This document shows, piece by piece, positions 1-64,000 of a stretch of DNA of 64,000 nucleotides (position 1 is the stretch's first letter; each line of letters starts with the position of its first letter). Origin of the DNA: a virus (taxonomy: Duplodnaviria; Caudoviricetes). The position numbers and the translations under genes were made by a program. Location of the stretch: the IMG/VR virus record IMGVR_UViG_3300047551_002158. One strand, 5' to 3'. Below the pieces are notes generated by a model. It was not told the origin of the DNA. It searched no databases and was given only the letters and a program-made list of their open reading frames with translations.

Positions 1-1
1 A

Positions 2-3000
2 TCCGAAGCAAAACTTGTTCCGATAATTAATGATGGCAAAATAGTTCAGGTTTTAATTAATAATCCAGGGAAAGATTATAATTCAATACCCGATTTAAAT
101 ATTTTTACAAATGGCAACGGTAGCGGAGCGGTACTTGAGCCAATATTAGAAAATGGACAAATTAAATCAGTAAAAGTTATTGAAAATGGTTATGGATATG
201 ATAGAAATAATACATTTATAAATGTTAGTTCTGCAGGAAGTGGGGCAGAATTTGATATAAAGTTAAAAACATGGACAGTAAATCTTTTTACAAAATATTT
301 TTCTAAGATTTCTGGTGATGATGGATTTATATTTGATAACAAAAAATCAAATTATGGATTAGAATATGCACACTTATATGCACCTAGAAGACTAAGACAA
401 TCGGTATATTCTAAAAATTCTGAGGGAAAAACCATTTACGGAGTAAAAGATTTAAAAATTAATAATGTTGAAATATCTTCTTCAGAACATTCTCCAATAA
501 TTGGATGGGCTTATGATGGAAATCCAATTTATGGTCCATATGGATACTTGAATAAGGATACTGGAACAATATCTCAAATGAAGTCTGGATATGTTCTCAT
601 CGGTCTTAGTGATGACAGACCACCATTTCCCTCAGGATTTTTCGTTGAAGATTATGAATATCGTAATAGTAAAGATAATGATGTTTTGGATCAACATAAT
701 GGAAGATTCTGTATAACTCCAGAATTTCCAAACGGAACTTATGCGTATTTTGTTACGTTAGAAAAAAATGCTATTCGTAACGACTCTTCTAATCCATTTA
801 ATGGATATAAAGTACCAGCATTCCCGTATGTTATTGGCAACAGATTTAAATCAAAACCAAATGAATTTAACTTTAGTAAATTTTCAAACCAAGATGATAT
901 CAATCTAAATGAAACAAATTGGATAAGAATTACTACACAATATAATTTAGATAAAGAAGAAAATCTGTATAATTATCTAACAAAACCAAGTAAGTTGGAT
1001 CAATTAGTTACTATCAAATATGCTTCTCCTGGATCAGTAGAAAAAATTGATATTGTAAGCGGTGGAGAAGACTATAAAGTAAATGATTTAATTACTTTCG
1101 ATGAAACGGCAACAGGTGGATTCGGAATTTATGCAAAAGTTTCTGAATTAGAAGGAAAAACTATTGATAGTATTAGTGGAGTAACTTCTTCTATTTACAA
1201 TCTTGATCTGTATTCTTCTGAAGGAAATAGTAATATTTTTGTAATTCAATCAGAATCTCCTCATCGTTTTTTAAACGGAGATATTGTAACAATCAATTCC
1301 TCCGGTCTTGGTACTATTTTCTCCCCTATACAAACATCTTCTACAATTGGCGTATCTACAAATACTCTTGCAATTTCAGATAATCTTGGAATATCATCCG
1401 TATCAACTACAGGAATTGTAACTTATTTTTCTGTTTTTGGAAATCTTCTAACTTCAGGAATTCGTGAAAATGATGTTTTTTCAATTAAAAATGAAAAAGT
1501 AAAAATATTAAATGTAGATCCAAATTCTTCTAGAATTAGAGTTTTAAGATGTATTGATGGGACTATCGGATCTGCACATAGTTTTAGTGAAGTTTTATAT
1601 GAAATTCCCAGAAGATTTACAGTAAATGAAAGATATTCTCCCCTTCCAAATAATAAATTAAACAAAGAAATATATTTTGATCCGAAAGAATCTTTAGGAA
1701 TAGGAACATTATCTGGAGCTGGAATCGGGGTTACTATTTTCTTCTCAAATCCAGGTCTAGGCATCACTAGTGTTTTTGTTCCAACTAAAGCAATATACAT
1801 TCCAAATCATAATTTGGATACTGGTGATGAATTAACATATTTTACAAATTCGGGAACAGGAATATCAATATCTATAAATGGAACAACATCTTTAACTTTA
1901 TCTGATCAATCCAAAGTTTATGTTGGAAAAATTTCAAATGATTTGATAGGAATATCCACAGTTAAAGTTGGTTTTGGTTCTACTGGAACATTTGTTGGAA
2001 TTGGTAGTACAAACATTTCTTCTAGTACCTTATACTTTACTGGTATAGGAACTGGAACTTATCATAGTTTTAAAACTAATTATGAAAAAGTTACCGGACA
2101 AGCATCAAAAAATATAGTCACAGTCTCTACTGCACAAACACATGGATTGAAGAATAATGACTATGTTTCTGTTGAAGTGAAATCTGGAATTTCAACAATA
2201 TTTGTTATTAAGTATAATGACAACAATAGAAGATTAGTAGTAAATCCAAGATCTTTTTCTTCAGTTGGCGTTAATACAATTACAAATTCAATAACAATTC
2301 CAAATCATAAATTTAGAAACGGACAAAAGTTAATCTACACTTCAACTTCTCCATCTGGTGGATTAGTTAATAATAAAATATATTATGCTGTGATTTTTGA
2401 CGAAGATACAATTAAACTTTCATCTTCATTCTATGATTCCGTTTCAACAATACCTGAGATTATTTCTATAACATCTTCATCTAGTGGTACTTTATCGCCA
2501 GTAAATCCTCCGATTAAAATTTATAAAAATTCTTCAGTAACATTTGATCTTTCAGACTCTTCACTCTCATACACAGTTAATTCTGTCAAATACTCGGCGT
2601 TTAATTTTAATTTATATCTCGATTCAAAGATGTCGAAAGTTTTTGAAACGACATCTTCAAACACTACTTTTGAAGTGCAAAAATCAGGCAGCATTGGAAT
2701 AAATTCTACAGCAAAAGTTACATTAAAAATAAATGACAATATACCAGAAGGTTTGTTTTATAATTTAGACGTACTATATTCCGAATTAATTCCCAGCGAA
2801 AAGGAAGAAATAAAAGTAGATGATTCGGTTTTTTCAAATAATCAAATTCAAATAGTTGATAGTGAATATAATGGAAAGCATAGAATTGTTTCCACCTCTT
2901 CAACATCCTTTACTTATAATATACAAAATATTCCAGAAGCTAATCTTTATGATTCTACAAATTCAACTTTAAGTTATAAAACAGAATCTTTAAACAGTTT

Positions 3001-5497
3001 TGGGACTATTTCCAATATTAATCTTTTGTCAAAAGGACAAAATTATTATACGCTTCCAAATATTTCAAAAATTATTTCAGATAATGGAAAGAATGCAATT
3101 TTAGAAGCTTCAAGTACATCAATAGGAAAAATACAAAAAACAACTATTAATAATATTGGATATGATTTCCCATCTGATTTTACATTAAAACCAAATTTAT
3201 CTTTACCGCAAATTTTAAAAATAGAGCCATTAAATTCTTTTGATTCAATTGGAATTACATCTGTTGGTAGAGGATATGTAACTGTTCCAAAATTAGTTGT
3301 TATTGATACAAAAACAAAAGAAATTTTATCGGAAGTTGATTTAACTTATTCTTTTGGAGATACAAAAGTAACAATTTTAAATAATACTTACAGACTTAAT
3401 GATGTTGAACCTATTATTATACCAACTCAAAATTCAAATGGTGTTGGAATCAGTTCTATTAGTTATAATTCAACAACTAATGATGTAACTGTCACTTTAT
3501 CTGTCGGATTTAGTACTGCAAACACTTTCCCATTTTCTATTGGAGATAAAGTTCTTATAGAAAATATAAGTGTTGGAATTGATTCAACTGGAAAAGGATT
3601 TGATTCCAAAAATTACAATTATGAACTTTTTACGATTACTTCTGTCGATGAAAATCTTGGTGGAGAGGGAGGATCAGTAATTTATAACTTATACGAATTT
3701 TTGGGTGATGGAGAAGTTCCTGGATCTTTTGATGCTGAAAATTCTTCTGGAAGAATAATCCCAGAGAAATATTTTCCAAAATTTAAATCAACATTAAAAC
3801 CAAATAATTTTTCAAAAAATGAAGAAGTTAGATATTCCGGAGAAGCAAGATCTATTGGATTTGTCCAAAATTGGAATGAAAAAATTAAGCAATTGACAAT
3901 TTCTTCTAAAGAGTATTTGGAAGAGGGAAAAATTCTTGAGGGGGTTTCATCAAGAACTCAAGGATCTATTTCATCTTCAATTTCTCCAAATGCTTTTATT
4001 AATCTTGGATCTTATTCAAAATCAGAAAATGGATGGATTGATGAAACTGGTATTTTAAATAACAACTTACAAAGAATACAAGATAATTTTTATTATCAAA
4101 ATTTCTCATACTCATTAAGATCTAGAGTTTCTTATGATACTTGGGATGATGTTGTTGGAAGTCTCAACCATACATCAGGATTCAAAAAATTTAGTGATTA
4201 TCAGTTAGAATCTATTGGAAATTGTGGCATTCAAACATATACCGATTCCAATGCGGAAGTGAATGTTGATATTAATGGTTTTGCTAGTTTAAATTGTGTT
4301 TATGATTTTGATTTAGCAAGAGAGAATGCTTTATTTACAAATTCACAAGTTATATCTGATGAAATAACATTTTCTAGCAGAATCCTAACAGATTATCTGG
4401 AATCAGTCAGTAATAGGGTTCTTTCTATAGATGATATTAGCAATTTGTTCAATAGTAATGAGAGATTGACAAGATATTTCATTGCCCATAGATTTAAACT
4501 TACTGATGCTAGAGCACAAAAATACATTACCTTAACTGAAGATAGAAGATATTCTTCACAAAGGCAATTGATGATTTTAACTTTACTTCATGACAATTCT
4601 GAAGGATATATTAATCAATATGGAAGGGTAGAAACTACATATGATTTAGGATCTTTTGATTTTACTATAGATGGAACTGATGGTTTAATATTATTCTATC
4701 CCACAAAATATAGAGTAAATGATTATAATGTTACAGTTCTTTCTTATAATATAAAAGATAACTTTGCGGGAATTGGAAGTACTAATATTGGTGGTATTGT
4801 TGATATAAAAACAAATACTATTCCTGCTTTAACTTCTCCAACAACTATTGTTGGAATTGGATCTACATATACTTCATCAAAAATATTGGTGTCAGTTGGT
4901 ACTACAAATAATGATTATCAATTTGATGAATTAAATGTTGTTCATGACGGAACAAATGTGGAATTTATATCTTATGGGCAGTTGACAAATACTTTATATT
5001 CAAGTTCTGGTCTTGGAACATATAATGCTTACATATCAGGATCAAATTTAAATGTAGATTTTATTCCCAATGTCGGAGTTGCAGCATCAGTAAGCACTAT
5101 TCAAGTGTCTATTGCAAATACGTCTTCTTCGGGTATTGGAACTCTCACAATGAACTATATGAAGTTTGAAGCGAACTCAGTTTCAATAGCATCTTCAACA
5201 AATCCAATACAAAATGTTATAGCGGAATATTCTAATGATTATGAAGGTGGATACTTTATAGTTCAAGTATCTGATGTCACTAACAATAGACATCAACTTT
5301 CCGAAGTTGCTCTCGTAAATGATAATAATTATGCATATCTTACAGAGTATGCAAATATAGAAACTTATTCTGGTCTCGGAACTATGGGAGCAGAAAAAAC
5401 ATTAAATAAAACACAGCTAACATTTACGCCACTTGCAAACATTGATGTTGTTGTTAAAGTTTGTTTTAACTCTCTTAGTAATATTATAGTCAGTTAG
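2..5497 (+). CDS. Very large virion/baseplate structural protein with YHYH-type domain (5'-truncated by window edge)
   Basis: The reading frame is open from position 2 (SEAKLVPIINDGKIVQV...), so the ORF-track start at 548 is internal. YHYH-like motifs HSPIIGWAYDGNPIYGPYGY and LDQHNGRFCITPEFPNGTYAYFVT; Ser/Thr/Gly-rich beta-repeats; lies upstream of gp8 as in cyanomyovirus baseplate modules. Confidence 0.75.
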   Translation, partial: SEAKLVPIINDGKIVQVLINNPGKDYNSIPDLNIFTNGNGSGAVLEPILENGQIKSVKVIENGYGYDRNNTFINVSSAGSGAEFDIKLKTWTVNLFTKYFSKISGDDGFIFDNKKSNYGLEYAHLYAPRRLRQSVYSKNSEGKTIYGVKDLKINNVEISSSEHSPIIGWAYDGNPIYGPYGYLNKDTGTISQMKSGYVLIGLSDDRPPFPSGFFVEDYEYRNSKDNDVLDQHNGRFCITPEFPNGTYAYFVTLEKNAIRNDSSNPFNGYKVPAFPYVIGNRFKSKPNEFNFSKFSNQDDINLNETNWIRITTQYNLDKEENLYNYLTKPSKLDQLVTIKYASPGSVEKIDIVSGGEDYKVNDLITFDETATGGFGIYAKVSELEGKTIDSISGVTSSIYNLDLYSSEGNSNIFVIQSESPHRFLNGDIVTINSSGLGTIFSPIQTSSTIGVSTNTLAISDNLGISSVSTTGIVTYFSVFGNLLTSGIRENDVFSIKNEKVKILNVDPNSSRIRVLRCIDGTIGSAHSFSEVLYEIPRRFTVNERYSPLPNNKLNKEIYFDPKESLGIGTLSGAGIGVTIFFSNPGLGITSVFVPTKAIYIPNHNLDTGDELTYFTNSGTGISISINGTTSLTLSDQSKVYVGKISNDLIGISTVKVGFGSTGTFVGIGSTNISSSTLYFTGIGTGTYHSFKTNYEKVTGQASKNIVTVSTAQTHGLKNNDYVSVEVKSGISTIFVIKYNDNNRRLVVNPRSFSSVGVNTITNSITIPNHKFRNGQKLIYTSTSPSGGLVNNKIYYAVIFDEDTIKLSSSFYDSVSTIPEIISITSSSSGTLSPVNPPIKIYKNSSVTFDLSDSSLSYTVNSVKYSAFNFNLYLDSKMSKVFETTSSNTTFEVQKSGSIGINSTAKVTLKINDNIPEGLFYNLDVLYSELIPSEKEEIKVDDSVFSNNQIQIVDSEYNGKHRIVSTSSTSFTYNIQNIPEANLYDSTNSTLSYKTESLNSFGTISNINLLSKGQNYYTLPNISKIISDNGKNAILEASSTSIGKIQKTTINNIGYDFPSDFTLKPNLSLPQILKIEPLNSFDSIGITSVGRGYVTVPKLVVIDTKTKEILSEVDLTYSFGDTKVTILNNTYRLNDVEPIIIPTQNSNGVGISSISYNSTTNDVTVTLSVGFSTANTFPFSIGDKVLIENISVGIDSTGKGFDSKNYNYELFTITSVDENLGGEGGSVIYNLYEFLGDGEVPGSFDAENSSGRIIPEKYFPKFKSTLKPNNFSKNEEVRYSGEARSIGFVQNWNEKIKQLTISSKEYLEEGKILEGVSSRTQGSISSSISPNAFINLGSYSKSENGWIDETGILNNNLQRIQDNFYYQNFSYSLRSRVSYDTWDDVVGSLNHTSGFKKFSDYQLESIGNCGIQTYTDSNAEVNVDINGFASLNCVYDFDLARENALFTNSQVISDEITFSSRILTDYLESVSNRVLSIDDISNLFNSNERLTRYFIAHRFKLTDARAQKYITLTEDRRYSSQRQLMILTLLHDNSEGYINQYGRVETTYDLGSFDFTIDGTDGLILFYPTKYRVNDYNVTVLSYNIKDNFAGIGSTNIGGIVDIKTNTIPALTSPTTIVGIGSTYTSSKILVSVGTTNNDYQFDELNVVHDGTNVEFISYGQLTNTLYSSSGLGTYNAYISGSNLNVDFIPNVGVAASVSTIQVSIANTSSSGIGTLTMNYMKFEANSVSIASSTNPIQNVIAEYSNDYEGGYFIVQVSDVTNNRHQLSEVALVNDNNYAYLTEYANIETYSGLGTMGAEKTLNKTQLTFTPLANIDVVVKVCFNSLSNIIVS

Positions 5498-5530
5498 TAA
5501 ATTTATGAAAATACACCAAGGAGAAAACTA

Positions 5531-8500
5531 ATGGGAATAGAAGATTTTCTTTCAACAGATTATGGGATTTACTATGGTACAGAGAGGGATATAAAGCGAT
5601 CATTTGAACTTAAGCATAAAGGTTATCCAATCTTTAAAAAATATTTTAATGCAAATGATTCTTCTGTAGTAAGCATTGCATCAAGTACAATTAAAATCGA
5701 AAACCACTTTTTTACAAATGGGGAAAAGGTTATCTACTCCTCTGGAGTGTCTACAAATTTTCCAATAGGAATAGGTTCCACTTATTTTGGTGTTGGAATT
5801 GGAACGACAGATAAACTTCCATCAGTAGTTTATGTGATTAAAGTAGATGAAAACACTATTAAACTTGCAAGAAGTGCAGAAGATGCGTTAAGAATTGTTC
5901 CTAAAGCGTTAAATTTAACTTCTGTAGGAATTGGTTCTAGTCATTCATTTACTTCAATTAATAACAATTCAAAAGTATTAGTAGCAATTGATAATGTAAT
6001 TCAATCTCCTGTTGTATCTACTTCAACAACCACTTATTTGTCTGCTGATTTTTCATTAACTGAAGATCTTTTATATTTTGATTCCTCTTTAAACTTTTTT
6101 ATAGGTGATATTATTAGCATAAATCAAGAGCTAATGAAGATCGAATCTGTTGGGGTTGGATCTACCAATTCTGTCAGAGTGATAAGACCTTGGCTTGGTA
6201 CAGATATTGCCAATCATTCAATTGGATCAACTATTACGAAATTAATAGGCAATTATAATATCATAGAAAATACTATTAACTTTGTTGATGCTCCTTATGG
6301 CAAAGTCCCATTGGGAACAACTACAAATCCACCAGATGAGAGAGACTGGCAAGATATATCAACAAATTCTTCTTTCCACGGAAGATCTTTTATGAGATCT
6401 GGAGTTCCAGACACTTCGAATGATTCTTATTACAGAAATTATATTTTTGATGATATTTCTCAACAATTTAATGGCACATCAAAAACTTTTTCTCTTACTT
6501 CAGATGGTTCGAACATTGTCGATATTTATCAAGAGAATGCTGTTATATTAGTAAACGATATTTTTCAAGGTCCTGGATTAAAAAATAATTATACATTATC
6601 AGAAGTTTCTGGAATAACATCAGTAACTTTTGTAGGATCTGCAACATCTATAGCATCTGATATTAATACTTCAGATTTTCCTTCGGGTGGTATAATTGTT
6701 TCAATTGGTTCTACTGAAGGTTTTGGTTATCAACCTTTAGTATCTGCTGGAGGAACTGCTGTAGTATCTACAGCAGGAACAATTTCAGCAATTAGTATTG
6801 GAAATAGTGGGTCTGGATATAGGTCAGCAATCCAGACACTAAGTGGCGTTAAGCAAATTGACGTAAGAGTTGGTGTAGCAACTTCCTCCACAGGATCTCC
6901 AAATATAGAATTCATTGGAACCGCATCAGTAAGCAATGGAAATATTGTAAGTATAGCAATTACAAATCCAGGAGTTGGATATACTTCAACTAATCCCCCA
7001 TATGTAATTATAGATGATCCCATTTCATACTCAGATGTTCCTCTATTTTATAGTTCACCTTCATCCGGAATTGGAACACAAGCAACAATTGACGTAGTTG
7101 TTGGGCAGGGTTCTAGTGTGATTGACTTTGAAATAAAAAATATTGGATATGGATATAAAGTAGGAGAATTGCTAACAATTCCTACTGGAGGAACGGTAGG
7201 AATTCCTACCATAGCAAACTCTACAATAAAGAAATTTGAAATCTCAGTAGAGAGAATATTTACAGATAAATTTACTGGATGGTCGATTGGAGAACTTCAA
7301 GTATTAGATAACATTCAAAACTTATTTAATGGAAGAAGAGTTACATTCCCACTACTCGATTCCGGAGAATTGATTTCCATATATGCAAGAAAAGGATCTA
7401 TAATTAATATACAAGATACTTTATTAGTTTTTATTAATGATATACTTCAAATACCAGGTGAAGGATTTATTTTCAATGGTGGAAGTAAAATTAGATTTAC
7501 TGAGGCACCTAAACCAGAAGATACTTGTAAGATTTTATTCTACAAAGGAAGTGGAGAGGGTGTCGATGTAATACGACAAGACATACTTGAAACTGTCAAG
7601 GTTGGTGATGATTTAACTTTAACATACGATCCTTCAGTGGGACAATCTTCTAACTTATTAGAAGATCCAAGATTTGTTACTGAAATTTTATCGATAGATA
7701 CTGTTGAAACTAATCCTTATTTTGGTCCAGGAAATACTTCAGATGAAACTTTAGAAAGACCAATAACTTGGTGCAAACAAACTGAGGACTTAATTATAAA
7801 TGAATTAGAAGTTACTAAAAATAGATCTTTATATGAACCACAAATATATCCATCAACTTATTTGATTCAATCAGTTGGAGTAGGATCTTCTGTTATTTCT
7901 GTTGAAAATGTAAGACCTTTCTTTAATCCGCTGAATGAAAACGATCAATCTTTAACTTTCCAAAATCAAGTCAATTTCATATCTCAAGATGCAAACGTTG
8001 CTGCTAGTGCCACTGCAGTTGTGTCTGTAGCAGGAACTATTTCGTCAATTGTTATTACTGATGGTGGATCTGGATATGTAAGTGCTCCATCTGTTTCTAT
8101 ACAAAATCCAATAGGAATTGGAACTACAACAACTATTGCAATATCTTCCATATCTTCTGGATCTGTGACATCAATTTCAATAACTGGAGTTACCACTGGA
8201 TATGATGCTTCAAATCCACCATTGGTCTTAATCGAACCACCAAAAGTTAGTATTGAAAAAGATAAGTTGTTATCATATTCCGGAGATTTTGGTTTTATTA
8301 GCGGAATTTCAACAACTTCAGTTGGAATCGCGTCAACCGGAATTGTTTTTGATCTCGTCATATCAAAAGACTCTTATCTAAGAGATTCTTTAGTAAGTAA
8401 CGTTACTACAGTAAGTGGAATACAAACAGGATATTATTTTGTAATTTCAAATTCTAATGTTGGGAATGGAGTAACATCATTAAATTCTTCGGGATCAATA

Positions 8501-8812
8501 GTGGGAATGACCACAAGTTATTTGGATTGCGTATATCAAGTAGCTTCGGTTTCTATTGCACAAACTTCGGTTATTGGATTTGGTGTAACTGATGTTGCTA
8601 GAGTTGTTGTAAGTGTTACCGATAACAGTGGTTTGACTGGAATTGGATATAGTAATTATTATGGAAATTATAGTTGGGGTAGAATAGTTCTTCGGGCAAG
8701 AACAAAAGATCAATCATATAATGCATATACTTTAAATGGATACTCCGGAATTTCCACTGGAACCATAGTGAACAGATCAGTTCCATTAAAATACCGCAAT
8801 TACATTCCATAA
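5531..8812 (+). CDS. Large virion structural protein (baseplate region)
   Basis: 1093-aa ORF with repeated I(S/T)xxGSGY.. and GIGT motifs, between the giant structural gene and gp8. Confidence 0.7.
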   Translation: MGIEDFLSTDYGIYYGTERDIKRSFELKHKGYPIFKKYFNANDSSVVSIASSTIKIENHFFTNGEKVIYSSGVSTNFPIGIGSTYFGVGIGTTDKLPSVVYVIKVDENTIKLARSAEDALRIVPKALNLTSVGIGSSHSFTSINNNSKVLVAIDNVIQSPVVSTSTTTYLSADFSLTEDLLYFDSSLNFFIGDIISINQELMKIESVGVGSTNSVRVIRPWLGTDIANHSIGSTITKLIGNYNIIENTINFVDAPYGKVPLGTTTNPPDERDWQDISTNSSFHGRSFMRSGVPDTSNDSYYRNYIFDDISQQFNGTSKTFSLTSDGSNIVDIYQENAVILVNDIFQGPGLKNNYTLSEVSGITSVTFVGSATSIASDINTSDFPSGGIIVSIGSTEGFGYQPLVSAGGTAVVSTAGTISAISIGNSGSGYRSAIQTLSGVKQIDVRVGVATSSTGSPNIEFIGTASVSNGNIVSIAITNPGVGYTSTNPPYVIIDDPISYSDVPLFYSSPSSGIGTQATIDVVVGQGSSVIDFEIKNIGYGYKVGELLTIPTGGTVGIPTIANSTIKKFEISVERIFTDKFTGWSIGELQVLDNIQNLFNGRRVTFPLLDSGELISIYARKGSIINIQDTLLVFINDILQIPGEGFIFNGGSKIRFTEAPKPEDTCKILFYKGSGEGVDVIRQDILETVKVGDDLTLTYDPSVGQSSNLLEDPRFVTEILSIDTVETNPYFGPGNTSDETLERPITWCKQTEDLIINELEVTKNRSLYEPQIYPSTYLIQSVGVGSSVISVENVRPFFNPLNENDQSLTFQNQVNFISQDANVAASATAVVSVAGTISSIVITDGGSGYVSAPSVSIQNPIGIGTTTTIAISSISSGSVTSISITGVTTGYDASNPPLVLIEPPKVSIEKDKLLSYSGDFGFISGISTTSVGIASTGIVFDLVISKDSYLRDSLVSNVTTVSGIQTGYYFVISNSNVGNGVTSLNSSGSIVGMTTSYLDCVYQVASVSIAQTSVIGFGVTDVARVVVSVTDNSGLTGIGYSNYYGNYSWGRIVLRARTKDQSYNAYTLNGYSGISTGTIVNRSVPLKYRNYIP

Positions 8813-8832
8813 ATAAATAAAAAACTGCACAA

Positions 8833-10386
8833 ATGTCTGCAATAATAACTGACCAAATTAGAATACTTAATGCTAAAAACTTTATCGCAGGAGTAACAAC
8901 CTCTACGAATACATATTATACATTTGTTGGACTTCCAAATCCAACAAGTATTCAAAGTGATTGGGATACGAGTCCTCCTGCACCTAAAGATAATTTTGAT
9001 GAAGAAAACAGTTATTGGGATACAATGATTGCATTGAAAAAAATCTCAATATCAGATATTCGTCAGGTTGTTCAAAAGAGAGTTTGGTCTTCTGGAACAA
9101 CATATGATTACTACAGACACGATTATAGTAGATCAAATACAGCTCCAGTATCTGGAGCTACAAGTTTGTACTCTTCATCATATTATGTTTTAAATAGTGA
9201 TTATAGAGTTTATATTTGTCTACAAAATGGAACTGACCCAGAAAATCCAAAAGGTAGACCATCTCTCGACGAACCAACATTTGTTGATTTAGAACCAAGA
9301 GCAGCGGGGACAAGTGGCGATGGGTATGTTTGGAAATATCTTTATACTATTAAACCAAGTGATATTGTAAAATTTGAATCTACTGATTTTATGCCTGTTC
9401 CATTAAATTGGGAAAATAGTGAGGATACGATAGCAGTAAGAAATAACGCAGTTGATGGTTCTATCAAAATAGTTACTATTAAAAATAGAGGAGTTGGAGT
9501 AGGAACTGCGAACAGAACTTACACCAATGTGCCAATTAAAGGGGATGGAACTGGTGCAGAATGTACCATTAATATCAACAATGATCAAGAAGTAGATTCT
9601 ATTATAGTATCAAATCAAGGATCTGGATATACTTATGGCAATGTAGATTTAGTTGCCGGAAATGTTCCAACGGGAACCACTAAACCATCTTTTGATGTAA
9701 TAATTACTCCCAAAGGTGGTCACGGAGCGGACATTTATCGGGAGTTGGGTGCATATAATGTTCTATTATATTCTAGAATAGAAAATGATGTCCAAAATCC
9801 AGATTTTATAACGGGAAATCAAATTTCTAGAATTGGAATTGTTGAAAATCCAAATGCATATGCATCATCCCAAAAACTTTCATTGGAAAAAGCAAGTGCA
9901 GTTTATGCAATAAAATTAACCGGTATTGGATATAGTTCAGCATCCTTTACTGCAGATTCTTTAATTAGTCAAACAGTGAGCACTGGAGTTACTGCCTTTG
10001 GTAAGGTTGTTAGTTATGACCAAACAACAGGTGTTTTAAAATATTGGCAAGATAGATCTCTTGCTGGATTTAATACAGTCGGAACAGCACAAACAGATCC
10101 TACTTTTGGGTATGATATGGTTAGATTTACGAATAACCCTTCTTCTGGGGGAAGTTTAGTTATTAACGGAAACACAGGATCTACTTTATCAATTAGTACT
10201 TCTTTTACTGGTATATCTACAGTAATAAATAGTAGAACCTACTACCTAGGACAATCTTTTGTCAATGGTTTGGCAAATCCAGAGGTTAAAAAGTATTCTG
10301 GTAACATAATATATGTTGACAATCGACCTTCCATCACCAGGTCAACAAATCAAAAAGAAGATATTAAAGTCATTTTGCAGTTTTAA
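8833..10386 (+). CDS. gp8: Baseplate wedge subunit gp8
   Basis: MSAIITDQIRILNAKNF start, YRVYICLQNG, DGYVWKYLYTI and C-terminal KKYSGNIIYVDNRPSITRSTNQKEDIKVILQF are typical of T4-like gp8. Confidence 0.9.
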   Translation: MSAIITDQIRILNAKNFIAGVTTSTNTYYTFVGLPNPTSIQSDWDTSPPAPKDNFDEENSYWDTMIALKKISISDIRQVVQKRVWSSGTTYDYYRHDYSRSNTAPVSGATSLYSSSYYVLNSDYRVYICLQNGTDPENPKGRPSLDEPTFVDLEPRAAGTSGDGYVWKYLYTIKPSDIVKFESTDFMPVPLNWENSEDTIAVRNNAVDGSIKIVTIKNRGVGVGTANRTYTNVPIKGDGTGAECTININNDQEVDSIIVSNQGSGYTYGNVDLVAGNVPTGTTKPSFDVIITPKGGHGADIYRELGAYNVLLYSRIENDVQNPDFITGNQISRIGIVENPNAYASSQKLSLEKASAVYAIKLTGIGYSSASFTADSLISQTVSTGVTAFGKVVSYDQTTGVLKYWQDRSLAGFNTVGTAQTDPTFGYDMVRFTNNPSSGGSLVINGNTGSTLSISTSFTGISTVINSRTYYLGQSFVNGLANPEVKKYSGNIIYVDNRPSITRSTNQKEDIKVILQF

Positions 10387-10392
10387 AGAATT

Positions 10393-13300
10393 ATGTCCCA
10401 AGTAACTAATTTAAACGTATCTCCTTATTTTGATGATTTTGATGCAAACAATGACTATTATAAAATTCTTTTCAAACCAGGATACCCAGTTCAAGCAAGA
10501 GAGTTAACCTCTTTACAATCAATATTACAAAATCAAATAGAAAAATTTGGTCAGCATTTCTTTAAGGAAGGTGCAAAAGTTATTCCTGGAAATACTTCTT
10601 ACACTCAATTTTACTATGGTGTTCAAATTCAAAATAATTATCTAGGTGTCCCTGTAGCTGCATATGCAGATCAACTTGTTGGAACTAAAATTACCGGACA
10701 AACTTCCGGAGTAACTGCAATAGTTGATAAAATTCTTTTACCTCAAGATTCTGAAAGAGGAAATCTCACTCTCTATGTAAATTATATTGGATCAAGTACG
10801 CAGAATAATTCAACAAGTCAATTTTTAGATGGCGAGTCACTAATAACAAATATTAACATCACTTCAGGTCTTTTAGGAAACTCTTTAATTAATGCCGGTC
10901 AACCATTTGCAATAACTTTAGCGACAGGATCCGCTATTGTTGGATCATCTTTTTCTATAGCAGATGGTGTATATTTTATTAGAGGAACTTTTGTAAACGT
11001 AAATACAGAGACTTTAATTCTTGATCAATATTCTAATCAATCAAATTATAGAGTTGGTCTTTTTGTAAACGAGGAAATCATAAACTCTGACATTGATGAG
11101 TCTTTAAATGATAATTCACAAGGTTTTAATAATTATGCTGCTCCAGGTGCAGACAGGTTAAAAATTAGTGTTTCATTATTTAAAAAAAGTTTAGATGACT
11201 TTAATGATAATAATTTTGTAGAACTGGCAACTATAAAAGAGGGTGTATTAAGAAGTCAAGTTACAAACACTGAGTACAATATATTATCAGATGAACTAGC
11301 TAGAAGAACCTATGCCGAATCTGGAGATTATTATGTAACTCCTTTTGATGTCTCAGTAAAAGAGTCTTTAAATGATAATTTGGGGAACAGAGGAATTTTT
11401 AATTCGAATCAATTTACTTATGGTGGATCTATACCTTCAGAAAATTTAGCTGTTTATCAAATATCTCCAGGAAAAGCTTTTGTAAGGGGATATGAGGTAG
11501 AAACTATAAGTCCAACGTTCTTAGATGTAAGGAAACCTAGATCTACAAAGACTTTAGAAAATCAATCAATTACTTATACTACAGGTCCAACACTAACTTT
11601 AAATACAGTTTATGGAACTCCATTAGTTGGATTGGGGAATACCTATGTGCTGAGTCTTCGCAATGAAAGGGTCGGAAATTCACCAATAACATCTCCAGGA
11701 AAAGAAATTGGTTTAGCTAGAGTTTATGATTTTAGGTTAGAATCCGGTTCTTATGAAAATTCCAATACAGATATAAATGAGTGGAATATTTCTCTTTATG
11801 ATATTCAATTATTTACAGAAATTACTTTAAACGAAAATATTACTCTAAATACTCCAACTTATGTTCAGGGGAAAAGTAGCGGAGCTAGTGCTTTCTTAAA
11901 AAGTTCCATTTCTGATCAAAAAATCATAACCTTATATGATGTAAAAGGAACATTTATAAACAATGAATCATTTATATTTGACGGCATAGAGTCTGGATAT
12001 GTAGCAACCGCAGTAACTTCATATTCAATTTCTGAGGTAAAATCGGTCTTCAATAATGTTGGATCTGGAATTACATTTTCCGCAAATACTTTACAATCGC
12101 CCAAAATTGAATTTGGCGTATCTAGCATTTCTCCAGTCTCGGCAAGTGGAATTAGCACAGTAACTTGCTCTGATGTTAATTTTCCTGGAAATTTTGTTAA
12201 GTCAAATGATTTGGTAGAATATACAGATACTTCTCTTTCGTCTCCAGTTTATGCCAAGGTCGTAAATGTTGGAGTAAGTTCAATTACAATAACGGGAGTT
12301 TCTACTGTATCTGGAATAGTAGAAGGCAAATTACCAAATAGCACTCTTGAAGTAAGTGATTTTAAAATCATAACTACAGACTTATCTTCATCCATAGATG
12401 ATGGTTTATACACTATTTTACCAAAAAATAATATCTCTTCAGTTGATTTAGCAAATGCAAATTTAATAATTAAAAAATCATTCACTGTTAATATAGCATC
12501 TAATCAATTATCAGTTCCAGTGGAAGCAGGAAGCAATGAGACATTCTTACCTTTTGATGAAGAAAGATATTCTTTAATTAGAACTGATGGATCTACTGAG
12601 GTTTTAAGTTCAGATAAATTTGAATTTATATCTGGAGGATCTCAACTTCAAATTTATAACTTAGGATCAAATGATACCGGTGCTATCTTAATAACGACTT
12701 TAAGGAAAATAAAACCAAAAGAAAAGGTAAAAAGAAAAAATAGAGTTAACAGTATTATTATAGACAAATCAAAGTATGAAGGGTCTGGAGTGGGACAGAC
12801 TACTTTCAATGATGGGTTAACTTATGGTAATTATCCATACGGAACAAGGGTTCAGGATAAAAACATTTCATTAAATGTTTCGGATATCATAGAAGTTCAT
12901 GGAATTTATGAGTCAGTAAACACTTCAAATCCATCTGCTCCATTAATGATTCTCTCTTCAATTAATGGACCAACAAATACAACATCGGATTTGGTTATTG
13001 GAGAAGAAATTTTTGGTCAGTCAGGAAATGCAGTGGCAATTGTTGCCGAAAAAATAACTGACAGTCAAATAGCTTTTATATACAAAAATCAAAATATCTT
13101 TAAAGAAGGGGAAACTTTAACATTTAGAGAATCAAATATTCAAGCAGTTATTGTAAGTTTAAGTACACCAAGTTTCGACATTTCTTCAAATTATAGTTTC
13201 TTAACTGGACAATCAGAAACATATTATGACTATGGTTCTATAGCAAGAAAGAATACTGCAGAAGAACCAAACAAAAAAATAAAAGTATATTTTTCAAATG

Positions 13301-16300
13301 GTTTTTATGATTCTTCCGATGATGGAGACATTACTACTATAAACTCATACACTGGATTTGATTATGAAAATGATATAAAAGACATCAATGGGGTTAGAAA
13401 TTCTGATATTATTGATATAAGACCAAGAGTTTCTAATTATACAACTTTATTAAATGCTAGATCTCCGTTTGAATTTTATGGAAGATTATTTAATGCTTCC
13501 GGAAATTCATCCGCAAATGTTCTTGCATCCGATGAATCAATTCTGACAAGTTTTTCTTTCTACTTAGGCAGAATTGATAGGATTTTCCTCAGTAAGGATG
13601 GAAGATTCCAAGTCAAATATGGAACTCCAGCAGAAAATCCAGAAAAGCCTATCTTGGTTGATGATTCTTTAGAAATAGCATCAATTCAATTGCCACCATA
13701 CCTTTATTCAGTCTCTGATGCTTCTATTGAATTTTTAGAGCATAAGAGATATAGAATGTCTGATATAAAGCAACTTGAAAATAGAATTAAGAATCTAGAA
13801 TATTACACTTCACTATCATTACTTGAAGTGAACACCTCAAATCTTTATGTGCCAGATTCTTCTGGATTGAATAGGTTTAAATCTGGATTTTTTGTTGATA
13901 ATTTCACGACATTCCTGCCTCAAGAAACAGATGCTGAAATAAAAAATAGTATTGACATTTCAAACAAGGAATTAAGACCAAAACATTATACAACTTCCAC
14001 TGATTTAATAATTGGTCCAACTCAAGGTGTAGATCCAACAGAAGATTTGCTATTTGCTGTCCCTGAAGGAATTAATATAAGAAAAACTGGAGATGTAATT
14101 ACTCTTGATTACTCGGAAGTTGAATGGTTAAACCAACCATTTGGAACTAGAACTGAGAGTGTAACTCCATTTTTAATTAATTTCTGGAAAGGAACTTTAG
14201 AACTTACTCCGGCATCAGATACTTGGGTAGATACTGTAAGGATTGAACCAAAAGTAATTGATATTGAAGGAAACTATACAGAAACTTTAATGGATCTTGA
14301 TGCAGATCCTCAAACAGGATTTGCACCGGTAGTTTGGGGTTCTTGGGTTGATAATTGGACGGGTAAAGAAGTAACATCAGATACAACTACAACCACAAAA
14401 AGAAGAACTAAAAAACCCATCAATAATCGTAACCGCCCCTGGTGGATATATAGAGATTCTATTTTTAGAAGACTTAGAAGAGGTGGAAAGAGAAGGAAAA
14501 AAGTAAGTGAAAATACAACTATACAAATTAAGGAAACCGGCGTATCTACAAGAACTGGAACTAGAAGTATTGTAAGTGAGCAATTTGATAAAACTTCTGC
14601 TGGTGATAGAACAATTAGTAGAGATCTTGTAACTTTTATGAGATCTAGAAATATTCAATTCATCGCCAAGCAAATAAAACCATCTACAAGAATGTATTCT
14701 TTCTTAGATGGAATTGATGTTACAAAATATTGTGTTCCTAAATTATTAGAAATCAATATGATTTCTGGTGTTTTTGAAGTTGGCGAAATAGTAACGGGTA
14801 CAATTAATCAAACTGGATTGGGTCCAACTTTAAGTAACGAGTCTGCAAGGATTACCTTTAGGGTATCTCAAGTAAATCATAAAGAGGGTCCATATAACGC
14901 TCCAACTAAAGTATTTGGGGAGAATCCTTATACTAATCAAATACTAGAGTCAACATATTCTTCAGTATCAACAATTCTAAATGTTGATACTTTTTCCCTT
15001 GCAAATGAACCACAAGGATCTTACAGTGGATGGGTTGAAAGTGGAATGGTTCTGATTGGAAATACAAGTGGAGCTCAAGCTACAATTACTGATGTGAGAT
15101 TAGTATCTGACTTATCAGCAACTTTAATAGGTAGTTTGTTTATACCAAATCCCAATAGTGATATACATCCTAGATTTGAAACTGGAACAAAGGTATTATC
15201 ATTAATCAATAATAGTATAAATGATGTCAATCTTGCTACAACTTCAGCTGAAGAAAGATTTTCGGCAACAGGAACTGTAGAAACTGTTCAGGAAGAAATT
15301 ATATCAGTTAGAAACGCTAGTATTGATTCTAGTACTGTAACTGAGGAAAAAAATATTTCCAAAACAACAGACATTCAAGTAACTACTACCATAGGTACTC
15401 CACCAAAAAGACGTAGAAGAAATAATAACGGAAATTGTCGTTATAAAGATCCTTTAGCACAATCTTTTATCATTGATGAAGATTCCGGAATCTTCTTGAC
15501 TAGATGTGATGTTTTCTTTAAAACAAAAGATGATGAGATTCCAGTTACAGTTCAATTAAGATCCATGGAAACTGGATTCCCTTCAGAGGTTGTTATTCCA
15601 TTTTCAGAGGTTATATTAAATCCAGATGATATTAGAGTTTCGGAAGATGGTTCAATACCAACTTCTATAACTTTCAAATCTCCAGTTTATCTTGAAGGCG
15701 GAAAAGAGTATTGTATTTGTTTATTATCCAATTCTACAAATTATAGTGTTTATATATCCAGAGTTGGTGAAAGTGATCTTATAACGCAAGCATTTGTATC
15801 CAATCAACCAACTCTTGGGTCATTATTTAAGTCTCAAAATTCCACAACTTGGGAGCCAAGTCAATGGGAAGATTTGAAATTTATACTTTATAGGGCAGAT
15901 TTCTTAGAATCTGGGACAATTGAAATTTACAACCCCGAACTATCTGAAGGAAATAGGCAGATTGCAAAATTAATGCCAGATTCCTTGAATTTAAATTCAA
16001 GGAAAGTGAGAATTACTTTAGGATCAACCATTAGCGATCCGGACTTGACTTTGGGGAACACAATTTTACAAGATGGAAATAATGCATATGGAAATTATGT
16101 AGGATCTGCTGGAAGTGCTTTTGGTGCATTAAATATAATTAACTCTGGTATAGGATACACACCATCTTCCGGAATTCAAACATATAGTGGAATAAATTTA
16201 AAAACTATTACGGGTAGTGGAAAGGGAGCAGTAGCTACTATTACAATTAATAATGGGGTTGCAGCAGCGGCAACAATAACAAGTGGAGGAAGTGGTTACC

Positions 16301-17868
16301 AGGTTGGGGATGTTTTGGGAATTACTAGTATTGGATCGATAAATGTAGGTAGAAATGCTAGATTCTCATTAACAACACTATCAAACAAAAATCAAATTAT
16401 AGTAGATAACGTCCAAGGTAATTTTGAAGCAGGCGTTGGCAAAACTATCAAATTTGTCAATAATTTAGGTATAACTACATACTTAAATGCATCTTTAGTA
16501 ATAGCGAATGAAATTATTGTTGAAAATGACGGATTACATATTAGAATTGACCATAAAAATCACGGAATGTATTCCAGTGACAATTTGGTTAAAATCTATA
16601 ATGTAGAATCCGATATCAAACCAACAAAACTTACTACATCCCTACAATCAAATTCTACCGGATCTATCTTAGTTGACGATTCTTCTTCTTTCTCTACTTT
16701 TGAAAATGTTGGGGTTGGAACGACAAATCCTGGTTATTTATTGATTGGTGATGAAATAATAGAATATACATCAGTGTCCTCAGGAACGATAGGTGGTAAT
16801 ATTGTTAGAGGAACAAATCCACAGACATATCCAGTGGGAACAAAAGTATTTAAGTATGAACTAAATGGAATTTCTTTAAGGAGAATTAATAAAACACACG
16901 ATTTAAATGATGTGTCTATTGAAAATCCAATTGATTATGATTCGTATCATATAAAAATAGATACTTCTAATAATGGAATTGATAGAACGGTTGGAACAAG
17001 TTTCCCTGTTCTTTATCCAAATCAAACAAAGTCTCTTGGTGGGTATAATATCAATGCTACCCAAAATATACCATTTGAGGTCATAACTCCAATGGTTCAA
17101 AATCTAACAGTAAGAGGAACTACATTAACAGCACAATTAAGAACTATAACTTCATCAAGTATTAGTGGATCCGAAATTCCATTTATTCCAACTGAGTTTG
17201 AATCTGTAACCATTAATTCTCCAAATTATTTAAATTCACCAAGAATGATAGCTTCGAAAGTTAATGAAACTGATAAGCTAAGTACATTAATTGGCAATAA
17301 ATCTATGAATCTTAGATTAACACTAGGAACTGCCGACACAAAACTTTCTCCCGTTATAGATACTCAAAGAATAAGTGCAATTTTAACATCAAACAGAGTA
17401 AACAATGTCATTACAGATTATGCAAATGATTCTAGAGTAAATACAATTGAGGATGATCCATCCGCTTTCCAATATATTTCTAAAGAAATTACTTTGGAAA
17501 ATTCAGCTTCTTCCCTAAAGATAATATTAAATGCAGCAATTAATTTGTACTCTGATATTCGCGCTTTTTATGCCATAGGGGATAATCCAAACTTTGTTCC
17601 TATATTTACTCCATTCCCCGGATATAATAATTTAGATTATAGAGGTCAGGTTATTAATTTTGAAGATAGTAATGGATTGCCAGATACTTTTGTATCTAAA
17701 TCAAACTCTCTTGGATTTAATTCAAATGAAGTTGAATATAAAGAAATTACATTTACTGCTGACCAATTGCCTGCTTTCAGATCATTTAGAATTAAATTAG
17801 TATTTTCTTCCACAAATCAAGTTTATGTTCCAAGAGCAAAAGAACTTCGCGTAATAGCTTTAGCATAA
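10393..17868 (+). CDS. 2491-aa virion structural protein (VrlC/DUF4815-like)
   Basis: N-terminal NLNVSPYFDDFD...YKILFKPGYPVQARELT, RFKSGFFVDNF and DPLAQSF motifs characterise this giant protein family, which follows gp8 in cyanomyoviruses. Confidence 0.75.
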   Translation: MSQVTNLNVSPYFDDFDANNDYYKILFKPGYPVQARELTSLQSILQNQIEKFGQHFFKEGAKVIPGNTSYTQFYYGVQIQNNYLGVPVAAYADQLVGTKITGQTSGVTAIVDKILLPQDSERGNLTLYVNYIGSSTQNNSTSQFLDGESLITNINITSGLLGNSLINAGQPFAITLATGSAIVGSSFSIADGVYFIRGTFVNVNTETLILDQYSNQSNYRVGLFVNEEIINSDIDESLNDNSQGFNNYAAPGADRLKISVSLFKKSLDDFNDNNFVELATIKEGVLRSQVTNTEYNILSDELARRTYAESGDYYVTPFDVSVKESLNDNLGNRGIFNSNQFTYGGSIPSENLAVYQISPGKAFVRGYEVETISPTFLDVRKPRSTKTLENQSITYTTGPTLTLNTVYGTPLVGLGNTYVLSLRNERVGNSPITSPGKEIGLARVYDFRLESGSYENSNTDINEWNISLYDIQLFTEITLNENITLNTPTYVQGKSSGASAFLKSSISDQKIITLYDVKGTFINNESFIFDGIESGYVATAVTSYSISEVKSVFNNVGSGITFSANTLQSPKIEFGVSSISPVSASGISTVTCSDVNFPGNFVKSNDLVEYTDTSLSSPVYAKVVNVGVSSITITGVSTVSGIVEGKLPNSTLEVSDFKIITTDLSSSIDDGLYTILPKNNISSVDLANANLIIKKSFTVNIASNQLSVPVEAGSNETFLPFDEERYSLIRTDGSTEVLSSDKFEFISGGSQLQIYNLGSNDTGAILITTLRKIKPKEKVKRKNRVNSIIIDKSKYEGSGVGQTTFNDGLTYGNYPYGTRVQDKNISLNVSDIIEVHGIYESVNTSNPSAPLMILSSINGPTNTTSDLVIGEEIFGQSGNAVAIVAEKITDSQIAFIYKNQNIFKEGETLTFRESNIQAVIVSLSTPSFDISSNYSFLTGQSETYYDYGSIARKNTAEEPNKKIKVYFSNGFYDSSDDGDITTINSYTGFDYENDIKDINGVRNSDIIDIRPRVSNYTTLLNARSPFEFYGRLFNASGNSSANVLASDESILTSFSFYLGRIDRIFLSKDGRFQVKYGTPAENPEKPILVDDSLEIASIQLPPYLYSVSDASIEFLEHKRYRMSDIKQLENRIKNLEYYTSLSLLEVNTSNLYVPDSSGLNRFKSGFFVDNFTTFLPQETDAEIKNSIDISNKELRPKHYTTSTDLIIGPTQGVDPTEDLLFAVPEGINIRKTGDVITLDYSEVEWLNQPFGTRTESVTPFLINFWKGTLELTPASDTWVDTVRIEPKVIDIEGNYTETLMDLDADPQTGFAPVVWGSWVDNWTGKEVTSDTTTTTKRRTKKPINNRNRPWWIYRDSIFRRLRRGGKRRKKVSENTTIQIKETGVSTRTGTRSIVSEQFDKTSAGDRTISRDLVTFMRSRNIQFIAKQIKPSTRMYSFLDGIDVTKYCVPKLLEINMISGVFEVGEIVTGTINQTGLGPTLSNESARITFRVSQVNHKEGPYNAPTKVFGENPYTNQILESTYSSVSTILNVDTFSLANEPQGSYSGWVESGMVLIGNTSGAQATITDVRLVSDLSATLIGSLFIPNPNSDIHPRFETGTKVLSLINNSINDVNLATTSAEERFSATGTVETVQEEIISVRNASIDSSTVTEEKNISKTTDIQVTTTIGTPPKRRRRNNNGNCRYKDPLAQSFIIDEDSGIFLTRCDVFFKTKDDEIPVTVQLRSMETGFPSEVVIPFSEVILNPDDIRVSEDGSIPTSITFKSPVYLEGGKEYCICLLSNSTNYSVYISRVGESDLITQAFVSNQPTLGSLFKSQNSTTWEPSQWEDLKFILYRADFLESGTIEIYNPELSEGNRQIAKLMPDSLNLNSRKVRITLGSTISDPDLTLGNTILQDGNNAYGNYVGSAGSAFGALNIINSGIGYTPSSGIQTYSGINLKTITGSGKGAVATITINNGVAAAATITSGGSGYQVGDVLGITSIGSINVGRNARFSLTTLSNKNQIIVDNVQGNFEAGVGKTIKFVNNLGITTYLNASLVIANEIIVENDGLHIRIDHKNHGMYSSDNLVKIYNVESDIKPTKLTTSLQSNSTGSILVDDSSSFSTFENVGVGTTNPGYLLIGDEIIEYTSVSSGTIGGNIVRGTNPQTYPVGTKVFKYELNGISLRRINKTHDLNDVSIENPIDYDSYHIKIDTSNNGIDRTVGTSFPVLYPNQTKSLGGYNINATQNIPFEVITPMVQNLTVRGTTLTAQLRTITSSSISGSEIPFIPTEFESVTINSPNYLNSPRMIASKVNETDKLSTLIGNKSMNLRLTLGTADTKLSPVIDTQRISAILTSNRVNNVITDYANDSRVNTIEDDPSAFQYISKEITLENSASSLKIILNAAINLYSDIRAFYAIGDNPNFVPIFTPFPGYNNLDYRGQVINFEDSNGLPDTFVSKSNSLGFNSNEVEYKEITFTADQLPAFRSFRIKLVFSSTNQVYVPRAKELRVIALA

Positions 17869-17869
17869 A

Positions 17870-18097
17870 ATGTCTTATTTAAAGGTAGAAGGATATTCTA
17901 ATCTTCTTAGAGATCCTAAAACAAATTCAATTATCAATAATAATACAACTGAATATCAGCAATATCTTATAAAAAGGGATATTAAAAGTGAGAAGGAACA
18001 AAAAGTGCAAGACTTAGAAAAAGATCTTGCTGCCTTAAAAGAAGACATAAATGAAATTAAATTTTTATTAAGAGGATTAATCAATGAATCCAGATGA
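17870..18097 (+). CDS. Conserved small hypothetical protein with C-terminal coiled coil
   Basis: 75 aa; heptad-like VQDLEKDLAALKEDINEIKFLL; tightly coupled to the upstream gene. Confidence 0.7.
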   Translation: MSYLKVEGYSNLLRDPKTNSIINNNTTEYQQYLIKRDIKSEKEQKVQDLEKDLAALKEDINEIKFLLRGLINESR

Positions 18098-18254
18098 TAT
18101 ACAACTTGAAAATTTAACTAAAAGTTTTGAATACTTTAAAGTTTCCACAGAAATTGATAATTTGACAGATTTAGATCAAATTCGTAACATTGCAAAATGT
18201 TATTATAAGTTATATTTAAAGCAACAAGAAGTTGTCTCCCAACTCAATCTATAA
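18084..18254 (+). CDS. 56-aa protein, NblA-like candidate (not in ORF track)
   Basis: ATG 18084 to TAA 18254: MNPDDIQLENLTKSFEYFKVSTEIDNLTDLDQIRNIAKCYYKLYLKQQEVVSQLNL. It fills the gap before gp13. The ORF is well supported; NblA similarity is by eye only. Confidence 0.6.
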   Translation: MNPDDIQLENLTKSFEYFKVSTEIDNLTDLDQIRNIAKCYYKLYLKQQEVVSQLNL

Positions 18255-18257
18255 ATA
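18250..18257 (+). promoter_or_regulatory. T4-type late promoter TATAAATA upstream of gp13
   Basis: Exact TATAAATA about 20 nt before the gp13 ATG. Confidence 0.75.
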
Positions 18258-18277
18258 TTTTTAAAGAGTAGAAATAA

Positions 18278-19129
18278 ATGGCGCAACCATCTACTAGACA
18301 GGAATTAATAGACTACTGCAAAAGAAAACTGGGGGCGCCAGTTTTGGAGATTAATGTTGCTGATGAGCAAATTGAAGACTTAGTGGATGATGCCGTTCAA
18401 TTCTTCCAAGAAAGACATTTCGACGGAGTATATCCAACTTTTTATAAGTATAAAGTAACCCCAGAAGATATTGATCGCGGGAGAGCAAGGGGTCTAAGTA
18501 CAAATAGCAATGCAGGTATTGTTACTACAACTGTCAATACAAATATAGTAGGAACTGCAGTAACATTTTCATACTTTGAAAATAGTAATTATCTCCAAGT
18601 ACCACCAAATATTATTGGCATAAACAAGATTTTCACTTTTGATGGCGCAAATACAATTACTCATAATATGTTTAGTGTTAAATATCAGTTATTCTTGAAT
18701 GATATTTACTATTGGGGAAGTACAGAACTTTTAAGTTATGCAATGGTTAAAACTTACTTAGAAGATTTGGATTTTCTCCTGAATACACAGAAACAAATTC
18801 GTTTCAATAAAAGGCAAGACAGATTATATTTGGATATTGACTGGGGATCTGTTACTGATAAGCAATATTTTATTATTGACTGCTATTCAACTCTTGATCC
18901 AAATGACTATTCAAGAGTTTGGAATGACTCATTTATAAAACCATATCTAACTTCCCTCATAAAAAAACAATGGGGACAAAATATGATGAAATTTACTGGA
19001 GTTAAATTGCCAGGTGGAGTGGAATTAAATGGAAGGCAAATGTACGATGATGCCCAGAGAGAAATTGATCTCTTAATGGAAAAAATGTCCAGTACTTATG
19101 AACTTCCACCTCTCGATATGATTGGATAA
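18278..19129 (+). CDS. gp13: Neck protein gp13
   Basis: RQELIDYCKRKLGAPVLEINVADEQIEDLVDDA and QWGQNMMKFTGVKLPGGVELNG motifs. Confidence 0.95.
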   Translation: MAQPSTRQELIDYCKRKLGAPVLEINVADEQIEDLVDDAVQFFQERHFDGVYPTFYKYKVTPEDIDRGRARGLSTNSNAGIVTTTVNTNIVGTAVTFSYFENSNYLQVPPNIIGINKIFTFDGANTITHNMFSVKYQLFLNDIYYWGSTELLSYAMVKTYLEDLDFLLNTQKQIRFNKRQDRLYLDIDWGSVTDKQYFIIDCYSTLDPNDYSRVWNDSFIKPYLTSLIKKQWGQNMMKFTGVKLPGGVELNGRQMYDDAQREIDLLMEKMSSTYELPPLDMIG

Positions 19130-19132
19130 GAT

Positions 19133-20539
19133 ATGCTTAATCCATTTTTTCTCCAAGGTTCTAAAACAGAACAAAGTCTAATACAGGATTTAATTAACGA
19201 ACAACTTCGAATGTATGGGGTTGAAGTTTATTATCTACCAAGAAAGTATATTACAGAAAAAACTGTAATAAAAGAATTAATAGAGTCGGAATTCACAAAT
19301 GCATATCCCATCGAGGCATATGTTAATAATTTTGAGGGATATAATGATAATCCCACAATTTTATCTAAATTTGGAATTCAAGCATTGAATGAGATAACAT
19401 TAACTATTTCTAGAGAAAGATTTGAAACTTATATATCCCCACTAATAAATAATCAACCAAATATAAGATTATCAACAAGACCAAAAGAAGGGGATTTAGT
19501 ATATTTTCCTTTAGGTGATCGTTTATTTGAAATTAAATATGTTGAGCACGAAAAACCATTCTACCAATTACAAGGAAATTATACTTACGAATTAAGATGC
19601 GAACTCTTCAGATATGAAGATGAGATCATAGACACTGGAATAGAAGATATTGATGACAATATCAGCGGAAGTCAAGGTGCAGATAAAGTTCCTGTTGGAG
19701 TCATTCAAAAACTTATTATGGTTGGGGTAGGTGTTACCGCAACTGCAGTAACTGGAATTGTAAATGGAGGAATTAGATTTATTACGGTTACAAATCGTGG
19801 TGGTGGATATACCAGCACTCCAACAGTTGGAATTTCATCTTCCCCTTCAAGTGGAGGAACAGCATCTGCTATCGCCAAGATGATTGGTGGTATTGTTGTT
19901 TGCAACGATAATACAAGTCCATCCGCAAAATCAGTACAAAGTGTTGAGATTGTTAACCCCGGGTTTGGTTATACAGCAACTCCTGGAGTAAGATTTATCG
20001 GCGGCGGAGGAAAGGGAGCAACAGCCACTGCAACTATTGGAGACGGTATTATTGGAATAATTACTGTTACTAACTCTGGTTCTGGATATGTAAACCCACC
20101 AACAATCACTTTTAGTGGAATCTCTACAGTTTCTGCTGCAGCAACTGCAGTAGTTTCTGCTGCAGGTTCTATTACCTCTATTCGCATAACAAACGCCGGA
20201 GTTGGATACACTCAACCACCAACTATTACTATCGGAAATCCATCTCTTGTTTCTACTGGAAGTTTTATATTTAATGAAGTAGTAACAGGATCTCAAAGTG
20301 GTGTTACTGCGAGAGTAAGATCTTGGAATTCCACTACTAATATTTTGGAAGTTTCGCAAGTAAATGGAGAATTCATACCTGGAGAAAATATTGTAGGAAC
20401 TGCTTCAAGTGCATCTCACTATTTAAGAAGAATTGATATCTTTTCTGCTAAAGATGGTTTTGCAAATAATGAAGAGATAGAGGTAGAAGCAGATAAGGTT
20501 ATAGACTTTAGTGAAACCAATCCTTTTGGAATGCCATAA
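19133..20539 (+). CDS. gp14: Neck protein gp14 with C-terminal repeat extension
   Basis: MLNPFF...EQSLIQDLINEQLRMYGVEVYYLPR, YELRCELFRY and C-terminal IDFSETNPFG; internal TNxGxGYTxxP repeats. Confidence 0.92.
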   Translation: MLNPFFLQGSKTEQSLIQDLINEQLRMYGVEVYYLPRKYITEKTVIKELIESEFTNAYPIEAYVNNFEGYNDNPTILSKFGIQALNEITLTISRERFETYISPLINNQPNIRLSTRPKEGDLVYFPLGDRLFEIKYVEHEKPFYQLQGNYTYELRCELFRYEDEIIDTGIEDIDDNISGSQGADKVPVGVIQKLIMVGVGVTATAVTGIVNGGIRFITVTNRGGGYTSTPTVGISSSPSSGGTASAIAKMIGGIVVCNDNTSPSAKSVQSVEIVNPGFGYTATPGVRFIGGGGKGATATATIGDGIIGIITVTNSGSGYVNPPTITFSGISTVSAAATAVVSAAGSITSIRITNAGVGYTQPPTITIGNPSLVSTGSFIFNEVVTGSQSGVTARVRSWNSTTNILEVSQVNGEFIPGENIVGTASSASHYLRRIDIFSAKDGFANNEEIEVEADKVIDFSETNPFGMP

Positions 20540-20583
20540 ATATAACTTATTATGATTAAATTATCATAAAGGGAAGATAAAAA

Positions 20584-21585
20584 ATGTTTGAGTATTTTTA
20601 TCACGAAATTTTAAGAAGGACCGTAATTGCTTTTGGTTCATTATTTAATGAAATCACCATCAAACATAAGAACAATGATGGAGTTGTTAAAAGTGTGCTT
20701 AAAGTTCCTCTTGCATACGGTCCTACACAAAAATTTCTTGCAAGATTAGAACAATCTCCCGATCTGAATAAACCAATTCAGATCACACTACCCAGAATGT
20801 CCTTTGAGTTTACTGGTTTAACATATGACCCAACAAGAAAGGCAACAACTACTCAAACATTTACTGCAAAGTCTGTAACTGACGGTAAGGAAACGAAGAA
20901 AGTATATCTTCCAGTTCCATATAATATGCAGTTTGAACTTAGTATTATGTGCAAATTAAATGATGATGCTTTGCAGATAGTTGAACAAATCTTACCCTAT
21001 TTTCAACCAGCATATACAATGACAGTTGAGTTGGTTGATGAAATTAACGAAAAGAGAGACATTCCTGTTGTTCTTGAGAACATTACTATGCAGGATGACT
21101 ATGAGGGAAATTTTACTACAAGAAGGGTTTTAATTTACACTCTAAGATTTACTGCAAAAACTTACCTGTTTGGTCCTGTTGCTTCTGCTACAAAGGATAT
21201 TATCAAAAAGACTACTATCAGTTATGTTGCTGGAGATACTACAAATACACCAACAAGAGAAATCGTTTATTCAGCAGAACCAAGAGCGATTCAAAATTAT
21301 ACTGGTATTGTTGTAACCAATTTAACAAAAGATATTACAACAGACGATATTCTAATACAAGTAAATGATGCAAGTTCAATATTACCAAATACTTACTTGG
21401 ATATTGAGGGTGAAGAAGTTTATGTAAAACTTGTTTCTGGAAATATTCTTACTGTAGAAAGAGGTAGAGATAACACAACAATAACATCACATTTATCTGG
21501 AGCACAAGTAAAATCGATTACTGCTGCGGATAATTTACTAATTGAAGACGGAGATGATTTTGGATTTAGTGGTTCTACAATTTGA
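20584..21585 (+). CDS. gp15: Tail sheath stabiliser/terminator gp15
   Basis: YFYHEILRRTVIAFGSLFN, VPLAYGP, LPRMSFE and EQILPYFQP motifs. Confidence 0.93.
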   Translation: MFEYFYHEILRRTVIAFGSLFNEITIKHKNNDGVVKSVLKVPLAYGPTQKFLARLEQSPDLNKPIQITLPRMSFEFTGLTYDPTRKATTTQTFTAKSVTDGKETKKVYLPVPYNMQFELSIMCKLNDDALQIVEQILPYFQPAYTMTVELVDEINEKRDIPVVLENITMQDDYEGNFTTRRVLIYTLRFTAKTYLFGPVASATKDIIKKTTISYVAGDTTNTPTREIVYSAEPRAIQNYTGIVVTNLTKDITTDDILIQVNDASSILPNTYLDIEGEEVYVKLVSGNILTVERGRDNTTITSHLSGAQVKSITAADNLLIEDGDDFGFSGSTI

Positions 21586-21590
21586 ATGAT

Positions 21591-22025
21591 ATGAAAATGA
21601 CAAAAAAGTTTGACGATTTAAACCAAACATTCAATGTAGATTCGGAGATAGTTCCTGTCGATAATAAAACCCCCACTGAAGCGATAGAAAAAATTGCTTC
21701 AACTGTTGATGATATTAAAAAAGATTATGATTATACGAGAGGTAATTTATATTCTCTCATTGAAAAGGGGCAGGAAGCAATTAACGGAATTCTTGAACTT
21801 GCACAAGAAAGTGAAATGCCCCGGGCATATGAAGTTGCAGGACAACTCATTAAAAATGTTGCGGATGCAACTGACAAATTAATGGATCTTCAAAAGAAAC
21901 TTAAGGATATTGAAGAAGAAAAAGTAGGAAAGGGACCAACAACTGTCAACAATGCACTTTTTGTTGGTTCTACCGCAGAATTGGCAAAACTTTTAAAGCA
22001 GCAAGCACAAAATGAAAACATTTAA
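21591..22025 (+). CDS. gp16: Terminase small subunit gp16
   Basis: DYDYTRGNLYSLIEKGQEA, PRAYEVAGQLIK and NNALFVGSTAELAKLLK; an ATG at 21591/21597 is more plausible than the TTG at 21582. Confidence 0.92.
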   Translation: MKMTKKFDDLNQTFNVDSEIVPVDNKTPTEAIEKIASTVDDIKKDYDYTRGNLYSLIEKGQEAINGILELAQESEMPRAYEVAGQLIKNVADATDKLMDLQKKLKDIEEEKVGKGPTTVNNALFVGSTAELAKLLKQQAQNENI

Positions 22026-22167
22026 ACAGTTTCAAGAAGATTGGACTAATAAATATAAAAAGAGTATTGATTGCTCAAATCCAAAAGGATTCTCTCAACG
22101 TGCTCATTGTGCGGGGAGAAGAAAAAGAGCAAAAGGTGAGCAGACTAAATCAAAACCAGTTGAGTAA
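22012..22167 (+). CDS. 51-aa basic protein with capsid-targeting-like N-terminus (not in ORF track)
   Basis: MKTFKQFQEDWTNKYKKSIDCSNPKGFSQRAHCAGRRKRAKGEQTKSKPVE; its TAA overlaps the next ATG (TAATG). Confidence 0.7.
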   Translation: MKTFKQFQEDWTNKYKKSIDCSNPKGFSQRAHCAGRRKRAKGEQTKSKPVE

Positions 22168-23906
22168 TGCCCAAGATCAAGTCACATAAAACAGTTGAGC
22201 AAATTGCAAGGAAGCATCGTCTTGATGTTTCTTTCATACAAAAGCAACTTGATATGGGAGAACCTATTGAGCACGAGCATACTCAAGACCACGAACTTGC
22301 AAGAGATATTGCCCTTCAACATCTTGATGAAATTCCAGATTATTATACCCGCTTGAAAAAAATGGAAGCAGATGCTAAAAAGCATCATAAAAAATTTAAA
22401 GATGTGAAAGAAGGCAATTTGCATAAATGGTTTCAAAGTAAATCTAAAGATGGAAAACCAGGTTGGGTAAATGTTGTTACTGGTGGAACTTGTGCAAGTG
22501 ATGAACCAGGAGAAGGAGTTCCCAAATGCGTTTCTTCTGAAAAAAGAGCAAGTATGACCCCAGCAGAAAGACGTGCCGCTGCAAGAAGAAAAAAAGCAGC
22601 AGATCCTGCTCAACAACAAAAAACAGGTGCAGCAAAACCAACTTACGTTCCTACCGACGAACCAAAAAAGAAAATGAAAGAAGAAATGGACTTACAAGAA
22701 GTAAAAGACAAAAAAGGAAAGGGAAGTGGTAAGAAAGACGCCTGTTATCATAAAGTAAAGTCACGTTATGATGTTTGGCCAAGTGCATATGCATCTGGAG
22801 CACTTGTCAAATGCCGTAGAGTTGGCGCTGATAATTGGGGAACTAAATCGGAGGAAACTACGCACGAAGAGGAAAGATATTGCCCATTATGTGATAAAAG
22901 AGAAACAAGATCCCAATGTTCTTATGGAGAAAAAGCCTGGGATAAAGTTTCAGTTAAAGATGAAGAGTATTCAATGGCACGTTCCGAACTCTCCACAATT
23001 GAAGATGCGGTCAAGAGATTAAAAAATAAAGTCGGAAAAGGCGAAGGAAATCTTGAAGCGTGGGTACAATCAAAAATTACCAAAGCAGCGGATTATATCG
23101 ATACTGCAGCAGATTATATTGCGAGTGGAGAAATGGAAGAACAAAAAATTGTTGATAAAATTATGGATGAAATGAAATGCTGGACAGGCTACAAAAAGAA
23201 GGGAACTCAAAAATTATTTGGTAAAAAATATAATCGTTGCGTAAAGAAGGAAGATGTGACAATTGAAGACTTAGATGGCAATACATTTGCTGAAGTGATT
23301 GATATTATCAAACCAGAACCAATAAAAGGTTTTAAATCTCAAGTAACAGAGGCAACTCGTCTTCAAGCACAAACAGGTAATGTAATTGCAGTTACTCTTT
23401 CTTGGAGAGGAAAGTACTATTCTCTAAAAATGTTTTTCCCTCAAGTTAAAACACCATCTCGCAAAGAAATAAACGATGAAATTCAAAAGGTTTATCCAGG
23501 TTCTGTAGTTGTTTATCATTCAGTATCAGAAATTCAACCAGGACAACCACTAATTCAAATGTGTGGTCCTCAGGGAGGAAGCTCTGCAAAACCTGGTCCA
23601 TCAAACAATTATGTAAAGACAATGGGAGAAGAAGTTGAAGTTGATGAAGATTGGCAAAAAGTTAATCGTCAAGATAAAACGGATGGATTAAGTCAAAAAG
23701 CAGTCAATGCTTATCGCAGAGAAAATCCAGGTTCAAATCTTCAAACTGCAGTAACTGAAAAAAATCCATCGGGTAAAAGAGCACAAAGAAGAAAAAATTT
23801 TTGTAGTCGTATGACCGGAATGAAGAAAAGATTAACATCTGCAGAGACTGCAAGAGATCCAGATAGCAGAATTAACAAAGCACTTCGTCGTTGGAACTGT
23901 AACTAA
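22167..23906 (+). CDS. 579-aa multi-module basic protein (putative internal-head polyprotein)
   Basis: A string of short Lys/Arg/Cys-rich modules separated by E-rich linkers, located between gp16 and gp17. Confidence 0.8.
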   Translation: MPKIKSHKTVEQIARKHRLDVSFIQKQLDMGEPIEHEHTQDHELARDIALQHLDEIPDYYTRLKKMEADAKKHHKKFKDVKEGNLHKWFQSKSKDGKPGWVNVVTGGTCASDEPGEGVPKCVSSEKRASMTPAERRAAARRKKAADPAQQQKTGAAKPTYVPTDEPKKKMKEEMDLQEVKDKKGKGSGKKDACYHKVKSRYDVWPSAYASGALVKCRRVGADNWGTKSEETTHEEERYCPLCDKRETRSQCSYGEKAWDKVSVKDEEYSMARSELSTIEDAVKRLKNKVGKGEGNLEAWVQSKITKAADYIDTAADYIASGEMEEQKIVDKIMDEMKCWTGYKKKGTQKLFGKKYNRCVKKEDVTIEDLDGNTFAEVIDIIKPEPIKGFKSQVTEATRLQAQTGNVIAVTLSWRGKYYSLKMFFPQVKTPSRKEINDEIQKVYPGSVVVYHSVSEIQPGQPLIQMCGPQGGSSAKPGPSNNYVKTMGEEVEVDEDWQKVNRQDKTDGLSQKAVNAYRRENPGSNLQTAVTEKNPSGKRAQRRKNFCSRMTGMKKRLTSAETARDPDSRINKALRRWNCN

Positions 23907-23922
23907 TTAATAGGACTTTATT

Positions 23923-25575
23923 ATGGCAAATAATGATGTATATCTCGGTAATCCGTTACTGAAGAAGGCGAATACTACTCACGAATTTACAGAAGAACAG
24001 GTTCTTGAGATTGCCAAGTGCATGAATGATCCTGTTTATTTTGCAAATAATTATGTAAAAATCGTTACTCTTGATCACGGTTTACAGACATTCAAACCAT
24101 ATCATTTTCAAGAAAAGTTAATTACGAATTTCCATAAACACAGATTTAATATCTGTAAGATGCCTCGTCAGACTGGTAAATCTACTACTGTAGTTGCATT
24201 TCTTTTACATTATGCAGTATTTAATGATAATGTAAATATTGGTATTCTGGCGAACAAGGCAGCAACAGCAAGAGAACTCTTAGATAGGTTGCAAACCGCA
24301 TATGAAAATCTACCAAAGTGGATGCAACAAGGAATTATTTCTTGGAACAAAGGTTCCTTGGAATTGGAAAATGGAAGTAAAATCTTGGCTGCTTCTACTT
24401 CTGCTTCTGCAGTTCGTGGTATGTCATTCAATATCTTATTTTTGGACGAATTTGCGTTCGTTCCAAATCACATTGCAGATTCATTCTTTGCATCAGTATA
24501 TCCAACAATTACTTCAGGTAAGCAAACAAAAGTAATTATCGTTTCTACGCCACACGGTATGAATCATTTCTACCGAATGTGGCACGATGCTGAAAAAGGT
24601 AAGAATGAGTATGTTTATACTGATGTACATTGGTCAGAGGTTCCTGGAAGAGATGAGGAGTGGAAAAAGCAAACAATTGCCAATACTAGCGAATCTCAGT
24701 TCAAAGTTGAGTTTGAATGTGAATTTTTAGGATCCGTTGATACTTTGATTGCACCAAGCAAACTTAGAACCCTCGTTTACGATGCCCCTAAGACCCGTAG
24801 TGCGGGTTTAGATGTATATGAGGACCCAATAGAGAATCATGATTATTTGATCACTGTAGACGTTGCTAGAGGCGTTGGAAACGACTATTCCGCATTTACT
24901 GTTGTAGACATTACTCAGTTTCCACACAAGGTCGTAGGAAAATATAGAAATAATGAAATTAAACCTATGCTTTTTCCAAGCATAATTCATGAAGCAGCAA
25001 CTGCATATAATAATGCATATATTCTTTGTGAGGTAAATGATGTTGGAGATCAAGTAGCAAGCATTCTTCAATATGATCTGGAATACAATAATCTTCTTAT
25101 GTGCTCAATGAGAGGAAGAGCGGGGCAAATTGTGGGTCAGGGATTTAGTGGGAAGAAAACTCAACTTGGAGTTAAGATGTCAAAGACTGTTAAAAAAGTT
25201 GGATGTCTAAACTTAAAGACAATGATTGAGGAAAATAAACTTTTTCTCAATGATTACGAAATTATTAGTGAGCTCACAACATTTATTCAAAAACACAATT
25301 CATTTGAAGCGGAAGAAGGTTGTAATGATGATCTTGCTATGTGCTTGGTCATTTATGCTTGGTTGGTAGCACAAGATTATTTTAAAGAACTCACAGATCA
25401 AGATGTTAGAAAACGTCTTTATGAAGAGCAAAAAAATCAAATAGAACAGGATATGTCTCCCTTCGGATTTATATCTGATGGATTGGATGAAAATAATTTT
25501 GTTGATGCCGATGGAGATAGATGGTTTGTTGATGAATATGGAGATCGTTCTTATATGTGGGATTATCTGTCATAA
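23923..25575 (+). CDS. gp17: Terminase large subunit gp17
   Basis: Walker A KMPRQTGKST, Walker B ILFLDEFAF, RNase H-like nuclease DVARGVGNDYS and NDDLAMCL. Confidence 0.97.
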   Translation: MANNDVYLGNPLLKKANTTHEFTEEQVLEIAKCMNDPVYFANNYVKIVTLDHGLQTFKPYHFQEKLITNFHKHRFNICKMPRQTGKSTTVVAFLLHYAVFNDNVNIGILANKAATARELLDRLQTAYENLPKWMQQGIISWNKGSLELENGSKILAASTSASAVRGMSFNILFLDEFAFVPNHIADSFFASVYPTITSGKQTKVIIVSTPHGMNHFYRMWHDAEKGKNEYVYTDVHWSEVPGRDEEWKKQTIANTSESQFKVEFECEFLGSVDTLIAPSKLRTLVYDAPKTRSAGLDVYEDPIENHDYLITVDVARGVGNDYSAFTVVDITQFPHKVVGKYRNNEIKPMLFPSIIHEAATAYNNAYILCEVNDVGDQVASILQYDLEYNNLLMCSMRGRAGQIVGQGFSGKKTQLGVKMSKTVKKVGCLNLKTMIEENKLFLNDYEIISELTTFIQKHNSFEAEEGCNDDLAMCLVIYAWLVAQDYFKELTDQDVRKRLYEEQKNQIEQDMSPFGFISDGLDENNFVDADGDRWFVDEYGDRSYMWDYLS

Positions 25576-25805
25576 TGGACTTAGATAAGCAAATTAAACT
25601 TGGGCATTTATTACTCTCAGATAGAAAATGTAGAATATGCGGCGAGATGAAAAATTTAATAGATGGATTTTATAGAACTCGTAAAGATAGAGGACCTGTA
25701 GCATCTTCTTATTCATATGAATGTAAAGAATGTACCGTAAAAAGAATTGTAAGAAATAGGAAAAAAGTTTTACTTTATAATGAGTGTGAATATCCTGACT
25801 GGTAA
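25575..25805 (+). CDS. Small CxxC-CxxC zinc-ribbon protein
   Basis: RKCRICGE...YECKEC; the ATG overlaps the gp17 stop (TAATG). Confidence 0.7.
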   Translation: MDLDKQIKLGHLLLSDRKCRICGEMKNLIDGFYRTRKDRGPVASSYSYECKECTVKRIVRNRKKVLLYNECEYPDW

Positions 25806-25891
25806 ATAATTGTTCACGTCCCATTTCCCTTATGTAAAGTATCTTTTTAATAAATAATTTTTAGATAAACTGAGACTTTACGGAGAAAAAC

Positions 25892-28093
25892 ATGGCGACT
25901 CCTCAATTATCTCCAGGCGTACTCGTCAGAGAGGTTGATTTAACGGTAGGAAGAGCTGATAATGTCTTAGATAATATTGGTGCAATTGCTGGACCCTTTC
26001 CAATTGGACCTGTTGACTTTCCAATTGACATCACAACCGAACAGGAACTGATCAATACGTTCGGAAAACCACTTTCAACTGATTCCCAATATGAATATTG
26101 GATGAGTGCTTCATCCTATCTGTCGTATGGCGGAGTTCTTAAAGTTGTTAGAACTGCTGGTTCAACCCTAAACAACGCTAATGCTGGCGTTAATGAAGCT
26201 GCAGAAACTTCTTTGAGAATTGACAATTATGATGATTATACCAACAATCATTCCGATGGCAACAACTTTACATTTGCTGCAAAGAATCCGGGATCTTGGG
26301 CAAATAACTTAAAGGTTTGTGTTATTGACGATTTAGCAGATCAAATCATCGGCATTAACACCACAAATCTTGGTGCAGCTGGTGCTCAGATTGGTTACGG
26401 AATTACGACTACACTAACATCAGTTACTATTCCAGGAGCAGGTACTACAACTCCATTTAGTGGTTATTTGAAGGGAATTATTACCGGAGTTACTACTGAC
26501 TCAACAAATGGAAACAGTAATATTTCTGTAAAAATTACTTCAAGAGTTTCTTCCGCAGGAACCGAAACTCAAATTAACTACGCTGAAGGAACTGCTTTTG
26601 CTGCTTTTAATGCAACACAAACAGTAAACTTTGTTGGAGCGTCTGGAACTTCAATTGGAAGTGCTTTAGTTGCTTCCGTTTTAGATTGGTATGAACAGCA
26701 AACTCTTGGATTAACAAACTCAGTAATCTATTGGAGATCAATTGCCCCAAAACCAATTACTAATAGATACTCATTAGAAAGAAATGGCAAAAATGATGCC
26801 ATTCACGTCGTAGTTGTTGATGATCTTGGAAGTATTACCGGAAACCAAGGAACCATTCTCGAAAAGCACGTAGGTCTTTCCAAGGCACTCGATTCTGTTT
26901 CCGCAGTTAATTCTCCACAAAAAATCTGGTACGAGCAGTATCTTGCAGACTTCTCATCTCAGATTTATGCTGGAGGAAATCCATCAAGTTCTCCCGATTC
27001 TTATTGGGGTACTGCTCCAAGAGCAACTGGATTTACTACCTACTCTGGCAATGCGGCTTCATTTAACCCAATTAGCAATTCGGATGGTCTTTGGGGTCTA
27101 AATGCACAAGATACAACGTTCAGTGCCATTGGAAATAAAACTTATACCCTGACCGGTGGCGTTGATTATTCTGCTTCAGGTGGAATGAAGGCAACCTTGG
27201 GAGACTTGATTACTTCATATGATAAGTTCTCCAACAAAGATGAAATCCAAGTAGATTACTTAATTATGGGACCTGGAATGGATGCTCAGGCAGATTCTCA
27301 GGCGAAAGCACAATATCTTATTTCAATTGCTGAACAGAGAAAGGATTGCGTAACTACAATTGGACCACATAAAGCAGATCTGATTGGTATAACAAATACT
27401 ACCACACAAACGACAAACCTAATTAAATACTTTAGTTCACTTTCATCTTCATCATATGCAGTATTTGACAGTGGATACAAGTATACCTACGATAGATTTA
27501 ATAACAAATTTGTTTACATTCCTTGCAATGCTGACGTTGCAGGTCTAATGTGTCGCACTAATATTATTGCATATCCTTGGTTCTCTCCTGCAGGTCAGCA
27601 GAGAGGTATTCTGAACAATGCAATTAAACTTGCATACAATCCAAATAAGGCGCAAAGAGATCAACTTTATCCACAAAGAGTAAACGCTATCGTTACTCAA
27701 CCTGGAATTGGAACTCTCCTATTTGGAGACAAGACTGGACTTGGATATGCATCCGCGTTTGATAGAATTAACGTTCGTCGTCTGTTCCTGACCATCGAGC
27801 AAGCACTACAAAAAGCCGCTCAAGCTCAACTCTTCGAACTGAACGATGAGTTAACAAGAGCAAACTTTAAAAATATCGTTGAGCCATATCTCCGCGATGT
27901 TCAGGCAAAGAGAGGTCTTTATGGATTCCTTGTTGTTTGCGATACGACAAACAATACTCCTGACGTTATTGATAACAATGAATTCAGAGCGGACATTTAT
28001 CTGAAACCCGCTAAGTCTATTAACTATGTAACTCTTACCTTTGTTGCAACTCGCACGGGCGTAAGTTTTGAAGAAGTTGCTGGTACAGTTTGA
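25892..28093 (+). CDS. gp18: Tail sheath protein gp18
   Basis: LSPGVLVREVDLT, WFSPAGQQRG, FDRINVRRLF and FRADIYLKPAKSINYVTLTFVATRTG. Confidence 0.97.
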   Translation: MATPQLSPGVLVREVDLTVGRADNVLDNIGAIAGPFPIGPVDFPIDITTEQELINTFGKPLSTDSQYEYWMSASSYLSYGGVLKVVRTAGSTLNNANAGVNEAAETSLRIDNYDDYTNNHSDGNNFTFAAKNPGSWANNLKVCVIDDLADQIIGINTTNLGAAGAQIGYGITTTLTSVTIPGAGTTTPFSGYLKGIITGVTTDSTNGNSNISVKITSRVSSAGTETQINYAEGTAFAAFNATQTVNFVGASGTSIGSALVASVLDWYEQQTLGLTNSVIYWRSIAPKPITNRYSLERNGKNDAIHVVVVDDLGSITGNQGTILEKHVGLSKALDSVSAVNSPQKIWYEQYLADFSSQIYAGGNPSSSPDSYWGTAPRATGFTTYSGNAASFNPISNSDGLWGLNAQDTTFSAIGNKTYTLTGGVDYSASGGMKATLGDLITSYDKFSNKDEIQVDYLIMGPGMDAQADSQAKAQYLISIAEQRKDCVTTIGPHKADLIGITNTTTQTTNLIKYFSSLSSSSYAVFDSGYKYTYDRFNNKFVYIPCNADVAGLMCRTNIIAYPWFSPAGQQRGILNNAIKLAYNPNKAQRDQLYPQRVNAIVTQPGIGTLLFGDKTGLGYASAFDRINVRRLFLTIEQALQKAAQAQLFELNDELTRANFKNIVEPYLRDVQAKRGLYGFLVVCDTTNNTPDVIDNNEFRADIYLKPAKSINYVTLTFVATRTGVSFEEVAGTV

Positions 28094-28130
28094 TCATTAT
28101 TCAATAAATAACTTAAGGAGGTAACGAACC

Positions 28131-28715
28131 GTGGCAAGACTCAAAACAATCTCTCAATTTAAAAGTGCCCTAAGGGGTGGTGGTGCTCGTCCCAATCTAT
28201 TTGAAGTTGAACTGACAACATTACCAGCGGGAATTAGTTGGGACGCTGATACTTTCAAATATCTGTGCAAAGCTGCTGCTTTGCCAGCATCAAACGTTGG
28301 AAGTATTGATGTTCCATTTAGAGGAAGAACCTTTAAGGTTGCTGGTGATAGAACAATTGATGCTTGGACAGTCACTATTATCAACGACGAGGACTTCAAA
28401 CTCAGAAAAGCATTTGAAGCTTGGAGTGAACTGATTGCTAAACTTGATAACAACTTGGGTGCAACAAGTCCAAATGCTTATATGAGCAATGCTACTGTTT
28501 ATCAACTTGGAAGAGGTGCTCAGATAAACAGCACCAATAATAGCGGTTCTGATAGTTCTATCTTGGCTGCATATAAATTTGTTGATATTTTCCCAACAAG
28601 TGTTTCAAATATTGATCTATCTTATGATAGCGGAGATACTATCGAAGAATTTACAGTTGAATTCCAAGTTCAATCTTACGAAATTCTTGATCCAACCGCC
28701 GCTGCAAGAGTCTGA
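28131..28715 (+). CDS. gp19: Tail tube protein gp19
   Basis: GGARPNLFEV, VPFRGRTFKVAGDRTIDAWTVTIINDEDF; GTG start with a GGAGG RBS. Confidence 0.95.
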   Translation: MARLKTISQFKSALRGGGARPNLFEVELTTLPAGISWDADTFKYLCKAAALPASNVGSIDVPFRGRTFKVAGDRTIDAWTVTIINDEDFKLRKAFEAWSELIAKLDNNLGATSPNAYMSNATVYQLGRGAQINSTNNSGSDSSILAAYKFVDIFPTSVSNIDLSYDSGDTIEEFTVEFQVQSYEILDPTAAARV

Positions 28716-28750
28716 TAAATAGTCAAAAGGCACAGAGAACAAAATAAATT

Positions 28751-30439
28751 ATGGCAAAATTGTTTGGATTTTCTATTGATGACAATGAACCACTTTCTCC
28801 GGGGGTGGTCTCTCCAGTTCCTCCAAATAACGAGGACTCGACTGACCACTACCTGAGTAGTGGTTTTTTTGGTTCATATGTTGATATTGAAGGTGTCTAC
28901 AGAACAGAATTTGATTTAATCAAAAGATATCGTGAAATGGCACTTCATCCTGAGTGTGATAGTGCCATTGAAGATATTGTTAACGAAGCGATTGTATCGG
29001 ATACAAATGATACGCCAGTAGAAATTGAACTTTCAAATCTCAATGCCAGTGATGGTATTAAAAAGAAGATTAGACAAGAGTTTAGATATATTCTTTCATT
29101 ATTAGATTTCGATAAAAAATCTCACGAAATTTATAGGAATTGGTATGTTGATGGTAGATTATACTACCACAAAATAATCGATCTAAAGAACCCCCACGAA
29201 GGAATTCAAGAACTTCGTTATATCGATCCAATGAAAATGAGATATGTGAGGCAGCAAAAAAAGGATCCAAAAGACAAGTATAGATTATCGAATGTCAATT
29301 CAGATAATCCAATGGATTTTGAGTTTCCTCAAATTGAGGAATATTTTATTTACAGTCCCAAATTAACATATCCTACCGGCAATCCTTCATCTATGGGAGG
29401 GTCTCAGGGTATTAAGATGTCAAAGGACTCTATTACCTATTGCACATCTGGTCTTGTAGATAGAAATAAAGGATCAACACTTTCATATCTCCATAAAGCA
29501 ATTAAGTCTCTCAATCAGTTAAGAATGATTGAGGATTCTTTGGTCATCTATCGTCTCTCTCGTGCTCCAGAAAGAAGAATCTTCTATATTGACGTAGGTA
29601 ATCTTCCAAAAGTTAAGGCGGAACAATATCTCCGCGATGTTATGATGCGTTATCGCAATAAACTTGTATATGATGCAAATACTGGAGAGATTCGTGATGA
29701 TAAAAAATTCATGGCAATGCTTGAGGATTTTTGGCTTCCAAGAAGAGAAGGTGGAAGAGGAACAGAGATTTCCACACTTCCTGGTGGTCAAAATCTTGGC
29801 GAAATTACTGACATTGAGTATTTCAAGAAAAAACTCTATCGTTCGCTGAATGTGCCCCCATCAAGAATGGATGGAGAAGGTGGATTTAATCTTGGACGTT
29901 CATCCGAAATCTTAAGAGATGAAGTCAAGTTCAGTAAGTTTGTTGCTCGTTTGAGAAAGAGATTCTCATATATGTTCCACGATATGTTGAGAACTCAACT
30001 TATTCTCAAAAATATTATTACCCCACAAGATTGGGATATTATGGAAGAGCATATCCAATATGACTTCCTATATGATAATCATTTCGCAGAACTCAAGGAC
30101 GCAGAACTTCTAAACGAAAGACTGAATATGGTTCAGATTGCAGAACCATATGTTGGCAAATACTTCTCACAAGATTATGTGAGACGTAAAATTCTTCGTC
30201 AAACTGATGAAGAAATTATTGAGCAGGACAAACTCATTGAGAAAGAAATTAAAGATGGAATTATTCCTGATCCAAATGCAGCTGTTGATCCAATGACTGG
30301 AATGCCACTTCAACCAGGAATGGACCAAGGAACTTCTGGAATGGATTTGGGACAACCTGTTATGGAACCAGAAATTAATGCTTCCGCCACAGAACCATCA
30401 ACAAAAGCAGTTGAAATGCCCAAGGGTGGTGAGATATAA
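28751..30439 (+). CDS. gp20: Portal protein gp20
   Basis: YLHKAIKSLNQLRMIEDSLVIYRLSRAPERRIFYIDVGNLPK and EDFWLPRREGGRGTEI. Confidence 0.98.
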   Translation: MAKLFGFSIDDNEPLSPGVVSPVPPNNEDSTDHYLSSGFFGSYVDIEGVYRTEFDLIKRYREMALHPECDSAIEDIVNEAIVSDTNDTPVEIELSNLNASDGIKKKIRQEFRYILSLLDFDKKSHEIYRNWYVDGRLYYHKIIDLKNPHEGIQELRYIDPMKMRYVRQQKKDPKDKYRLSNVNSDNPMDFEFPQIEEYFIYSPKLTYPTGNPSSMGGSQGIKMSKDSITYCTSGLVDRNKGSTLSYLHKAIKSLNQLRMIEDSLVIYRLSRAPERRIFYIDVGNLPKVKAEQYLRDVMMRYRNKLVYDANTGEIRDDKKFMAMLEDFWLPRREGGRGTEISTLPGGQNLGEITDIEYFKKKLYRSLNVPPSRMDGEGGFNLGRSSEILRDEVKFSKFVARLRKRFSYMFHDMLRTQLILKNIITPQDWDIMEEHIQYDFLYDNHFAELKDAELLNERLNMVQIAEPYVGKYFSQDYVRRKILRQTDEEIIEQDKLIEKEIKDGIIPDPNAAVDPMTGMPLQPGMDQGTSGMDLGQPVMEPEINASATEPSTKAVEMPKGGEI

Positions 30440-30467
30440 ATAGAAGAAATTATTGAAAGGTATTAAA

Positions 30468-30629
30468 ATGGATGATCTTTTGGATATGATCGCTGCTGAT
30501 GAATCTCCATCACAAATCAGCGATAAAATTAAAGAACTACTTTTTGCAAAATCTGCGGAAAAAATTGATGAGTTTCGCCCAGTGGTTGCAAATTCATTGT
30601 TTAACAGAGAAACCGAAGAGGAAGAATGA
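30468..30629 (+). CDS. 53-aa acidic protein at the prohead-core (gp67-like) position (not in ORF track)
   Basis: MDDLLDMIAADESPSQISDKIKELLFAKSAEKIDEFRPVVANSLFNRETEEEE, preceded by TATAAATA at 30435-30442 and an AAGG RBS. The gp67 analogy is positional only. Confidence 0.7.
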   Translation: MDDLLDMIAADESPSQISDKIKELLFAKSAEKIDEFRPVVANSLFNRETEEEE

Positions 30630-30943
30630 AATCTTTTAAAGAATTCCTTTCAGAATCAGTAAATATTTCTGGAGATTTTAACGGAAATCTCTACATTAAT
30701 TCCCAATCAGAACCAAAACAGGTTGGGGAGGAGTATGTTGCTGATATTATTTGGGAAGGAAATTTTTATAGATTAGAGCTAATTTCAGAACTCGGAATTC
30801 CTTCAAAAAGAGATTTGGGTGAGCAATTGCAAAATCAGTATCCAGGAGCAGTTGTTCATCAAATCTATCCAATTACAGAAAAAAATTGCAATATTAAAAC
30901 CGTAAAAAGATATCACCCATCAAAATTGGAATGGATTGATTAA
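30626..30943 (+). CDS. 105-aa hypothetical with capsid-targeting-like N-terminus
   Basis: Starts MKSFKEFLSE; the C-terminal domain resembles a module of the 579-aa protein. Confidence 0.75.
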   Translation: MKSFKEFLSESVNISGDFNGNLYINSQSEPKQVGEEYVADIIWEGNFYRLELISELGIPSKRDLGEQLQNQYPGAVVHQIYPITEKNCNIKTVKRYHPSKLEWID

Positions 30944-30945
30944 TA

Positions 30946-32265
30946 ATGGCTCAGTGGAATATAACTACACAAGATTATTTAAATCAAGAGAGAAGTCTCT
31001 TTGAAGTTAATGGGGTAGCAACAAGAGATGGAAAAATAGTAGACGAATATAATAGATTTCCAGTTAATATAAATTCTGATGCTTTTGGAAGGACAAGAGT
31101 ATCAAATCCCCTAACACTTTTTGATTCTTCACACAGATATCGAGACAATAATCTGTGGACAAGTTTGATCGTAGGTACTGGTTCTACGGTTGGATTTGTT
31201 ACTACTCAAGGATTAATCCATATTGGTATTGGAACTACTGCTGGTTGTTCTGTCATTAGAGAAACTACAAAGACATTCTCATATCAACCAGGAAAGTCAT
31301 TACTGGTAATGAATACCTTTGTTCCAGAAACTCCAAAAGAAAATTTACTTCAAAGAGTTGGGTATTTTGGTGCAGATAATGGAATTTACTTTGAGATTGC
31401 TGGAATTGGAAGTACTTCAGTAAGTTTTGTAGAAAGAAGTTTATCATTAGGAACAGAAACAAGAGTTCCCCAATCCCAATGGAATGGAGACAGATTAGAT
31501 GGAACAGGTCATTCGGGAATTACTTTAGATCCAACCAAAGCACAAATTCTGTGGACTGATATTGAATGGTTAGGACTTGGAACAGTTAGAGTGGGTTTTG
31601 TTATTGATGGAAAGTTTATTCACTGCCATTCTTTTCATCATGCAAATATAATTCAATCAACATATATAACAACTGCATCATTACCAATAAGATATGAGAT
31701 TGCAAATACTGGAGTAACCACAAGTTCAAGTATTCTCAAACAAGTTTGTTCTACAGTTATTTCAGAAGGTGGTTATGAACTTCGTGGATTACAACAAGCA
31801 GTAGGAACCGCAGTTACAAATCCAATTACATTAACAACTGCAGGAACATATTACAACTTAGTATCAATTCGTCTCAAATCTAATCCAGATAGATTAGATG
31901 CAATTGTAATTCTAACTGCTATTTCTCTTATGGGAGGAACAAATAATGCAAATTATAATTGGCAAGTAAGAGCAAGTGGAACCACATCTTTAGGTTCTTG
32001 GACAAGTGCAGGTTCTGATAGTGCAGTAGAATATAAAATTGATGCTTCCGAAATTACTGGCGGAAGAGTGTTAGCATCTGGATTTTTTAATTCTTCACAG
32101 CAAGGTTCAAGTCCAGTTGATATTCTTAAAGAAGCATTATTTAAGTTCCAATTGGAAAGGGATGGATTGACTAAAACACCTTATGAACTTTCATTAGTTT
32201 GTTCGGGTAGTGTAAATGGCGCAACTGTTTATGCTGCGATGGACTGGGAAGAAATTAGTAGGTAA
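30946..32265 (+). CDS. 439-aa hypothetical, probable virion protein
   Basis: Long ORF within the head operon, predicted beta-rich, with DAFGRTRVSNPLTLFD and GIGT motifs. Confidence 0.7.
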   Translation: MAQWNITTQDYLNQERSLFEVNGVATRDGKIVDEYNRFPVNINSDAFGRTRVSNPLTLFDSSHRYRDNNLWTSLIVGTGSTVGFVTTQGLIHIGIGTTAGCSVIRETTKTFSYQPGKSLLVMNTFVPETPKENLLQRVGYFGADNGIYFEIAGIGSTSVSFVERSLSLGTETRVPQSQWNGDRLDGTGHSGITLDPTKAQILWTDIEWLGLGTVRVGFVIDGKFIHCHSFHHANIIQSTYITTASLPIRYEIANTGVTTSSSILKQVCSTVISEGGYELRGLQQAVGTAVTNPITLTTAGTYYNLVSIRLKSNPDRLDAIVILTAISLMGGTNNANYNWQVRASGTTSLGSWTSAGSDSAVEYKIDASEITGGRVLASGFFNSSQQGSSPVDILKEALFKFQLERDGLTKTPYELSLVCSGSVNGATVYAAMDWEEISR

Positions 32266-32319
32266 TTTTAACCTCAATTTGATTAAATAATAAATAACTA
32301 AAAGTGTACTATAAAAATA

Positions 32320-32865
32320 ATGGCTCATAGACCAATAGGTGCTGGTATTTCATTAACAACAGGTGCAGCATCAGCGATGACAACATCCTTTACTGCACAG
32401 TCAAATGTGGTAAGAGTTGTTGCCGTTAGTGCTGGAGCATTTGTTGCAATTGGAACCAATCCAACAGCTACAACCGCAGATTATTATGTTCCTGCTGGCG
32501 GAACTGCAACTCTCGCTATCACAAAGGCATCAAATAGAGTTGTTGGAGTAACTACCGGAACGACGACAATCATTGATTGCCCAGAAGGAACTCAAGCACC
32601 TTTTGGTGTTGGTGATTTTGTAACTCTTTCAGGTTCACAATATCACAATTTCACTCACGCTGAGGTTGTTTCAGTAAATACAACTTCAAATGTTAATGGA
32701 TACTACCAAAAGAGGTTTACTGTAAATTATAACTCAAGTGGAATATTAACAGCATTCAGTTCTCCAGATGCATCGGTTTCACTATCATATAGGTTAGCGG
32801 CAAGAACTGAAGGTAGTGCTGGTACATTATATGCACAACAAGTACAAATCTCAGGACAAGCATAA
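32320..32865 (+). CDS. Conserved hypothetical (probable virion) protein upstream of gp21
   Basis: 181 aa, Thr/Ala/Gly-rich, preceded by TAAATA boxes; its stop overlaps the gp21 ATG. Confidence 0.7.
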   Translation: MAHRPIGAGISLTTGAASAMTTSFTAQSNVVRVVAVSAGAFVAIGTNPTATTADYYVPAGGTATLAITKASNRVVGVTTGTTTIIDCPEGTQAPFGVGDFVTLSGSQYHNFTHAEVVSVNTTSNVNGYYQKRFTVNYNSSGILTAFSSPDASVSLSYRLAARTEGSAGTLYAQQVQISGQA

Positions 32866-33512
32866 TGAAACTTATCAGAGAAGAGATCGAAAAAGTAGAA
32901 GTTATTACCGAAGGAAAAGGTAGTAACGCAAAACTTTATATCAAAGGACCATTTCTTCAAGCAGAATGCGTCAATAGAAATGGAAGGCTTTATCCTCTTT
33001 CAATTATGGAGAGAGAAGTAAAGCGTTATACTGAGAGTTATGTAAACAAAGGTCGTGCTCTGGGAGAACTTGGTCATCCAGATGGACCTACTGTTAATCT
33101 GGATAGAGTTTCTCATAAGATTGTTGAACTTCATCAAGAAGGAAATAACTTTATTGGTAAAGCACAGATCTTATCTACTCCAATGGGTAAGATTGCAGAA
33201 TCTCTTCTTAAGGATGGAGTTTCTCTCGGTGTTTCTTCTCGTGGCATTGGTTCTCTGAGAGAAAACCAAAAAGGTTACAGAGAAGTTGGCGAAGACTTTA
33301 TGCTTGCAACTGCTGCTGATATTGTAGCAGATCCTTCAGCACCCGATGCTTTTGTTCAGGGAATTATGGAAGGAGTTGAATGGGTTTGGAATAATGGTAT
33401 TCTTGAGCAAAAAGTTTCAAAATTTGAGAAGAGAGTTAATACTTTAGTTGATCAAGGTATTCTCGAAGAATACAAGTTATCTTTATTCAATGAGTTCTTA
33501 AACTCATTGTAA
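32865..33512 (+). CDS. gp21: Prohead protease gp21
   Basis: NRNGRLYP, ALGELGHP, LGVSSRGIGS and DIVADPSAPDAFV. Confidence 0.97.
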   Translation: MKLIREEIEKVEVITEGKGSNAKLYIKGPFLQAECVNRNGRLYPLSIMEREVKRYTESYVNKGRALGELGHPDGPTVNLDRVSHKIVELHQEGNNFIGKAQILSTPMGKIAESLLKDGVSLGVSSRGIGSLRENQKGYREVGEDFMLATAADIVADPSAPDAFVQGIMEGVEWVWNNGILEQKVSKFEKRVNTLVDQGILEEYKLSLFNEFLNSL

Positions 33513-33568
33513 TTTATTAAATTATAAATAAATATAGTTTATAACGTAAGGTTAAACGGAGAGTTCAA

Positions 33569-34717
33569 ATGTCTCGTGGAGATTTACAAGAAATGGAAGT
33601 AGGCACAAAGCAATCCAAAACCGCTGTTAATGCCAATGCAAAGGCAGCGGAAGCGATGCCACATTTATCCGGTTCAACACCCGGTCAAACAGCGGGATGG
33701 GAAGATCTTGGTGGTCCTGATCCTTCCAACTATCGCTCGACTGATGATTCAGCAAAACTTAAGACACCTGGTGCAACCCTCAAGCAAGTTAAGGATGTTG
33801 TAAATAAAGGTGCTAAGCCTGCTGAAGCAATGGCTGGCGTTAAGGAAGATGAAGAATTTGAGTATGATGAAGACGAAGAACTCGTAGAAGCCGCTAAGGA
33901 AGAGGAAGAAGAGGAAGAAGAAGAGGAGGGTGGTAAGAAGAAAGGCAAGAAAGAAGAGGATGAGGAAGAAGACGAAGATGAAATGAAAGAAGAGTTTGAC
34001 ATCGAAGAAGATGTTAACGCTCTTCTTGCTGGAGAAGAACTCTCTGAAGAGTTCCAAGAAAAAGCAAGAACTATTTTCGAAGCCGCTCTTCGCTCAAAGG
34101 TTTCTGATATTCAAGAAGCTCTTGAGGAGCAGTATGCACAAGCACTTGCAGAAGAAGTCGAAGAAATTAAGACTGAACTTGCAGAGCGTGTAGATGCATA
34201 CCTTGAGTATGTTGCTGGTGAGTGGATGGAAGAAAATGCACTCACCATTGAGCAAGGTCTTAAGACCGAAATGACCGAATCATTCCTACAAGGAATGAAG
34301 GGTCTTTTTGAAGAACATTATGTATCAATCCCTGAAGATAAATATGATGTGCTTGAGAGCATGGTAGAAAAACTTGATGAAATGGAGACAAAACTCAACG
34401 AGCAAATTGAGAAAAACGTTTCACTCAACAAGCGTCTCGCAGAGTCGGTTGCTGATGGAATCTTTGAACAAGTCGCTGATGGTCTTGCAGACACTCAGAA
34501 AGACAAGCTCGCTTCACTTGCCGAAAGTGTTGAGTTTGAAAGTGAAGAAGAATATCGTGAAAAACTGGAGACTTTAAAGGAATCATATTTTCCTTCAAGA
34601 GTAGTTTCTCCATCTGCAAGAACTGAAACTCTGTCAGAAGGTCTGGATGCTACCCCAGAAGCAATTTCTGGTTCAATGGCAACTTATCTGAAGACTCTTT
34701 CAGCATTCAGCAAATAA
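33569..34717 (+). CDS. gp22: Prohead core scaffold gp22
   Basis: Acidic, coiled-coil-like; FQEKARTIFEAAL, YLEYVAGEWMEEN and GLFEEHYVSIPEDKYDVLE; between gp21 and gp23. Confidence 0.93.
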   Translation: MSRGDLQEMEVGTKQSKTAVNANAKAAEAMPHLSGSTPGQTAGWEDLGGPDPSNYRSTDDSAKLKTPGATLKQVKDVVNKGAKPAEAMAGVKEDEEFEYDEDEELVEAAKEEEEEEEEEEGGKKKGKKEEDEEEDEDEMKEEFDIEEDVNALLAGEELSEEFQEKARTIFEAALRSKVSDIQEALEEQYAQALAEEVEEIKTELAERVDAYLEYVAGEWMEENALTIEQGLKTEMTESFLQGMKGLFEEHYVSIPEDKYDVLESMVEKLDEMETKLNEQIEKNVSLNKRLAESVADGIFEQVADGLADTQKDKLASLAESVEFESEEEYREKLETLKESYFPSRVVSPSARTETLSEGLDATPEAISGSMATYLKTLSAFSK

Positions 34718-34774
34718 TTGAATTTAATATAATTCAAACCAAAAAACGCACTTTAGTAAAAAGGTAAAACGCAA

Positions 34775-36196
34775 ATGTTCCATTCAGAACAATTGCAGGA
34801 AAAGTGGGCACCTCTCCTCAACTATGAGGGTCTTGATTCAATCAAAGATTCACATCGTAGAGCTGTAACCGCTGTCCTGCTCGAAAACCAAGAAAAATTC
34901 TTAAGAGAGCAATCTTCTTTCGAGACCTCAGGTTCGTTCCTGACCGAAGCTCCAACAATGACCACCAACTCCGGCGCTAATGCTGGTTTCGGAGGTCTTG
35001 CTTCAGCTAGCGGTCCTACCGCAGGTTTCGACCCCGTTCTGATCTCACTGATCAGACGTTCAATGCCTAACCTGATCGCCTATGATATTGCAGGCGTTCA
35101 ACCAATGAGTGGTCCTACTGGACTCATCTTCGCAATGCGTTCACGCTACAACAACCAGAGTGGTGCAGAAACCTTCTACAACGAAGTAGATTCTTCCTGG
35201 TCAGGTCAACCATTCGGTCGTGATAATTCGGATGGTTTCACCGATACCGCTGCTGGTATGGGTACTACTGCTCAGAGTGGTAGCAATCCATCAGTTCTGA
35301 ATCCAGTTGGCACTGCCGCTTCAACTGGTTATAACGTTGGTCAAGGTATGCGTACCGATCAGGCAGAACTGCTTGATAGTGGTGCTGATGCATTCAACCA
35401 GATGGCATTCTCGATCGAGAAGGTCACCGTTACTGCTAAGAGCCGTGCTCTGAAGGCAGAATACAGCCTTGAGCTTGCTCAGGACCTGAAGGCAATCCAT
35501 GGTCTGAACGCTGAAGCGGAACTCGCAAACATTCTCTCAACTGAGATTCTTGCCGAGATCAACCGCGAAGTTATCAGAACCATCTATAAGGTTGCTGAAC
35601 AGGGTGCTGTACAGAACGTTGCAACTCCTGGTATCTTCGACCTCGACGTTGACTCCAATGGTCGTTGGTCAGTTGAGAAGTTCAAGGGTCTTCTGTTCCA
35701 GATTGAGCGTGATGCTAACGCTATCGCTCAGAGAACTCGTCGTGGAAAGGGCAACATCATCCTTTGCTCCGCTGACGTTGCTTCAGCACTGACAATGGCT
35801 GGTGTTCTTGATTACACCCCTGCTCTGAACGCTAACCTCCAGGTAGACGATACCGGCAACACCTTTGCTGGTACTCTGATGGGCAAATTCCGCGTCTACA
35901 TTGACCCATATGCTGCTAACCTGACTTCAGGTAATGCAACTCCAGGTAACCAGTACTATGTTGTTGGTTATAAGGGTTCTTCACCTTATGACGCTGGACT
36001 CTTCTATTGTCCTTATGTTCCTCTCCAAATGGTACGTGCCGTTGGCGAGAACAGCTTCCAGCCCAAGATCGGATTTAAGACCCGTTATGGAATGGTTGCA
36101 AACCCATTCGCTGAGGGTACTACTCAGGGTCTCGGTGCTCTTACGATCAATGCTAACCGCTACTATCGTAGAGTTGCTGTTAAGAACCTTATGTGA
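34775..36196 (+). CDS. gp23: Major capsid protein gp23
   Basis: GVQPMSGPTGLIFAMRSRY, KSRALKAEYSLELAQDLKAIHGL and FYCPYVPL; the maturation-site analogue SFLTE|A is present. Confidence 0.99.
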   Translation: MFHSEQLQEKWAPLLNYEGLDSIKDSHRRAVTAVLLENQEKFLREQSSFETSGSFLTEAPTMTTNSGANAGFGGLASASGPTAGFDPVLISLIRRSMPNLIAYDIAGVQPMSGPTGLIFAMRSRYNNQSGAETFYNEVDSSWSGQPFGRDNSDGFTDTAAGMGTTAQSGSNPSVLNPVGTAASTGYNVGQGMRTDQAELLDSGADAFNQMAFSIEKVTVTAKSRALKAEYSLELAQDLKAIHGLNAEAELANILSTEILAEINREVIRTIYKVAEQGAVQNVATPGIFDLDVDSNGRWSVEKFKGLLFQIERDANAIAQRTRRGKGNIILCSADVASALTMAGVLDYTPALNANLQVDDTGNTFAGTLMGKFRVYIDPYAANLTSGNATPGNQYYVVGYKGSSPYDAGLFYCPYVPLQMVRAVGENSFQPKIGFKTRYGMVANPFAEGTTQGLGALTINANRYYRRVAVKNLM

Positions 36197-36218
36197 TCCA
36201 TTTCACATAAATTTTTTG

Positions 36219-36245
36219 GAGGGTCCAAAAGGACCCTCTTTTTTT
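36219..36245 (+). terminator. Rho-independent terminator after gp23
   Basis: GAGGGTCC-AAAA-GGACCCTC followed by a T7 run. Confidence 0.9.
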
Positions 36246-36267
36246 ATCTAAATATTTAAAAAATGCC

Positions 36268-36819
36268 ATGGTCGCTGGACAACCTGAGAATAGGAATTTT
36301 CTATCTCCAACAGGATTTAAGTTTACATTAAAAAGAACTCCTAAAGTTGCATTTTTCTGCAACGAAGCGAATATTCCAGAATTAAATTTTGGAGTTGCAA
36401 CACAACCAACCTATTTAAAAGATATTCCAATTCCGGGAGATAAGATTGTATTTGGGGATTTAAATTTAAGATTTTTGGTTGATGAAAATCTTGAAAATTA
36501 TATGGAAATCCAAAACTGGATACGTGGTATGGGATATCCAGAAAGTCTAAAGCAGATTTATGATTTTCAAGAAACTGGATATATAACTACAAGAATAGAA
36601 GCGCAGAAACAATTGGGATTATATTCCGATGGTACGTTGCAAGTATTGACAAGTTCTTCATTACCAAACTTTCAAATAGTTTTTAAGGATTTATTTCCAT
36701 ATTCTTTAGGAACTTTAAGTTTCGATGCCACACAAACAGACATCCAATACTTTACAGCAGACGTGAGTTTCAAGTATACTATCTACAATATAGTAGATCT
36801 TGCTGGCAATCCTTTATGA
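36268..36819 (+). CDS. gp3: Tail tube terminator/completion protein gp3
   Basis: NRNFLSPTGFKF, FFCNEANIP and LRFLVDENLENY motifs; position after gp23. Confidence 0.85.
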   Translation: MVAGQPENRNFLSPTGFKFTLKRTPKVAFFCNEANIPELNFGVATQPTYLKDIPIPGDKIVFGDLNLRFLVDENLENYMEIQNWIRGMGYPESLKQIYDFQETGYITTRIEAQKQLGLYSDGTLQVLTSSSLPNFQIVFKDLFPYSLGTLSFDATQTDIQYFTADVSFKYTIYNIVDLAGNPL

Positions 36820-37253
36820 GTTTAGACCTCGATACAATTCAAAAAATGTGGGAGCAAGACTCTAAAATTGATATGGACAATCTTCATACAGAGTCAACAA
36901 ACATTCCAGTCCTTCACGCAAAATATTTTGAATTGTATAATACAATATTCCTTCTTAGAAAAAAAGCAGAACAACAAAAAAGAAATATTCGACACGAAAG
37001 ATATGAATATTACTCTGGAAAAGCGGATCCAGATGTATATGTAGAAAATCCCTTTCCTAAAAAAATCAGAGATAAAGATACAATGCAAAAGTATCTTGAT
37101 GCTGATGAAAAACTTTCAACAGTTTGTTTGAAGATTGACTATTACGATACTATGTTAGTTTACATAGAGAGTATTTTGAAAATGATTCAAAACAGAACGT
37201 ATCAGATTAAAAATGCAATTGAGTTTATGCGATTTAACGCTGGATTGGGGTAA
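36816..37253 (+). CDS. uvsY: Recombination mediator UvsY
   Basis: WEQDSKID, LHAKY, YEYYSGKA and RTYQIKNAIEF motifs. Confidence 0.9.
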   Translation: MSLDLDTIQKMWEQDSKIDMDNLHTESTNIPVLHAKYFELYNTIFLLRKKAEQQKRNIRHERYEYYSGKADPDVYVENPFPKKIRDKDTMQKYLDADEKLSTVCLKIDYYDTMLVYIESILKMIQNRTYQIKNAIEFMRFNAGLG

Positions 37254-37280
37254 ATAAATATTCATAGCAATTATGATGCT

Positions 37281-38747
37281 ATGAGTGACGTAATCATCGA
37301 AAAGAAAAATGAGGTTTACATCAAGTTACATTGTGAGCCTCATATTTTATATGAACTTCAGCAGTATTTTACGTTCGAAGTAGAATCTGCGAAATTTATG
37401 TCCCAGTATAGAAGCAGACACTGGGATGGTAAAATTCGCCTATTAAGCACTCATACGGGAGAGATATACGTTGGTCTATTAGATAAGGTCATAGACAAAC
37501 TCACTCTCCATAATTATACATATGAGTTTAAAGAGAACAAATTTTATGGATTACCTTTTGAAGTTAATGAAGGTATATCCTACGAAGGTGTCAAGGATTA
37601 TATGCAATCTATTTGCGTTCATTCTCCGCGAGAGTATCAAGTAGAGGGAGTATACGACGCTCTGCGACATAACCGAAAATTATTGATATCACCCACTGCC
37701 TCAGGAAAATCCTTGATGATTTATTCCCTTGTAAGGTATTATGTAGATAAAGGGCAAAAAATTCTTTTAGTTGTTCCGACGACATCTCTTGTAGAGCAGA
37801 TGTACAAGGATTTCCAAGACTATGGTTGGGATGCTGAGTCATATTGCCACAGGATCTATTCTGGTAGAGAAAAAACAAATGAACATTCAGTTACAATCAC
37901 TACCTGGCAGTCTATTTATAAATTAGAACGTTCATTCTTTGAGGATTATGGCGTAGTCATTGGAGATGAAGCTCATCTATTTAAGAGCAAATCTTTGATT
38001 GAAATTATGACTAAACTTCATCATGCAAAATATAGGTATGGATTTACTGGAACTTTAGACGGAACTCAAACTCATAAATGGGTTCTGGAAGGACTATTTG
38101 GACCATCATATAAGGTTACAAGAACTTATGAATTAATGCAGCAGGGTCATATTTCTCAACTAAACATTCAGTGTCTTGTTCTTAAACACCCTGCTCAAAA
38201 ATTTGAAACATATGAAGATGAAATTCAATATCTAATACAACACGAACAGAGAAATAAATTTATCACAAATCTTTCTTTAGATTTAAAAGGTAACACCTTA
38301 GTTCTCTTTTCAAGAGTAGAAGCACACGGACAACCCTTATACGAAAGGATAAATAGTACTAAGCGAGATGATCGTAAAGTATTTTTTATTCATGGTGGAG
38401 TTGATACTGAAGAGAGAGAATTGGTTAGAGAAATTACTGAAAGAGAAAACAATGCAATCATTGTTGCTTCTTACGGAACTTTTAGTACAGGGATCAATAT
38501 TAAAAATTTGCACAATGTAATATTTGCTTCTCCCAGCAAATCAAGAATACGAAATCTTCAAAGTATCGGAAGAGTGTTGAGAAAGGGAAAAAATAAAACA
38601 AAAGCAGTTCTTTATGATATCTCCGATGATTGTACTTATAACTCAAGAAAAAACTATACGTTAAATCATTTAATTGAAAGAATTAAGATTTATAATGAAG
38701 AAAATTTCAACTACGAAATAATCACTATACAACTTAAGAAAAAATGA
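37281..38747 (+). CDS. uvsW: SF2 helicase UvsW
   Basis: SPTASGKS, GDEAH, GFTGT and QSIGRVLR helicase motifs. Confidence 0.95.
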   Translation: MSDVIIEKKNEVYIKLHCEPHILYELQQYFTFEVESAKFMSQYRSRHWDGKIRLLSTHTGEIYVGLLDKVIDKLTLHNYTYEFKENKFYGLPFEVNEGISYEGVKDYMQSICVHSPREYQVEGVYDALRHNRKLLISPTASGKSLMIYSLVRYYVDKGQKILLVVPTTSLVEQMYKDFQDYGWDAESYCHRIYSGREKTNEHSVTITTWQSIYKLERSFFEDYGVVIGDEAHLFKSKSLIEIMTKLHHAKYRYGFTGTLDGTQTHKWVLEGLFGPSYKVTRTYELMQQGHISQLNIQCLVLKHPAQKFETYEDEIQYLIQHEQRNKFITNLSLDLKGNTLVLFSRVEAHGQPLYERINSTKRDDRKVFFIHGGVDTEERELVREITERENNAIIVASYGTFSTGINIKNLHNVIFASPSKSRIRNLQSIGRVLRKGKNKTKAVLYDISDDCTYNSRKNYTLNHLIERIKIYNEENFNYEIITIQLKKK

Positions 38748-39136
38748 TAGAAGATGATTTTTATGCAACAGTTAAATTAAAAACAGGCGAAGAATTCTTT
38801 GCTAAAGTAGCAGCTTCTGAAGAAGAAGATAGAACAATACTTATCGTCACGAATCCTATTATTGTTGCAGAGATTAAAGGTAGAACTGGTATTGTTGGGT
38901 ATAAGATAGAACCCTGGCTAAAAACAACTACTGATGATATGTTTATTCTTAATTTAGATGATGTCCTTACACTATCGGAATCATCAGATATTGAAATGAT
39001 TATGATGTACCAGTCCTTTGTACGTCAATCTAATAAAGATGGTACAAATAAATCAAAGATTAATCGTAGAATGGGATATCTTTCTAATGTCAATGATGCT
39101 AAAGAGATCTTAGAGAAGCTTTATAAAAATAGCTAA
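38744..39136 (+). CDS. Conserved hypothetical protein
   Basis: 130-aa ORF coupled to uvsW (ATGA overlap). Confidence 0.75.
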   Translation: MIEDDFYATVKLKTGEEFFAKVAASEEEDRTILIVTNPIIVAEIKGRTGIVGYKIEPWLKTTTDDMFILNLDDVLTLSESSDIEMIMMYQSFVRQSNKDGTNKSKINRRMGYLSNVNDAKEILEKLYKNS

Positions 39137-39164
39137 GACCAATCTTTCAACCCAGACAAAGGTT

Positions 39165-39193
39165 ATTATACAGAGTTTGAAATGCCTTGTCAA
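39165..39193 (-). promoter_or_regulatory. Perfect sigma70 consensus promoter on the minus strand (antisense to uvsW operon)
   Basis: The reverse complement reads TTGACA-AGGCATTTCAAACTCTG(17 nt)-TATAAT. Confidence 0.7.
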
Positions 39194-39215
39194 GCATTTG
39201 TATAAATGCTATAAT
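39187..39215 (+). promoter_or_regulatory. Sigma70-type promoter for gp55
   Basis: TTGTCA-N17-TATAAT, with the inverted repeat GCATTT-gtat-AAATGC in the spacer. Confidence 0.7.
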
Positions 39216-39239
39216 TCATACATATTATGAGTTAACCTA

Positions 39240-39737
39240 ATGATAACCACAGCAGTTATGACCAAGAGAAAAAGGTCAGAGCACTACGTCAACAATAAAG
39301 AGTTTCTTGCCGCTCTAATTAAGTACCGCGAAGATAAGGAAATCGCAGAAATTCAAGGAAAACCAAAACCTCCTATTCCTCGCTACATTGGGGAGTGTTT
39401 CCTGAAGATCGCAAATCATCTTTCTTTCAAACCAAACTTCGTGAACTATATGTTCAAGGAAGATATGATTTCTGATGGCATTGAAAATTGTGTTCAGTAT
39501 ATTCATAACTTCAATCCAGAAAAGTCACAAAATCCTTTTGCATATTTTACTCAAATTATTCACTACGCTTTCCTTCGTCGCATTCAAAGAGAAAAGCGTC
39601 AGTTGGAAATCAAAAATAAAATCCTTGAGCGTTCTGGGTACTCTGAAGTGTTTGGAGATGACAATACGGTTGACGGAGCGAACTATTCCGACTATAATAG
39701 CATCAAGGATAATATTCACTCCAAACTTCGTTATTGA
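39240..39737 (+). CDS. gp55: Late sigma factor gp55
   Basis: HYVNNKEF, YIGECFLKIA, EDMISDGIENC and NPFAYFTQI. Confidence 0.96.
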   Translation: MITTAVMTKRKRSEHYVNNKEFLAALIKYREDKEIAEIQGKPKPPIPRYIGECFLKIANHLSFKPNFVNYMFKEDMISDGIENCVQYIHNFNPEKSQNPFAYFTQIIHYAFLRRIQREKRQLEIKNKILERSGYSEVFGDDNTVDGANYSDYNSIKDNIHSKLRY

Positions 39738-40771
39738 TGAAAGTCGCTATTATTACTGATACTCACTATGGATGTAGAAAGGGTTCAAAGTTATTTCACG
39801 ACTACTTTGAACTTTTCTACAAGAATGTGTTTTTCCCGACGCTGGAACAGTACGGGATTGATACAATCATCCATATGGGCGATGCTTTTGATAGTCGCAA
39901 ATCAATTGATTATCAAAGTTTAGAGTGGGCAAAAAGAGTTGTGTTTGAACCTCTTAAGAATTATGAGGTTCATATGATTGTTGGTAATCATGATAGTTAT
40001 TATAAGAATACGAACAATACAAACTCTCCTCAACTTCTGTTAAAGGATTATCCAAATATTAAAACGTACTCCTCTCCTACAGAAATCAAAGTTGGAAATC
40101 TTGATGTTCTTCTTCTTCCATGGATTTGTATGGAAAATGAAGAAAAGTCATTGAAGATGATCAAAAAAACTAAAGCAAAAGTTGCTATGGGTCATCTTGA
40201 GTTTCAGGGTTTCCGAGTAAACCGTCAAATAATTATGGAACATGGACTGGAAGCAAATCTTTTTGAAAACTTCTCTAAGGTATTTTCTGGTCATTACCAC
40301 ACTCGTTCTGATAATGGAACTGTTTTCTATCTGGGAAATCCTTATGAGATTTACTGGACGGATGTAAATGATACTCGTGGATTTACAATTTTTGATACAG
40401 AAACATTGGAACATACTCCAATAAACAATCCTTATAAGATGTTCTACAACATTTATTATGAGGATACTAACTATCAAACATTTGATACTCGTGAGTATGA
40501 GAACAAAATCGTAAAGGTTGTCGTTCGTAAAAAGTCAGATACTAAAAAGTTTGAAAAGTTCATTGATAAACTTTATGCATCCAATATTGCAGAGTTAAAG
40601 ATTATTGAAAATTTCGATATTCAAGAACCCGTAGAATTTGAAGCTTTTGAGAGTGAAGATACCATTTCTATCTTGAATAGATATATTGAGGAGGCAGAAA
40701 TCGGTCTTGATAAATCAGTCATTCAAAAGATGATACAAGAAATTTATCAAGAGGCATGTGAATTGGTTTAA
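39737..40771 (+). CDS. gp47: Recombination endonuclease gp47 (Mre11/SbcD-like)
   Basis: Metallophosphoesterase motifs ITDTHYG, MGDAFD, VGNHD and FSGHYH. Confidence 0.95.
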   Translation: MKVAIITDTHYGCRKGSKLFHDYFELFYKNVFFPTLEQYGIDTIIHMGDAFDSRKSIDYQSLEWAKRVVFEPLKNYEVHMIVGNHDSYYKNTNNTNSPQLLLKDYPNIKTYSSPTEIKVGNLDVLLLPWICMENEEKSLKMIKKTKAKVAMGHLEFQGFRVNRQIIMEHGLEANLFENFSKVFSGHYHTRSDNGTVFYLGNPYEIYWTDVNDTRGFTIFDTETLEHTPINNPYKMFYNIYYEDTNYQTFDTREYENKIVKVVVRKKSDTKKFEKFIDKLYASNIAELKIIENFDIQEPVEFEAFESEDTISILNRYIEEAEIGLDKSVIQKMIQEIYQEACELV

Positions 40772-41046
40772 TGTTTATTCTAACAATTAATGGTAGAGAA
40801 ACCGAAGGAGCATATTCGGTAATTGATGACGAAGGAGAACATATCTTATATCTCTTTGAAGAAGAGGATGATGCTGTTCGGTATGCTATGATGTTGGAAG
40901 AAGACGGATATCCTGAAATGCATGTGATTGAAATTGAAGATGATGTAATGATAAAAACCTGCGAAATGCATGGTTACCAATATACGCTTATTACACCTGA
41001 CGACATTGTAGTTCCTCCAAATACTTCTGATCATGATTTTATTTAA
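40771..41046 (+). CDS. Conserved hypothetical protein between gp47 and gp46
   Basis: 91-aa acidic ORF overlapping both neighbours. Confidence 0.75.
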   Translation: MFILTINGRETEGAYSVIDDEGEHILYLFEEEDDAVRYAMMLEEDGYPEMHVIEIEDDVMIKTCEMHGYQYTLITPDDIVVPPNTSDHDFI

Positions 41047-42745
41047 AACTATTCGTTGGAAAAATTTCTTAAGTACTGGAAACCAATATACTGAAGTTGA
41101 TTTTACCAAAAACAAAACCAATCTGATTATTGGTACAAACGGAGCAGGTAAGAGTACAGTTCTTGATGCTCTGACTTTTTCTTTGTTTGGGAAACCATTT
41201 CGTAAAATTAACAAACCTCAACTTATCAATTCTGTGAACGAAAAAGATTGTAAGGTTGAGGTTGAGTTTAGTATTAGCAATATAGAATGGAAAGTTGTAA
41301 GAGGAATTAAACCAGCTTTATTTGAAGTATGGAGAAATGGTTCTGTTTTGGACCAATCTGCAGCTGCACTTGATCAGCAAAAGTGGTTGGAGCAGAATGT
41401 CCTTAAGATGAATTATAAGTCTTTTACTCAAATTGTGATTTTGGGTTCAAGTACTTTTGTTCCCTTTATGCAACTTTCTGCTGCTCATCGCCGGGAAGTG
41501 ATTGAGGACTTGCTTGATATTAAGATTTTCTCTTCTATGAATATGGTTATCAAAGAGAAAATCCGTCAAGCAAAAGAAGAAATTAAAGTTCTGGACCTTA
41601 AGAAACAATCTCTTGCAGAAAAACTTAAAATGCAAGAAGAGTTTATTGAAGAACTTGAGAACAGAGGAAAAGATAATATTAGCAACAATAAACGGAAAAT
41701 TTCCGACTTGGATAAAGAAATTGAACAATATATGAATGAGAATTCTTCTGTAGAAGAACCTCTTCGGGAGTATATTAGAAAGCAAGATAAGTTGGTTGGA
41801 TATGCAGATAAACTTCGTAAGTTGGGGAATCTGAAAGGTAAAATCTCTCAAAAAGTATCTACGATTACCAAAGAGCATAAGTTTTTTACTGAAAATACGG
41901 TTTGTCCTACATGCACTCAAGAGATTGATGATGACTTTAGGATAAATAAGATTAAGGACGCTCAAAATAAAGCAAAGGAGTTGCAATCTGGTTATAAAGA
42001 ACTGGAGGAGGCAATTAAAGAGGAAGAGGAGCGAGAGCGTCAATTCACTGCTCTATCGAAGGAAATATCGAAATTAACGAATGGCATTTCTCAAAACAAT
42101 ATTAAGATTAACGGATTACAAAGACAAATCCGAAATCTTGAAAATGAAATTCAAACTGTTACCGAACAACTTGAAAACCGAAATTCTGAACATGAGAAGT
42201 TAGAATCCTTCAAAGACAATCTAAAAACTACATACGACGAACTCGCTTCTAAAAAAGACCTAATCAACTACTACGATTTTTCGTATAGTTTGCTCAAAGA
42301 CGGTGGAGTAAAATCCAAAATCATTAAGAAGTATCTACCGCTGATAAATCAGCAAGTAAACCGTTATCTTCAGATGATGGATTTCTATATTAACTTCACA
42401 CTTGATGAGGAGTTTAACGAAACCGTCCAGTCACCTATTCACGAAGATTTCTCCTATGCTTCCTTTAGTGAAGGAGAAAAAATGAGGATTGACCTTTCTC
42501 TACTCTTTACTTGGAGAGAAGTTGCAAGATTTAAAAACTCCGTGAATACAAATCTTCTGATTATGGATGAGGTGTTTGATAGTTCACTTGATGGATTTGG
42601 AACAGAAGAGTTCCTTAAGATTATTCGTTATGTGATTAAAGACGCAAACATTTTTGTTATCTCTCATAAAACTGGTTTGGAGGACAGATTTGAAAGTGTT
42701 ATAAAATTCTCTAAGGTAAAGGGATTTAGTAGAATGGAACAATAA
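41033..42745 (+). CDS. gp46: Recombination ATPase gp46 (Rad50/SbcC-like)
   Basis: Walker A GTNGAGKST, zinc hook CPTC, signature FSEGE and Walker B LIMDEVFD. Confidence 0.97.
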   Translation: MILFKTIRWKNFLSTGNQYTEVDFTKNKTNLIIGTNGAGKSTVLDALTFSLFGKPFRKINKPQLINSVNEKDCKVEVEFSISNIEWKVVRGIKPALFEVWRNGSVLDQSAAALDQQKWLEQNVLKMNYKSFTQIVILGSSTFVPFMQLSAAHRREVIEDLLDIKIFSSMNMVIKEKIRQAKEEIKVLDLKKQSLAEKLKMQEEFIEELENRGKDNISNNKRKISDLDKEIEQYMNENSSVEEPLREYIRKQDKLVGYADKLRKLGNLKGKISQKVSTITKEHKFFTENTVCPTCTQEIDDDFRINKIKDAQNKAKELQSGYKELEEAIKEEEERERQFTALSKEISKLTNGISQNNIKINGLQRQIRNLENEIQTVTEQLENRNSEHEKLESFKDNLKTTYDELASKKDLINYYDFSYSLLKDGGVKSKIIKKYLPLINQQVNRYLQMMDFYINFTLDEEFNETVQSPIHEDFSYASFSEGEKMRIDLSLLFTWREVARFKNSVNTNLLIMDEVFDSSLDGFGTEEFLKIIRYVIKDANIFVISHKTGLEDRFESVIKFSKVKGFSRMEQ

Positions 42746-42780
42746 GATATAAATAAGTATAGCAATTTGAAAGTGTAATA

Positions 42781-43344
42781 ATGGAAAATTACTATACTTA
42801 TGCCTATCTAAGAGAAAATAAAACACCATATTATATTGGAAAAGGAAAGTGTAAAACTCAAAGACATTTGCATCCGGGACATTATGTTCCTGTTCCACCC
42901 GAAGAAAGAATTTTAATATTAAAAAATAATATAACTGAAGATGAAGCAATAAAACACGAAATCTATATGATTTCTTTATTTGGAAGAAAGGATAATAATA
43001 CTGGAATTTTGAGAAATCTTACGAATGGTGGAGATGGAAAAAGCGGATGGAAAGCATCAAAAGAAACTTGTGAAAAAATAAGTAAATCTTTAATAGGAAA
43101 GAAAAGAACACCAGAGCAGATTGAAAAACATAGAACTGCGATGATTGGGAGAAAACTTTCAGAAGAGCATAAGAAAAAAATAGGAGAAGGTGGTAGGGGT
43201 AAAAAGATGAGCCCTGAAACAATAGAGAAGATGAAAATCGCTGCTAAAAAAAGAGGTAATAATAGGACCGGAACAAAACATTCTGAAGAAACAAAAGAAA
43301 AGATGAGACAATCGCACCTAAAAAGAAATAAAGAGACACTTTAA
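42781..43344 (+). mobile_element. Free-standing GIY-YIG-family homing endonuclease with NUMOD3 repeats
   Basis: YTYAY...YYIGKG N-terminal motif and HSEETKEKM/LSEEHKKKI repeats; late promoter TATAAATA at 42748-42755. Confidence 0.85.
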
Positions 43345-43406
43345 AAACTGGACCACTTGTTTAATTTTTTAATACATAGTATGGTGGTCTGAACCACTCA
43401 AAAACA

Positions 43407-43640
43407 ATGCAAGTCCCAAACTGGAAGCACCATTCCAAAAAAGAACAGAAACGAAAACTTAAACCGCAAGCACTTCGACAAGCAAAAGCAAGACTTGCCC
43501 AGTTCAAAAAGCGTCACATGGGTCGCCCACAAGGCGACCTTTCGTTTTATGATGGTCTCATACGAAACAAACTCCGATGGCCGTTAATCACGAAATCAAG
43601 TCCCAACTCGCCAAATTGCTTGCTACTGAAGACCTTGTAG
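43407..43640 (+). CDS. Small basic hypothetical protein
   Basis: MQVPNWKHHSKKEQKRKLKPQALRQAKAR start, of a kind seen in cyanomyoviruses; the C-terminal part overlaps the next gene and is less certain. Confidence 0.6.
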   Translation: MQVPNWKHHSKKEQKRKLKPQALRQAKARLAQFKKRHMGRPQGDLSFYDGLIRNKLRWPLITKSSPNSPNCLLLKTL

Positions 43641-45757
43641 TTGAGCACAAGAAGGTTGAGACCGCTTGCTTTAACGTTCATACAAGGGTTTTGACCCTTC
43701 CGATGTGGGAGCGTGCTTCTGGGACCGTATACGATATGCTGGTGGGTCACGAAGTTGGACACGCACTCTTCACTCCCGACGAGGATTGGACTGAAACTGT
43801 AAAGGTTCCTCCCCAGTTTGTGAATGTGGTTGAGGATGCCCGTATTGAGAAGTTGATGAAGCGCAAGTATGCTGGACTTGCTAAAACTTTCTTTGGTGGT
43901 TATAAGGAACTGAACGAGCAAGATTTCTTCCAACTTGAGGGTGAGGATGTTTCTACCTTCAATCTTGCTGACCGTGCAAACCTTTATTTCAAGGTAGGGA
44001 ATTTTGTTTCTCTTGAGTTTACTCCTGAAGAGAAAGAGATTGTTGACCTGATTGCTGCTTCTGAAACTTTTGCAGATGTTCTGATTGCCGCAGAAGAACT
44101 TTATAAGCACTGCAAAAAAGAAAAGGAACAAGAAAAGGTTGATGAGATTGATGCTCAACAATCTCAAGGTTCTTCTACTTCTGCTACCGAAACTCAAGCA
44201 GATGAAGGTGAAGGGAATACTGAAGAGAAAGGTGATACGAATGGTCAGTTGGATGAAAATCAACCTTCCGATGGTGATAATCAACAATCTGTTCCTTCTG
44301 GTCCTGAAGAGGATAATGAACCTGAAATCAAGACCGTAGATAATCTTGAGGATAAAATCCGTCAACTTGCAAGCAAGGATGGATATGATAATGTTTATGT
44401 GGAAGTTCCGAAAGTAAATCTGGATACCGTTATTGGTAAGAACTCTGAAGTTCATCGGGAGATTACTTCTGCTTTCAATCAGCAACAGAAATCTTATAAT
44501 GAAATGCATAACACCACTTTAGTTGACTTGTTCAAGGAAGCAGATACTTCTTTCCGACAGTTTAAAGTTTCTGCTCAAAAAGAAGTTAACTATCTGGTGA
44601 AAGAGTTTGAGTGCCGTAAGGCTGCAGATGCTTATTCCCGTGCTTCTACTGCCCGCACAGGAGTTCTTGATACTGCTCGTCTGCATTCTTATAAGTTCAG
44701 TGAGGATTTGTTCAAGAAAGTTACTGTGCTTCCTGACGGTAAAAATCACGGACTGATTTTCATTCTGGATTGGTCAGGTTCTATGGCTAATGTCCTTCTG
44801 GATACTTGCAAGCAACTCTTTAATCTTGTTTGGTTCTGCAAGAAAGTTTCCATTCCTTTTGAGGTTTATGCTTTCACAAATGAGTGGCGTCGTTGCACTT
44901 TTGATTATGAAACTAATCAGCGTGTAGCAGCAGACCGTACTCCTCATTATGAGAAGAAAGAAGGTGTGCTTGCGATTGATGAGGACTTTGCTCTGATGAA
45001 TATTCTTACCAGTAAAGTTTCTGGTAACGAACTGGAAAAGCAACTGATGAATATCTGGCGTCTTGCTGTGTATTTCGGAGATACTTATCACACTCCTTAT
45101 ACCTGTCCTGGCCGTTTGTATTTGTCAGGAACTCCTCTGAATGAGAGTTTGATTGCTCTGCATCAAATTCTTCCGAAGTTTCAGAGTGAGAATAAATTGC
45201 AGAAAGTTCAGTGTGTGATTTTGACTGATGGTGAAGCAAATGTTCTTCCCTATCACCAGGAAATCAAGCGTGCTTGGGATAAAGAACCTTTCATCGGTAC
45301 TCGTGGTATTGGTTCTAATGCTTTTCTGCGAGATAGGAAACTTGGAACAACTTACAACTTTGATTGTATGTATTATCAGGGATATCATAAGTTCACTGAT
45401 GTAATGCTTCGCAATCTTCGTGATAAGTTCCCCTATACCAACTTCATCGGTATTCGTGTTCTTTCCAGTCGTGATGCTCACCGTTTCATCAATCTGTATC
45501 ATTCTGCTTCCGATGCTGACTATAAGCAGTACAACAAAATTCAGGATGATTGGAAGAAACTGAAGAGTTTTACGATTACCAATTCTGGTTATCACGCTTA
45601 CTTTGGTCTCTCTTCTTCTGCTCTGTCTCAAGATGCAGAGTTTGATGTCTCTGATACTGCTACAAAAGCACAAATCAAATCTGCTTTTGTGAAGTCCCTG
45701 AAGACAAAGAAACTCAACAAAAAGGTTCTTGGGGAGTTCATTTCCCTTGTTGCATAA
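43577..45757 (+). CDS. CobT-like protein: N-terminal HExxH metallopeptidase-like domain plus vWA domain
   Basis: HEVGH motif, acidic linker and MIDAS LDWSGS...TP...LTDGE. Confidence 0.85.
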   Translation: MAVNHEIKSQLAKLLATEDLVVEHKKVETACFNVHTRVLTLPMWERASGTVYDMLVGHEVGHALFTPDEDWTETVKVPPQFVNVVEDARIEKLMKRKYAGLAKTFFGGYKELNEQDFFQLEGEDVSTFNLADRANLYFKVGNFVSLEFTPEEKEIVDLIAASETFADVLIAAEELYKHCKKEKEQEKVDEIDAQQSQGSSTSATETQADEGEGNTEEKGDTNGQLDENQPSDGDNQQSVPSGPEEDNEPEIKTVDNLEDKIRQLASKDGYDNVYVEVPKVNLDTVIGKNSEVHREITSAFNQQQKSYNEMHNTTLVDLFKEADTSFRQFKVSAQKEVNYLVKEFECRKAADAYSRASTARTGVLDTARLHSYKFSEDLFKKVTVLPDGKNHGLIFILDWSGSMANVLLDTCKQLFNLVWFCKKVSIPFEVYAFTNEWRRCTFDYETNQRVAADRTPHYEKKEGVLAIDEDFALMNILTSKVSGNELEKQLMNIWRLAVYFGDTYHTPYTCPGRLYLSGTPLNESLIALHQILPKFQSENKLQKVQCVILTDGEANVLPYHQEIKRAWDKEPFIGTRGIGSNAFLRDRKLGTTYNFDCMYYQGYHKFTDVMLRNLRDKFPYTNFIGIRVLSSRDAHRFINLYHSASDADYKQYNKIQDDWKKLKSFTITNSGYHAYFGLSSSALSQDAEFDVSDTATKAQIKSAFVKSLKTKKLNKKVLGEFISLVA

Positions 45758-45783
45758 ATACCTAAAAAGTATTTTTGCGTAAA

Positions 45784-46656
45784 ATGATAACTTATCAAGA
45801 ATTTATTACCGAAATCAAAAGGTATCGTCTCCGTCGTTCTGGCGGAGACCCTTTTACGCATTATAGTGATGGTAAGCAAAAACCACTGGATTTATCTGCT
45901 ATTCACGCTGCAGGTAATGCTGATGCGAAAGCTTCTGTAGGATATAAAGAAAAACGCTTAAAGCAATACAGAAGACAAGAAACTGTGAGAAGGATGGATG
46001 CTGCTGGTAAGAAACTTGGATTGCCTGAAGAGAATGTTCAAGAGTTATTCATTACAAGAAAATCTCCTGAAGAGAGAGCAGACGCAAAAAGAAAGAAACA
46101 AGTAGAAACACTTATTCGTTTAATGAAGCACGCAAAGGACCCTTCTGCTGATGTTGCTAAAACCAAAAAGGAAGATTATGATTTAAGTGAAACTTCCCTT
46201 ACTCGTGTAATGAGTAAGTCAAAAAAAGGTGGTATGGCGATTATGTCTGCTCAAAGAGGAGATAAATCAAAGGCAGAAAACAAAGAACGCTCAAAGCAAC
46301 TTGAGCGTGATGTAAGAGGTGCTGGACTTCCTGGACCTACAAAAGTTGCTGGTAGATACACTGAAAATCCAGGAACACCTGATGAGAAAAAGGTAGGAGA
46401 GAAATCTCATATTATTACTCCAGGTAAAAAAGGCAAAAGGAAGTTTAAGAAAGCGATTGAAAAACTTGGTAAAAAATACAATCAAGATTCAGTTTTAATC
46501 CAACGCAAACCTGGTGGAAGTTCAACTCTTAAAGGAACTTCCAAAACATCTTGGCCTGGTCAAGGTAAAAATGTTAAAATAGGTTCTATGAAACCAGGAA
46601 GAACTGGCGAATTTGATACTAAAGTTAAAAACAAAACATTTACTGTTGAGCATTAA
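45784..46656 (+). CDS. Basic late protein with T4 capsid-targeting-like N-terminus
   Basis: The ATG at 45784 gives MITYQEFITE; late promoter ATAAATA at 45754-45760; C-terminal AIMSAQRG...EN..R...G.Y.E...KKYNQDSVL domain. Confidence 0.8.
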   Translation: MITYQEFITEIKRYRLRRSGGDPFTHYSDGKQKPLDLSAIHAAGNADAKASVGYKEKRLKQYRRQETVRRMDAAGKKLGLPEENVQELFITRKSPEERADAKRKKQVETLIRLMKHAKDPSADVAKTKKEDYDLSETSLTRVMSKSKKGGMAIMSAQRGDKSKAENKERSKQLERDVRGAGLPGPTKVAGRYTENPGTPDEKKVGEKSHIITPGKKGKRKFKKAIEKLGKKYNQDSVLIQRKPGGSSTLKGTSKTSWPGQGKNVKIGSMKPGRTGEFDTKVKNKTFTVEH

Positions 46657-46658
46657 TT

Positions 46659-46841
46659 ATGAAAAAGTTCCCATTTGAGCACATTGTAAAATACGACACT
46701 CAAGAAGTTTGGGTGAAGTGTGATAGCAGTATTACTGCTATGGGACTTCCTACTCTTGTAAATCAATATTATCCTGGTTATAAAGCAAAAGTTGCAACCG
46801 AAGAATATTTGGACAAGTTACGGAACCAGTTGCTGAACTGA
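46659..46841 (+). CDS. Small hypothetical protein
   Basis: 60-aa ORF directly after the previous gene. Confidence 0.65.
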   Translation: MKKFPFEHIVKYDTQEVWVKCDSSITAMGLPTLVNQYYPGYKAKVATEEYLDKLRNQLLN

Positions 46842-46908
46842 CCACTGGGGGTCCTTGAGACCCCTTTTTTGTCCTATAATAACTTCAGTGAAACAAACCA
46901 CTCACATT

Positions 46909-48015
46909 ATGTCTCGCACTAAAATGACCAACGATCAAATCCTTGAAGATCTCAAAAACACTTTTGGAAAAGAATTCACTGCTGCCGATGTTCGCGGATA
47001 CTGTGCTGCTAAAAGCATCTCCTATCAAACTGTTACCAAGCGACTGGAGCAGTTTAAAGTTGGTCGTGGTAAGTGGAACCTGGAAGTGACGCAACGAAAA
47101 GTGGAAGAAATCGAACGTTCCTTTAATTCCGTTGCTGTTCTTCCTGAAGTACATCAAAACCTCATTCCTGATAAAGATGATACCTTCGTCAAGTTTGGTA
47201 ATTTTAACGACGTTAAAAAAATTATTCAGTCCAATCTTTTTTATCCTACGTTTATTACGGGTCTTTCGGGTAACGGTAAAACGTTCTCGGTGGAGCAAGC
47301 GTGTGCTCAACTTAAGCGTGAACTCATCCGTGTGAATATTACGATTGAAACTGATGAGGATGATCTGATCGGTGGTTTCCGTCTTGTGAATGGTGAAACC
47401 GCCTGGCACAACGGTCCCGTGATTGAGGCACTTGAGCGTGGTGCTATCCTGCTTCTGGATGAGATTGACCTTGCCTCTAACAAGATCCTCTGTCTTCAGT
47501 CTGTGCTTGAGGGTAAGGGTGTCTTCCTGAAGAAAATCGGTAAGTTCGTCAAACCTGCCGCTGGTTTCAACGTGATCGCCACCGCAAACACCAAGGGCAA
47601 GGGTTCTGATGATGGACGTTTCATCGGCACCAACGTGCTCAACGAAGCGTTCCTTGAGCGGTTCCCTGTGACCTTTGAGCAGTCCTATCCCGCTCCTTCT
47701 GTGGAACAGAAGATCCTTGAGGGTGTTGCTCTGGATCTTGGTGTGGAAGACCGCGACTTCTGCAAGCGTCTGGTGGACTGGGGTGATATCATCCGCAAGA
47801 CCTTCTACGATGGTGGTATTGAGGAAATCATCAGCACCCGCCGCCTGGTTCATATCATCCGTGCCTACAGCATCTTCCAAGACAAGGCAAAGGCAATCCA
47901 AGTGTGCGTCAATCGTTTCGACGATGAAACCAAACAGGCATTCCTGGAACTGTATGATAAAGTTGATGTTGACTTTGTGATGCCTACTGAGGTTGACCAA
48001 CAAACCCAATCCTGA
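46909..48015 (+). CDS. cobS: CobS-like MoxR-family AAA+ ATPase
   Basis: Walker A GLSGNGKT, Walker B LLLDEID and ATANTKG...LNEAFLERF. The ATG at 46909 lies downstream of TATAAT 46875-46880. Confidence 0.9.
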   Translation: MSRTKMTNDQILEDLKNTFGKEFTAADVRGYCAAKSISYQTVTKRLEQFKVGRGKWNLEVTQRKVEEIERSFNSVAVLPEVHQNLIPDKDDTFVKFGNFNDVKKIIQSNLFYPTFITGLSGNGKTFSVEQACAQLKRELIRVNITIETDEDDLIGGFRLVNGETAWHNGPVIEALERGAILLLDEIDLASNKILCLQSVLEGKGVFLKKIGKFVKPAAGFNVIATANTKGKGSDDGRFIGTNVLNEAFLERFPVTFEQSYPAPSVEQKILEGVALDLGVEDRDFCKRLVDWGDIIRKTFYDGGIEEIISTRRLVHIIRAYSIFQDKAKAIQVCVNRFDDETKQAFLELYDKVDVDFVMPTEVDQQTQS

Positions 48016-48021
48016 TAGAAT
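47993..48021 (+). promoter_or_regulatory. Sigma70-type promoter
   Basis: TTGACC-N17-TAGAAT with an extended -10 TG, upstream of the ORF at 48080. Confidence 0.55.
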
Positions 48022-48079
48022 ATGGGAAGGTAATTGTGCCTTCCCTCTTTTTATGATTGATCAAACTTTTACTTTTACT

Positions 48080-48406
48080 ATGACTGAAACAAAAAATCAT
48101 CTTTGGAAATACAACGAAGATAAAATCATTAAGGATATTGAGGATTATGTGACCAGCACTTACGGAAGTCACTACTGCGGTCACAATCAAGAATACAAAG
48201 ACATCCAAACCATTGATCTGATGGCAGCAAAGGATCTTGCTCCTGGTTTCTGTCAGGCAAACATTCTGAAGTATGGTAGTCGTTATGGTGACAAAGATGG
48301 TCGCAACAAACGTGACCTTCTGAAAGTCATTCACTATGCTATGCTTCTGCTTCACTTTGATGGGCATTACTCCCGCAAAGATAACGGTCTCTCTGAATTT
48401 CGCTGA
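48080..48406 (+). CDS. DUF3310-like protein (possible nucleotide kinase)
   Basis: HY...IQTIDL...GFCQANILKYGSRYGDK...DLLKVIHY pattern; ATG at 48080. Confidence 0.65.
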   Translation: MTETKNHLWKYNEDKIIKDIEDYVTSTYGSHYCGHNQEYKDIQTIDLMAAKDLAPGFCQANILKYGSRYGDKDGRNKRDLLKVIHYAMLLLHFDGHYSRKDNGLSEFR

Positions 48407-48411
48407 TTATT

Positions 48412-49077
48412 ATGAAACTCTCTGACAAAACTCTCACTCTGCTTAAGAACTTTTCTTCGATTAACCAGTCTATTCTGTTTAAGGAAGGTAGTTCGCTCCG
48501 GACAATTTCGGTAATGAAGAACATCTTGGCAGAAGCAACAATCGAAGAAGAACTGCCCAAGGATTTTGGTATCTATGATCTGAACCAGTTTCTGAATGGT
48601 CTGAACCTTCATCAGAATGCAGAACTTGATTTCCAGAACGATGGTTATGTGGTCATCAAAGAAGGTCGGTCTCGCTCCAAGTATTTCTTTGCAGATCCGA
48701 ATGTAATCGTTACTCCGCCAGATAAAGCAATCTCTCTTCCTTCTGAAGATGTTTGTTTTATCCTTGATACTAAAGAACTGGATAAACTTCTTAAGGCTGC
48801 TGCAGTGTATCAATTGCCTGATTTGTCTGTGGTTGGAGAAGCAGGTGTTGTGAAACTGGTGGTTCGTGATAAGAAGAACGATACCTCCAACGATTTCTCT
48901 ATGGTTGTTGGTGAGACTGATGAAGTATTCACTTTTAACTTTAAGGTGGAGAACATTAAGATTATTCCTGGTTCTTATGAGGTGGTGATCTCTTCTAAAC
49001 TTTTGTCACGTTTTAAGAATACTGGGTTTGATGTGACCTATTATATTGCTCTTGAACCTGACAGTACTTTTGGATGA
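48412..49077 (+). CDS. gp45: Sliding clamp gp45
   Basis: MKLSDKTLTLLKNFSSINQSI and FGIYDLNQFL; C-terminal YYIALEPDS. Confidence 0.96.
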   Translation: MKLSDKTLTLLKNFSSINQSILFKEGSSLRTISVMKNILAEATIEEELPKDFGIYDLNQFLNGLNLHQNAELDFQNDGYVVIKEGRSRSKYFFADPNVIVTPPDKAISLPSEDVCFILDTKELDKLLKAAAVYQLPDLSVVGEAGVVKLVVRDKKNDTSNDFSMVVGETDEVFTFNFKVENIKIIPGSYEVVISSKLLSRFKNTGFDVTYYIALEPDSTFG

Positions 49078-49493
49078 TGGAATTTCTTCTTTACCTGACC
49101 CCTATTGGTCGTGATATTATTGGTAATGTAAATAAAGCGGGATACTCAGTTAAAGAGAATATTGGATACTGTAGAGATAAAAACTTTTTTGGATATGCTG
49201 ATTTTGATAAGTTAGTTGTCTGTACTAAAAACATTAAAGAAGGTGGATATGATCTAAAACATTACATAAATGAAACGGTTTATCACGAGGCAACACATAT
49301 TGCTCATATGTGTAAAGGATATAAACCATTTTATATTTCATTAAAAGATATGCCACTTCCCGAAAATAAACTTCAGGATGTTGGAAAATCTGTCAGTATG
49401 TCTACTGCTTCAAGTCAAATGGAACACGAAGCATTTTGGATGGAAGACAAACCAGAAAAAGTGAATTATGTTCTTAAAAAATTCTGCTTTTGA
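49074..49493 (+). CDS. Hypothetical protein with HExxH motif (possible zinc metallopeptidase)
   Basis: YHEATHIAH followed by a downstream E (MEHEAF). Confidence 0.6.
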   Translation: MMEFLLYLTPIGRDIIGNVNKAGYSVKENIGYCRDKNFFGYADFDKLVVCTKNIKEGGYDLKHYINETVYHEATHIAHMCKGYKPFYISLKDMPLPENKLQDVGKSVSMSTASSQMEHEAFWMEDKPEKVNYVLKKFCF

Positions 49494-49495
49494 TT

Positions 49496-50008
49496 ATGAA
49501 CATCTTCGTAACTTCCCCTTGGCCCGCTGAAAGTGCTATCTGTCTCCCCGATAAACATATTGTCAAGATGCCGCTTGAGTGCTGCCAAATGCTCTCTATC
49601 GTGGCATCTGAGAAATGGGGTCGCGGGTATGGCAATCTTTATAAGACTGATAACACACCATATCGAACTGAGAAAGGTGCGTTTCGTAATCATCCCTGTA
49701 CCAAATGGGCACTGGAAAGTATCCACAACGCTTATTGGTTAATTAAGCACGGTCTCAACTTGTGTGATGAGTACACACTGCGGTACAATAAGGTTCACGC
49801 CTGCTACAAGACCCTTGTAGATGCTTATTACCTCTTTCCCAAGGGTAAGATTACTGATGTAACTCCATTCGCTCGTGCGATGCCAGATGAATGGAAACAC
49901 GACAATACTATTGACACATTTGAAGCATACAAGAAATACATCGCGTCCAAACCTTGGGTTGCTGATAATTATCTTCGTATGCCCGAAAGAAAACCTTCGT
50001 GGATTTAA
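49496..50008 (+). CDS. Pyrimidine-dimer DNA glycosylase-like (DenV/endonuclease V family) protein
   Basis: MNIF...LPDKHIVKMPLECCQMLS...NHPCTKW...WLIKHG pattern. Confidence 0.65.
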   Translation: MNIFVTSPWPAESAICLPDKHIVKMPLECCQMLSIVASEKWGRGYGNLYKTDNTPYRTEKGAFRNHPCTKWALESIHNAYWLIKHGLNLCDEYTLRYNKVHACYKTLVDAYYLFPKGKITDVTPFARAMPDEWKHDNTIDTFEAYKKYIASKPWVADNYLRMPERKPSWI

Positions 50009-50010
50009 TT

Positions 50011-50955
50011 ATGGCAAGTGAATTTCTTCTTACAGAAAAGTATCGTCCTCAAGTGATTGAGGATTGTATTCTTCCTGATGATACTAAAAAAACCTTTAAG
50101 GAGTTTGTGGAGAAAGGTGAGATCCCTAATCTCCTTCTTGCAGGACCTCCTGGTATTGGTAAAACTACAATCGCAAAAGCATTATGTAATGAATTGGGGG
50201 CAGATTATTATGTCATCAACGGATCCGACGAAGGACGTTTCTTGGATACTGTACGGAACCAGGCAAAAAACTTTGCTTCGACCGTCTCACTTACGGGATC
50301 TTCTAAACACAAAGTCATCATCATCGATGAGGCTGATAACACAGGAAACGACGTACAACTCCTACTACGGGCAAATATTGAGGCATTTTATAACAACTGC
50401 CGCTTCATCTTCACCTGTAACTATAAGAACAAAATTATCGAACCTCTGCACTCCCGATGTGCAGTCATCGACTTCACAATCCGAGGGAAACAGAAGCAAC
50501 AACTTGCAGCAAGTTTCTTCCAACGCCTCCAAACAATCTTGGATGCGGAAAAGGTTGAGTACGATCAAAAGGTTCTTGCAGAACTTGTATCCAAGCACTT
50601 CCCAGATTTTCGTAGGGTCCTCAATGAATGCCAGAGGTATTCTACAGGCGGAAAGATCGACGCAGGCATTCTTGCATCTTTCTCTGACATCTCTGTAAAT
50701 GAACTCATCAAGAACCTCAAAGACAAAAACTTTCCTGAAGTCAGAAAGTGGGTGGTCTCCAACCTGGACAACGATGCTAACAGTCTACTTCGTAGGGTGT
50801 ATGACGCCTGTTATGATTGCCTTTCACCCCAATCTATTCCTGCTGCCGTTCTTGTTATTGCTAAGTATCAATACCAATGTGCGTTCGTGGCTGATCAAGA
50901 AATTAACCTCCTAGCAGCACTAACTGAACTTATGTGTGAGTGTGAATTCAAATGA
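50011..50955 (+). CDS. gp44: Clamp loader large subunit gp44
   Basis: EKYRP, GPPGIGKTT, IIDEAD and SRC motif (LHSRC). Confidence 0.97.
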   Translation: MASEFLLTEKYRPQVIEDCILPDDTKKTFKEFVEKGEIPNLLLAGPPGIGKTTIAKALCNELGADYYVINGSDEGRFLDTVRNQAKNFASTVSLTGSSKHKVIIIDEADNTGNDVQLLLRANIEAFYNNCRFIFTCNYKNKIIEPLHSRCAVIDFTIRGKQKQQLAASFFQRLQTILDAEKVEYDQKVLAELVSKHFPDFRRVLNECQRYSTGGKIDAGILASFSDISVNELIKNLKDKNFPEVRKWVVSNLDNDANSLLRRVYDACYDCLSPQSIPAAVLVIAKYQYQCAFVADQEINLLAALTELMCECEFK

Positions 50956-51836
50956 CTTCTCAAAAATCTCTTAAAACTTGTTTAAGGTATCCTGGTGGCA
51001 AAAGTAGAGCAGTCGCCAAAATGGATCCATATTTTCCAGATCTTCGTAACTATGATGAGTTCCGCGAACCATTCCTGGGTGGTGGTTCTGTTGCAATTCA
51101 CGTTACTAAGAAATATCCAAACCTTAAGATTTGGGTGAATGATCTTTATGAACCTCTGGTAAACTTCTGGCAACAACTCCAGATGTTTGGTCCTGAACTC
51201 AAGGATCATTTGCTTCATTTTAAGAGTGTTTGTCCTGATCCAGAGTCGGCACGAGGACTTTTTGACATTTCAAAAACCATCTTGGAGGATCCTGTAACTG
51301 GAAGTTTCGAACGTGCTGTAAGGTTTTATATTGTAAATAAGTGTTCTTTCAGTGGTTTGACTGCAAGTTCTTCTTTCTCTCCTCAGGCATCCAACTCAAA
51401 CTTTAGTGTTCGTGGGATTGAGAAACTTCCCGAATATTCTAAGTTGATTGAAAAGTGGCGTATCACTAATTATTCCTATGATTATTTGATGGATGGGGAG
51501 AGTAGTGCTTTTATGTATCTCGATCCTCCTTATGACATTAAGGATAATCTCTATGGGAACAAGGGATCAATGCATAAAGGATTTGATCACGATAAGTTTG
51601 CTGCTGATTGCGATGCTAACGATATGGATATGTTGGTAAGTTATAATTCGGATCAACTTGTGAAAGATCGCTTTAAGAACTGGAACGCTGCTGAGTTTGA
51701 TCTTACTTACACGATGCGTTCTGTTGGTGAATATATGCGAGAGCAAAAACAACGTAAAGAACTGCTGCTATTTAATTATGGAATTGAAGGACTGGTTAAA
51801 CTCGATCAATCAGACGAAACAGAACTTGATGGATGA
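50952..51836 (+). CDS. dam: Dam-family DNA adenine methyltransferase
   Basis: LRYPGGKS, EPFLGGGS (SAM-binding) and DPPY catalytic motif. Confidence 0.9.
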   Translation: MTSQKSLKTCLRYPGGKSRAVAKMDPYFPDLRNYDEFREPFLGGGSVAIHVTKKYPNLKIWVNDLYEPLVNFWQQLQMFGPELKDHLLHFKSVCPDPESARGLFDISKTILEDPVTGSFERAVRFYIVNKCSFSGLTASSSFSPQASNSNFSVRGIEKLPEYSKLIEKWRITNYSYDYLMDGESSAFMYLDPPYDIKDNLYGNKGSMHKGFDHDKFAADCDANDMDMLVSYNSDQLVKDRFKNWNAAEFDLTYTMRSVGEYMREQKQRKELLLFNYGIEGLVKLDQSDETELDG

Positions 51837-52158
51837 GGATCCTTCTTTAGTGAAGGAATATGCACCATTTATTATTAATCGTTGCTTATCTGGTCACATT
51901 GATTGTGTTCTTTTTGCGAATGAGATGAATATAAATTCTCATTTGGATAAAGATATGCAATATTCTTTTTTTCTAAATACTATAAGAAAAAGGAAGAGAT
52001 TTTCTCCCTGGCTCCGTAAAGATAAAGTTCAAGACTTAGAATGTGTAAAGCGTTATTATGGTTATAGTAACGAGAAGGCATCCCAAGCACTGAAGATTTT
52101 GTCAAAAGAGCAAATCAACTTTATTAAACAACGACTTGAAACTGGCGGAACAAAATGA
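51778..52158 (+). CDS. gp62: Clamp loader small subunit gp62
   Basis: MELKDWLNSIN, YAPFIINRCLS and VKRYYGYSNEKA; ATG at 51778. Confidence 0.92.
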   Translation: MELKDWLNSINQTKQNLMDEDPSLVKEYAPFIINRCLSGHIDCVLFANEMNINSHLDKDMQYSFFLNTIRKRKRFSPWLRKDKVQDLECVKRYYGYSNEKASQALKILSKEQINFIKQRLETGGTK

Positions 52159-52595
52159 CTACTCAAACTATTGAACCTCAAGTAAATTGGTCGCAGGACC
52201 AAATGGTTGAAGTTATTCTCAACGAACCTGATGATTTTCTGAAAGTTCGTGAAACTTTGACCCGTATCGGAGTTGCATCCAGAAAGGAGAAAAAACTCTA
52301 TCAATCTTGCCATATTCTTCATAAGCAAGGTAGATATTATATTGTGCATTTTAAAGAGTTGTTTGCTCTCGATGGGAAACACGCAAATCTTACGGTAAAT
52401 GATGTTCAGCGTCGTAATCGTATTGTTCGTTTGCTTGCAGACTGGGGACTTATTACTGTAGTAAAACCAGATTCTGTATCTGATATTGCACCTCTAAATC
52501 AGATTAAGGTACTTTCTTATAAGGATAAGGGAGACTGGATTCTTGAGCAAAAGTATAATATTGGTAAGAAGGGCAAAACTCAAGAAGATGTTTAA
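52155..52595 (+). CDS. regA: Translational repressor RegA
   Basis: DDFLKVRETLTRIGVAS, LYQSCHILHKQGRYYIVHFKELF. Confidence 0.97.
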   Translation: MTTQTIEPQVNWSQDQMVEVILNEPDDFLKVRETLTRIGVASRKEKKLYQSCHILHKQGRYYIVHFKELFALDGKHANLTVNDVQRRNRIVRLLADWGLITVVKPDSVSDIAPLNQIKVLSYKDKGDWILEQKYNIGKKGKTQEDV

Positions 52596-52674
52596 TGCAG
52601 TTTGTTTATTTCTTTTAGTTATCGCTGCGTATACAAATCTTTATTTAAATTTAAAATCTAGAAAAAGACGATAA
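52588..52674 (+). CDS. 28-aa putative membrane microprotein (not in ORF track)
   Basis: MFNAVCLFLLVIAAYTNLYLNLKSRKRR; hydrophobic stretch with a basic tail; overlaps the regA stop. Confidence 0.35.
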   Translation: MFNAVCLFLLVIAAYTNLYLNLKSRKRR

Positions 52675-52681
52675 ATAAGTA

Positions 52682-52757
52682 TGAGACCTTCGTGCGGTCT
52701 CTACAAAAGTCGGAACACCCTAAAAAGAGGTTCGGTTTTGCCGATACCTCTTTTTTT
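52682..52757 (+). ncRNA. Structured intergenic RNA candidate (two hairpins plus U-tract) upstream of hsp20
   Basis: TAAATA at 52672, then GAGACC-ttcgtgc-GGTCTC and AAAAAGAGG..tcgg-tttt-g-ccga..CCTCTTTTTTT. Confidence 0.5.
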
Positions 52758-52763
52758 CGTTTC

Positions 52764-52772
52764 TGGTATAAT
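52764..52772 (+). promoter_or_regulatory. Extended -10 promoter for hsp20
   Basis: TG-n-TATAAT. Confidence 0.55.
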
Positions 52773-52872
52773 TATTAATGATGAGGTGAGGTTCTCTGAA
52801 CCCCTCATTCACTAAAGCGGAGTCTTAGGATCCGTAATGTTAAACAACACTCGCTTTTTAAGGAGAACTAAA

Positions 52873-53310
52873 ATGTACACAACTCTTGCAAAGTACAACG
52901 CTGGAAATATTGAAAAGTTTTTAACAGACTTGGAAAAAAATTTTATTGGAGCAGATGAGTGGCTTAGCCGTTTTGGAACGGTACACGAATCTTCTACCAA
53001 TTACCCACCATATAATTTAATTAAGGAAAGTTCGACAGAGTTTACTCTGGAAATTGCTCTTGCTGGATATAAAAGAGAAGATATTGAAGTATCTTCTGAA
53101 TGGAATAAACTTTTTGTAGAGTGTAAGAAAGCACCTACGGAATATGAATATATGCATAATGGGATTGCTCGTAGAGCATTTACTCGCACTTGGACATTAT
53201 CCGATGACGTAGTTGTTGGTGATATTTCTTTTGTTGATGGATTGCTCACTATTAAACTAAATAGAGTTATTCCAGAACATCAAAAGAAAAAGGTATATGA
53301 AATCGTTTGA
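52873..53310 (+). CDS. hsp20: Small heat-shock protein Hsp20
   Basis: NYPPYNLIK, LEIALAGY, GIARRAFTRTWTL and DGLLTIKLNRVIPE; AAGGAG RBS before the ATG at 52873. Confidence 0.95.
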   Translation: MYTTLAKYNAGNIEKFLTDLEKNFIGADEWLSRFGTVHESSTNYPPYNLIKESSTEFTLEIALAGYKREDIEVSSEWNKLFVECKKAPTEYEYMHNGIARRAFTRTWTLSDDVVVGDISFVDGLLTIKLNRVIPEHQKKKVYEIV

Positions 53311-53461
53311 TGAGTTCAAATCAATCGCATATAAAGGAGCAGCCCCTCATACTGTATATTCCCGAGAAAAATCTAAAAAGATTCCAAAAGGGGAAGCAGT
53401 TCCTGTAAGAAGCCGTTCGAGTGCTGGAGGAAATGGAGATTCTGGTGATGGTGGAGAATAA
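53297..53461 (+). CDS. 54-aa protein with MKSFDEF N-terminus (not in ORF track)
   Basis: MKSFDEFKSIAYKGAAPHTVYSREKSKKIPKGEAVPVRSRSSAGGNGDSGDGGE; overlaps the hsp20 end. Confidence 0.55.
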   Translation: MKSFDEFKSIAYKGAAPHTVYSREKSKKIPKGEAVPVRSRSSAGGNGDSGDGGE

Positions 53462-53495
53462 ATAATAATTGAACTATCGTCGGTGCTATTCCATA

Positions 53496-53536
53496 GAGGA
53501 GTCCTGGCAAAATCCAGGTTAACTCCTCATTTTTTA
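53496..53536 (+). terminator. Hairpin/terminator before the endonuclease gene
   Basis: GAGGAGT-CCTGG-caaaat-CCAGG-tta-ACTCCTC then a T-run, immediately followed by late promoter TATAAATA (53536-53543). Confidence 0.65.
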
Positions 53537-53566
53537 TAAATACCAATAAAGAGTAAGAGTGATTAA

Positions 53567-54145
53567 ATGGAATACTATACATATGCTTATTTTGATGAAA
53601 ATAATATTCCTTATTATATTGGTAAAGGAAAAGGTAAAAGAGCTTGGGACAAAAATCACTCTGTTTTGATGCCACCAAATGAAAGAATAGTAATTTTGAA
53701 GAACAATCTTACGGAGGAAGATGCATTTAAGCACGAAATTTATTTAATCGAAATTCTTGGTAGAAAAAGTCAAGGAACTGGTATATTGGAAAATATACAT
53801 AGTGGTGGATGTCAACCCTCTGGATTTATACAGCACTCGGAAGAAACTAAATCTATGATGAGATTGAGAAGACACAGTGAAGAAACAAAGAAAAAAATTG
53901 GAGAATCTTCAAAAGGTCGCCCTTGTAAAGAAGAAGTAAAACAAAAATTATCAAAATTGTGGACCGGAAGAAAATTAACAGAGGATACAAAAAATAAAAT
54001 AAGTAAATCTCATAGGGGTAAAAAATTAAGTGAAGAGACAAAAAGAAGAATGAGTGACGCAAAAAAACAAATGAGTGAAGAGACGAAAAGAAAAATGAGT
54101 GAGAAGGCAAAATTGAGAGAAGCAAAAAAACGAGGAGAAACTTGA
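53567..54145 (+). mobile_element. Free-standing GIY-YIG-family homing endonuclease with NUMOD3 repeats
   Basis: YTYAY...YYIGKG, with HSEETK/LSEETKRRMS repeats; paralogue of 42781-43344. Confidence 0.85.
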
Positions 54146-54170
54146 CTCCTCCTTTTTTTGTTGCTATAAT
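54142..54170 (+). promoter_or_regulatory. Sigma70-type promoter for the gp43 operon
   Basis: TTGACT-N17-TATAAT; the -35 lies in hairpin GAGGAG-aaacttga-CTCCTC followed by a T-run. Confidence 0.75.
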
Positions 54171-54191
54171 ACTTAGAGGTATGGAGTAAAA

Positions 54192-54572
54192 ATGACAGTA
54201 AGACTTTTGCTTTTAAAATCTGGTGAAGATATTATTGCAGATGTAAAAGAAATGGTGGTCGGAGACACTGAAGAATCCCGAAGAGTAGTTGGATATTTTC
54301 TTCATAAACCTTGTGTTGTTAAAATGTCCTCTCCGGCAAATCTTTTTGATGAGAAGACGAAATTAAATACTACTCCTTTTAAAGTTTCTCTTTTTCCTTG
54401 GATGCCATTGTCAAAGGATAAAACAATTCCAGTTTCTGCTGATTGGGTAGTAACTATGGTTACCCCAAGCGATAAATTAAATCAAATGTATAATGAGGAT
54501 GTAATTAATTATGGAAAAGATAATCAAAGTAATAGTGTTAGTCAACAAACAGATTCTAATCAGTCAGATTGA
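54192..54572 (+). CDS. Conserved hypothetical protein upstream of gp43
   Basis: 126 aa, LLLLKSGEDIIADV start, GGAG RBS. Confidence 0.8.
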   Translation: MTVRLLLLKSGEDIIADVKEMVVGDTEESRRVVGYFLHKPCVVKMSSPANLFDEKTKLNTTPFKVSLFPWMPLSKDKTIPVSADWVVTMVTPSDKLNQMYNEDVINYGKDNQSNSVSQQTDSNQSD

Positions 54573-54789
54573 TGAAGTTGGTGCCGATATTGGAGAACCT
54601 GATTGCAAATTAATTGATCCATTTCTTATAAAAGAAAATCAAATTTCAGATTTACAAAAAGTTCTTGAGCCTTTCTTGTCTGGATATACAAAACAAAATA
54701 CATTTATGATGAGTTCTGATAAGATTTTAACTCTTGCAGATCCAACACCTACACTACTTGAAAAATATCAGGACCTTATTAAAGAATGA
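54511..54789 (+). CDS. Conserved hypothetical protein upstream of gp43
   Basis: 92 aa, EVGADIGEPDCKLIDPF; ATGA overlap with gp43. Confidence 0.8.
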   Translation: MEKIIKVIVLVNKQILISQIDEVGADIGEPDCKLIDPFLIKENQISDLQKVLEPFLSGYTKQNTFMMSSDKILTLADPTPTLLEKYQDLIKE

Positions 54790-57281
54790 GATTTTATACT
54801 AATGTTCAGTTGATTGGAAATCAAATTTTAGTTCGTGGAGTTGAGAATGGAAAAAGATTTGAGAACAGAGATGAGTTTTATCCCTCTCTCTTTGTAAAAA
54901 CTAAAAAGGAATCCAAGTATAGAACATTAAGTGGAGAATCTGTAGAACCAATAAAACCAGGAACAATTAAAGATTGTCGTGAGTTTTATAAAAAGTATGA
55001 GAGTGTTGATGGATTTGAGATCTATGGAAATGATCGATATATCTATCAATACATTTCGGAAAACTATCCTGAAGATGAAATCAAGTTTGATATCAGTAAA
55101 ATCAAACTGGTGACTTTGGATATTGAGGTTGCTTCTGAAGGAGGATTCCCTGATGTGGAATCAGCATCGGAAGAAATTCTTTCAATCTCTATTCAAGATT
55201 ATACAACTAAAAAAATCATTACTTGGGGTGTTAAACCATTTAATCACAATCGCAAAGACCTCACATATCATTATTGTCCTTCAGAGTATGAACTTCTAAA
55301 TCACTTCATTAACTATTGGATGTTCAATGTCCCCGATGTAATTACTGGTTGGAACATTCAGATGTATGACGTTCCTTATATTTGTAAGCGTCTGAATCGT
55401 GTTCTTGGTGAAAAACTGATGAAGCGTTTTTCTAACTGGGGTCTTGTTACTGAAGGCGAAATATTCGTCAACGGTCGTAAGCATACCGTATTTGATGTTG
55501 GTGGGTTAACTCAACTTGATTATCTTGATCTTTATAAGAAATTTACTTATAAGGCACAGGAATCTTATCGTCTGGATTATATTGCTGAAGTAGAACTTGG
55601 GCAGAAAAAACTGGATCACTCTGAGTATGATACCTTTAAGGATTTCTATACAAAGGGTTGGCAAAAGTTTATTGAATACAACATCATTGACGTAGAACTT
55701 GTTGACCGCTTGGAAGACAAGATGAAACTCATTGAGTTGGCACTTACTATGGCATATGACGCTAAGGTAAATTATGCAGATGTATTTTATCAAGTTCGTA
55801 TGTGGGATAACATTATCTACACCTATCTGAAGAAAAGAAATATCGTTATTCCTCCAAAGAATAAAACTCAGAAAGATGAGAAGTATGCTGGTGCCTATGT
55901 AAAAGAACCAATTCCTGGAATGTATGACTGGGTAGTGAGCTTTGACCTTAACTCTCTGTATCCTCACTTGATTATGATGTACAACATCTCACCAGAGACT
56001 TTGTTGGAAGAGAAACATCCAACAGTTTCGGTGGACAAAATTCTTAATCAAAGTCTTAATTTTGAGTTATATAAAGACTATGCAGTATGTGCTAATGGAG
56101 CGATGTTCCGAAAAGACGTTCGTGGATTTCTTCCTGAACTAATGGAGAAGATTTACAATGAACGTGTTATCTTTAAGAAGAAGATGCTTGTTGCTGAACA
56201 AGAATATGAGAAGACGAAGAACAAGGAGTTAATCAAAGAGATTGCCAGATGTAATAATATTCAGATGGCACGTAAGATCCAACTGAACTCTGCTTATGGT
56301 GCGATTGGTAATCAGTATTTTCGTTATTACAAACTTGCAAATGCTGAGGCAATTACACTGTCTGGACAAGTTTCGATTCAGTGGATTATGAATAAGGTTA
56401 ATTCTTATCTAAACAAGATTCTAAAAAGTGGAGATGTAGATTATGTTATTGCTTCTGATACTGATTCTTTGTATATCAATATGGGTCCTTTGGTTGAAAA
56501 TGTATTCAAAGGAAGAGAGAAAACTACTGAAAACATTGTGTCTTTCCTTGATAAGGTGTGTCAGGTGGAATTTGAAAAATATATTGAGAGTTCTTACCAA
56601 GAATTGGCTGATTATGTGAATGCTTATGAGCAGAAAATGTATATGAAGCGTGAGTGTGTCGCTGAACGTGGAATTTGGACTGCTAAGAAGCGTTATATTC
56701 TCAGTGTTTGGGACAGTGAAGGTGTTCGATATGAAGAACCCAAACTCAAAATCAAGGGTATTGAAGCAATCAAATCTTCTACTCCAGCACCTTGTCGTAA
56801 GATGTTGAAAGAATCATTTAACATTATGATGAGTGGTTCTGAAGATGATATGATTAACTTCATTGAAAAGTCTAAACAAGAGTTTAAGAAACTTTCTCCG
56901 GAACAAATTGCCTTTCCACGATCTGCTTCTGATGTTCAGAAGTATTCATCTTCTTCGGATGTTTATATTAAAGGAACCCCAATTCACGTTCGTGGAGCAC
57001 TTTTGTTCAATTTTTATATTAAAAAGAATAAACTTACAAACAAATATTCTTTGATTCAAAATGGAGAAAAGATCAAGTTTGTTTACCTCAAAAAACCAAA
57101 TATCATTCACGAAAATGTAATCTCATTTATTCAGGAGTTTCCGAAAGAACTCAATCTTGACAAATACATAGATTATGAACTACAATTTGAGAAAGCATTT
57201 CTAGAGCCACTCAAAATTATTCTTGATACAATTGGGTGGAGCGTAGAAAAAACTGTAAACCTTGATTCATTTTTTGCGTAA
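54786..57281 (+). CDS. gp43: Family B DNA polymerase gp43
   Basis: Exonuclease LDIE; polymerase motifs SFDLNSLYP, KIQLNSAYG and SDTDS; uninterrupted. Confidence 0.98.
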   Translation: MRFYTNVQLIGNQILVRGVENGKRFENRDEFYPSLFVKTKKESKYRTLSGESVEPIKPGTIKDCREFYKKYESVDGFEIYGNDRYIYQYISENYPEDEIKFDISKIKLVTLDIEVASEGGFPDVESASEEILSISIQDYTTKKIITWGVKPFNHNRKDLTYHYCPSEYELLNHFINYWMFNVPDVITGWNIQMYDVPYICKRLNRVLGEKLMKRFSNWGLVTEGEIFVNGRKHTVFDVGGLTQLDYLDLYKKFTYKAQESYRLDYIAEVELGQKKLDHSEYDTFKDFYTKGWQKFIEYNIIDVELVDRLEDKMKLIELALTMAYDAKVNYADVFYQVRMWDNIIYTYLKKRNIVIPPKNKTQKDEKYAGAYVKEPIPGMYDWVVSFDLNSLYPHLIMMYNISPETLLEEKHPTVSVDKILNQSLNFELYKDYAVCANGAMFRKDVRGFLPELMEKIYNERVIFKKKMLVAEQEYEKTKNKELIKEIARCNNIQMARKIQLNSAYGAIGNQYFRYYKLANAEAITLSGQVSIQWIMNKVNSYLNKILKSGDVDYVIASDTDSLYINMGPLVENVFKGREKTTENIVSFLDKVCQVEFEKYIESSYQELADYVNAYEQKMYMKRECVAERGIWTAKKRYILSVWDSEGVRYEEPKLKIKGIEAIKSSTPAPCRKMLKESFNIMMSGSEDDMINFIEKSKQEFKKLSPEQIAFPRSASDVQKYSSSSDVYIKGTPIHVRGALLFNFYIKKNKLTNKYSLIQNGEKIKFVYLKKPNIIHENVISFIQEFPKELNLDKYIDYELQFEKAFLEPLKIILDTIGWSVEKTVNLDSFFA

Positions 57282-58288
57282 TGGACTTCCTTAAAGATAT
57301 TGTAAAAGAAATAGGTGATGATTTCACTAAGTTAGCATCTGATATTGAAGAGACTGAAACTTATGTTGACACGGGTTCGTACATTTTTAATGCACTGGTT
57401 TCAGGTAGCATTTTTGGTGGTGTATCTGGGAATAAGATTACTGCTATTGCTGGAGAGTCTAGTACTGGAAAGACTTTCTTCTCTCTCGCTGTGGTTAAGA
57501 ATTTTCTGGATACTCACCCCGATGGTTATTGTCTCTATTTTGATACTGAGGCTGCCATCACTAAATCTCTTCTAGAAAGTCGTGGTGTAGATACTCAACG
57601 TCTTGTGGTTGTTAATGTTGTTACTGTGGAAGAATTTCGCACTAAAGCACTTAAGGCAGTTGACCTTTATATGAAAAAACCTGAAGGTGAACGCAATCCT
57701 TGTATGTTTGTGTTAGACTCTTTGGGAATGCTTTCTACAAGTAAAGAAATCACTGATGCACTGAATGAAAAAGAAGTTAGAGATATGACTAAATCTCAAC
57801 TGATTAAAGGTGCCTTCCGAATGCTCACACTAAAATTAGGTCAAGCAAATGTTCCACTTCTTGTCACAAATCACACATACGATGTCATCGGAGCTTATGT
57901 ACCAACGAAAGAAATGGGTGGAGGTTCTGGACTCAAATACGCAGCCTCTACAATCATTTATCTCAGCAAGAAGAAAGAAAAGGATGGAACGGAAGTGGTC
58001 GGAAATCTTATCAAGGCTAAGACTGCTAAATCGCGTTTGAGTAAGGAAAATAAAGATGTGGAGATTCGTCTTTTTTATGATGAACGTGGTTTAGACAGAT
58101 ATTATGGTCTTCTTGAACTCGGTGAGATTGGTGGTCTGTGGAAGAATGTCGCAGGACGCTATGAGATTGATGGAAAGAAACTCTATGCTAAGCAGATTCT
58201 TAAAGAACCTGAAGTATATTTCACTGAAGAAGTGATGCAACAGTTGGACGAAATCGCACGTAAGGAATTTAGTTATGGAGAAAGTTGA
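57281..58288 (+). CDS. uvsX: RecA-like recombinase UvsX
   Basis: GESSTGKT, FVLDSLGML, TNHTY and MGGGSGLKYAAS. Confidence 0.96.
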   Translation: MDFLKDIVKEIGDDFTKLASDIEETETYVDTGSYIFNALVSGSIFGGVSGNKITAIAGESSTGKTFFSLAVVKNFLDTHPDGYCLYFDTEAAITKSLLESRGVDTQRLVVVNVVTVEEFRTKALKAVDLYMKKPEGERNPCMFVLDSLGMLSTSKEITDALNEKEVRDMTKSQLIKGAFRMLTLKLGQANVPLLVTNHTYDVIGAYVPTKEMGGGSGLKYAASTIIYLSKKKEKDGTEVVGNLIKAKTAKSRLSKENKDVEIRLFYDERGLDRYYGLLELGEIGGLWKNVAGRYEIDGKKLYAKQILKEPEVYFTEEVMQQLDEIARKEFSYGES

Positions 58289-59606
58289 GTTTCTAATTCT
58301 TAGAAACCTGTTGTTTAATGAAGAATATATCCGAAAAGTAATACCTTTTCTAAAGTCTGAATATTTTGAAGACCAAAATCAAAAGATTGTCTTTGAAGAA
58401 ATTCTTGAATTTGTTTCTCACTACAATCAACCAGCAACTAAAGAAGTTCTTTGTATTGAAGTAGAAAAACGTAACGACATTAACGATACTTCTTTTAAAG
58501 AAATTCTTCAGTTGATCTCTTGTCTTGAGGATGTTCCTGTTGAGATGAACTGGTTGATTTCAACAACCGAAAAATGGTGTCGTGATAGAGCAATTTATCT
58601 TGCTCTTATGGAGTCAATTCATATTGCCGATGGTAAAGATGAAAAGAAGAATCGTGATAGTATTCCTTCTATTCTCTCTGATGCTCTTGCTGTAAGTTTT
58701 GATAATCATATTGGACACGATTATCTTGAAGATTATGAACAACGCTATGAGTCTTATCATAAAAAGGAGGATAAAATTGAATTTGATCTTGAGTACTTTA
58801 ACAAAATCACGAAAGGTGGTCTCCCTAACAAAACTCTTAACATCGCTCTTGCTGGTACGGGCGTCGGCAAGTCTTTATTCATGTGCCATGTGGCTAGCTC
58901 CGTCTTGCTCCAAGGACGGAACGTTCTGTACATTACGCTGGAGATGGCAGAAGAACGCATTGCTGAAAGAATTGATGCAAACCTCTTGAACGTCCCTATT
59001 CAGGATATTGTTGATCTTCCCAAGCAGATGTTTGAGAATAAGGTCACAAATCTTGCAAAGAAGACTCAAGGAACTCTTATAATTAAGGAATACCCAACAG
59101 CGTCTGCTCATGCTGGTCACTTTAAGTCACTTCTTAATGAACTTTCACTTAAGAAGTCATTTAGACCTGATATTATTTTTATTGATTACCTTAATATTTG
59201 TGCTTCCAGCAGGTATAAAGGAAACAGCAATATCAATTCATATACATTTGTTAAAGCAATTGCTGAGGAACTTAGGGGGCTCGCAGTTGAGTTTAATGTC
59301 CCAATCGTATCCGCTACTCAGACCACTCGTTCAGGTTATTGCTTGGACTTGAAAACACAAGTTCAAACACAGCAAGGATTGAAAGATATTTCTAACATTC
59401 AAGTTGGGGATTTAGTGCTTTCTAATACTGGTTATAATGAAGTATTGAATGTCTTTCCTAAAACTAAAAAGAAATCTTATAAAATTACTTTGGAGAATGG
59501 TAAAGAAATCATTTGTAGTGAAGAGCATTTGTTCCCAACAGAAAATGGAGAACTGAATATCAAAGGGGGTCTTGAAGAGGGAATGTATCTTTATGTAAAG
59601 GAATAG
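58275..59606 (+). CDS. gp41: Replicative helicase gp41, N-terminal fragment fused to split-intein N half
   Basis: Walker A AGTGVGKS and IFIDY; SATQTTRSGY is followed by intein block A CLDLKTQVQT. Confidence 0.95.
   Translation: MEKVEFLILRNLLFNEEYIRKVIPFLKSEYFEDQNQKIVFEEILEFVSHYNQPATKEVLCIEVEKRNDINDTSFKEILQLISCLEDVPVEMNWLISTTEKWCRDRAIYLALMESIHIADGKDEKKNRDSIPSILSDALAVSFDNHIGHDYLEDYEQRYESYHKKEDKIEFDLEYFNKITKGGLPNKTLNIALAGTGVGKSLFMCHVASSVLLQGRNVLYITLEMAEERIAERIDANLLNVPIQDIVDLPKQMFENKVTNLAKKTQGTLIIKEYPTASAHAGHFKSLLNELSLKKSFRPDIIFIDYLNICASSRYKGNSNINSYTFVKAIAEELRGLAVEFNVPIVSATQTTRSGYCLDLKTQVQTQQGLKDISNIQVGDLVLSNTGYNEVLNVFPKTKKKSYKITLENGKEIICSEEHLFPTENGELNIKGGLEEGMYLYVKE
59340..59603 (+). mobile_element. 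Split intein N-fragment (gp41-1 type, 88 aa)
   Basis: Begins with Cys1 (CLDLKTQV), contains block B CSEEH, and ends at a stop codon. Confidence 0.95.
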
Positions 59607-59611
59607 TGTGT

Positions 59612-59651
59612 GTAAGTTATACTTCTTATAAATAATAGTAGTATAACTTAC
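59612..59651 (+). promoter_or_regulatory. 12-bp perfect inverted repeat enclosing late promoter TATAAATA
   Basis: GTAAGTTATACT (59612-59623) / AGTATAACTTAC (59640-59651); TATAAATA at 59627-59634; endonuclease ATG at 59656. Confidence 0.75.
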
Positions 59652-59655
59652 TGAT

Positions 59656-60321
59656 ATGAAAGTAAAGATTTATCTAATTACCAACACAGCAGTCAATCCA
59701 CATATGTATTATGTTGGATTGACTAAAAATGAACTGGATAGAAGATTACAAGAACACATTACTCTTGGAAGGCACGAAGGTAATAAACTTTTGTCTGATG
59801 CTATTATTGAATATGGTAAAAGAAACTTTACTATTGAAGTTATAGAAGAAGTTGATGAGAGTGAAGCAAGAATAAAAGAAGATTATTATATCCGTAAATA
59901 TAAATCTCATTATGTGGATGGGTGTGGATATAATATGAGATATGAAACTTGTAATTATAAAAAACATTATCACGGAGCAAATCAAGAACAGATAGAAGAG
60001 AACATTAAAAATGGAAGAGTGTGGAATTATGGAATAAGTTTTTCTTCACAATCAAAAGAGAAAATGAGAAAAACTAAAAAACATAGATACTCTCTGGGAC
60101 TTTATAAAAAGTTTAATACAAATCACTCACAAGAAACAAAAGAAAAAATTGCTGAAAGTAAAAGAGGACAAAAACTATCACAAGAGCACAGAAAAAATAT
60201 TGCTAAATCTTCTTCTGGTAGAGTTTGGATTTCTAATACTGAATTGAATGAAAGAAAGTTTGTAAAGCAAGATGAGTTGGAAATGTTTTTGGAAAGTGGT
60301 TGGAAGAGAGGTAGGATATAA
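59656..60321 (+). mobile_element. GIY-YIG homing endonuclease between the two gp41 halves
   Basis: KIYLITN...YYVGLT...RLQEH...E motif, HSQETKEKI NUMOD3 repeats and C-terminal GRVWISN...GWKRGR. Confidence 0.88.
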
Positions 60322-60344
60322 ATACCTAAAAAGTATTATCAAAA

Positions 60345-60803
60345 ATGGACGCACAAGATTTTCGTAGTCTTCAAGAAGCATATATGGAAGTTGTTATGAA
60401 TGAAGCAAAGAAACCTTTTCCATTTGAAAAGGTTTCTAATAAATCAAAGTCCAAAGAAAAACAAAAATTACAATTAAAAAAAGATGTTGAGGGTGGTTTA
60501 ATTTCTCATAAAAGAGCAACTCCATTAATTTCTAAACTTGTTAATCAAAAAGTTAAAATGGGTATGGTTTGGGCAAAAGAAAGAGAAAAGAAAAAAGAAG
60601 ATGATAATTCAAAAAGGTCTTCAACATTCTATAGAAAAGATAAGCATTTATCAAAAATGACTAAAACTCAAAGAGAACAAGTAGATATTTACGACATCAT
60701 CCTTTCACATTTACTTGATGAAGGATATGCTGAAACACCAGAAGCAGCAGAAGCAATTATGGTGAATATGAGTGAAGAGTGGAGACAGAGTATTATTGGT
60801 TGA
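60345..60803 (+). CDS. Passenger hypothetical protein inside the fractured gp41 locus
   Basis: 152 aa with its own TATAAATA (60317-60324); the C-terminal DEGYAET...NMSEEW domain is shared with 61960-63315. Confidence 0.8.
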   Translation: MDAQDFRSLQEAYMEVVMNEAKKPFPFEKVSNKSKSKEKQKLQLKKDVEGGLISHKRATPLISKLVNQKVKMGMVWAKEREKKKEDDNSKRSSTFYRKDKHLSKMTKTQREQVDIYDIILSHLLDEGYAETPEAAEAIMVNMSEEWRQSIIG

Positions 60804-60825
60804 TTACCAAAATAAAATTCAATCC

Positions 60826-60865
60826 AACCACTCACCTTGATTTTGGTGAGTGGTTTTGTTATAAT
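60826..60865 (+). promoter_or_regulatory. Hairpin plus sigma70 promoter for the gp41 C-terminal half
   Basis: AACCACTCACC/GGTGAGTGGTT inverted repeat; TTGATT (60837-60842)-N17-TATAAT (60860-60865). Confidence 0.7.
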
Positions 60866-60884
60866 GTGAGAAGGTAAGAACTCT

Positions 60885-60995
60885 ATGATGCTGAAAAAAA
60901 TTCTAAAAATTGAAGAACTTGATGAAAGAGAAATGATAGATATTGAAGTATCAGGAAATCACTTGTTCTATGCGAATGCTATTCTCACACATAAT
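60885..60995 (+). mobile_element. Split intein C-fragment (37 aa)
   Basis: Block F (DIEVSGNHLFYAN) and terminal His-Asn followed by Ser+1. Confidence 0.95.
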
Positions 60996-61307
60996 AGTAG
61001 TTCTGATGTTGAACTTACTGATACTTCTGAATCCTTTGGTCTCCCTGCTACTGCTGATCTTATGTTTGCCCTTATTAGCACTGAAGACTTGGAGGGGCTT
61101 GGTCAGATATTGGTGAAACAACTGAAGAACCGTTATAATGATCCTACCATTCATAAGCGTTTTGTGATTGGTATTGACCGCGCTAAAATGCGTCTTTATG
61201 ATTGCGAACAATCTGCTCAAAATGATATCCTTGACAATGGAAAGGATGAAGAGTATGATTACGAAGAAAAGAAACCTAAAAAATCATTTGAAGGATTTAA
61301 ATTCTAA
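60885..61307 (+). CDS. gp41: Split-intein C half fused to the C-terminal fragment of gp41 helicase
   Basis: MMLKKILKIEELDEREMIDIEVSGNHLFYANAILTHN|SSSDVELTDTSESFGLPATADLMFAL...QLKNRY: intein HN/S+1 junction followed by gp41 C-terminal motifs. Confidence 0.95.
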   Translation: MMLKKILKIEELDEREMIDIEVSGNHLFYANAILTHNSSSDVELTDTSESFGLPATADLMFALISTEDLEGLGQILVKQLKNRYNDPTIHKRFVIGIDRAKMRLYDCEQSAQNDILDNGKDEEYDYEEKKPKKSFEGFKF

Positions 61308-61308
61308 T

Positions 61309-61722
61309 ATGACTCAAGTTATTGATACAAACAAATATATTGAATTCGTTCGTCAAACTACAAGTCCTGCGAGCAGTGATTTTGCTCAACTGCTTTCTCG
61401 TCTGACTGAACTTGAAGCAAGTGCTGATGCAGATGTTCCCCGCCTTCTCACTGCTGCTCTTGGTATGAGTGCTGAAGCAGGAGAGTTTACTGAAGTTGTT
61501 AAGAAAATTATTCTTCAGGGCAAACCTTATAATGAAGAGAATGCTTTTCACCTGAAGCGAGAACTTGGAGACATCTGTTGGTATCTGTCTCAAGCATTTA
61601 TGGCACTTGATACTAACTTTGAAGAGATTCTCAAGATGAACTATGAGAAACTGAGTGCTCGTTATCCTGAAGGAACCTTTGATGTTTATCGTTCTGAAAA
61701 TCGTGTGGAGGGAGACCTGTGA
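61309..61722 (+). CDS. mazG: MazG-family nucleoside triphosphate pyrophosphohydrolase
   Basis: ALGMSAEAGEFTEVVKK, ELGDICWY and NYEKLSARYP; ATG at 61309. Confidence 0.9.
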   Translation: MTQVIDTNKYIEFVRQTTSPASSDFAQLLSRLTELEASADADVPRLLTAALGMSAEAGEFTEVVKKIILQGKPYNEENAFHLKRELGDICWYLSQAFMALDTNFEEILKMNYEKLSARYPEGTFDVYRSENRVEGDL

Positions 61723-61904
61723 GTAAAGAAAAACAAGTAACAATTAAAATGGATGCTCGTTCAGCAGCAGCAGTTCGTCAAGTCCTCTTTGATTCTCAAA
61801 AAGGATATACTTATGATGAAGTAAGTGTTCCTCCTCGTATTGCTGATATTCGTGGAGTTATTCAGCAACTTGATGATAGTATTGGTGCTGTTGTTGGTGT
61901 TTGA
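61719..61904 (+). CDS. Small hypothetical protein
   Basis: 61 aa, GTG start overlapping the mazG stop, GGAG RBS. Confidence 0.65.
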   Translation: MSKEKQVTIKMDARSAAAVRQVLFDSQKGYTYDEVSVPPRIADIRGVIQQLDDSIGAVVGV

Positions 61905-61930
61905 CCCTTCTGGGTCTTTTTTTATAAATA
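61903..61930 (+). terminator. Rho-independent terminator abutting a late promoter
   Basis: GACCC-ttct-GGGTC-T7, then TATAAATA at 61923-61930. Confidence 0.8.
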
Positions 61931-61959
61931 AAATTATTAGAACTTTAAATTTATAAAAA

Positions 61960-63315
61960 ATGGATCCTAAAATTCTGAGAGAAGCAGCTCTTGCATATCA
62001 AGCAGTTTATGACCAAGATCTGCGTCAGGAAATTGAAGAGCAGCAAGACTTTGAGAACTGGGTAAATTCACTTGTAGAAGAAGGTTATGACCTGAGTGAG
62101 TATACCTGGGAAGATATGTATGAAACATATATAACAGAAATTGCCGTTCCTCCGAAAGATCCAGCAGCTGCCCGTGCTCAAAGTGCAGCTGCTGCACAAG
62201 GATTTCGCAATATTGGTAATGCAGTTAGAACAGTAGCAAATCCTATGGGTGCTATTGTTAGAGGTATGCAGGATGCAACTACTCGCTATAGGGCAGCAGG
62301 TCCTCGTGATGTTAAAGGTAGACCATTAAATCAAAAACCAACACAAACTCCAGCAAAACCAACATCATCCTCAACTCAATCTCGTTTTTCTGGAGCAAGA
62401 GACGCTGCAGTTGCAAGAGCAAGACAAATTCAAGGTTCTCCTGTAGTTGGATCAAAACCCTCTACAGGTTCTGCAGCAAGACCTTCTGCAGCACCAGCAG
62501 CAAGACCTTCTGGTGGTTCTTCTGCTCCTGCAGCAAGACCAGCAGCATCCGCACCAACTGCAAAACCATCACCAACCCCATCTGCAGCTGCACCAGCAAA
62601 ACCAACTCCAGCACCTTCAACTCCTGCGGCAAAACCATCTGCGATGGATCAGTGGGCAAAGGCAAATCCAAAACTTGCTGCAGCAAAAGCAGAAAGAGAT
62701 AGAACAAGAGGAACAAGTTCAACAACTAATCCTCAAATGGCAGACTTGAAGAGCAAACTTCCTGCGCCAAAATCGCCATCACCAACTACAACATCAACAG
62801 CATTTGCAAAACCAACTCCAGCATTAGGATCATCTTCATCTGCAGTTCAGTCTGGAGGTTCTGCGGCAGCTTCTAGACCATCAACCAATCAAACTGCAAC
62901 TGCATTTTCTAGTCCTTCTTTAGCAAGGTCATCATCTTCAACACCAGCAGCAAAACCAACTCCTATGAAGAAACCTATGGGTTCTTCAAAACCAGGAAGT
63001 CTTGTTTCTGGTTTTGATTTGTTTGATGTTGTAAAGGGATATTTGATTGATGAGGGATTTGCTGAAACTGAACAGGCAGCAATTGCTATTATGGCAAATA
63101 TGAGTGAAGAGTGGAAACTTGAAATTATTAGTGAAATGAGTCCTACAATGCAGAAACTTACTTCAAGACCATCTGTAAACATTGGTGGAGGTAGTTCATC
63201 GGGTTCAAGACCATTAACAACTTCTTCTGCGGCAAAAAAACCTACTACACAATCTAATAGTGGGTTAACTCCAATGCAGAGATTGCAAAGACCAGCAAGT
63301 GGAACTATCCAATAA
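61960..63315 (+). CDS. 451-aa late protein with long Pro/Ala/Ser/Thr-rich linker
   Basis: Acidic N-domain, AARP/AKPTP repeats and a C-terminal DEGFAET...NMSEEW domain. Confidence 0.8.
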   Translation: MDPKILREAALAYQAVYDQDLRQEIEEQQDFENWVNSLVEEGYDLSEYTWEDMYETYITEIAVPPKDPAAARAQSAAAAQGFRNIGNAVRTVANPMGAIVRGMQDATTRYRAAGPRDVKGRPLNQKPTQTPAKPTSSSTQSRFSGARDAAVARARQIQGSPVVGSKPSTGSAARPSAAPAARPSGGSSAPAARPAASAPTAKPSPTPSAAAPAKPTPAPSTPAAKPSAMDQWAKANPKLAAAKAERDRTRGTSSTTNPQMADLKSKLPAPKSPSPTTTSTAFAKPTPALGSSSSAVQSGGSAAASRPSTNQTATAFSSPSLARSSSSTPAAKPTPMKKPMGSSKPGSLVSGFDLFDVVKGYLIDEGFAETEQAAIAIMANMSEEWKLEIISEMSPTMQKLTSRPSVNIGGGSSSGSRPLTTSSAAKKPTTQSNSGLTPMQRLQRPASGTIQ

Positions 63316-63342
63316 ATAATTACGGAAGGTTGCTCTAACCCC

Positions 63343-63371
63343 TTGACTTTTTAGTTGAGGGGTTTTATAAT
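63343..63371 (+). promoter_or_regulatory. Sigma70-type promoter for tRNA-Ala
   Basis: TTGACT-N17-TATAAT within the AACCCCT/AGGGGTT hairpin. Confidence 0.75.
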
Positions 63372-63381
63372 ATCCGAACTT

Positions 63382-63453
63382 GGGGTGTTCGTATAACGGC
63401 TATTACTCTGGATTTGCATTCCAGCAATAAGGATTCGATTTCCTTACACTCCA
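63382..63453 (+). tRNA. tRNA-Ala (anticodon UGC), no encoded CCA
   Basis: Acceptor stem GGGGTGT/ACACTCC with G3:U70 alanine identity pair; anticodon stem CTGGA/TCCAG with loop TTTGCAT; T-arm AAGGA-TTCGATT-TCCTT. Confidence 0.92.
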
Positions 63454-63490
63454 TTATAAAAAGAATAATAAATACTTGAAAAAAAGTATT

Positions 63491-64000
63491 ATGGCAGTAG
63501 ATTACAATAAGGGGGATGTTTCCGAAGCTATCCTTGCCGCTGCTATTGCTGCAAAATTTAAAAAAAGAATTAATGCTTCGGATTTTAAATCAACCAATAT
63601 TCCAATTAAGGTAGGAAATCTTCCACCAATAACAAAATCAGATGTTGAGGAAATACTTTCATTTTTAGTTAAATCTTTTAGATATTCAACTTCAGTTAGA
63701 GATATTGATAGATTAACAAAAACGACAACAAATATATATGACAACATTCAAGTTAGCGTTAGTATTCCGCAAAAAAGTGCTGAATTCTTAAAAAAGAGGT
63801 CGAATTGGTCCAAGGTTTCTAATATATTTACTTCTGCAATAGCAAAGGTAAATACCGATCCAAGATTAAAAGCAAAGGCATATGGTTTATCTGTAAATAA
63901 AAAAAACGATACTATTATTGTAAGAGCAGTTGGTACAGAAGCACAGACAGCAACTAAAGTTGATATTAGGGTTGAGATTATAAATCAAGGACAAAGATTG
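63491..64000 (+). CDS. Hypothetical protein, possibly PD-(D/E)xK-like nuclease (3'-truncated)
   Basis: Open frame MAVDYNKGDVSEAILAAAI...TATKVDIRV to the window end; late promoter ATAAATA at 63468-63474. The nuclease call is weak inference. Confidence 0.55.
   Translation, partial: MAVDYNKGDVSEAILAAAIAAKFKKRINASDFKSTNIPIKVGNLPPITKSDVEEILSFLVKSFRYSTSVRDIDRLTKTTTNIYDNIQVSVSIPQKSAEFLKKRSNWSKVSNIFTSAIAKVNTDPRLKAKAYGLSVNKKNDTIIVRAVGTEAQTATKVDIRVEIINQGQRL

What the first reader, a model, noticed from the sequence alone, without database searches (positions are those of the whole stretch)
22012..53461. Dispersed family of late genes with T4 capsid-targeting-sequence (CTS)-like N-termini: a candidate capsid-cargo system
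Seen: MKTFKQFQE (22012), MKSFKEFLSE (30626), MITYQEFITE (45784) and MKSFDEF (53297). Two lie in late morphogenesis operons, and the 45784 gene has its own ATAAATA late promoter although it sits among early genes. Established: T4 internal proteins enter the prohead via a 10-residue CTS (IPIII, MKTYQEFIAE as I recall it) that gp21 removes after (I/L)-x-E; this phage's gp23 keeps the analogous SFLTE|A site. The 45784 N-terminus matches 8 of 10 positions. Inference: these are packaged, processed internal proteins, possibly ejected into the host with the DNA (in T4, IPI is an anti-restriction protein). Their bodies are unrelated to the T4 IPs, so they may be an uncharacterised set of injected effectors.
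Basis: partly seen in the sequence, partly recalled or inferred. Interest (0 to 1): 0.8.

Follow-up and report, generated by a model that had tools for sequence, protein, structure and literature searches.

The report
Head-cargo address tags in a cyanophage
Four unrelated genes of this marine T4-like cyanophage start with the short tag that phage T4 uses to load proteins into its head, and one of them is an enzyme that destroys S-adenosylmethionine, so the phage probably injects a ready-made anti-restriction enzyme together with its DNA.

Summary
ORFs at 22012, 30626, 45784 and 53297 begin MK(T/S)F..F or MITYQEF. These match T4 IPI (MKTFKEF) and IPII/IPIII (MKTYQEFIAE), which I read from the T4 record. 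About 0.0005 such starts are expected by chance.

The window is a T4-like cyanomyovirus with gp21 protease, gp22 scaffold and a gp23 that keeps T4's GSFLTE|A cleavage site.

The 45784 protein consists of the tag, a 126-residue basic spacer, a second L-x-E site and a T3-type SAM lyase. The lyase call rests on Pfam, a profile hit to 7OCK, an AF2 model matching 8BB1, and conserved SAM-contacting residues. Of its 120 closest metagenomic homologues, 113 keep the tag, and 119 of 119 with the core motif keep (L/I/V)-x-E directly before the enzyme. All five genes examined have ATAAATA about 25-30 nt upstream. The S-CREM2 homologue was found in virions by mass spectrometry, as were all five tag-bearing S-CREM2 proteins (p = 6e-4).

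The other three are weaker. Orthologues of the 30626 protein are missing from two virion proteomes, so it may be a degraded core protein. The 22012 and 53297 proteins lack the (I/L)-x-E cleavage motif.

The mechanism is known and the cargo is new. This scan noted the same thing earlier on other genomes.

The parts
45754..45760 (+). ATAAATA late-promoter-like motif, ending 23 nt before the SAM-lyase ATG and overlapping the stop codon of the upstream CobT-like gene
   Evidence: The same motif lies 24-32 nt upstream of the SAM-lyase genes of S-CREM2 (TATAAATA), S-H34, AG-345-E15 and P-TIM68. In the window ATAAATA occurs 28 times on the + strand and 3 times on the - strand.
45784..45813 (+). CTS of the 290-aa protein: MITYQEFITE, with I-T-E at positions 8-10
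   Evidence: It matches T4 IPII/IPIII MKTYQEFIAE at 8 of 10 positions. 113 of the 120 closest homologues start M[KRI][TS][FY]x[EQ..]F.
45814..46191 (+). Basic spacer (residues 11-136, pI 9.9) ending in a second protease-type site, D-L-S-E|T, at residues 133-136
   Evidence: In homologues the spacer varies from 6 to 328 residues and is built from interchangeable basic modules. In 119 of 119 homologues the three residues before the core T/S-S-L-T-R are (L/I/V)-x-E.
46192..46656 (+). T3-type SAM lyase domain (residues 137-290) and stop codon
   Evidence: Pfam PF23780, E 5.6e-14, 52.7 bits against a cut-off of 28. A family profile hits T3 SAM lyase 7OCK at E 2.7e-4 and Svi3-3 6ZM9 at E 0.06. The AF2 model has pLDDT 89.9, and the top 7 Foldseek hits are all SAM lyases, the best being 8BB1_E at E 2.9e-6 and TM 0.71. 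G190, Y192, E206, Q234 and D235 align with Svi3-3 G56, Y58, E69, Q104 and E105.
46659..46841 (+). 60-aa ORF co-transcribed with the SAM lyase, carrying a '..YPGYK..' motif
   Evidence: Similar small ORFs (S-CREM2 gp7 and the S-H34 ORF at L002:2800-2940) sit next to the SAM lyase in those phages. The likeness was judged by eye only.
46847..46875 (+). Intrinsic-terminator-like hairpin plus T-run that closes the promoter-lyase-ORF60 unit
30626..30943 (+). 105-aa acidic protein (pI 5.2) with CTS MKSFKEFLSE, L-S-E at positions 8-10 and four further (I/L)-x-E sites
   Evidence: It belongs to phrog_1742. There are 1125 homologues, and all 120 best read M-K-S-(F/Y)-x-x-F-(I/L/M/V)-x-E. Its body shares a module with residues 402-448 of the 22167 protein. 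Orthologues SSCSM1_30 and SSZBM1_191 are not in the published virion proteomes.
30435..30442 (+). TATAAATA at the end of gene 20, heading the gp67-like / 105-aa protein / structural-protein operon
30468..30629 (+). gp67-like prohead core protein: helical, with an acidic tail
   Evidence: It resembles T4 gp67, S-CREM2 ORF142 and SSCSM1_37 by position and composition. No search was run.
22012..22167 (+). 51-aa basic protein (pI 10.1) starting MKTFKQFQED, with no (I/L)-x-E, lying between gp16 and the 579-aa protein (TAATG overlap)
   Evidence: Orthologues occur in Bellamy (MKSFKQFQES), SynMITS9220M01 and S-SM2. S-CREM2 ORF136 (MQTFSMFFSED) is in the same position after gp16 and is a virion protein by MS.
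22167..23906 (+). 579-aa modular protein (phrog_727/3477; T4-GC119 family, which holds S-SM2_109), with no tag of its own
   Evidence: T4-GC119 was detected in S-SM1 virions, and the homologue SSCSM1_29 is annotated as a virion protein. P-TIM68 has a version with MMKSFIDFSE fused to these modules.
53297..53461 (+). 54-aa basic protein starting MKSFDEFKSIAY, with a Gly/Asp-rich tail and no E at position 10, overlapping the end of hsp20
   Evidence: There are 151 metagenomic homologues with conserved MKSF(D/K)EF(K/Q/E)xIAY. tblastn found no hit in isolated phages.
32865..33512 (+). gp21 prohead protease, the enzyme expected to remove the tags
   Evidence: phrog_207, E 4.5e-80. The GELGHP and GVSSRG motifs are shared with T4 gp21.
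33569..34717 (+). gp22 scaffold/core protein with 18 (I/L)-x-E sites
   Evidence: phrog_237, E 2e-110; site count.
34931..34951 (+). gp23 maturation site G-S-F-L-T-E|A (E58), identical to T4 gp23 GSFLTE|A

Best explanation
This T4-like cyanomyovirus uses the same capsid targeting sequence as coliphage T4. An N-terminal M-K-(T/S)-(F/Y)-x-(E/Q)-F, ideally followed by (I/L)-x-E, attaches a late-made protein to the gp22/gp21 scaffolding core, so that the protein is enclosed when gp23 builds the prohead. The gp21 protease then cuts after the Glu. The clearest cargo is the 45784 protein. It has its own late-promoter motif and a terminator. It is probably cut after residue 10 and again after L-S-E(136), releasing a basic T3-type SAM lyase that stays in the DNA-filled head. 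On the next infection it would enter the cell with the DNA and break down S-adenosylmethionine before any phage gene is expressed. That would blunt SAM-dependent defences such as type I/III restriction and BREX-like systems. The 105-aa protein at 30626 carries a complete tag and is probably also taken into the prohead, but it may be degraded there like a core protein. The 51-aa and 54-aa basic proteins carry the targeting half of the tag without the cutting site, and may be packaged uncut. Shown here: the motifs, their conservation, the SAM-lyase fold and residues, the promoter motif, and virion detection of homologues in other phages. Inferred: targeting, cleavage, ejection and the anti-defence role in this phage.
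For: (1) The four tags are real and far beyond chance, and they equal the T4 IPI/IPII/IPIII tags read from the T4 genome. (2) The machinery is present: gp21, gp22, a gp67-like ORF, and gp23 with T4's own GSFLTE|A site. (3) In S-CREM2, a loose tag pattern hits five annotated genes: ORF6 SAM hydrolase, ORF13, ORF14 kinase, ORF136 and ORF154 cytidylyltransferase. All five are among the 52 of 221 proteins found in CsCl-purified virions (hypergeometric p = 6e-4). (4) The cyanophage-core NMNAT/cytidylyltransferase (T4-GC190), reported in virions of S-SM1, S-SCSM1, S-CREM2 and S-SZBM1, carries the tag in all four genomes where I read its start: S-SCSM1, S-CREM2, S-SM2 and P-TIM68. (5) In the SAM-lyase family, 113 of 120 close homologues keep the tag and 119 of 119 keep (L/I/V)-x-E directly before the enzyme core, while the spacer varies from 6 to 328 residues. 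Distant members reduce to tag + core, for example MKTFNEFLKE|SSLSR. (6) ATAAATA lies 24-32 nt upstream of all 5 SAM-lyase genes examined. T3's SAM lyase, as I recall, is an early gene, so a late-made one makes most sense if it is stored for the next infection. (7) The enzyme domain is a SAM lyase by Pfam, PDB profile and fold, and keeps the residues that contact SAM.
Against: There is no virion, N-terminal or transcript data for this phage. The S-CREM2 homologue that was seen in virions has a different layout (tag + enzyme + long C-terminal tail), and a 52-protein 'virion' list may include sticky late proteins. Orthologues of the 105-aa protein were not detected in two virion proteomes, although the protein has good tryptic peptides. 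Two of the four tags lack the cleavage motif. ATAAATA precedes about a quarter of + strand genes here (15 of 57), so on its own it is weak evidence. In the distant SAM-lyase relatives the tag-like start could be an inherited part of the fold rather than a separable signal.
Confidence: 0.72

Rival explanations
1. The 105-aa protein (30626) is not delivered cargo. It is an accessory prohead-core protein, functionally like T4 gp67/gp68: it enters the core through the tag and is chopped up and lost during maturation.
For: It lies between gene 20 and gene 21, next to a gp67-like ORF. It is acidic and has five (I/L)-x-E sites in 105 residues. Its orthologues are missing from the S-SCSM1 and S-SZBM1 virion proteomes, while their neighbours are present.
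Against: In S-CAM9 and S-SZBM1 the orthologue is not next to genes 20/21 but next to the modular T4-GC119-type protein and a structural protein. Small proteins are easily missed by shotgun MS. Its body is a module also found inside a protein family that is in virions.
Confidence: 0.4
2. The SAM lyase works only inside the producing cell late in infection and is not packaged. The conserved N-terminus is simply part of this protein family.
For: Distant family members start with a tag-like sequence joined directly to the conserved core. The consensus of alignment A1 begins MKxFxxxLxE.
Against: The same tag heads unrelated proteins here and in other cyanophages, and heads T4 IPs. Spacers of 6-328 residues are inserted between tag and core, yet a cleavage-type site is always rebuilt at the junction. 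The S-CREM2 homologue gave 19 peptides from purified virions.
Confidence: 0.1
3. The shared start reflects selection on the mRNA (an A/T-rich, unstructured start for efficient translation) or some other N-terminal function, not capsid targeting.
For: The codons are A/T-rich (ATGAAAACATTTAAA...). The phage has 35% G+C.
Against: Conservation is at the protein level with synonymous and conservative changes: F/Y at position 4, invariant F7, I/L at 8, E at 10. Most other genes in the window lack it. It associates with virion proteins in S-CREM2.
Confidence: 0.05
4. Chance resemblance of four N-termini to the T4 tag.
For: None beyond the shortness of the motif.
Against: About 0.0005 expected against 4 seen. 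There is roughly 450-fold positional enrichment at residue 2. The tag is conserved in hundreds of homologues.
Confidence: 0.01

Closest known systems
Phage T4 internal proteins IPI, IPII, IPIII with their capsid targeting sequence (Mullaney & Black 1996, as reviewed in PMC9026906 and PMC3012670)
   Same: The N-terminal tag is the same: T4 has MKTYQEFIAE and MKTFKEF..., this phage has MITYQEFITE and MK(T/S)F(K/D)(E/Q)F. The gp21 protease and gp22 core are the same, and so is the gp23 cleavage site. In both, bodies of unrelated sequence share only the tag. IPI is an anti-restriction protein delivered with the DNA.
   Different: The bodies are unrelated to the T4 IPs. One is an enzyme (SAM lyase) preceded by a long modular spacer and a second cleavage-type site. 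Two tags lack the cleavage motif. The host is a marine cyanobacterium. Nothing has been shown experimentally for this phage.
Phage T3 gp0.3 SAM lyase (PDB 7OCK, 8BB1) and Svi3-3 (PDB 6ZM9)
   Same: The fold is the same (Foldseek E 2.9e-6, TM 0.71) and the Gly/Tyr/Glu/Gln(Asp) SAM-contacting residues are conserved. The presumed role is depletion of SAM to disable host defences.
   Different: Sequence identity is about 15%. T3's enzyme is, from my own knowledge, an early gene made after entry. This one has a late-promoter motif and a head-loading tag, which implies delivery as protein.
S-CREM2 ORF6 'SAM hydrolase', detected in virions (PMC10665884)
   Same: The enzyme domain is homologous (47% identity over the domain). 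It has a tag-like start (MKDFDSFLEE) and TATAAATA upstream. The authors suggested it is carried in the capsid and enters the host.
   Different: In S-CREM2 the tag abuts the enzyme and a 240-residue tail follows. In the window a 126-residue spacer precedes the enzyme and there is no tail. The paper does not mention a targeting sequence, propeptide or cleavage.
T4 Alt (packaged ADP-ribosyltransferase) and the phage P1 Dar proteins
   Same: These are enzymes or anti-restriction proteins loaded into the head and injected with the DNA.
   Different: They are different proteins, and in P1 the loading signals differ. They are listed only as functional analogues (PMC9026906; PMC12810830 was seen by title and abstract only).

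Membership tests
T4-type CTS-bearing internal head proteins | N-terminal tag with an aromatic residue at position 4 and Phe at position 7 (the residues that matter for targeting in T4 IPIII) | tested here: met
   All four ORFs have F/Y4 and F7. The T4 tags were read from NC_000866. The residue roles are taken from the review PMC9026906.
T4-type CTS-bearing internal head proteins | gp21 processing motif (I/L)-x-E at positions 8-10 | tested here: inconclusive
   Met for 30626 (L-S-E) and 45784 (I-T-E, plus L-S-E at 134-136). Not met for 22012 (Q-E-D) or 53297 (K-S-I), and the homologues of 53297 all have Ile at position 10. The review says Asp at position 10 blocks processing but not targeting.
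T4-type CTS-bearing internal head proteins | The same genome encodes the gp21 protease and gp22 core, and gp23 has the T4-type maturation site | tested here: met
   phrog_207, phrog_237 and phrog_138. GSFLTE|A is present in both phages.
T4-type CTS-bearing internal head proteins | Late expression | tested here: inconclusive
   ATAAATA is directly upstream of 45784 and at the head of the operons holding 30626 and 22012, and it is conserved upstream of SAM-lyase genes in four other phages. No transcript data were available, and the motif precedes 15 of 57 genes.
T4-type CTS-bearing internal head proteins | The protein is physically present in the head, with the tag removed | not testable with these tools
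   Indirect evidence only. S-CREM2 ORF6, 13, 14, 136 and 154 and the NMNAT-like proteins were found in virions. Orthologues of 30626 were not found. No N-terminal peptide data exist.
SAM lyase (Pfam PF23780; T3 gp0.3 / Svi3-3) | Family profile match above the curated threshold | tested here: met
   52.7 bits against a cut-off of 28, E 5.6e-14, residues 153-276.
SAM lyase (Pfam PF23780; T3 gp0.3 / Svi3-3) | Fold of the solved SAM lyases | tested here: met
   The AF2 model has pLDDT 89.9. Foldseek ranks 1-7 are all T3 SAM lyase or Svi3-3.
SAM lyase (Pfam PF23780; T3 gp0.3 / Svi3-3) | Conserved Gly56, Tyr58, Glu69, Gln104 (Svi3-3 numbering) | tested here: met
   G190, Y192, E206 and Q234 (with D235 for E105), by the profile alignment. 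The residue roles come from PMC7877911. These columns are invariant or nearly invariant in alignment A1.
SAM lyase (Pfam PF23780; T3 gp0.3 / Svi3-3) | Cleaves SAM to MTA and homoserine lactone | not testable with these tools
   This needs an enzyme assay.

The most novel reading that the evidence does not exclude
T4-like cyanophages as a group use the T4 head-loading tag to stock their capsids with working enzymes: SAM lyase, an NMNAT-like nucleotidyltransferase, a protein kinase and others. These are built from a common kit of tag, interchangeable basic spacer modules, a protease site and an enzyme. Counter-defence and host takeover in the ocean's most abundant phototrophs would then begin at DNA entry, before any phage gene is read. 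The tag could then be used to list the injected proteome of any such phage from sequence alone.
Probability: 0.45. Interest if true: 0.7.

Novelty: new member of a known kind. Interest (0 to 1): 0.55.

Why it matters
T4-like cyanophages are among the most abundant viruses in the sea, and why non-structural enzymes keep turning up in their virion proteomes has gone unexplained. A recognisable loading tag with a protease site gives a simple rule, readable from sequence, for which proteins are carried in the head. It points to a pre-made SAM lyase as a first-strike measure against SAM-dependent defences of Synechococcus and Prochlorococcus. It also shows that the T4 tag is conserved across a very deep split in the T4 superfamily. 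That makes the tag useful for annotation and for loading foreign proteins into cyanophage heads. The mechanism itself is not new, and the S-CREM2 authors had already guessed that the enzyme is carried in the capsid.

Tried and rejected
- There is no whole genome behind the window, so genome-wide counts were not possible.
- phmmer of the enzyme domain alone against PDB found nothing. A family profile was needed.
- The single-sequence AF2 model of the full 290-aa protein was poor, at pLDDT 54. The model built from the alignment was used instead.
- tblastn of the 54-aa protein against isolated phages found nothing. Metagenomic proteins did match.
- Pfam and PHROGs gave nothing for the 51-aa and 54-aa proteins.
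- I expected the abundant 87-aa S-SZBM1_195 virion protein to be the counterpart of the 51-aa ORF. It is not: it has no tag and a different sequence.
- Literature searches linking 'capsid targeting sequence' or 'capsid targeting' with cyanophage or Synechococcus returned only a T4 review and an SPN3US paper. Petrov 2010 does not mention it. Subscription-only papers such as Weigele 2007 and Clokie 2008 could not be searched.
- The sigma-70-type promoter scan around 45784 was no better than shuffles, with 5 sites against 3.6 expected.
- BLASTP between the 51-aa ORF and the 579-aa neighbour was not significant, E 0.07.
- No complex prediction was run. The T4 binding partner of the tag is not defined well enough to choose a pair.


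Full report
**What the window is.** The gene 22-23 region is about 73-77% identical in DNA to Synechococcus myoviruses of the Kyanoviridae. G+C is 35%. The + strand carries, in order:
- gp15 (20584) and gp16 (21582)
- a 51-aa ORF (22012) and a 579-aa modular protein (22167)
- gp17, gp18, gp19 and gp20 (28751)
- a gp67-like ORF (30468) and a 105-aa ORF (30626)
- a structural protein (30946) and DUF7243 (32320)
- gp21 protease (32865), gp22 (33569), gp23 (34775) and gp3
- uvsY, uvsW, gp47 and gp46
- a CobT-like protein (43577), the 290-aa ORF (45784) and CobS
- further on, Hsp20 (52837), a 54-aa ORF (53297) and a NUMOD3 homing endonuclease.

**The observation.** The four N-termini are exactly as reported. 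A scan of all start codons on both strands finds no other real ORF with the motif. From the window's amino-acid composition the motif is expected 0.0005 times among about 57 genes. A relaxed form occurs four times at residue 2 and three times in the remaining ~20,000 residues.

I read the T4 tags from the T4 genome rather than from memory:
- ipII and ipIII begin MKTYQEFIAE|A.
- ipI begins MKTFKEF and is cut after ...ITE (19 residues).
- gp23 has GSFLTE|AEIGG.

The 45784 start matches IPIII at 8 of 10 positions. The other three are closest to IPI. The window's gp23 has GSFLTE|APT. ATAAATA lies at 45754-45760.

**The 45784 protein is a tagged SAM lyase.**
- Pfam places residues 153-276 in the S-AdoMet lyase family, above threshold.
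- A profile of 62 family members hits T3 SAM lyase (7OCK, E 2.7e-4) and Svi3-3 (6ZM9, E 0.06).
- An AF2 model of residues 127-290 (pLDDT 89.9) has solved SAM lyases as its seven best Foldseek matches.
- The residues that Guo et al. describe as conserved SAM contacts (G56, Y58, E69, Q104, plus E105) align with G190, Y192, E206, Q234 and D235.

**Architecture of the family.** The protein search found 488 relatives. Of the best 120, 113 begin M-(K/R/I)-(T/S)-(F/Y)-x-x-F, many of them nearly identical to T4's tag. All 119 that contain the core T/S-S-L-T-R have (L/I/V)-x-E as the three residues just before it. The distance from tag to core runs from 6 to 328 residues. The seven exceptions look like truncated gene calls.

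The family is therefore built as tag, variable basic spacer, protease-type site, enzyme. In the window this reads MITYQEFITE | 126-residue spacer ...DLSE | TSLTRV.... Representatives at 30-45% identity often have the tag joined directly to the core.

**Promoter and transcription unit.** ATAAATA or TATAAATA lies 24-32 nt upstream of the start in the window, S-CREM2, S-H34, AG-345-E15 and P-TIM68. In the window the unit also holds a 60-aa ORF and ends at a terminator-like hairpin before CobS.

**Independent evidence from published virion proteomes.** S-CREM2 ORF6, a homologue of the window's enzyme that begins MKDFDSFLEE, gave 19 peptides from CsCl-purified virions. The authors suggested it is carried in the capsid, but they never mention a tag or cleavage.

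I fetched the whole S-CREM2 genome and scanned it with a loose pattern. The five annotated genes that match are ORF6, ORF13, ORF14 (kinase), ORF136 (just after gp16) and ORF154 (cytidylyltransferase). All five are among the 52 of 221 proteins in the virion list, p = 6e-4. ORF15 and ORF12 are also in the list and carry looser versions.

The NMNAT/cytidylyltransferase (T4-GC190) is a cyanophage core gene. It has been detected in virions of S-SM1, S-SCSM1, S-CREM2 and S-SZBM1. It begins with the tag in S-SCSM1, S-CREM2, S-SM2 and P-TIM68, and in S-SM2 and P-TIM68 ATAAATA lies just upstream.

**The other three ORFs.**
- **30626 (105 aa).** This protein has a complete tag, conserved in all 120 best of 1125 homologues. 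It is acidic and has five (I/L)-x-E sites. Its orthologues are not flagged in the S-SCSM1 virion proteome and do not appear in the S-SZBM1 table. A degraded core protein is a serious alternative. Its body shares a module with the 579-aa neighbour of the 22012 ORF.
- **The 579-aa protein (22167).** It shows the same conserved modules as S-SM2_109, which the GenBank record places in T4-GC119. That family was detected in S-SM1 virions, and its S-SCSM1 homologue is annotated as a virion protein.
- **22012 (51 aa).** It is basic and conserved in Bellamy, S-SM2 and others. It occupies the position of S-CREM2's virion protein ORF136. Positions 8-10 read Q-E-D.
- **53297 (54 aa).** It has 151 conserved metagenomic homologues with Ile, not Glu, at position 10.

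According to the T4 review, targeting depends mainly on residues 4 and 7 and cutting on residues 8 and 10. These two short proteins may therefore be loaded but not cut. This is inference.

**Comparison with what is known.** The mechanism proposed is T4's own. The new points are that the tag is conserved almost letter for letter in cyanophages, that it explains the 'non-structural' enzymes in their virion proteomes, and that one cargo is a T3-type SAM lyase behind a modular spacer. I found no paper in the searchable library that links the tag with cyanophages. Subscription journals were not covered.

This scan has reported the same idea on other genomes (e1-5338360, e1-5406615, e1-5403527, e1-946627, e1-5365655). 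I reached my reading before opening those notes, and they agree with it.

**Verdict.** It is a new member of a known kind, of moderate interest.

Noticed in passing
L022:367-531 (- strand), T4 gene 61.1: T4 gp61.1, a 54-aa hypothetical protein, begins MKTFKEFIKE. This is a complete CTS-like tag with I-K-E, yet the record does not annotate it as an internal protein. It was one of only four hits to the tag pattern in the T4 genome; the other three are ipI, ipII and ipIII.
   Followed up: partly
L013:41626-41835 (S-SCSM1 gene 93): A 69-aa protein annotated as a virion protein ends with ...KKKRTFKEFLEYIE, so a tag-like motif sits at the C-terminus. Its N-terminal module (MPAVSKAQQRF...) also opens S-SZBM1_194.
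   Followed up: no
window 46659-46841; L001:2852-2998; L002:2800-2940: A small ORF with a '..YPGYK..' motif sits next to the SAM-lyase gene in the window (downstream) and in S-CREM2 and S-H34 (upstream). The motif recalls the 'YPGAVV' module of the 105-aa protein and of the 579-aa protein. This was judged by eye only.
   Followed up: no
window 46855-46924: The listed TTG start of the CobS/MoxR ATPase (46855) lies inside the terminator-like hairpin. In-frame ATGs at 46909 and 46924 are more likely starts.
   Followed up: partly
L004:7704-10313 (S-CREM2 ORF12, annotated Cas9-like, virion protein): Residues 17-27 read ...KPLRFASFMAEA, a tag-like motif just inside the annotated start. The true start or a processing site may lie there.
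   Followed up: no
window, whole: ATAAATA occurs 28 times on the + strand and 3 times on the - strand, mostly just upstream of late genes (gp15, gp18, gp19, gp20, DUF7243, gp22). This is consistent with a T4-type late promoter in this phage.
   Followed up: partly
window 53567-54145: A NUMOD3-motif homing-endonuclease-like gene, preceded by TATAAATA at 53535, is inserted just after the 54-aa tagged ORF.
   Followed up: no
window 32320-32865 (DUF7243); L013:2116-2669; L025:2989-3252: The DUF7243 protein between the structural gene and gp21 looks related, by eye, to small Thr/Val-rich virion proteins: SSCSM1_38/39, and S-SZBM1_195, which is the third most abundant protein by emPAI in that virion.
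   Followed up: no
L009:2195-2623 (S-SM2_108); L010:1979-3100 (P-TIM68 gene after gp23): The tag and the small basic modules shuffle. S-SM2_108 has MKTLKQFLKE at its start and a second, internal RKTFEEFRES in front of the module that forms the window's 51-aa ORF. P-TIM68 fuses MMKSFIDFSE to modules of the 579-aa family.
   Followed up: partly

Follow-up and report, generated by a model that had tools for sequence, protein, structure and literature searches.

We found that the 579-aa protein encoded between gp16 and gp17 of this virus is a member of the T4-GC119 / PHROG 727-3477 / DUF5661+DUF6321 family, and that its modules are mostly basic and carry conserved Cys pairs. We propose, with modest confidence, that this protein and the product of the upstream 51-aa ORF are late-made head cargo, a string of about eight tiny independently folding modules with candidate cutting sites for the prohead protease gp21. 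According to this model, the chain would be built into the prohead core, and gp21 would cut after the Glu of hydrophobic-x-Glu motifs in flexible linkers, for which E82, E172/E178, E325/E335, E395, and E488/E494 are the best candidates. Pieces of about 7-18 kDa would be released and stay with the packaged DNA, and they may leave with the DNA at infection, like the T4 internal proteins (IPs). The 51-aa product would enter by means of a T4-type capsid-targeting leader of its own, removal of which would leave a basic peptide of 42 aa. The head location, the cuts, and the role of the pieces are features that we only infer; DNA charge neutralisation and host take-over or anti-defence would be the two obvious options for that role.

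Genomic position and family membership

All positions given here refer to the window, the whole 64,000-nucleotide stretch of DNA that was analysed (Table 1). A preliminary description of this DNA had pictured the 579-aa protein as a polyprotein of small modules separated by linkers ending in Glu. The ORF, the motifs, the Cys pairs, and the upstream 51-aa ORF on which it was based are all present in the translations, including 7/7 of the quoted junction strings (E82, E178, E235/236, E267, E335, E395, and E494). The protein starts with MPKIKSHK and contains 110 Lys and Arg, 48 Glu, and 12 Cys residues, the last spread 2+2+3+2+1+2 over the modules. It matched PHROG 727 with an E-value of 2e-97 and PHROG 3477 with 1.5e-86, and its PF18905 and PF19846 matches exceed the curated cut-offs; Pfam returned these two DUFs only and no enzyme family.

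The family is found in about 500 sequenced phages and comprises more than 10,000 clusters at 50% identity. T4-GC119 was described as a "structural protein" of cyanomyoviruses (Sullivan et al. 2010; PMC3037559 supplement), with a gene size of 276-2985 nt (PMC3037559 supplement). In the literature searched, DUF6321 or DUF5661 was named in no paper, a polyprotein or cargo reading of T4-GC119 was not found, and no function or mechanism was given for it; "capsid targeting sequence" together with cyanophage returned only a T4 review with one cyanophage mention.

The gene was previously noted as interrupting the gp16-gp17 pair, which is adjacent in T4. It does sit there, and the T4 terminase genes even overlap each other (coordinates in the PMC3037559 supplement), but the interval between gp16 and gp17 is the normal position of T4-GC119 in cyanomyoviruses and no oddity of this phage. 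The S-SM2 member (91801-93927) lies directly before gp17, in agreement with its tblastn match. In our window, the 51-aa ORF overlaps its neighbours on both sides, at the stop of gp16 and at the 579-aa ORF start (TAATG). The 579-aa gene belongs to the run from gp13 to gp17 behind TATAAATA at 18250, a motif whose count across the window is not above chance. A separate late promoter for the 579-aa gene was rejected because TATAAATA is absent from the + strand between 18250 and 30435.

Table 1. Features of the window discussed in the text (↓, candidate or known cutting site)
Feature	Position	Strand	Description
gp16	21582-22025		flanks the 51-aa/579-aa ORF pair
51-aa ORF (P0002)	22012-22167	+	9-10 residue CTS-like leader MKTFKQFQE↓D, then 42-aa basic 2-Cys module, predicted pI 10.1
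579-aa mosaic protein (P0001)	22167-23906	+	65.6 kDa, pI 9.3; T4-GC119 / PHROG 727 and 3477
Module 1 (aa 1-82)	22167-22412	+	helical DUF5661 domain and basic helix, V-K-E82 linker at end
Module 2 (aa 83-178)	22413-22700	+	LHxWF..GWV..C..KC minidomain and basic tail; linker with M-K-E172 and L-Q-E178
Module 3 (aa 179-232)	22701-22862	+	basic spacer and helical DACYHKV..PSAYASG..KC minidomain, 2 Cys
Module 4 (aa 233-265)	22863-22961	+	RYCPxC..C knuckle-like minidomain, 3 Cys
Module 5 (aa 266-335)	22962-23171	+	helical hairpin EYSMARSEL..AADYID, M-E-E325, then CTS-like linker ending M-D-E335
Module 6 (aa 336-395)	23172-23351	+	CWxGY..C beta hairpin, TIEDxxGNTF stretch, conserved disordered linker ending V-T-E395↓A
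Module 7 (aa 396-494)	23352-23648	+	beta-beta-alpha-beta domain WRGKYY..YPG, then Gly/Pro linker ending V-D-E494↓D
Module 8 (aa 495-579) and stop codon	23649-23906	+	DUF6321, helical, net charge +13, pI 11, 2 invariant Cys
gp17	23923-25575		flanks the 51-aa/579-aa ORF pair
ORF 30626	30626-30943	+	stand-alone 105-aa paralogue of module 7, T4 CTS-like leader MKSFKEFLSE↓S
gp21 prohead protease	32865-33512	+	presumed processing enzyme; PHROG 207, E 4.5e-80
gp23 major capsid protein	34775-36196	+	maturation site GSFLTE↓A, E58, identical to that of T4

A chain of small modules

In the AlphaFold2 model, the 579-aa protein lacks a global fold (pTM 0.27) and consists of about eight small confident blocks, split by linkers with pLDDT below 50 (aa 77-88, 151-188, 228-232, 363-366, 374-399, and 461-493). 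This bears out the earlier view of a string of modules rather than one compact fold. E82, E172/178, E395, and E488 fall within these linkers, and E494 is one residue past the last of them.

Module 1 matches Pfam PF18905 (E 2e-13) and is modelled with pLDDT 72-90 for aa 1-76; six homologues have whole modules inserted after its E82. Module 2, of which P0109 has two copies, is covered by PHROG 12753 and 3477 (aa 82-173). The confident block of module 3 comprises aa 189-227, in which C193 and C216 are invariant, and a related form stands alone behind a CTS-like leader (P0396 and P0479). Module 4, whose preceding junction in the 579-aa protein has no hydrophobic residue at P3, is found as a second copy elsewhere in P0060, P0120, and P0090, and is placed differently in S-SCSM1 and S-B43. 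Module 5 is built of helices at aa 266-289, 298-319, and 328-335; P0031 has an additional N-terminal copy, and several homologues have an insertion of ~55 aa after E325. Module 6 has strands in aa 342-360 ahead of its linker, and CW modules of this kind also stand alone behind CTS-like leaders. Module 7 (pLDDT 79-92 for aa 400-460) is paralogous to the ORF at 30626-30943 (BLASTP E 2e-7) and gave a weak match to PHROG 1742. Module 8 matches Pfam PF19846 (E 1.3e-14) and, when modelled by itself, reached pLDDT 77.9 and pTM 0.61.

Structural comparison provided no lead. Foldseek with the full 579-aa model found nothing in the PDB at E <= 0.001. With DUF6321 alone, the top Z among 48,161 chains compared by VIA-align was 2.6, with no relative of solved structure, BFVD returned family members only, and the ESM Atlas feature search yielded one viral cluster without a name at 0.82. 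A likeness by eye between the T4 gp68 tail and DUF6321 was rejected as not significant (BLASTP E 1.2).

We observed 92 anchor architectures among 150 representatives of the family. At the E-site linkers, homologues differ by the gain, loss, duplication, and reordering of whole modules; close homologues vary in length by complete modules inserted or duplicated at linkers, and the module order of S-SCSM1 and S-B43 differs from that of the 579-aa protein. The comparison of module order and number across related phages thus agrees with the earlier proposal of modularity: boundaries and exchanges coincide with the E-linkers.

Junction glutamates and leaders of stand-alone modules

The gp21 of this phage has 44% identity to T4 gp21 (E 5e-36), the ELxHP and GVSSRG stretches being aligned, and matches PDB 5JBL (E 4.6e-27). 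The gp23 site LTE↓A is the sole internal reference for its specificity. The motif of T4 gp21 is L/I-x-E (PMC9026906). Among 119 close homologues of the 579-aa protein, the linker Glu is invariant, P3 is hydrophobic but variable, and P2 is free. At the first junction, V/I80 and E82 are conserved in 100% with a variable P2; at the second, E172 is conserved in 97%, and a hydrophobic residue at 176 and E178 itself each occur in 91%. Likewise, position 393 is hydrophobic in 100%, followed by E395 (100%) and A396 (91%), and position 492 is hydrophobic in 99%, followed by E494 (100%).

The conserved hydrophobic-x-E motif occurs only at E82, E172/178, E325/335, E395, and E488/494. Two of the seven junctions proposed earlier, HEE↓E before the RYCP module and KDEE↓Y before the helical module, do not have it. 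Because of these two sites, 4-6 gp21 cuts are more likely than 7-8. Judged by strict L/I-x-E, a single linker site remains, E178, and another such site at E55 is inside a folded domain. The sites E82, E172, E325, E335, E395, E488, and E494 are of the V/M/F-x-E type, and this prevalence of V, M, or F at P3 instead of the T4-type L/I would count against cutting by gp21. Some natural leaders of the family also have V or M at P3.

Within the 579-aa protein alone, Glu beside a module boundary was not significant. This test is uninformative because Glu makes up 8.3% of the residues, and a family-wide test was used instead. When representatives of the 50%-identity clusters were examined at Glu immediately before any of five module anchors, P3 was L, I, V, M, or F in 209/264 cases (79%) against a background of 24.8%, which is significant family-wide, with counts that overstate independence since the compared sequences are related.

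Stand-alone versions of the modules provide the second line of evidence. In the T4 record, ipII and ipIII start with the leader MKTYQEFIAE↓A and ipI with MKTFKEF...ITE↓A. Processing in T4 is prevented when the leader ends in Asp. The corresponding pattern, M-x-x-[FLY]-x-x-[FYL]-x-x-E, starts 71/114 (62%) of the short DUF6321 proteins, and 39 of these 71 have the module-starting DW directly after the leader. The last hydrophobic-x-Glu of the leader abuts the module just where the fusion protein has its hydrophobic-x-Glu linker. CTS-like leaders also precede CW, DACY-like, and GW modules, and one leader-bearing stand-alone gene lies in a neighbourhood of cyanomyovirus type, as assigned from PHROG matches; in podovirus DUF6321 genes, the leader was looked for and is absent. 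Within the window, the leader pattern is found in 2/132 ORFs. The 51-aa ORF, with its leader resembling T4 ipI and the sequence FQE↓DW..C..HC, had been noted as having the same design as the long protein, and it is indeed one more module of the set: its module shares 69% identity with an internal module of the mosaic P0053 (E 2e-18) and forms the N terminus of the homologue in S-SRM01, the closest cultured relative. In S-SCSM1 and S-B43, the orthologue of ORF 30626 immediately follows the mosaic gene. That the CTS-like leader of the stand-alone versions ends exactly at the junction suggests that the modules are T4-type head cargo.

An N-terminal CTS-like leader was found in 0/269 long homologues, and the 579-aa protein itself has no N-terminal capsid targeting sequence of ~10 residues; the long form as such therefore does not fit the loading route known from T4. 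This result favours a reading that we consider doubtful, in which the protein is packaged but stays whole, or is cut only once, and the hydrophobic-x-Glu linkers are relics of the leaders of fused genes and/or DNA-level recombination joints. The recurrence of linker text ahead of different modules (for example, P0109 has a ..MDLQE-VKDKPG.. joint) is what recombination within linkers could produce, and the P3 residues, mostly other than L/I, point the same way. However, the combination of an invariant Glu, a hydrophobic P3 of shifting identity, and a drifting P2 argues that selection acts on the peptide and not on DNA identity. The linker at 374-399 is predicted to be disordered, yet it is highly conserved. 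Moreover, a 65-kDa, Glu-rich string with flexible linkers would share the prohead with an active Glu-specific protease.

Virion location and relation to known systems

Homologues of the 579-aa protein are virion proteins by MS in S-SM1 and S-SCSM1. In the S-SM1 virion data, T4-GC119 appears as a "Structural protein" supported by 13 peptides (PMC3037559 supplement, which gives counts only). ORF29 of S-SCSM1 is annotated as "virion protein", and the paper of record describes 45 virion proteins identified by MS, with a supplement in which ORF29 (QFG06285) was not found. Both are protein-level detections that carry no size information and are compatible with a cut protein as well as with one packaged whole. 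The homologue was not detected in Syn9 virions (PMC3037559 supplement), which speaks against the cargo model.

We consider it improbable that the protein serves a structural or assembly role away from the inside of the head, in the neck, in the tail, as surface decoration, or as a packaging accessory, with Cys-pair modules serving as disulfide- or metal-stabilised binding domains and the acidic stretches as plain linkers. The gene does have neck and terminase genes around it, conserved Cys pairs would be suited to exposure to oxidising seawater, the literature name is merely "structural protein", and the podovirus P-SCSP1c has its DUF6321 gene between the capsid and tail-tube genes. However, T4-type capsid-targeting leaders, whose role in T4 is to send proteins into the head, stand before these same modules, and the extreme variability in gene size (276-2985 nt) and module order is unlike a fixed structural part; there is also no fold match to known tail, neck, or decoration proteins, which is weak evidence. 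Finally, the protein might be no true virion component but a late regulatory or DNA-binding protein that adheres to particles as they are purified, in line with its very basic character (pI 9.3; DUF6321, pI 11) and with the negative result in Syn9, but this reading is highly improbable, given the detection of homologues in two independent proteomes of CsCl-purified virions (13 peptides in S-SM1), the leaders on stand-alone copies, and the position of the gene inside the late structural operon.

The cargo model has its closest parallel in IPI, IPII, and IPIII (and Alt) of T4, which are small basic late proteins, as here. Their 10-residue leaders (MKTYQEFIAE/MKTFKEF...) have the same pattern as those of the stand-alone modules (MKTFKQFQE, MKSFKEFLSE, and MKTLKTFITE-type), both kinds end in hydrophobic-x-Glu, the two phages share the protease family and the gp23 site, and the T4 IPs of ~8-20 kDa are similar in size to the predicted fragments of 7-18 kDa. 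The two are unrelated in sequence, as no IP family in Pfam (E up to 1) or PHROG (E up to 0.1) matches. Unlike the leader-tagged T4 IPs, the 579-aa protein has no N-terminal leader, its eight modules stand in one chain with internal sites, which is not described for T4 IPs, and P3 is often V, M, or F. A scheme as proposed here is known from the T4 core proteins gp22, gp67, and gp68, in which one precursor is cut at several L/I-x-E sites in the prohead and small fragments are retained (PMC9026906). In contrast to the 579-aa protein, these are scaffold parts of fixed sequence without folded mini-domains.

In the giant phages phiKZ, 201phi2-1, and SPN3US, many head-internal proteins are likewise processed after Glu at short motifs by a gp21-like protease, propeptides are thought to target cargo, and some proteins have extra internal sites (PMC5694885). 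However, the motif there is A/S/G-x-E and propeptides exceed 100 residues (PMC5694885), and these proteins are neither homologous to the 579-aa protein nor chains of shuffled mini-modules. The phage polyvalent proteins (Iyer, Burroughs, Anand, de Souza, Aravind 2017, PMC5512222) are multi-domain, fast-shuffling, and encoded near packaging and head genes, and the 579-aa protein shares this trait with its several unrelated domains, variable architecture, and location near packaging genes. For polyvalent proteins, packaging, delivery, and in some cases proteolytic release have been predicted (PMC5512222), as we propose here. They are large, with enzymatic effector domains and often a peptidase domain of their own, whereas the modules here have 25-90 residues and match no enzyme family; neither Pfam nor the fold search found a peptidase, ART, methylase, or nuclease domain in the 579-aa protein, and its presumed protease is the head-maturation enzyme.

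A bolder version, which we regard as unlikely, is a combinatorial polyprotein: rapidly reshuffled disulfide- or metal-stabilised mini-proteins would enter the prohead without a tag by internal CTS-like linkers (for example, K-[IL]-V-D-K-I-x-x-E and I-K-G-F-K-S-Q-V-x-E), be cut into separate effectors by the head protease, and be injected along with the DNA against host defences or for take-over. If so, module exchange at the cleavage linkers would amount to phages swapping injected weaponry. The family is among the commonest unexplained genes of ocean and freshwater cyanomyoviruses and has been only a "structural protein" since 2010. If the cargo model is true, the family would gain a mechanism, T4-type loading combined with Glu-specific cutting, and the classic internal-protein system of T4 would extend to cyanophages in polyprotein form. 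A large set of small proteins that Prochlorococcus and Synechococcus cells probably receive as soon as infection starts would also be identified.

Genomic setting and anatomy of the 579-aa protein

The window, whose DNA matches the Synechococcus phages S-SCSM1, Bellamy and S-SM2 at ~77% and which keeps the T4 late-region gene order (neck genes, gp16, gp17, gp18, gp19, gp20 portal, gp21, gp22 and gp23), is part of a T4-like cyanomyovirus. The frame of the mosaic protein is open over 579 codons, and all seven junction strings quoted in the preliminary description were found in its translation, which contains 110 Lys+Arg and 12 Cys (predicted pI 9.3). Its best protein match is from the freshwater phage S-SRM01 (70% identity, 73% of the query). 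The 51-aa ORF, which overlaps both the gp16 stop and the 579-aa ORF start (TAATG), had been described as having the same design. It is indeed a real coding sequence and an extra module of the same set: its body shares 69% identity (E 2e-18) with a module inside the mosaic homologue P0053, and the S-SRM01 homologue begins with the same module. This module also weakly resembles the DUF6321 opening at aa 489-520 (E-DW...G-[FL]-SQ-[RK]-A; BLASTP E 0.041 against P0053), and the two may be distantly related.

The AlphaFold2 model, run with 96 homologues, has no global fold (pTM 0.27). Confident blocks at ~aa 1-76, 89-150, 189-227, 233-262, 266-335, 338-362, 400-460 and 494-579 are separated by stretches with pLDDT <50 (aa 77-88, 151-188, 228-232, 363-366, 374-399 and 461-493), and each junction proposed earlier coincides with a block boundary. 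The modules are small, several are very basic, and all except DUF5661 have conserved Cys. Pfam recognizes the first (DUF5661) and last (DUF6321) blocks only, the protein is assigned to PHROG families 727 and 3477, neither with known function, and Pfam and structure searches matched the modules to no enzyme family or known fold. Modelled by itself, DUF6321 (net charge +13) forms a small helical domain (pLDDT 77.9) with no relative among solved structures.

Two neighbouring ORFs deserve mention. The endonuclease VII-like ORF (PHROG 4723, E 1.8e-35) overlaps the last gp17 codons, and S-SCSM1, Bellamy and S-SM2 likewise have this gene after gp17. Directly upstream of gp21, in the place that genes 67 and 68 of the prohead core occupy in T4, the window has a Glu-poor (3 E) DUF7243 protein without a PHROG hit.

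Features of the window and of related phages, and linker motifs of the 579-aa protein with their conservation in 119 close homologues
Feature	Coordinates (strand)	Conservation
gp16 small terminase	21582-22025	
51-aa ORF	22012-22167 (+)	
579-aa ORF	22167-23906 (+)	
gp17 large terminase	23923-25575	
82-aa endonuclease VII-like ORF	25557-25805 (+)	
Module 7 paralogue	30626-30943	
181-aa DUF7243 ORF	32320-32865 (+)	
gp21 protease	32865-33512	
290-aa ORF	45784-46656 (+)	
Module 7 paralogue, S-SCSM1	L002:4362-4682	
Module 7 paralogue, S-B43	L003:4280-4597	
DUF6321 gene and basic ORF, P-SCSP1c	L007:3459-3877	
Cytidylyltransferase homologue, metagenomic contig	L009:3791-6004	
T4-GC119 member, S-SM2	91801-93927	
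V/I80-x-E82		100%
M170-x-E172		97% Glu
V/L/I176-Q-E178		91%
M323-x-E325		kept
M/I333-D-E335		89%
V/I/M393-x-E395↓A		100%
M486-G-E488		kept
I/F/V/L492-x-E494↓D		100%

Module shuffling and presence of homologues in virions

The family is large: one search reached its scoring limit with >8000 near-length homologues, a second yielded 10,078 representatives of 50%-identity clusters, and members occur in ~510 phage records, mostly of Synechococcus and Prochlorococcus myoviruses. Where 14 aligned close homologues differ in length, the difference is always due to insertion of whole modules at linkers. An unrelated module, a second RYCP copy or, in one case, a second module 2 follows E82; the module of the 51-aa ORF is inserted near E172, a ~55-residue piece after E325 and a further piece after the CW module, and a second helical-module copy occurs at the N-terminus. 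S-SCSM1 and S-B43 have the same modules in other orders, and 150 representatives, some of them fragments, gave 92 distinct architectures by simple anchor motifs. The preliminary description had made its reading depend on agreement between module boundaries in homologues and the Glu-ending linkers; these insertions, duplications and reorderings demonstrate that the two coincide.

Sullivan et al. (2010) listed the family as T4-GC119, the S-SM2 member of which is the site matched by tblastn. It is entered as 'Structural protein' with 13 peptides in S-SM1 virions, was not detected in Syn9 virions, is absent from S-PM2 and has gene sizes of 276-2985 nt (PMC3037559 supplement). S-SCSM1 ORF29 is annotated 'virion protein', and in the paper behind that record the virion proteome determined by MS comprises 45 proteins. 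Both the S-SM1 and S-SCSM1 proteomes are protein-level detection in whole virions. The 579-aa protein is very probably a modular virion protein.

T4-type leaders on stand-alone modules

Leaders in T4 serve loading and are removed by gp21 at L/I-x-E (PMC9026906); in the T4 record they read MKTYQEFIAE↓A (ipII, ipIII) and MKTFKEF...ITE↓A (ipI). Three window ORFs start similarly: the 51-aa ORF, the paralogue of module 7 (E 2e-7) and the 290-aa ORF. The leader-bearing module 7 paralogue lies directly downstream of the mosaic gene in S-SCSM1 and S-B43, and in the window it has been relocated to a site right behind the portal gene. The 290-aa ORF starts with MITYQEFITE, identical to the ipII/ipIII leader at 8 of 10 positions, and contains an S-adenosylmethionine lyase family domain (PF23780, E 5.6e-14), making it a candidate head-packaged anti-restriction enzyme.

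In metagenomes, the leader pattern M-x-x-[FLY]-x-x-[FYL]-x-x-E starts 71 of 114 short DUF6321 proteins, compared with 2/132 window ORFs; the other 43 are mostly gene calls starting inside a module or near-variant leaders. The module-opening DW directly follows the leader in 39 of these 71, as it directly follows V-D-E494 in the fusion protein. CW, DACY-like and GW modules, too, occur behind leaders. One leader-bearing stand-alone DUF6321 gene, on a metagenomic contig (L009), has a cyanomyovirus-type neighbourhood, in which it adjoins a virion protein of PHROG 1645 and a cytidylyltransferase homologue. The latter itself has a leader-like start (MKFKDFLIKE); T4-GC190, which shares the cytidylyltransferase annotation, was detected in virions of S-SM1 with 25 peptides (PMC3037559 supplement).

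In both podoviruses read, P-SCSP1c and Skadi-1, the DUF6321 genes start without such a leader, indicating that it does not belong to the DUF6321 fold itself. In the T7-like Prochlorococcus podovirus P-SCSP1c, the leaderless 84-aa DUF6321 gene and a second tiny, extremely basic ORF sit between the major capsid and tail tubular genes; the module may be virion-associated in this different phage architecture, too. An N-terminal leader is absent from all 269 long homologues. Entry of the long form into the head must therefore follow a different path; internal leader-like linkers or core binding might, speculatively, provide it.

Glu junctions and proposed cutting by gp21

Because the gp23 maturation site (GSFLTE↓A) is exactly that of T4 and gp21 shares 44% identity with its T4 counterpart over the catalytic core, T4-like specificity of the phage gp21 is a fair inference. 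At each linker motif of the 119 close homologues, which are related to each other, P3 alternates between different hydrophobic residues and P2 is unconstrained. In less redundant, still related representatives, hydrophobic P3 was found at 209 of 264 Glu just upstream of five module anchors, versus 24.8% for all Glu. The stretch 374-399 is predicted to be disordered, yet it is strongly conserved, which suits a linear recognition motif. Strict L/I-x-E occurs in the linkers at E178 only. The preliminary description proposed 7-8 released pieces. In the 579-aa protein, P3 is not hydrophobic at the junctions preceding the RYCP and helical modules, so that 4-6 cuts would be expected instead. Cuts at E82, E178, E335, E395 and E494 would yield pieces of 9.9, 10.5, 17.7, 6.9, 10.9 and 9.8 kDa, the size range of T4 IPI-III.

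Alternatively, the hydrophobic-x-Glu motif could have been left behind by leaders that became fused, or could belong to joints at which modules recombined, as the same linker text recurs in front of different modules. Judging from the sequences, we lean slightly towards cutting of at least two junctions by gp21 in the head.

Among known systems, the T4 internal-protein/CTS (capsid targeting sequence)/gp21 system comes closest. Multi-site cutting like that proposed here occurs in T4 core proteins and giant-phage head proteins, and polyvalent proteins share the shuffling and the position beside packaging genes; our literature search found no paper proposing a head-cargo polyprotein for this family. 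By analogy with T4 internal proteins, the pieces might neutralize DNA charge or act early in the host. Novel here would be the joining of mini-modules with internal sites into one chain, a long form without an N-terminal tag, and the size that the family reaches in cyanophages.

What the first reader, a model, noticed from the sequence alone, without database searches (positions are those of the whole stretch)
58275..61307. Fractured gp41 helicase reassembled by a gp41-1-type split intein
Seen: gp41 breaks at ..TRSGY|CLDLKTQV (88-aa IntN, then stop) and resumes about 1.3 kb later as MMLKKILK..THN|SSSDVEL (37-aa IntC). Splicing would restore TRSGYSSSDVELTDTSESFGLPATAD, a continuous helicase motif. 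Established: such fractured genes with an intervening endonuclease are known from environmental phage DNA, and gp41-1 is a very fast split intein used in protein engineering. From memory of gp41-1, this is a close natural variant (e.g. TQQGLKD for TPQGMKE, EMID for ELID, NAIL for NDIL). An essential enzyme depends on trans-splicing, here seen in full genomic context.
Basis: partly seen in the sequence, partly recalled or inferred. Interest (0 to 1): 0.85.

Follow-up and report, generated by a model that had tools for sequence, protein, structure and literature searches.

The report
Cyanophage helicase gene split by intein
A T4-like cyanophage's replicative helicase gene (gp41) is broken in two by a natural variant of the well-known gp41-1 split intein, with a homing-endonuclease gene and a passenger gene in the gap; it is real, but it is a kind described in 2009 and common in freshwater and estuarine viral metagenomes.

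Summary
ORF 58275-59606 encodes the gp41 N-extein (355 aa, ending TRSGY) plus an 88-aa IntN. ORF 60885-61307 encodes a 37-aa IntC plus a 103-aa C-extein beginning SSSDVEL. The halves match the solved gp41-1 intein (PDB 6QAZ) at 76/87 and 35/37 residues. All splicing residues are present and invariant in 46 related loci. The joined exteins (458 aa) align without a gap at the junction to intact cyanophage gp41.

The intein halves and the endonuclease are under purifying selection (dN/dS 0.10-0.16). They are far less diverged at synonymous sites than the host gene, which points to a mobile unit. The 1,281-nt gap holds four things:
- a conserved hairpin with a TATAAATA leader;
- a 221-aa GIY-YIG-type endonuclease gene;
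- a 152-aa passenger gene of unknown function;
- a terminator-like hairpin overlapping a sigma-70-like promoter just before IntC.

No second gp41 lies in the window or in four long related contigs. The window's whole genome could not be searched.

This is the "fractured gene" arrangement of Dassa et al. 2009 (gp41-1 to gp41-7). IMG/VR holds 51 such loci, and the window's architecture is the commonest class. I score it a new member of a known kind, of modest interest. Other first-stage notes of this scan already described this stretch and its parts.

The parts
57281..58288 (+). uvsX (RecA-like recombinase). It overlaps the gp41 start by 14 nt. Same upstream neighbour as in the published gp41 fractured loci.
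   Evidence: Pfam RecA E 6e-18; ORF list; Dassa 2009 text
58275..59339 (+). gp41 N-extein, 355 aa (DnaB N-domain plus the RecA-like core up to ...QTTRSGY)
   Evidence: Pfam DnaB_C E 7e-18 and DnaB N-domain; PHROG 19 E 3e-110; colinear with intact gp41
59340..59606 (+). IntN, 88 aa (Cys1 ... LYVKE) plus stop codon
   Evidence: PDB 6QAZ gp41-1 intein, E 5e-47, 76/87 identical. Cys1 and the block KEIICSE-HLFPT are invariant in 46 loci.
59612..59651 (+). Leader hairpin of the endonuclease gene: 12-bp perfect arms (59612-59623 and 59640-59651) with TATAAATA (59627-59634) in the loop. The 3' arm ends 4 nt before the ATG.
   Evidence: Sequence; fold -15.8 kcal/mol, z -2.9; motif position; 96-100% nt identity to the window in the eight loci compared and near-invariant across 19 aligned loci, with one pair changed on both sides in two sequences. 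The same element is described in Dassa 2009 Fig. 4A.
59656..60321 (+). Free-standing homing-endonuclease gene, 221 aa, GIY-YIG type with a NUMOD3-like motif
   Evidence: PHROG 314 (E 2e-22) and PHROG 5123, 'GIY-YIG motif' (E 5e-11). Residues invariant with relatives: Y6, Y19, G21, R30, H34, E75, N93. The best fold matches of a poor model are the I-TevI catalytic domain (prob 0.98) and then UvrC GIY-YIG. dN/dS 0.16.
60317..60324 (+). Second TATAAATA (T4-late-promoter-like), overlapping the endonuclease stop codon, 20 nt before the passenger ORF
   Evidence: The motif count in the whole window is not above chance (9 found against 6.6 expected), so position is the only support.
60345..60803 (+). 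Passenger ORF, 152 aa, unknown function (PHROG 3708). It has a conserved 17-aa N-end and 39-aa C-end and a hypervariable basic core.
   Evidence: Its C-end is 58% identical to that of ORF 61960-63315. Homologues sit at the same place in 15 IMG/VR loci that show both intein halves.
60826..60855 (+). Terminator-like hairpin (11 bp, 6 GC, then a T-run)
   Evidence: -22.7 kcal/mol, z -3.1. Conserved in 13 related loci, with 95% of cells paired, but covariation is not above the controls.
60837..60865 (+). Sigma-70-like promoter TTGATT-17-TATAAT with TG before the -10, overlapping the hairpin. AAGG lies about 10 nt before the IntC ATG.
   Evidence: The segment from about 60841 to 60887 is almost entirely invariant in 14 loci. 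No transcript mapping was done.
60885..60995 (+). IntC, 37 aa (MMLKK...ILTHN)
   Evidence: PDB 6QAZ, 35/37 identical. DIEVSGNHLFY and LTHN are invariant in 46 loci. dN/dS 0.10.
60996..61307 (+). gp41 C-extein, 103 aa, beginning with the +1 Ser (SSSDVEL...), plus stop codon
   Evidence: Matches T4 gp41 (PDB 8DTP) residues 362-436, E 2e-14; PHROG 19; colinear with intact gp41
61309..61722 (+). mazG-like pyrophosphatase, the downstream neighbour (context)
   Evidence: Pfam MazG E 1.5e-6. Same neighbour in related phages.

Best explanation
The phage makes its replicative helicase gp41 from two genes. Gene 1 gives the first 355 residues of gp41 fused to an 88-residue IntN. Gene 2 gives a 37-residue IntC fused to the last 103 residues. 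The two intein halves associate into a Hint fold and carry out protein trans-splicing (Cys1 thioester, attack by the +1 Ser, cyclisation of the terminal Asn). This releases a 458-residue helicase with a native peptide bond at TRSGY-SSSDVEL. The break was made, and is spread among cyanomyoviruses, by a mobile unit: the intein plus a free-standing GIY-YIG homing-endonuclease gene. Translation of that gene is probably held off on early read-through RNA by a leader hairpin. It would be released on late transcripts that start at the TATAAATA inside the hairpin. In this allele the gap has also taken up a passenger gene followed by a terminator-like hairpin and a sigma-70-like promoter, so the C-half is probably transcribed on its own. 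Shown here: the anatomy, homology to gp41-1, conserved catalytic residues, purifying selection, the step in synonymous divergence at the intein borders, and the absence of a second gp41 nearby. Inferred: the splicing itself, endonuclease activity and target, transcription starts and stops.
For: Homology to the solved, experimentally fast-splicing gp41-1 intein: 76/87 and 35/37 residues identical (splicing activity as cited in PMC10882715). Cys1, the block-B His, the HN end and the +1 Ser are invariant in 46 loci. The joined exteins are colinear with intact gp41, 458 aa against 458 and 459. dN/dS is 0.12 for IntN, 0.10 for IntC, 0.16 for the endonuclease and 0.07 for the exteins. Third-position identity among loci jumps from 52-63% in the N-extein to 76-86% in IntN exactly at the junction. 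It falls from 80-91% in IntC to 45-66% in the C-extein. Locus L020 has exteins 66-69% identical at nucleotide level, against IntN 90, leader 100, endonuclease 94 and IntC 94%. No second DnaB_C-type gene lies in the window or in four related contigs of 117-154 kb. The same locus type is held by metagenome runs of 17 studies. Contigs from RNA libraries bridge extein, IntN, leader and endonuclease (records 6 and 21). The arrangement, the hairpin and TATAAATA match the published gp41-1 to gp41-7 loci.
Against: Nothing here shows the spliced protein. The window's full genome could not be searched for another helicase. The RNA-library contigs do not prove transcription, because DNA carry-over is possible and they are 90-98% relatives rather than this phage. 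Both hairpins are conserved mainly in sequence, and covariation is too sparse to prove RNA structure. The sigma-70-like promoter count in the region is at chance level (19 found against 17.6 expected), so that promoter rests on position and conservation only. Pfam's intein and Hint models score below their curated cut-offs. The endonuclease model is poor (pLDDT 57). IntN here has Asn53 where all 34 other distinct IntN sequences have Asp; its effect is unknown.
Confidence: 0.9

Rival explanations
1. The two halves assemble non-covalently through the intein halves, or through the helicase fold itself, and work without splicing. This would resemble the endonuclease-split NrdA of Aeromonas phage Aeh1.
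For: Split phage enzymes that work without an intein are known (Aeh1 nrdA, as discussed in PMC2677866). No spliced product was observed here.
Against: Every residue needed for the chemistry (Cys1, block-B His, terminal His-Asn, +1 Ser) is invariant across 46 loci. The +1 Ser replaces the Gly of the four intein-less cyanophage alleles examined. The intein is about 90% identical to one that splices very fast in vitro.
Confidence: 0.04
2. The locus is a decaying gene: gp41 was inactivated by the insertion, and the phage relies on another helicase of its own or of the host.
For: The whole genome could not be searched. Endonuclease-less derivatives in relatives show the element does degenerate.
Against: Both extein halves have dN/dS of about 0.07 and both intein halves about 0.1. 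There are no frameshifts or internal stops. No second gp41 lies in the window or in four related contigs of 117-154 kb. gp41 appears once at this uvsX-to-mazG position in the related phage records inspected.
Confidence: 0.04
3. Assembly artefact: a chimeric contig that joins an intein-containing fragment to a cyanophage backbone.
For: The window probably comes from an uncultured source. No deposited phage record holds this intein.
Against: The same order (uvsX, gp41-N, IntN, endonuclease, passenger, IntC, gp41-C, mazG) recurs on dozens of independent IMG/VR contigs and in runs of 17 studies. It was also assembled independently from GOS reads in 2009.
Confidence: 0.01

Closest known systems
gp41-1 split intein (GOS metagenome; Dassa et al. 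2009, PMC2677866; crystal structure PDB 6QAZ)
   Same: Same host protein and same insertion site (after TRSGY, before SSSDVEL). Same split point (88 + 37 aa) and same catalytic residues. 76/87 and 35/37 residues are identical.
   Different: There are 13 substitutions: 11 in IntN (Q11P, L14M, D16E, T42S, N53D, E68Q, N69T, L72M, K75S, E79K, Y83C, written window-to-6QAZ) and 2 in IntC (M17L, A32D). Asn53 is unique to the window among 35 distinct IntN sequences. Ala32 of IntC is the commonest natural allele.
'Fractured gene' loci gp41-1 to gp41-7 (Dassa et al. 2009)
   Same: uvsX upstream, a GIY-YIG endonuclease gene between the intein halves, and a leader hairpin with TATAAATA.
   Different: In the published loci the endonuclease 3' end usually overlaps the IntC start by 6-69 bp. 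Here the endonuclease is the short 221-aa form, followed by a passenger gene, a terminator-like hairpin and a promoter-like site. The paper does not describe a passenger gene or methyltransferase in the gap, nor a terminator-promoter module before IntC.
Aeromonas phage Aeh1 nrdA split by the mobE endonuclease gene (Gibb and Edgell, as cited in PMC2677866)
   Same: An essential DNA-metabolism gene is split by a free-standing endonuclease gene whose translation is controlled by a hairpin containing a late promoter.
   Different: Aeh1 has no intein, and the halves assemble non-covalently.
Fractured gp41 of Shigella phage ESh36 (Tequatrovirus, GenBank ON528746, marked UNVERIFIED)
   Same: gp41 lies in two ORFs with a 332-aa ORF between them. 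Its IntN is 46% identical to the window's.
   Different: Its insertion site is 12 residues further on (after ...SDIAE, before SAGLPATAD), and the intervening ORF is different. It is therefore not allelic.
Cyanobacterial DnaE split intein (Ssp/Npu)
   Same: A naturally split intein rebuilds an essential replication protein by trans-splicing.
   Different: The DnaE halves lie at separate genomic loci with no endonuclease. Here the halves are 1.3 kb apart with the mobile genes still in place.

Membership tests
gp41-1-type (cyanophage-like gp41) split intein | Inserted in T4-like cyanophage gp41 at the site given as position 356 of P-SSM2 gp41 (between TRSGY and SSSDVEL) | tested here: met
   Junction alignment to intact gp41; the same flanks in 46 loci; site as described in PMC2677866
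gp41-1-type (cyanophage-like gp41) split intein | Close sequence similarity of both halves to gp41-1 | tested here: met
   PDB 6QAZ: IntN E 5e-47, 76/87 identical; IntC 35/37 identical
gp41-1-type (cyanophage-like gp41) split intein | Splicing residues present: Cys1, block-B His, penultimate His, terminal Asn, +1 Ser | tested here: met
   All present in the window and invariant in relatives
gp41-1-type (cyanophage-like gp41) split intein | Split at the canonical endonuclease-insertion position into separate ORFs (88 + 37 aa), with a stop after IntN and a start at IntC | tested here: met
   ORF list and sequence
gp41-1-type (cyanophage-like gp41) split intein | Protein trans-splicing activity | not testable with these tools
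   Inferred from about 90% identity to an intein reported as ultra-fast (PMC10882715)
Fractured-gene arrangement (Dassa 2009) | A free-standing homing-endonuclease gene between the two split-intein halves of one conserved enzyme gene | tested here: met
   ORF 59656-60321; PHROG homing-endonuclease families
Fractured-gene arrangement (Dassa 2009) | Leader hairpin with a TATAAATA late-promoter element just upstream of the endonuclease start | tested here: met
Fractured-gene arrangement (Dassa 2009) | The endonuclease 3' end overlaps the IntC start (seen in 15 of the published loci; frequent, not obligatory) | tested here: not met
   The endonuclease ends at 60321 and IntC starts at 60885, with a passenger gene and a terminator/promoter-like module between them. 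Relatives with the 254-aa endonuclease do abut or overlap IntC.
GIY-YIG homing endonucleases | GIY and YIG motifs plus the catalytic Arg, Glu and Asn in an N-terminal domain of about 90 aa | tested here: met
   KIY (4-6), YVG (19-21), R30, E75 and N93 are invariant across relatives down to 36% identity. PHROG 5123 E 5e-11. The equivalence to I-TevI R27, E75 and N90 is from memory.
GIY-YIG homing endonucleases | GIY-YIG fold | tested here: inconclusive
   The model is poor (pLDDT 57). The top Foldseek hits are the I-TevI catalytic domain (E 0.026, prob 0.98) and UvrC GIY-YIG. The Pfam GIY-YIG model did not match at E 0.01 or better.
GIY-YIG homing endonucleases | Cleaves the intein-less or endonuclease-less allele and promotes homing | not testable with these tools
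   Indirect only: the element is much less diverged than the host gene, with a sharp step at the intein borders.

The most novel reading that the evidence does not exclude
The split-intein gap has become a cargo slot. In this allele, and in 15 IMG/VR loci, a passenger cassette has replaced the endonuclease-IntC overlap. The cassette is a gene with conserved ends and a hypervariable basic core, followed by a terminator and a sigma-70-like promoter. As a result the two helicase halves would be transcriptionally independent. That would be the step the 2009 gene-breaking model required (a new terminator and a new promoter) but did not observe, lying between 'fractured' and fully dispersed split-intein genes. 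Cargo in this slot would then ride on endonuclease homing between phages. In other relatives the slot holds an N6/N4 DNA methyltransferase gene or other unknown ORFs.
Probability: 0.35. Interest if true: 0.5.

Novelty: new member of a known kind. Interest (0 to 1): 0.3.

Why it matters
[quoted passage not shown] This window places a natural allele (13 substitutions) in 64 kb of its phage genome. The 35 distinct IntN and 26 distinct IntC sequences collected here map which positions vary in nature. That is useful for choosing or engineering variants.

Biologically, the locus shows an essential replication enzyme that appears to depend on protein splicing, and a mobile unit (intein plus endonuclease) moving among divergent cyanophages. 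The gap's passenger gene and its own terminator and promoter hint at how fractured genes become independent genes. None of this changes current understanding. It extends a known picture.

Tried and rejected
- **Whole-genome search for a second gp41:** no genome is held for this window. As a substitute I searched the window by tblastn and four long related contigs.
- **Megablast and tblastn against 50,697 phage records:** no record holds this intein. The best IntN match is 46% identical, in a Shigella phage.
- **Laying reads across the whole locus:** Only 57800-60560 could be laid on RNA-library contigs.
- **phmmer of the endonuclease against PDB sequences:** no meaningful hit.
- **AlphaFold model of the endonuclease:** poor, pLDDT 57. 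Foldseek gave only weak I-TevI and UvrC matches.
- **Covariation tests on both hairpins:** too few changes to prove RNA structure.
- **TATAAATA count in the window:** not above chance.
- **Search for a second copy of the terminator/promoter module in the window:** none found.
- **Atlas search with the passenger protein:** only unnamed viral clusters scoring below 0.9.
- **Complex prediction for IntN with IntC:** not run, because a solved structure at about 90% identity already exists and a pass would not have changed my odds.


Full report
**1. What is there**

The ORF list shows a 443-aa ORF at 58275-59606 and a 140-aa ORF at 60885-61307, both on the + strand.
- **First ORF.** It carries a DnaB N-domain and a DnaB_C/RecA-like core (Pfam E 7e-18; PHROG 19 'DnaB-like replicative helicase' E 3e-110) up to ...QTTRSGY. 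It then continues for 88 residues from Cys (CLDLKTQV...) to a stop.
- **Second ORF.** It opens with 37 residues (MMLKK...ILTHN) and then SSSDVEL..., which matches T4 gp41 (PDB 8DTP) residues 362-436.
- **Match to gp41-1.** The 88-aa and 37-aa pieces match the solved 'cyanophage-like gp41-1 intein' (PDB 6QAZ) at E 5e-47 (76/87 identical) and E 2e-15 (35/37 identical).

**2. Would splicing rebuild a helicase?**

The joined exteins give 458 aa. They align to the uninterrupted gp41 of Synechococcus phages S-SRM01 (459 aa) and SynMITS9220M01 (458 aa) with one gapped column in the whole alignment and none at the junction.

The intein-less alleles read TRSG(F/Y)-GSSDVEL. The +1 Ser needed for splicing therefore replaces a Gly. 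Two intein-less alleles seen as loose ends of RNA-library contigs also have Gly there. T4 has Asp.

**3. Is the intein kept functional?**

A scan of IMG/VR with IntN found 51 loci. tblastn with each part of the window's locus mapped their anatomy.
- **Invariant residues.** In 46 IntN and 46 IntC copies (35 and 26 distinct sequences), these are invariant: Cys1, KEIICSE-HLFPT (block B with its His), DIEVSGNHLFY, LTHN and the +1 Ser.
- **Selection.** Pairwise Nei-Gojobori dN/dS is 0.12 for IntN, 0.10 for IntC and 0.16 for the endonuclease, against 0.07 for the exteins.
- **Window-specific residues.** The window keeps every conserved residue. Its only private substitution is Asn53 in IntN, where all the others have Asp. 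Its 'ANAILTHN' is in fact the commonest natural allele, and the published 'ANDILTHN' is a minority form.

**4. Is it the only gp41?**

tblastn of the exteins against the 64-kb window finds nothing else. In four related IMG/VR contigs of 117-154 kb (56-73% complete by CheckV) the DnaB_C model finds only the fractured gene, plus a sub-threshold hit on uvsX. The window's own genome is not held, so this point stays open for this phage. Other first-stage notes on the same genome mention no second gp41. Those notes are unchecked.

**5. The gap (59607-60884)**

- **(a) Leader hairpin.** A perfect 12-bp hairpin (59612-59623 with 59640-59651) has TATAAATA in its loop, and its 3' arm ends 4 nt before the ATG. 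This 49-nt leader is 96-100% identical to the window's in the eight loci compared and nearly invariant across 19 aligned loci. One pair is changed on both sides in two sequences (L042 and the distant L050 group). It is the element drawn for gp41-1 in Dassa 2009 Fig. 4A and is likened there to the Aeh1 mobE hairpin. The likely logic, inferred by analogy, is as follows. On early read-through RNA the hairpin hides the translation start. Late transcripts begin inside the loop, lack the 5' arm, and are translated.
- **(b) Endonuclease gene.** The 221-aa ORF (59656-60321) hits PHROG homing-endonuclease families (E 2e-22; 'GIY-YIG motif' E 5e-11). It has KIY, YVG, R30, H34, E75 and N93 invariant against relatives down to 36% identity, and a weak NUMOD3 motif. 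A poor model (pLDDT 57) still ranks the I-TevI catalytic domain first and UvrC GIY-YIG next.
- **(c) Passenger gene.** A second TATAAATA (60317-60324) precedes a 152-aa ORF (60345-60803) of PHROG 3708, function unknown. The family keeps 17 N-terminal and 39 C-terminal residues almost unchanged around a basic core that differs in both sequence and length (114-198 aa in relatives). The 451-aa ORF at 61960-63315 shares the C-end.
- **(d) Terminator/promoter-like module.** An 11-bp GC-rich hairpin with a T-run (60826-60855) overlaps TTGATT-17-TATAAT with an extended -10 (60837-60865). AAGG follows, then the IntC ATG. This module is highly conserved in the 13 other loci aligned, but covariation is too thin to prove the RNA structure. 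The promoter rests on position and conservation only.

**6. Evidence that the unit is mobile**

- **Lower synonymous divergence.** dS is 3-4 times lower in the intein and endonuclease (0.38-0.60) than in the exteins (1.2-1.5).
- **Step at the borders.** Among all pairs of loci, third-position identity steps from 52-63% to 76-86% exactly at the N-junction. It steps from 80-91% to 64-66%, then 45-62%, after the C-junction.
- **Individual pairs.** L020 has exteins 66-69% identical at nucleotide level, against IntN 90, leader 100, endonuclease 94 and IntC 94%.
- **Intein-less relatives.** All 312 matching phage records have gp41 without the insert. Intein-less alleles also occur in the same RNA-library runs as relatives of the split allele.

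This is the pattern expected of homing. It does not prove that this endonuclease is the agent.

**7. Variety among relatives**

Of the 46 loci that show both halves:
- 8 have a 254-aa endonuclease alone, abutting or overlapping IntC. This is the published type.
- 15 have the window's type: a 221-aa endonuclease, a PHROG-3708 passenger and the module. Three of these carry an extra 56-aa ORF.
- 3 carry an N6/N4 DNA methyltransferase gene after the endonuclease.
- 7 carry a 177-187-aa unknown ORF.
- 3 carry other small ORFs.
- 6 have lost the endonuclease and keep a 75-aa remnant of that 177-187-aa ORF in a 234-nt gap, like published gp41-7.
- 1 has the passenger alone.
- 3 form a distant group (IntN 68% identical, endonuclease 38%).

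The window is therefore a typical member of the commonest class.

**8. Where it occurs**

Runs that hold the stretch or close relatives are freshwater, estuary, lagoon and aquaculture metagenomes from 17 studies. [quoted passage not shown] The nearest deposited phages by extein are Synechococcus myoviruses such as the freshwater S-SRM01.

In RNA libraries, contigs 94-98% identical to the window bridge extein, IntN, leader and endonuclease (59304-59810 and 59541-59688). This is compatible with read-through transcription but does not prove it.

**9. Comparison with what is known**

Dassa et al. 2009 (PMC2677866) described seven allelic gp41 loci with exactly this break, uvsX upstream, a GIY-YIG gene in the gap, the hairpin and TATAAATA, and purifying selection. 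gp41-1 was later shown to splice very fast and is widely used (PMC10882715, citing Carvajal-Vallejos 2012). It was also crystallised (6QAZ).

The window meets every testable membership feature. The exception is the frequent, non-obligatory overlap of the endonuclease 3' end with IntC.

The paper does not describe a passenger gene or methyltransferase in the gap, nor a terminator-promoter module before IntC. Its gene-breaking model states that a full break needs a new terminator and a new promoter. The window's module may be that step. I give this reading about one chance in three, pending transcript mapping.

**10. Verdict**

The locus is a new natural allele of a known split intein in a known arrangement, and it is common in uncultured freshwater and estuarine cyanomyoviruses. 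Interest is modest. Its value lies in natural-variant data for a much-used tool and in the passenger and promoter elaboration of the gap.

Earlier first-stage notes of this scan on the same stretch (hairpin, passenger gene, C-half promoter) agree with what I found independently before reading them (then 34-36).

Noticed in passing
window 60345-60803 and 61960-63315; L009, L012, L018-L024, L033-L037, L042, L046-L048: A gene family (PHROG 3708, unknown function) has a near-invariant 17-aa N-end and 39-aa C-end (...DEGYAETPEAAEAIMVNMSEEW...) around a hypervariable basic core of very different lengths. Members sit inside intein gaps. In L042 one lies between the halves of a second split intein with no endonuclease.
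   Followed up: partly
L005:4493-6000, L032:634-2819, L042:1309-3394; contiguous form in L025:842-2332: Some relatives carry a second intein in gp41, at the P-loop (ALAG / TGVGKS). In L005, L032 and L042 it is split atypically into an N-piece of about 15 aa (CVHPETKVKIRFRK...) and a long C-piece, so gp41 is encoded in three pieces. In L025 the same intein is contiguous. The window lacks it. From memory, it resembles the short-IntN 'VidaL T4Lh' type.
   Followed up: partly
L054 (Shigella phage ESh36, ON528746): 1382-2767, 2751-3749, 3739-4362: A deposited Tequatrovirus record (marked UNVERIFIED) has gp41 fractured by a related split intein (IntN 46% identical). The insertion site is 12 residues downstream of the gp41-1 site, and a 332-aa ORF lies in the gap.
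   Followed up: partly
L006:1543-2394 (also L008 and L011): In three relatives the split-intein gap carries an N6/N4 DNA methyltransferase gene (Pfam E 3.5e-29) after the endonuclease gene. Other relatives carry a 177-187-aa ORF or small unknown ORFs there.
   Followed up: partly
L043:490-705 and L035:2431-2970: tblastn shows further intein-like segments in relatives: one inside uvsX (L043), and a second IntN/IntC-like pair in the gp41 C-extein region (L035).
   Followed up: no
window 63330-63375 and 63381-63454: After the 451-aa ORF there is another hairpin with TTGAC in it, followed by TATAAT, then tRNA-Ala (tgc). This has the same compact terminator-plus-promoter design as the module before IntC, which suggests it is this phage's usual punctuation between cassettes.
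   Followed up: partly
window 60996-60998 (+1 codon); L001:3790-3792, L002:4066-4068: All 46 intein-bearing alleles have Ser at +1. The four intein-less cyanophage alleles examined have Gly, so the spliced helicase differs from its intein-free relatives by Gly to Ser at a conserved motif.
   Followed up: partly
L045:1894-2643: One relative has a second, divergent DnaB-like segment (37% identical to the N-extein core) directly after the fractured gp41 and before mazG.
   Followed up: no
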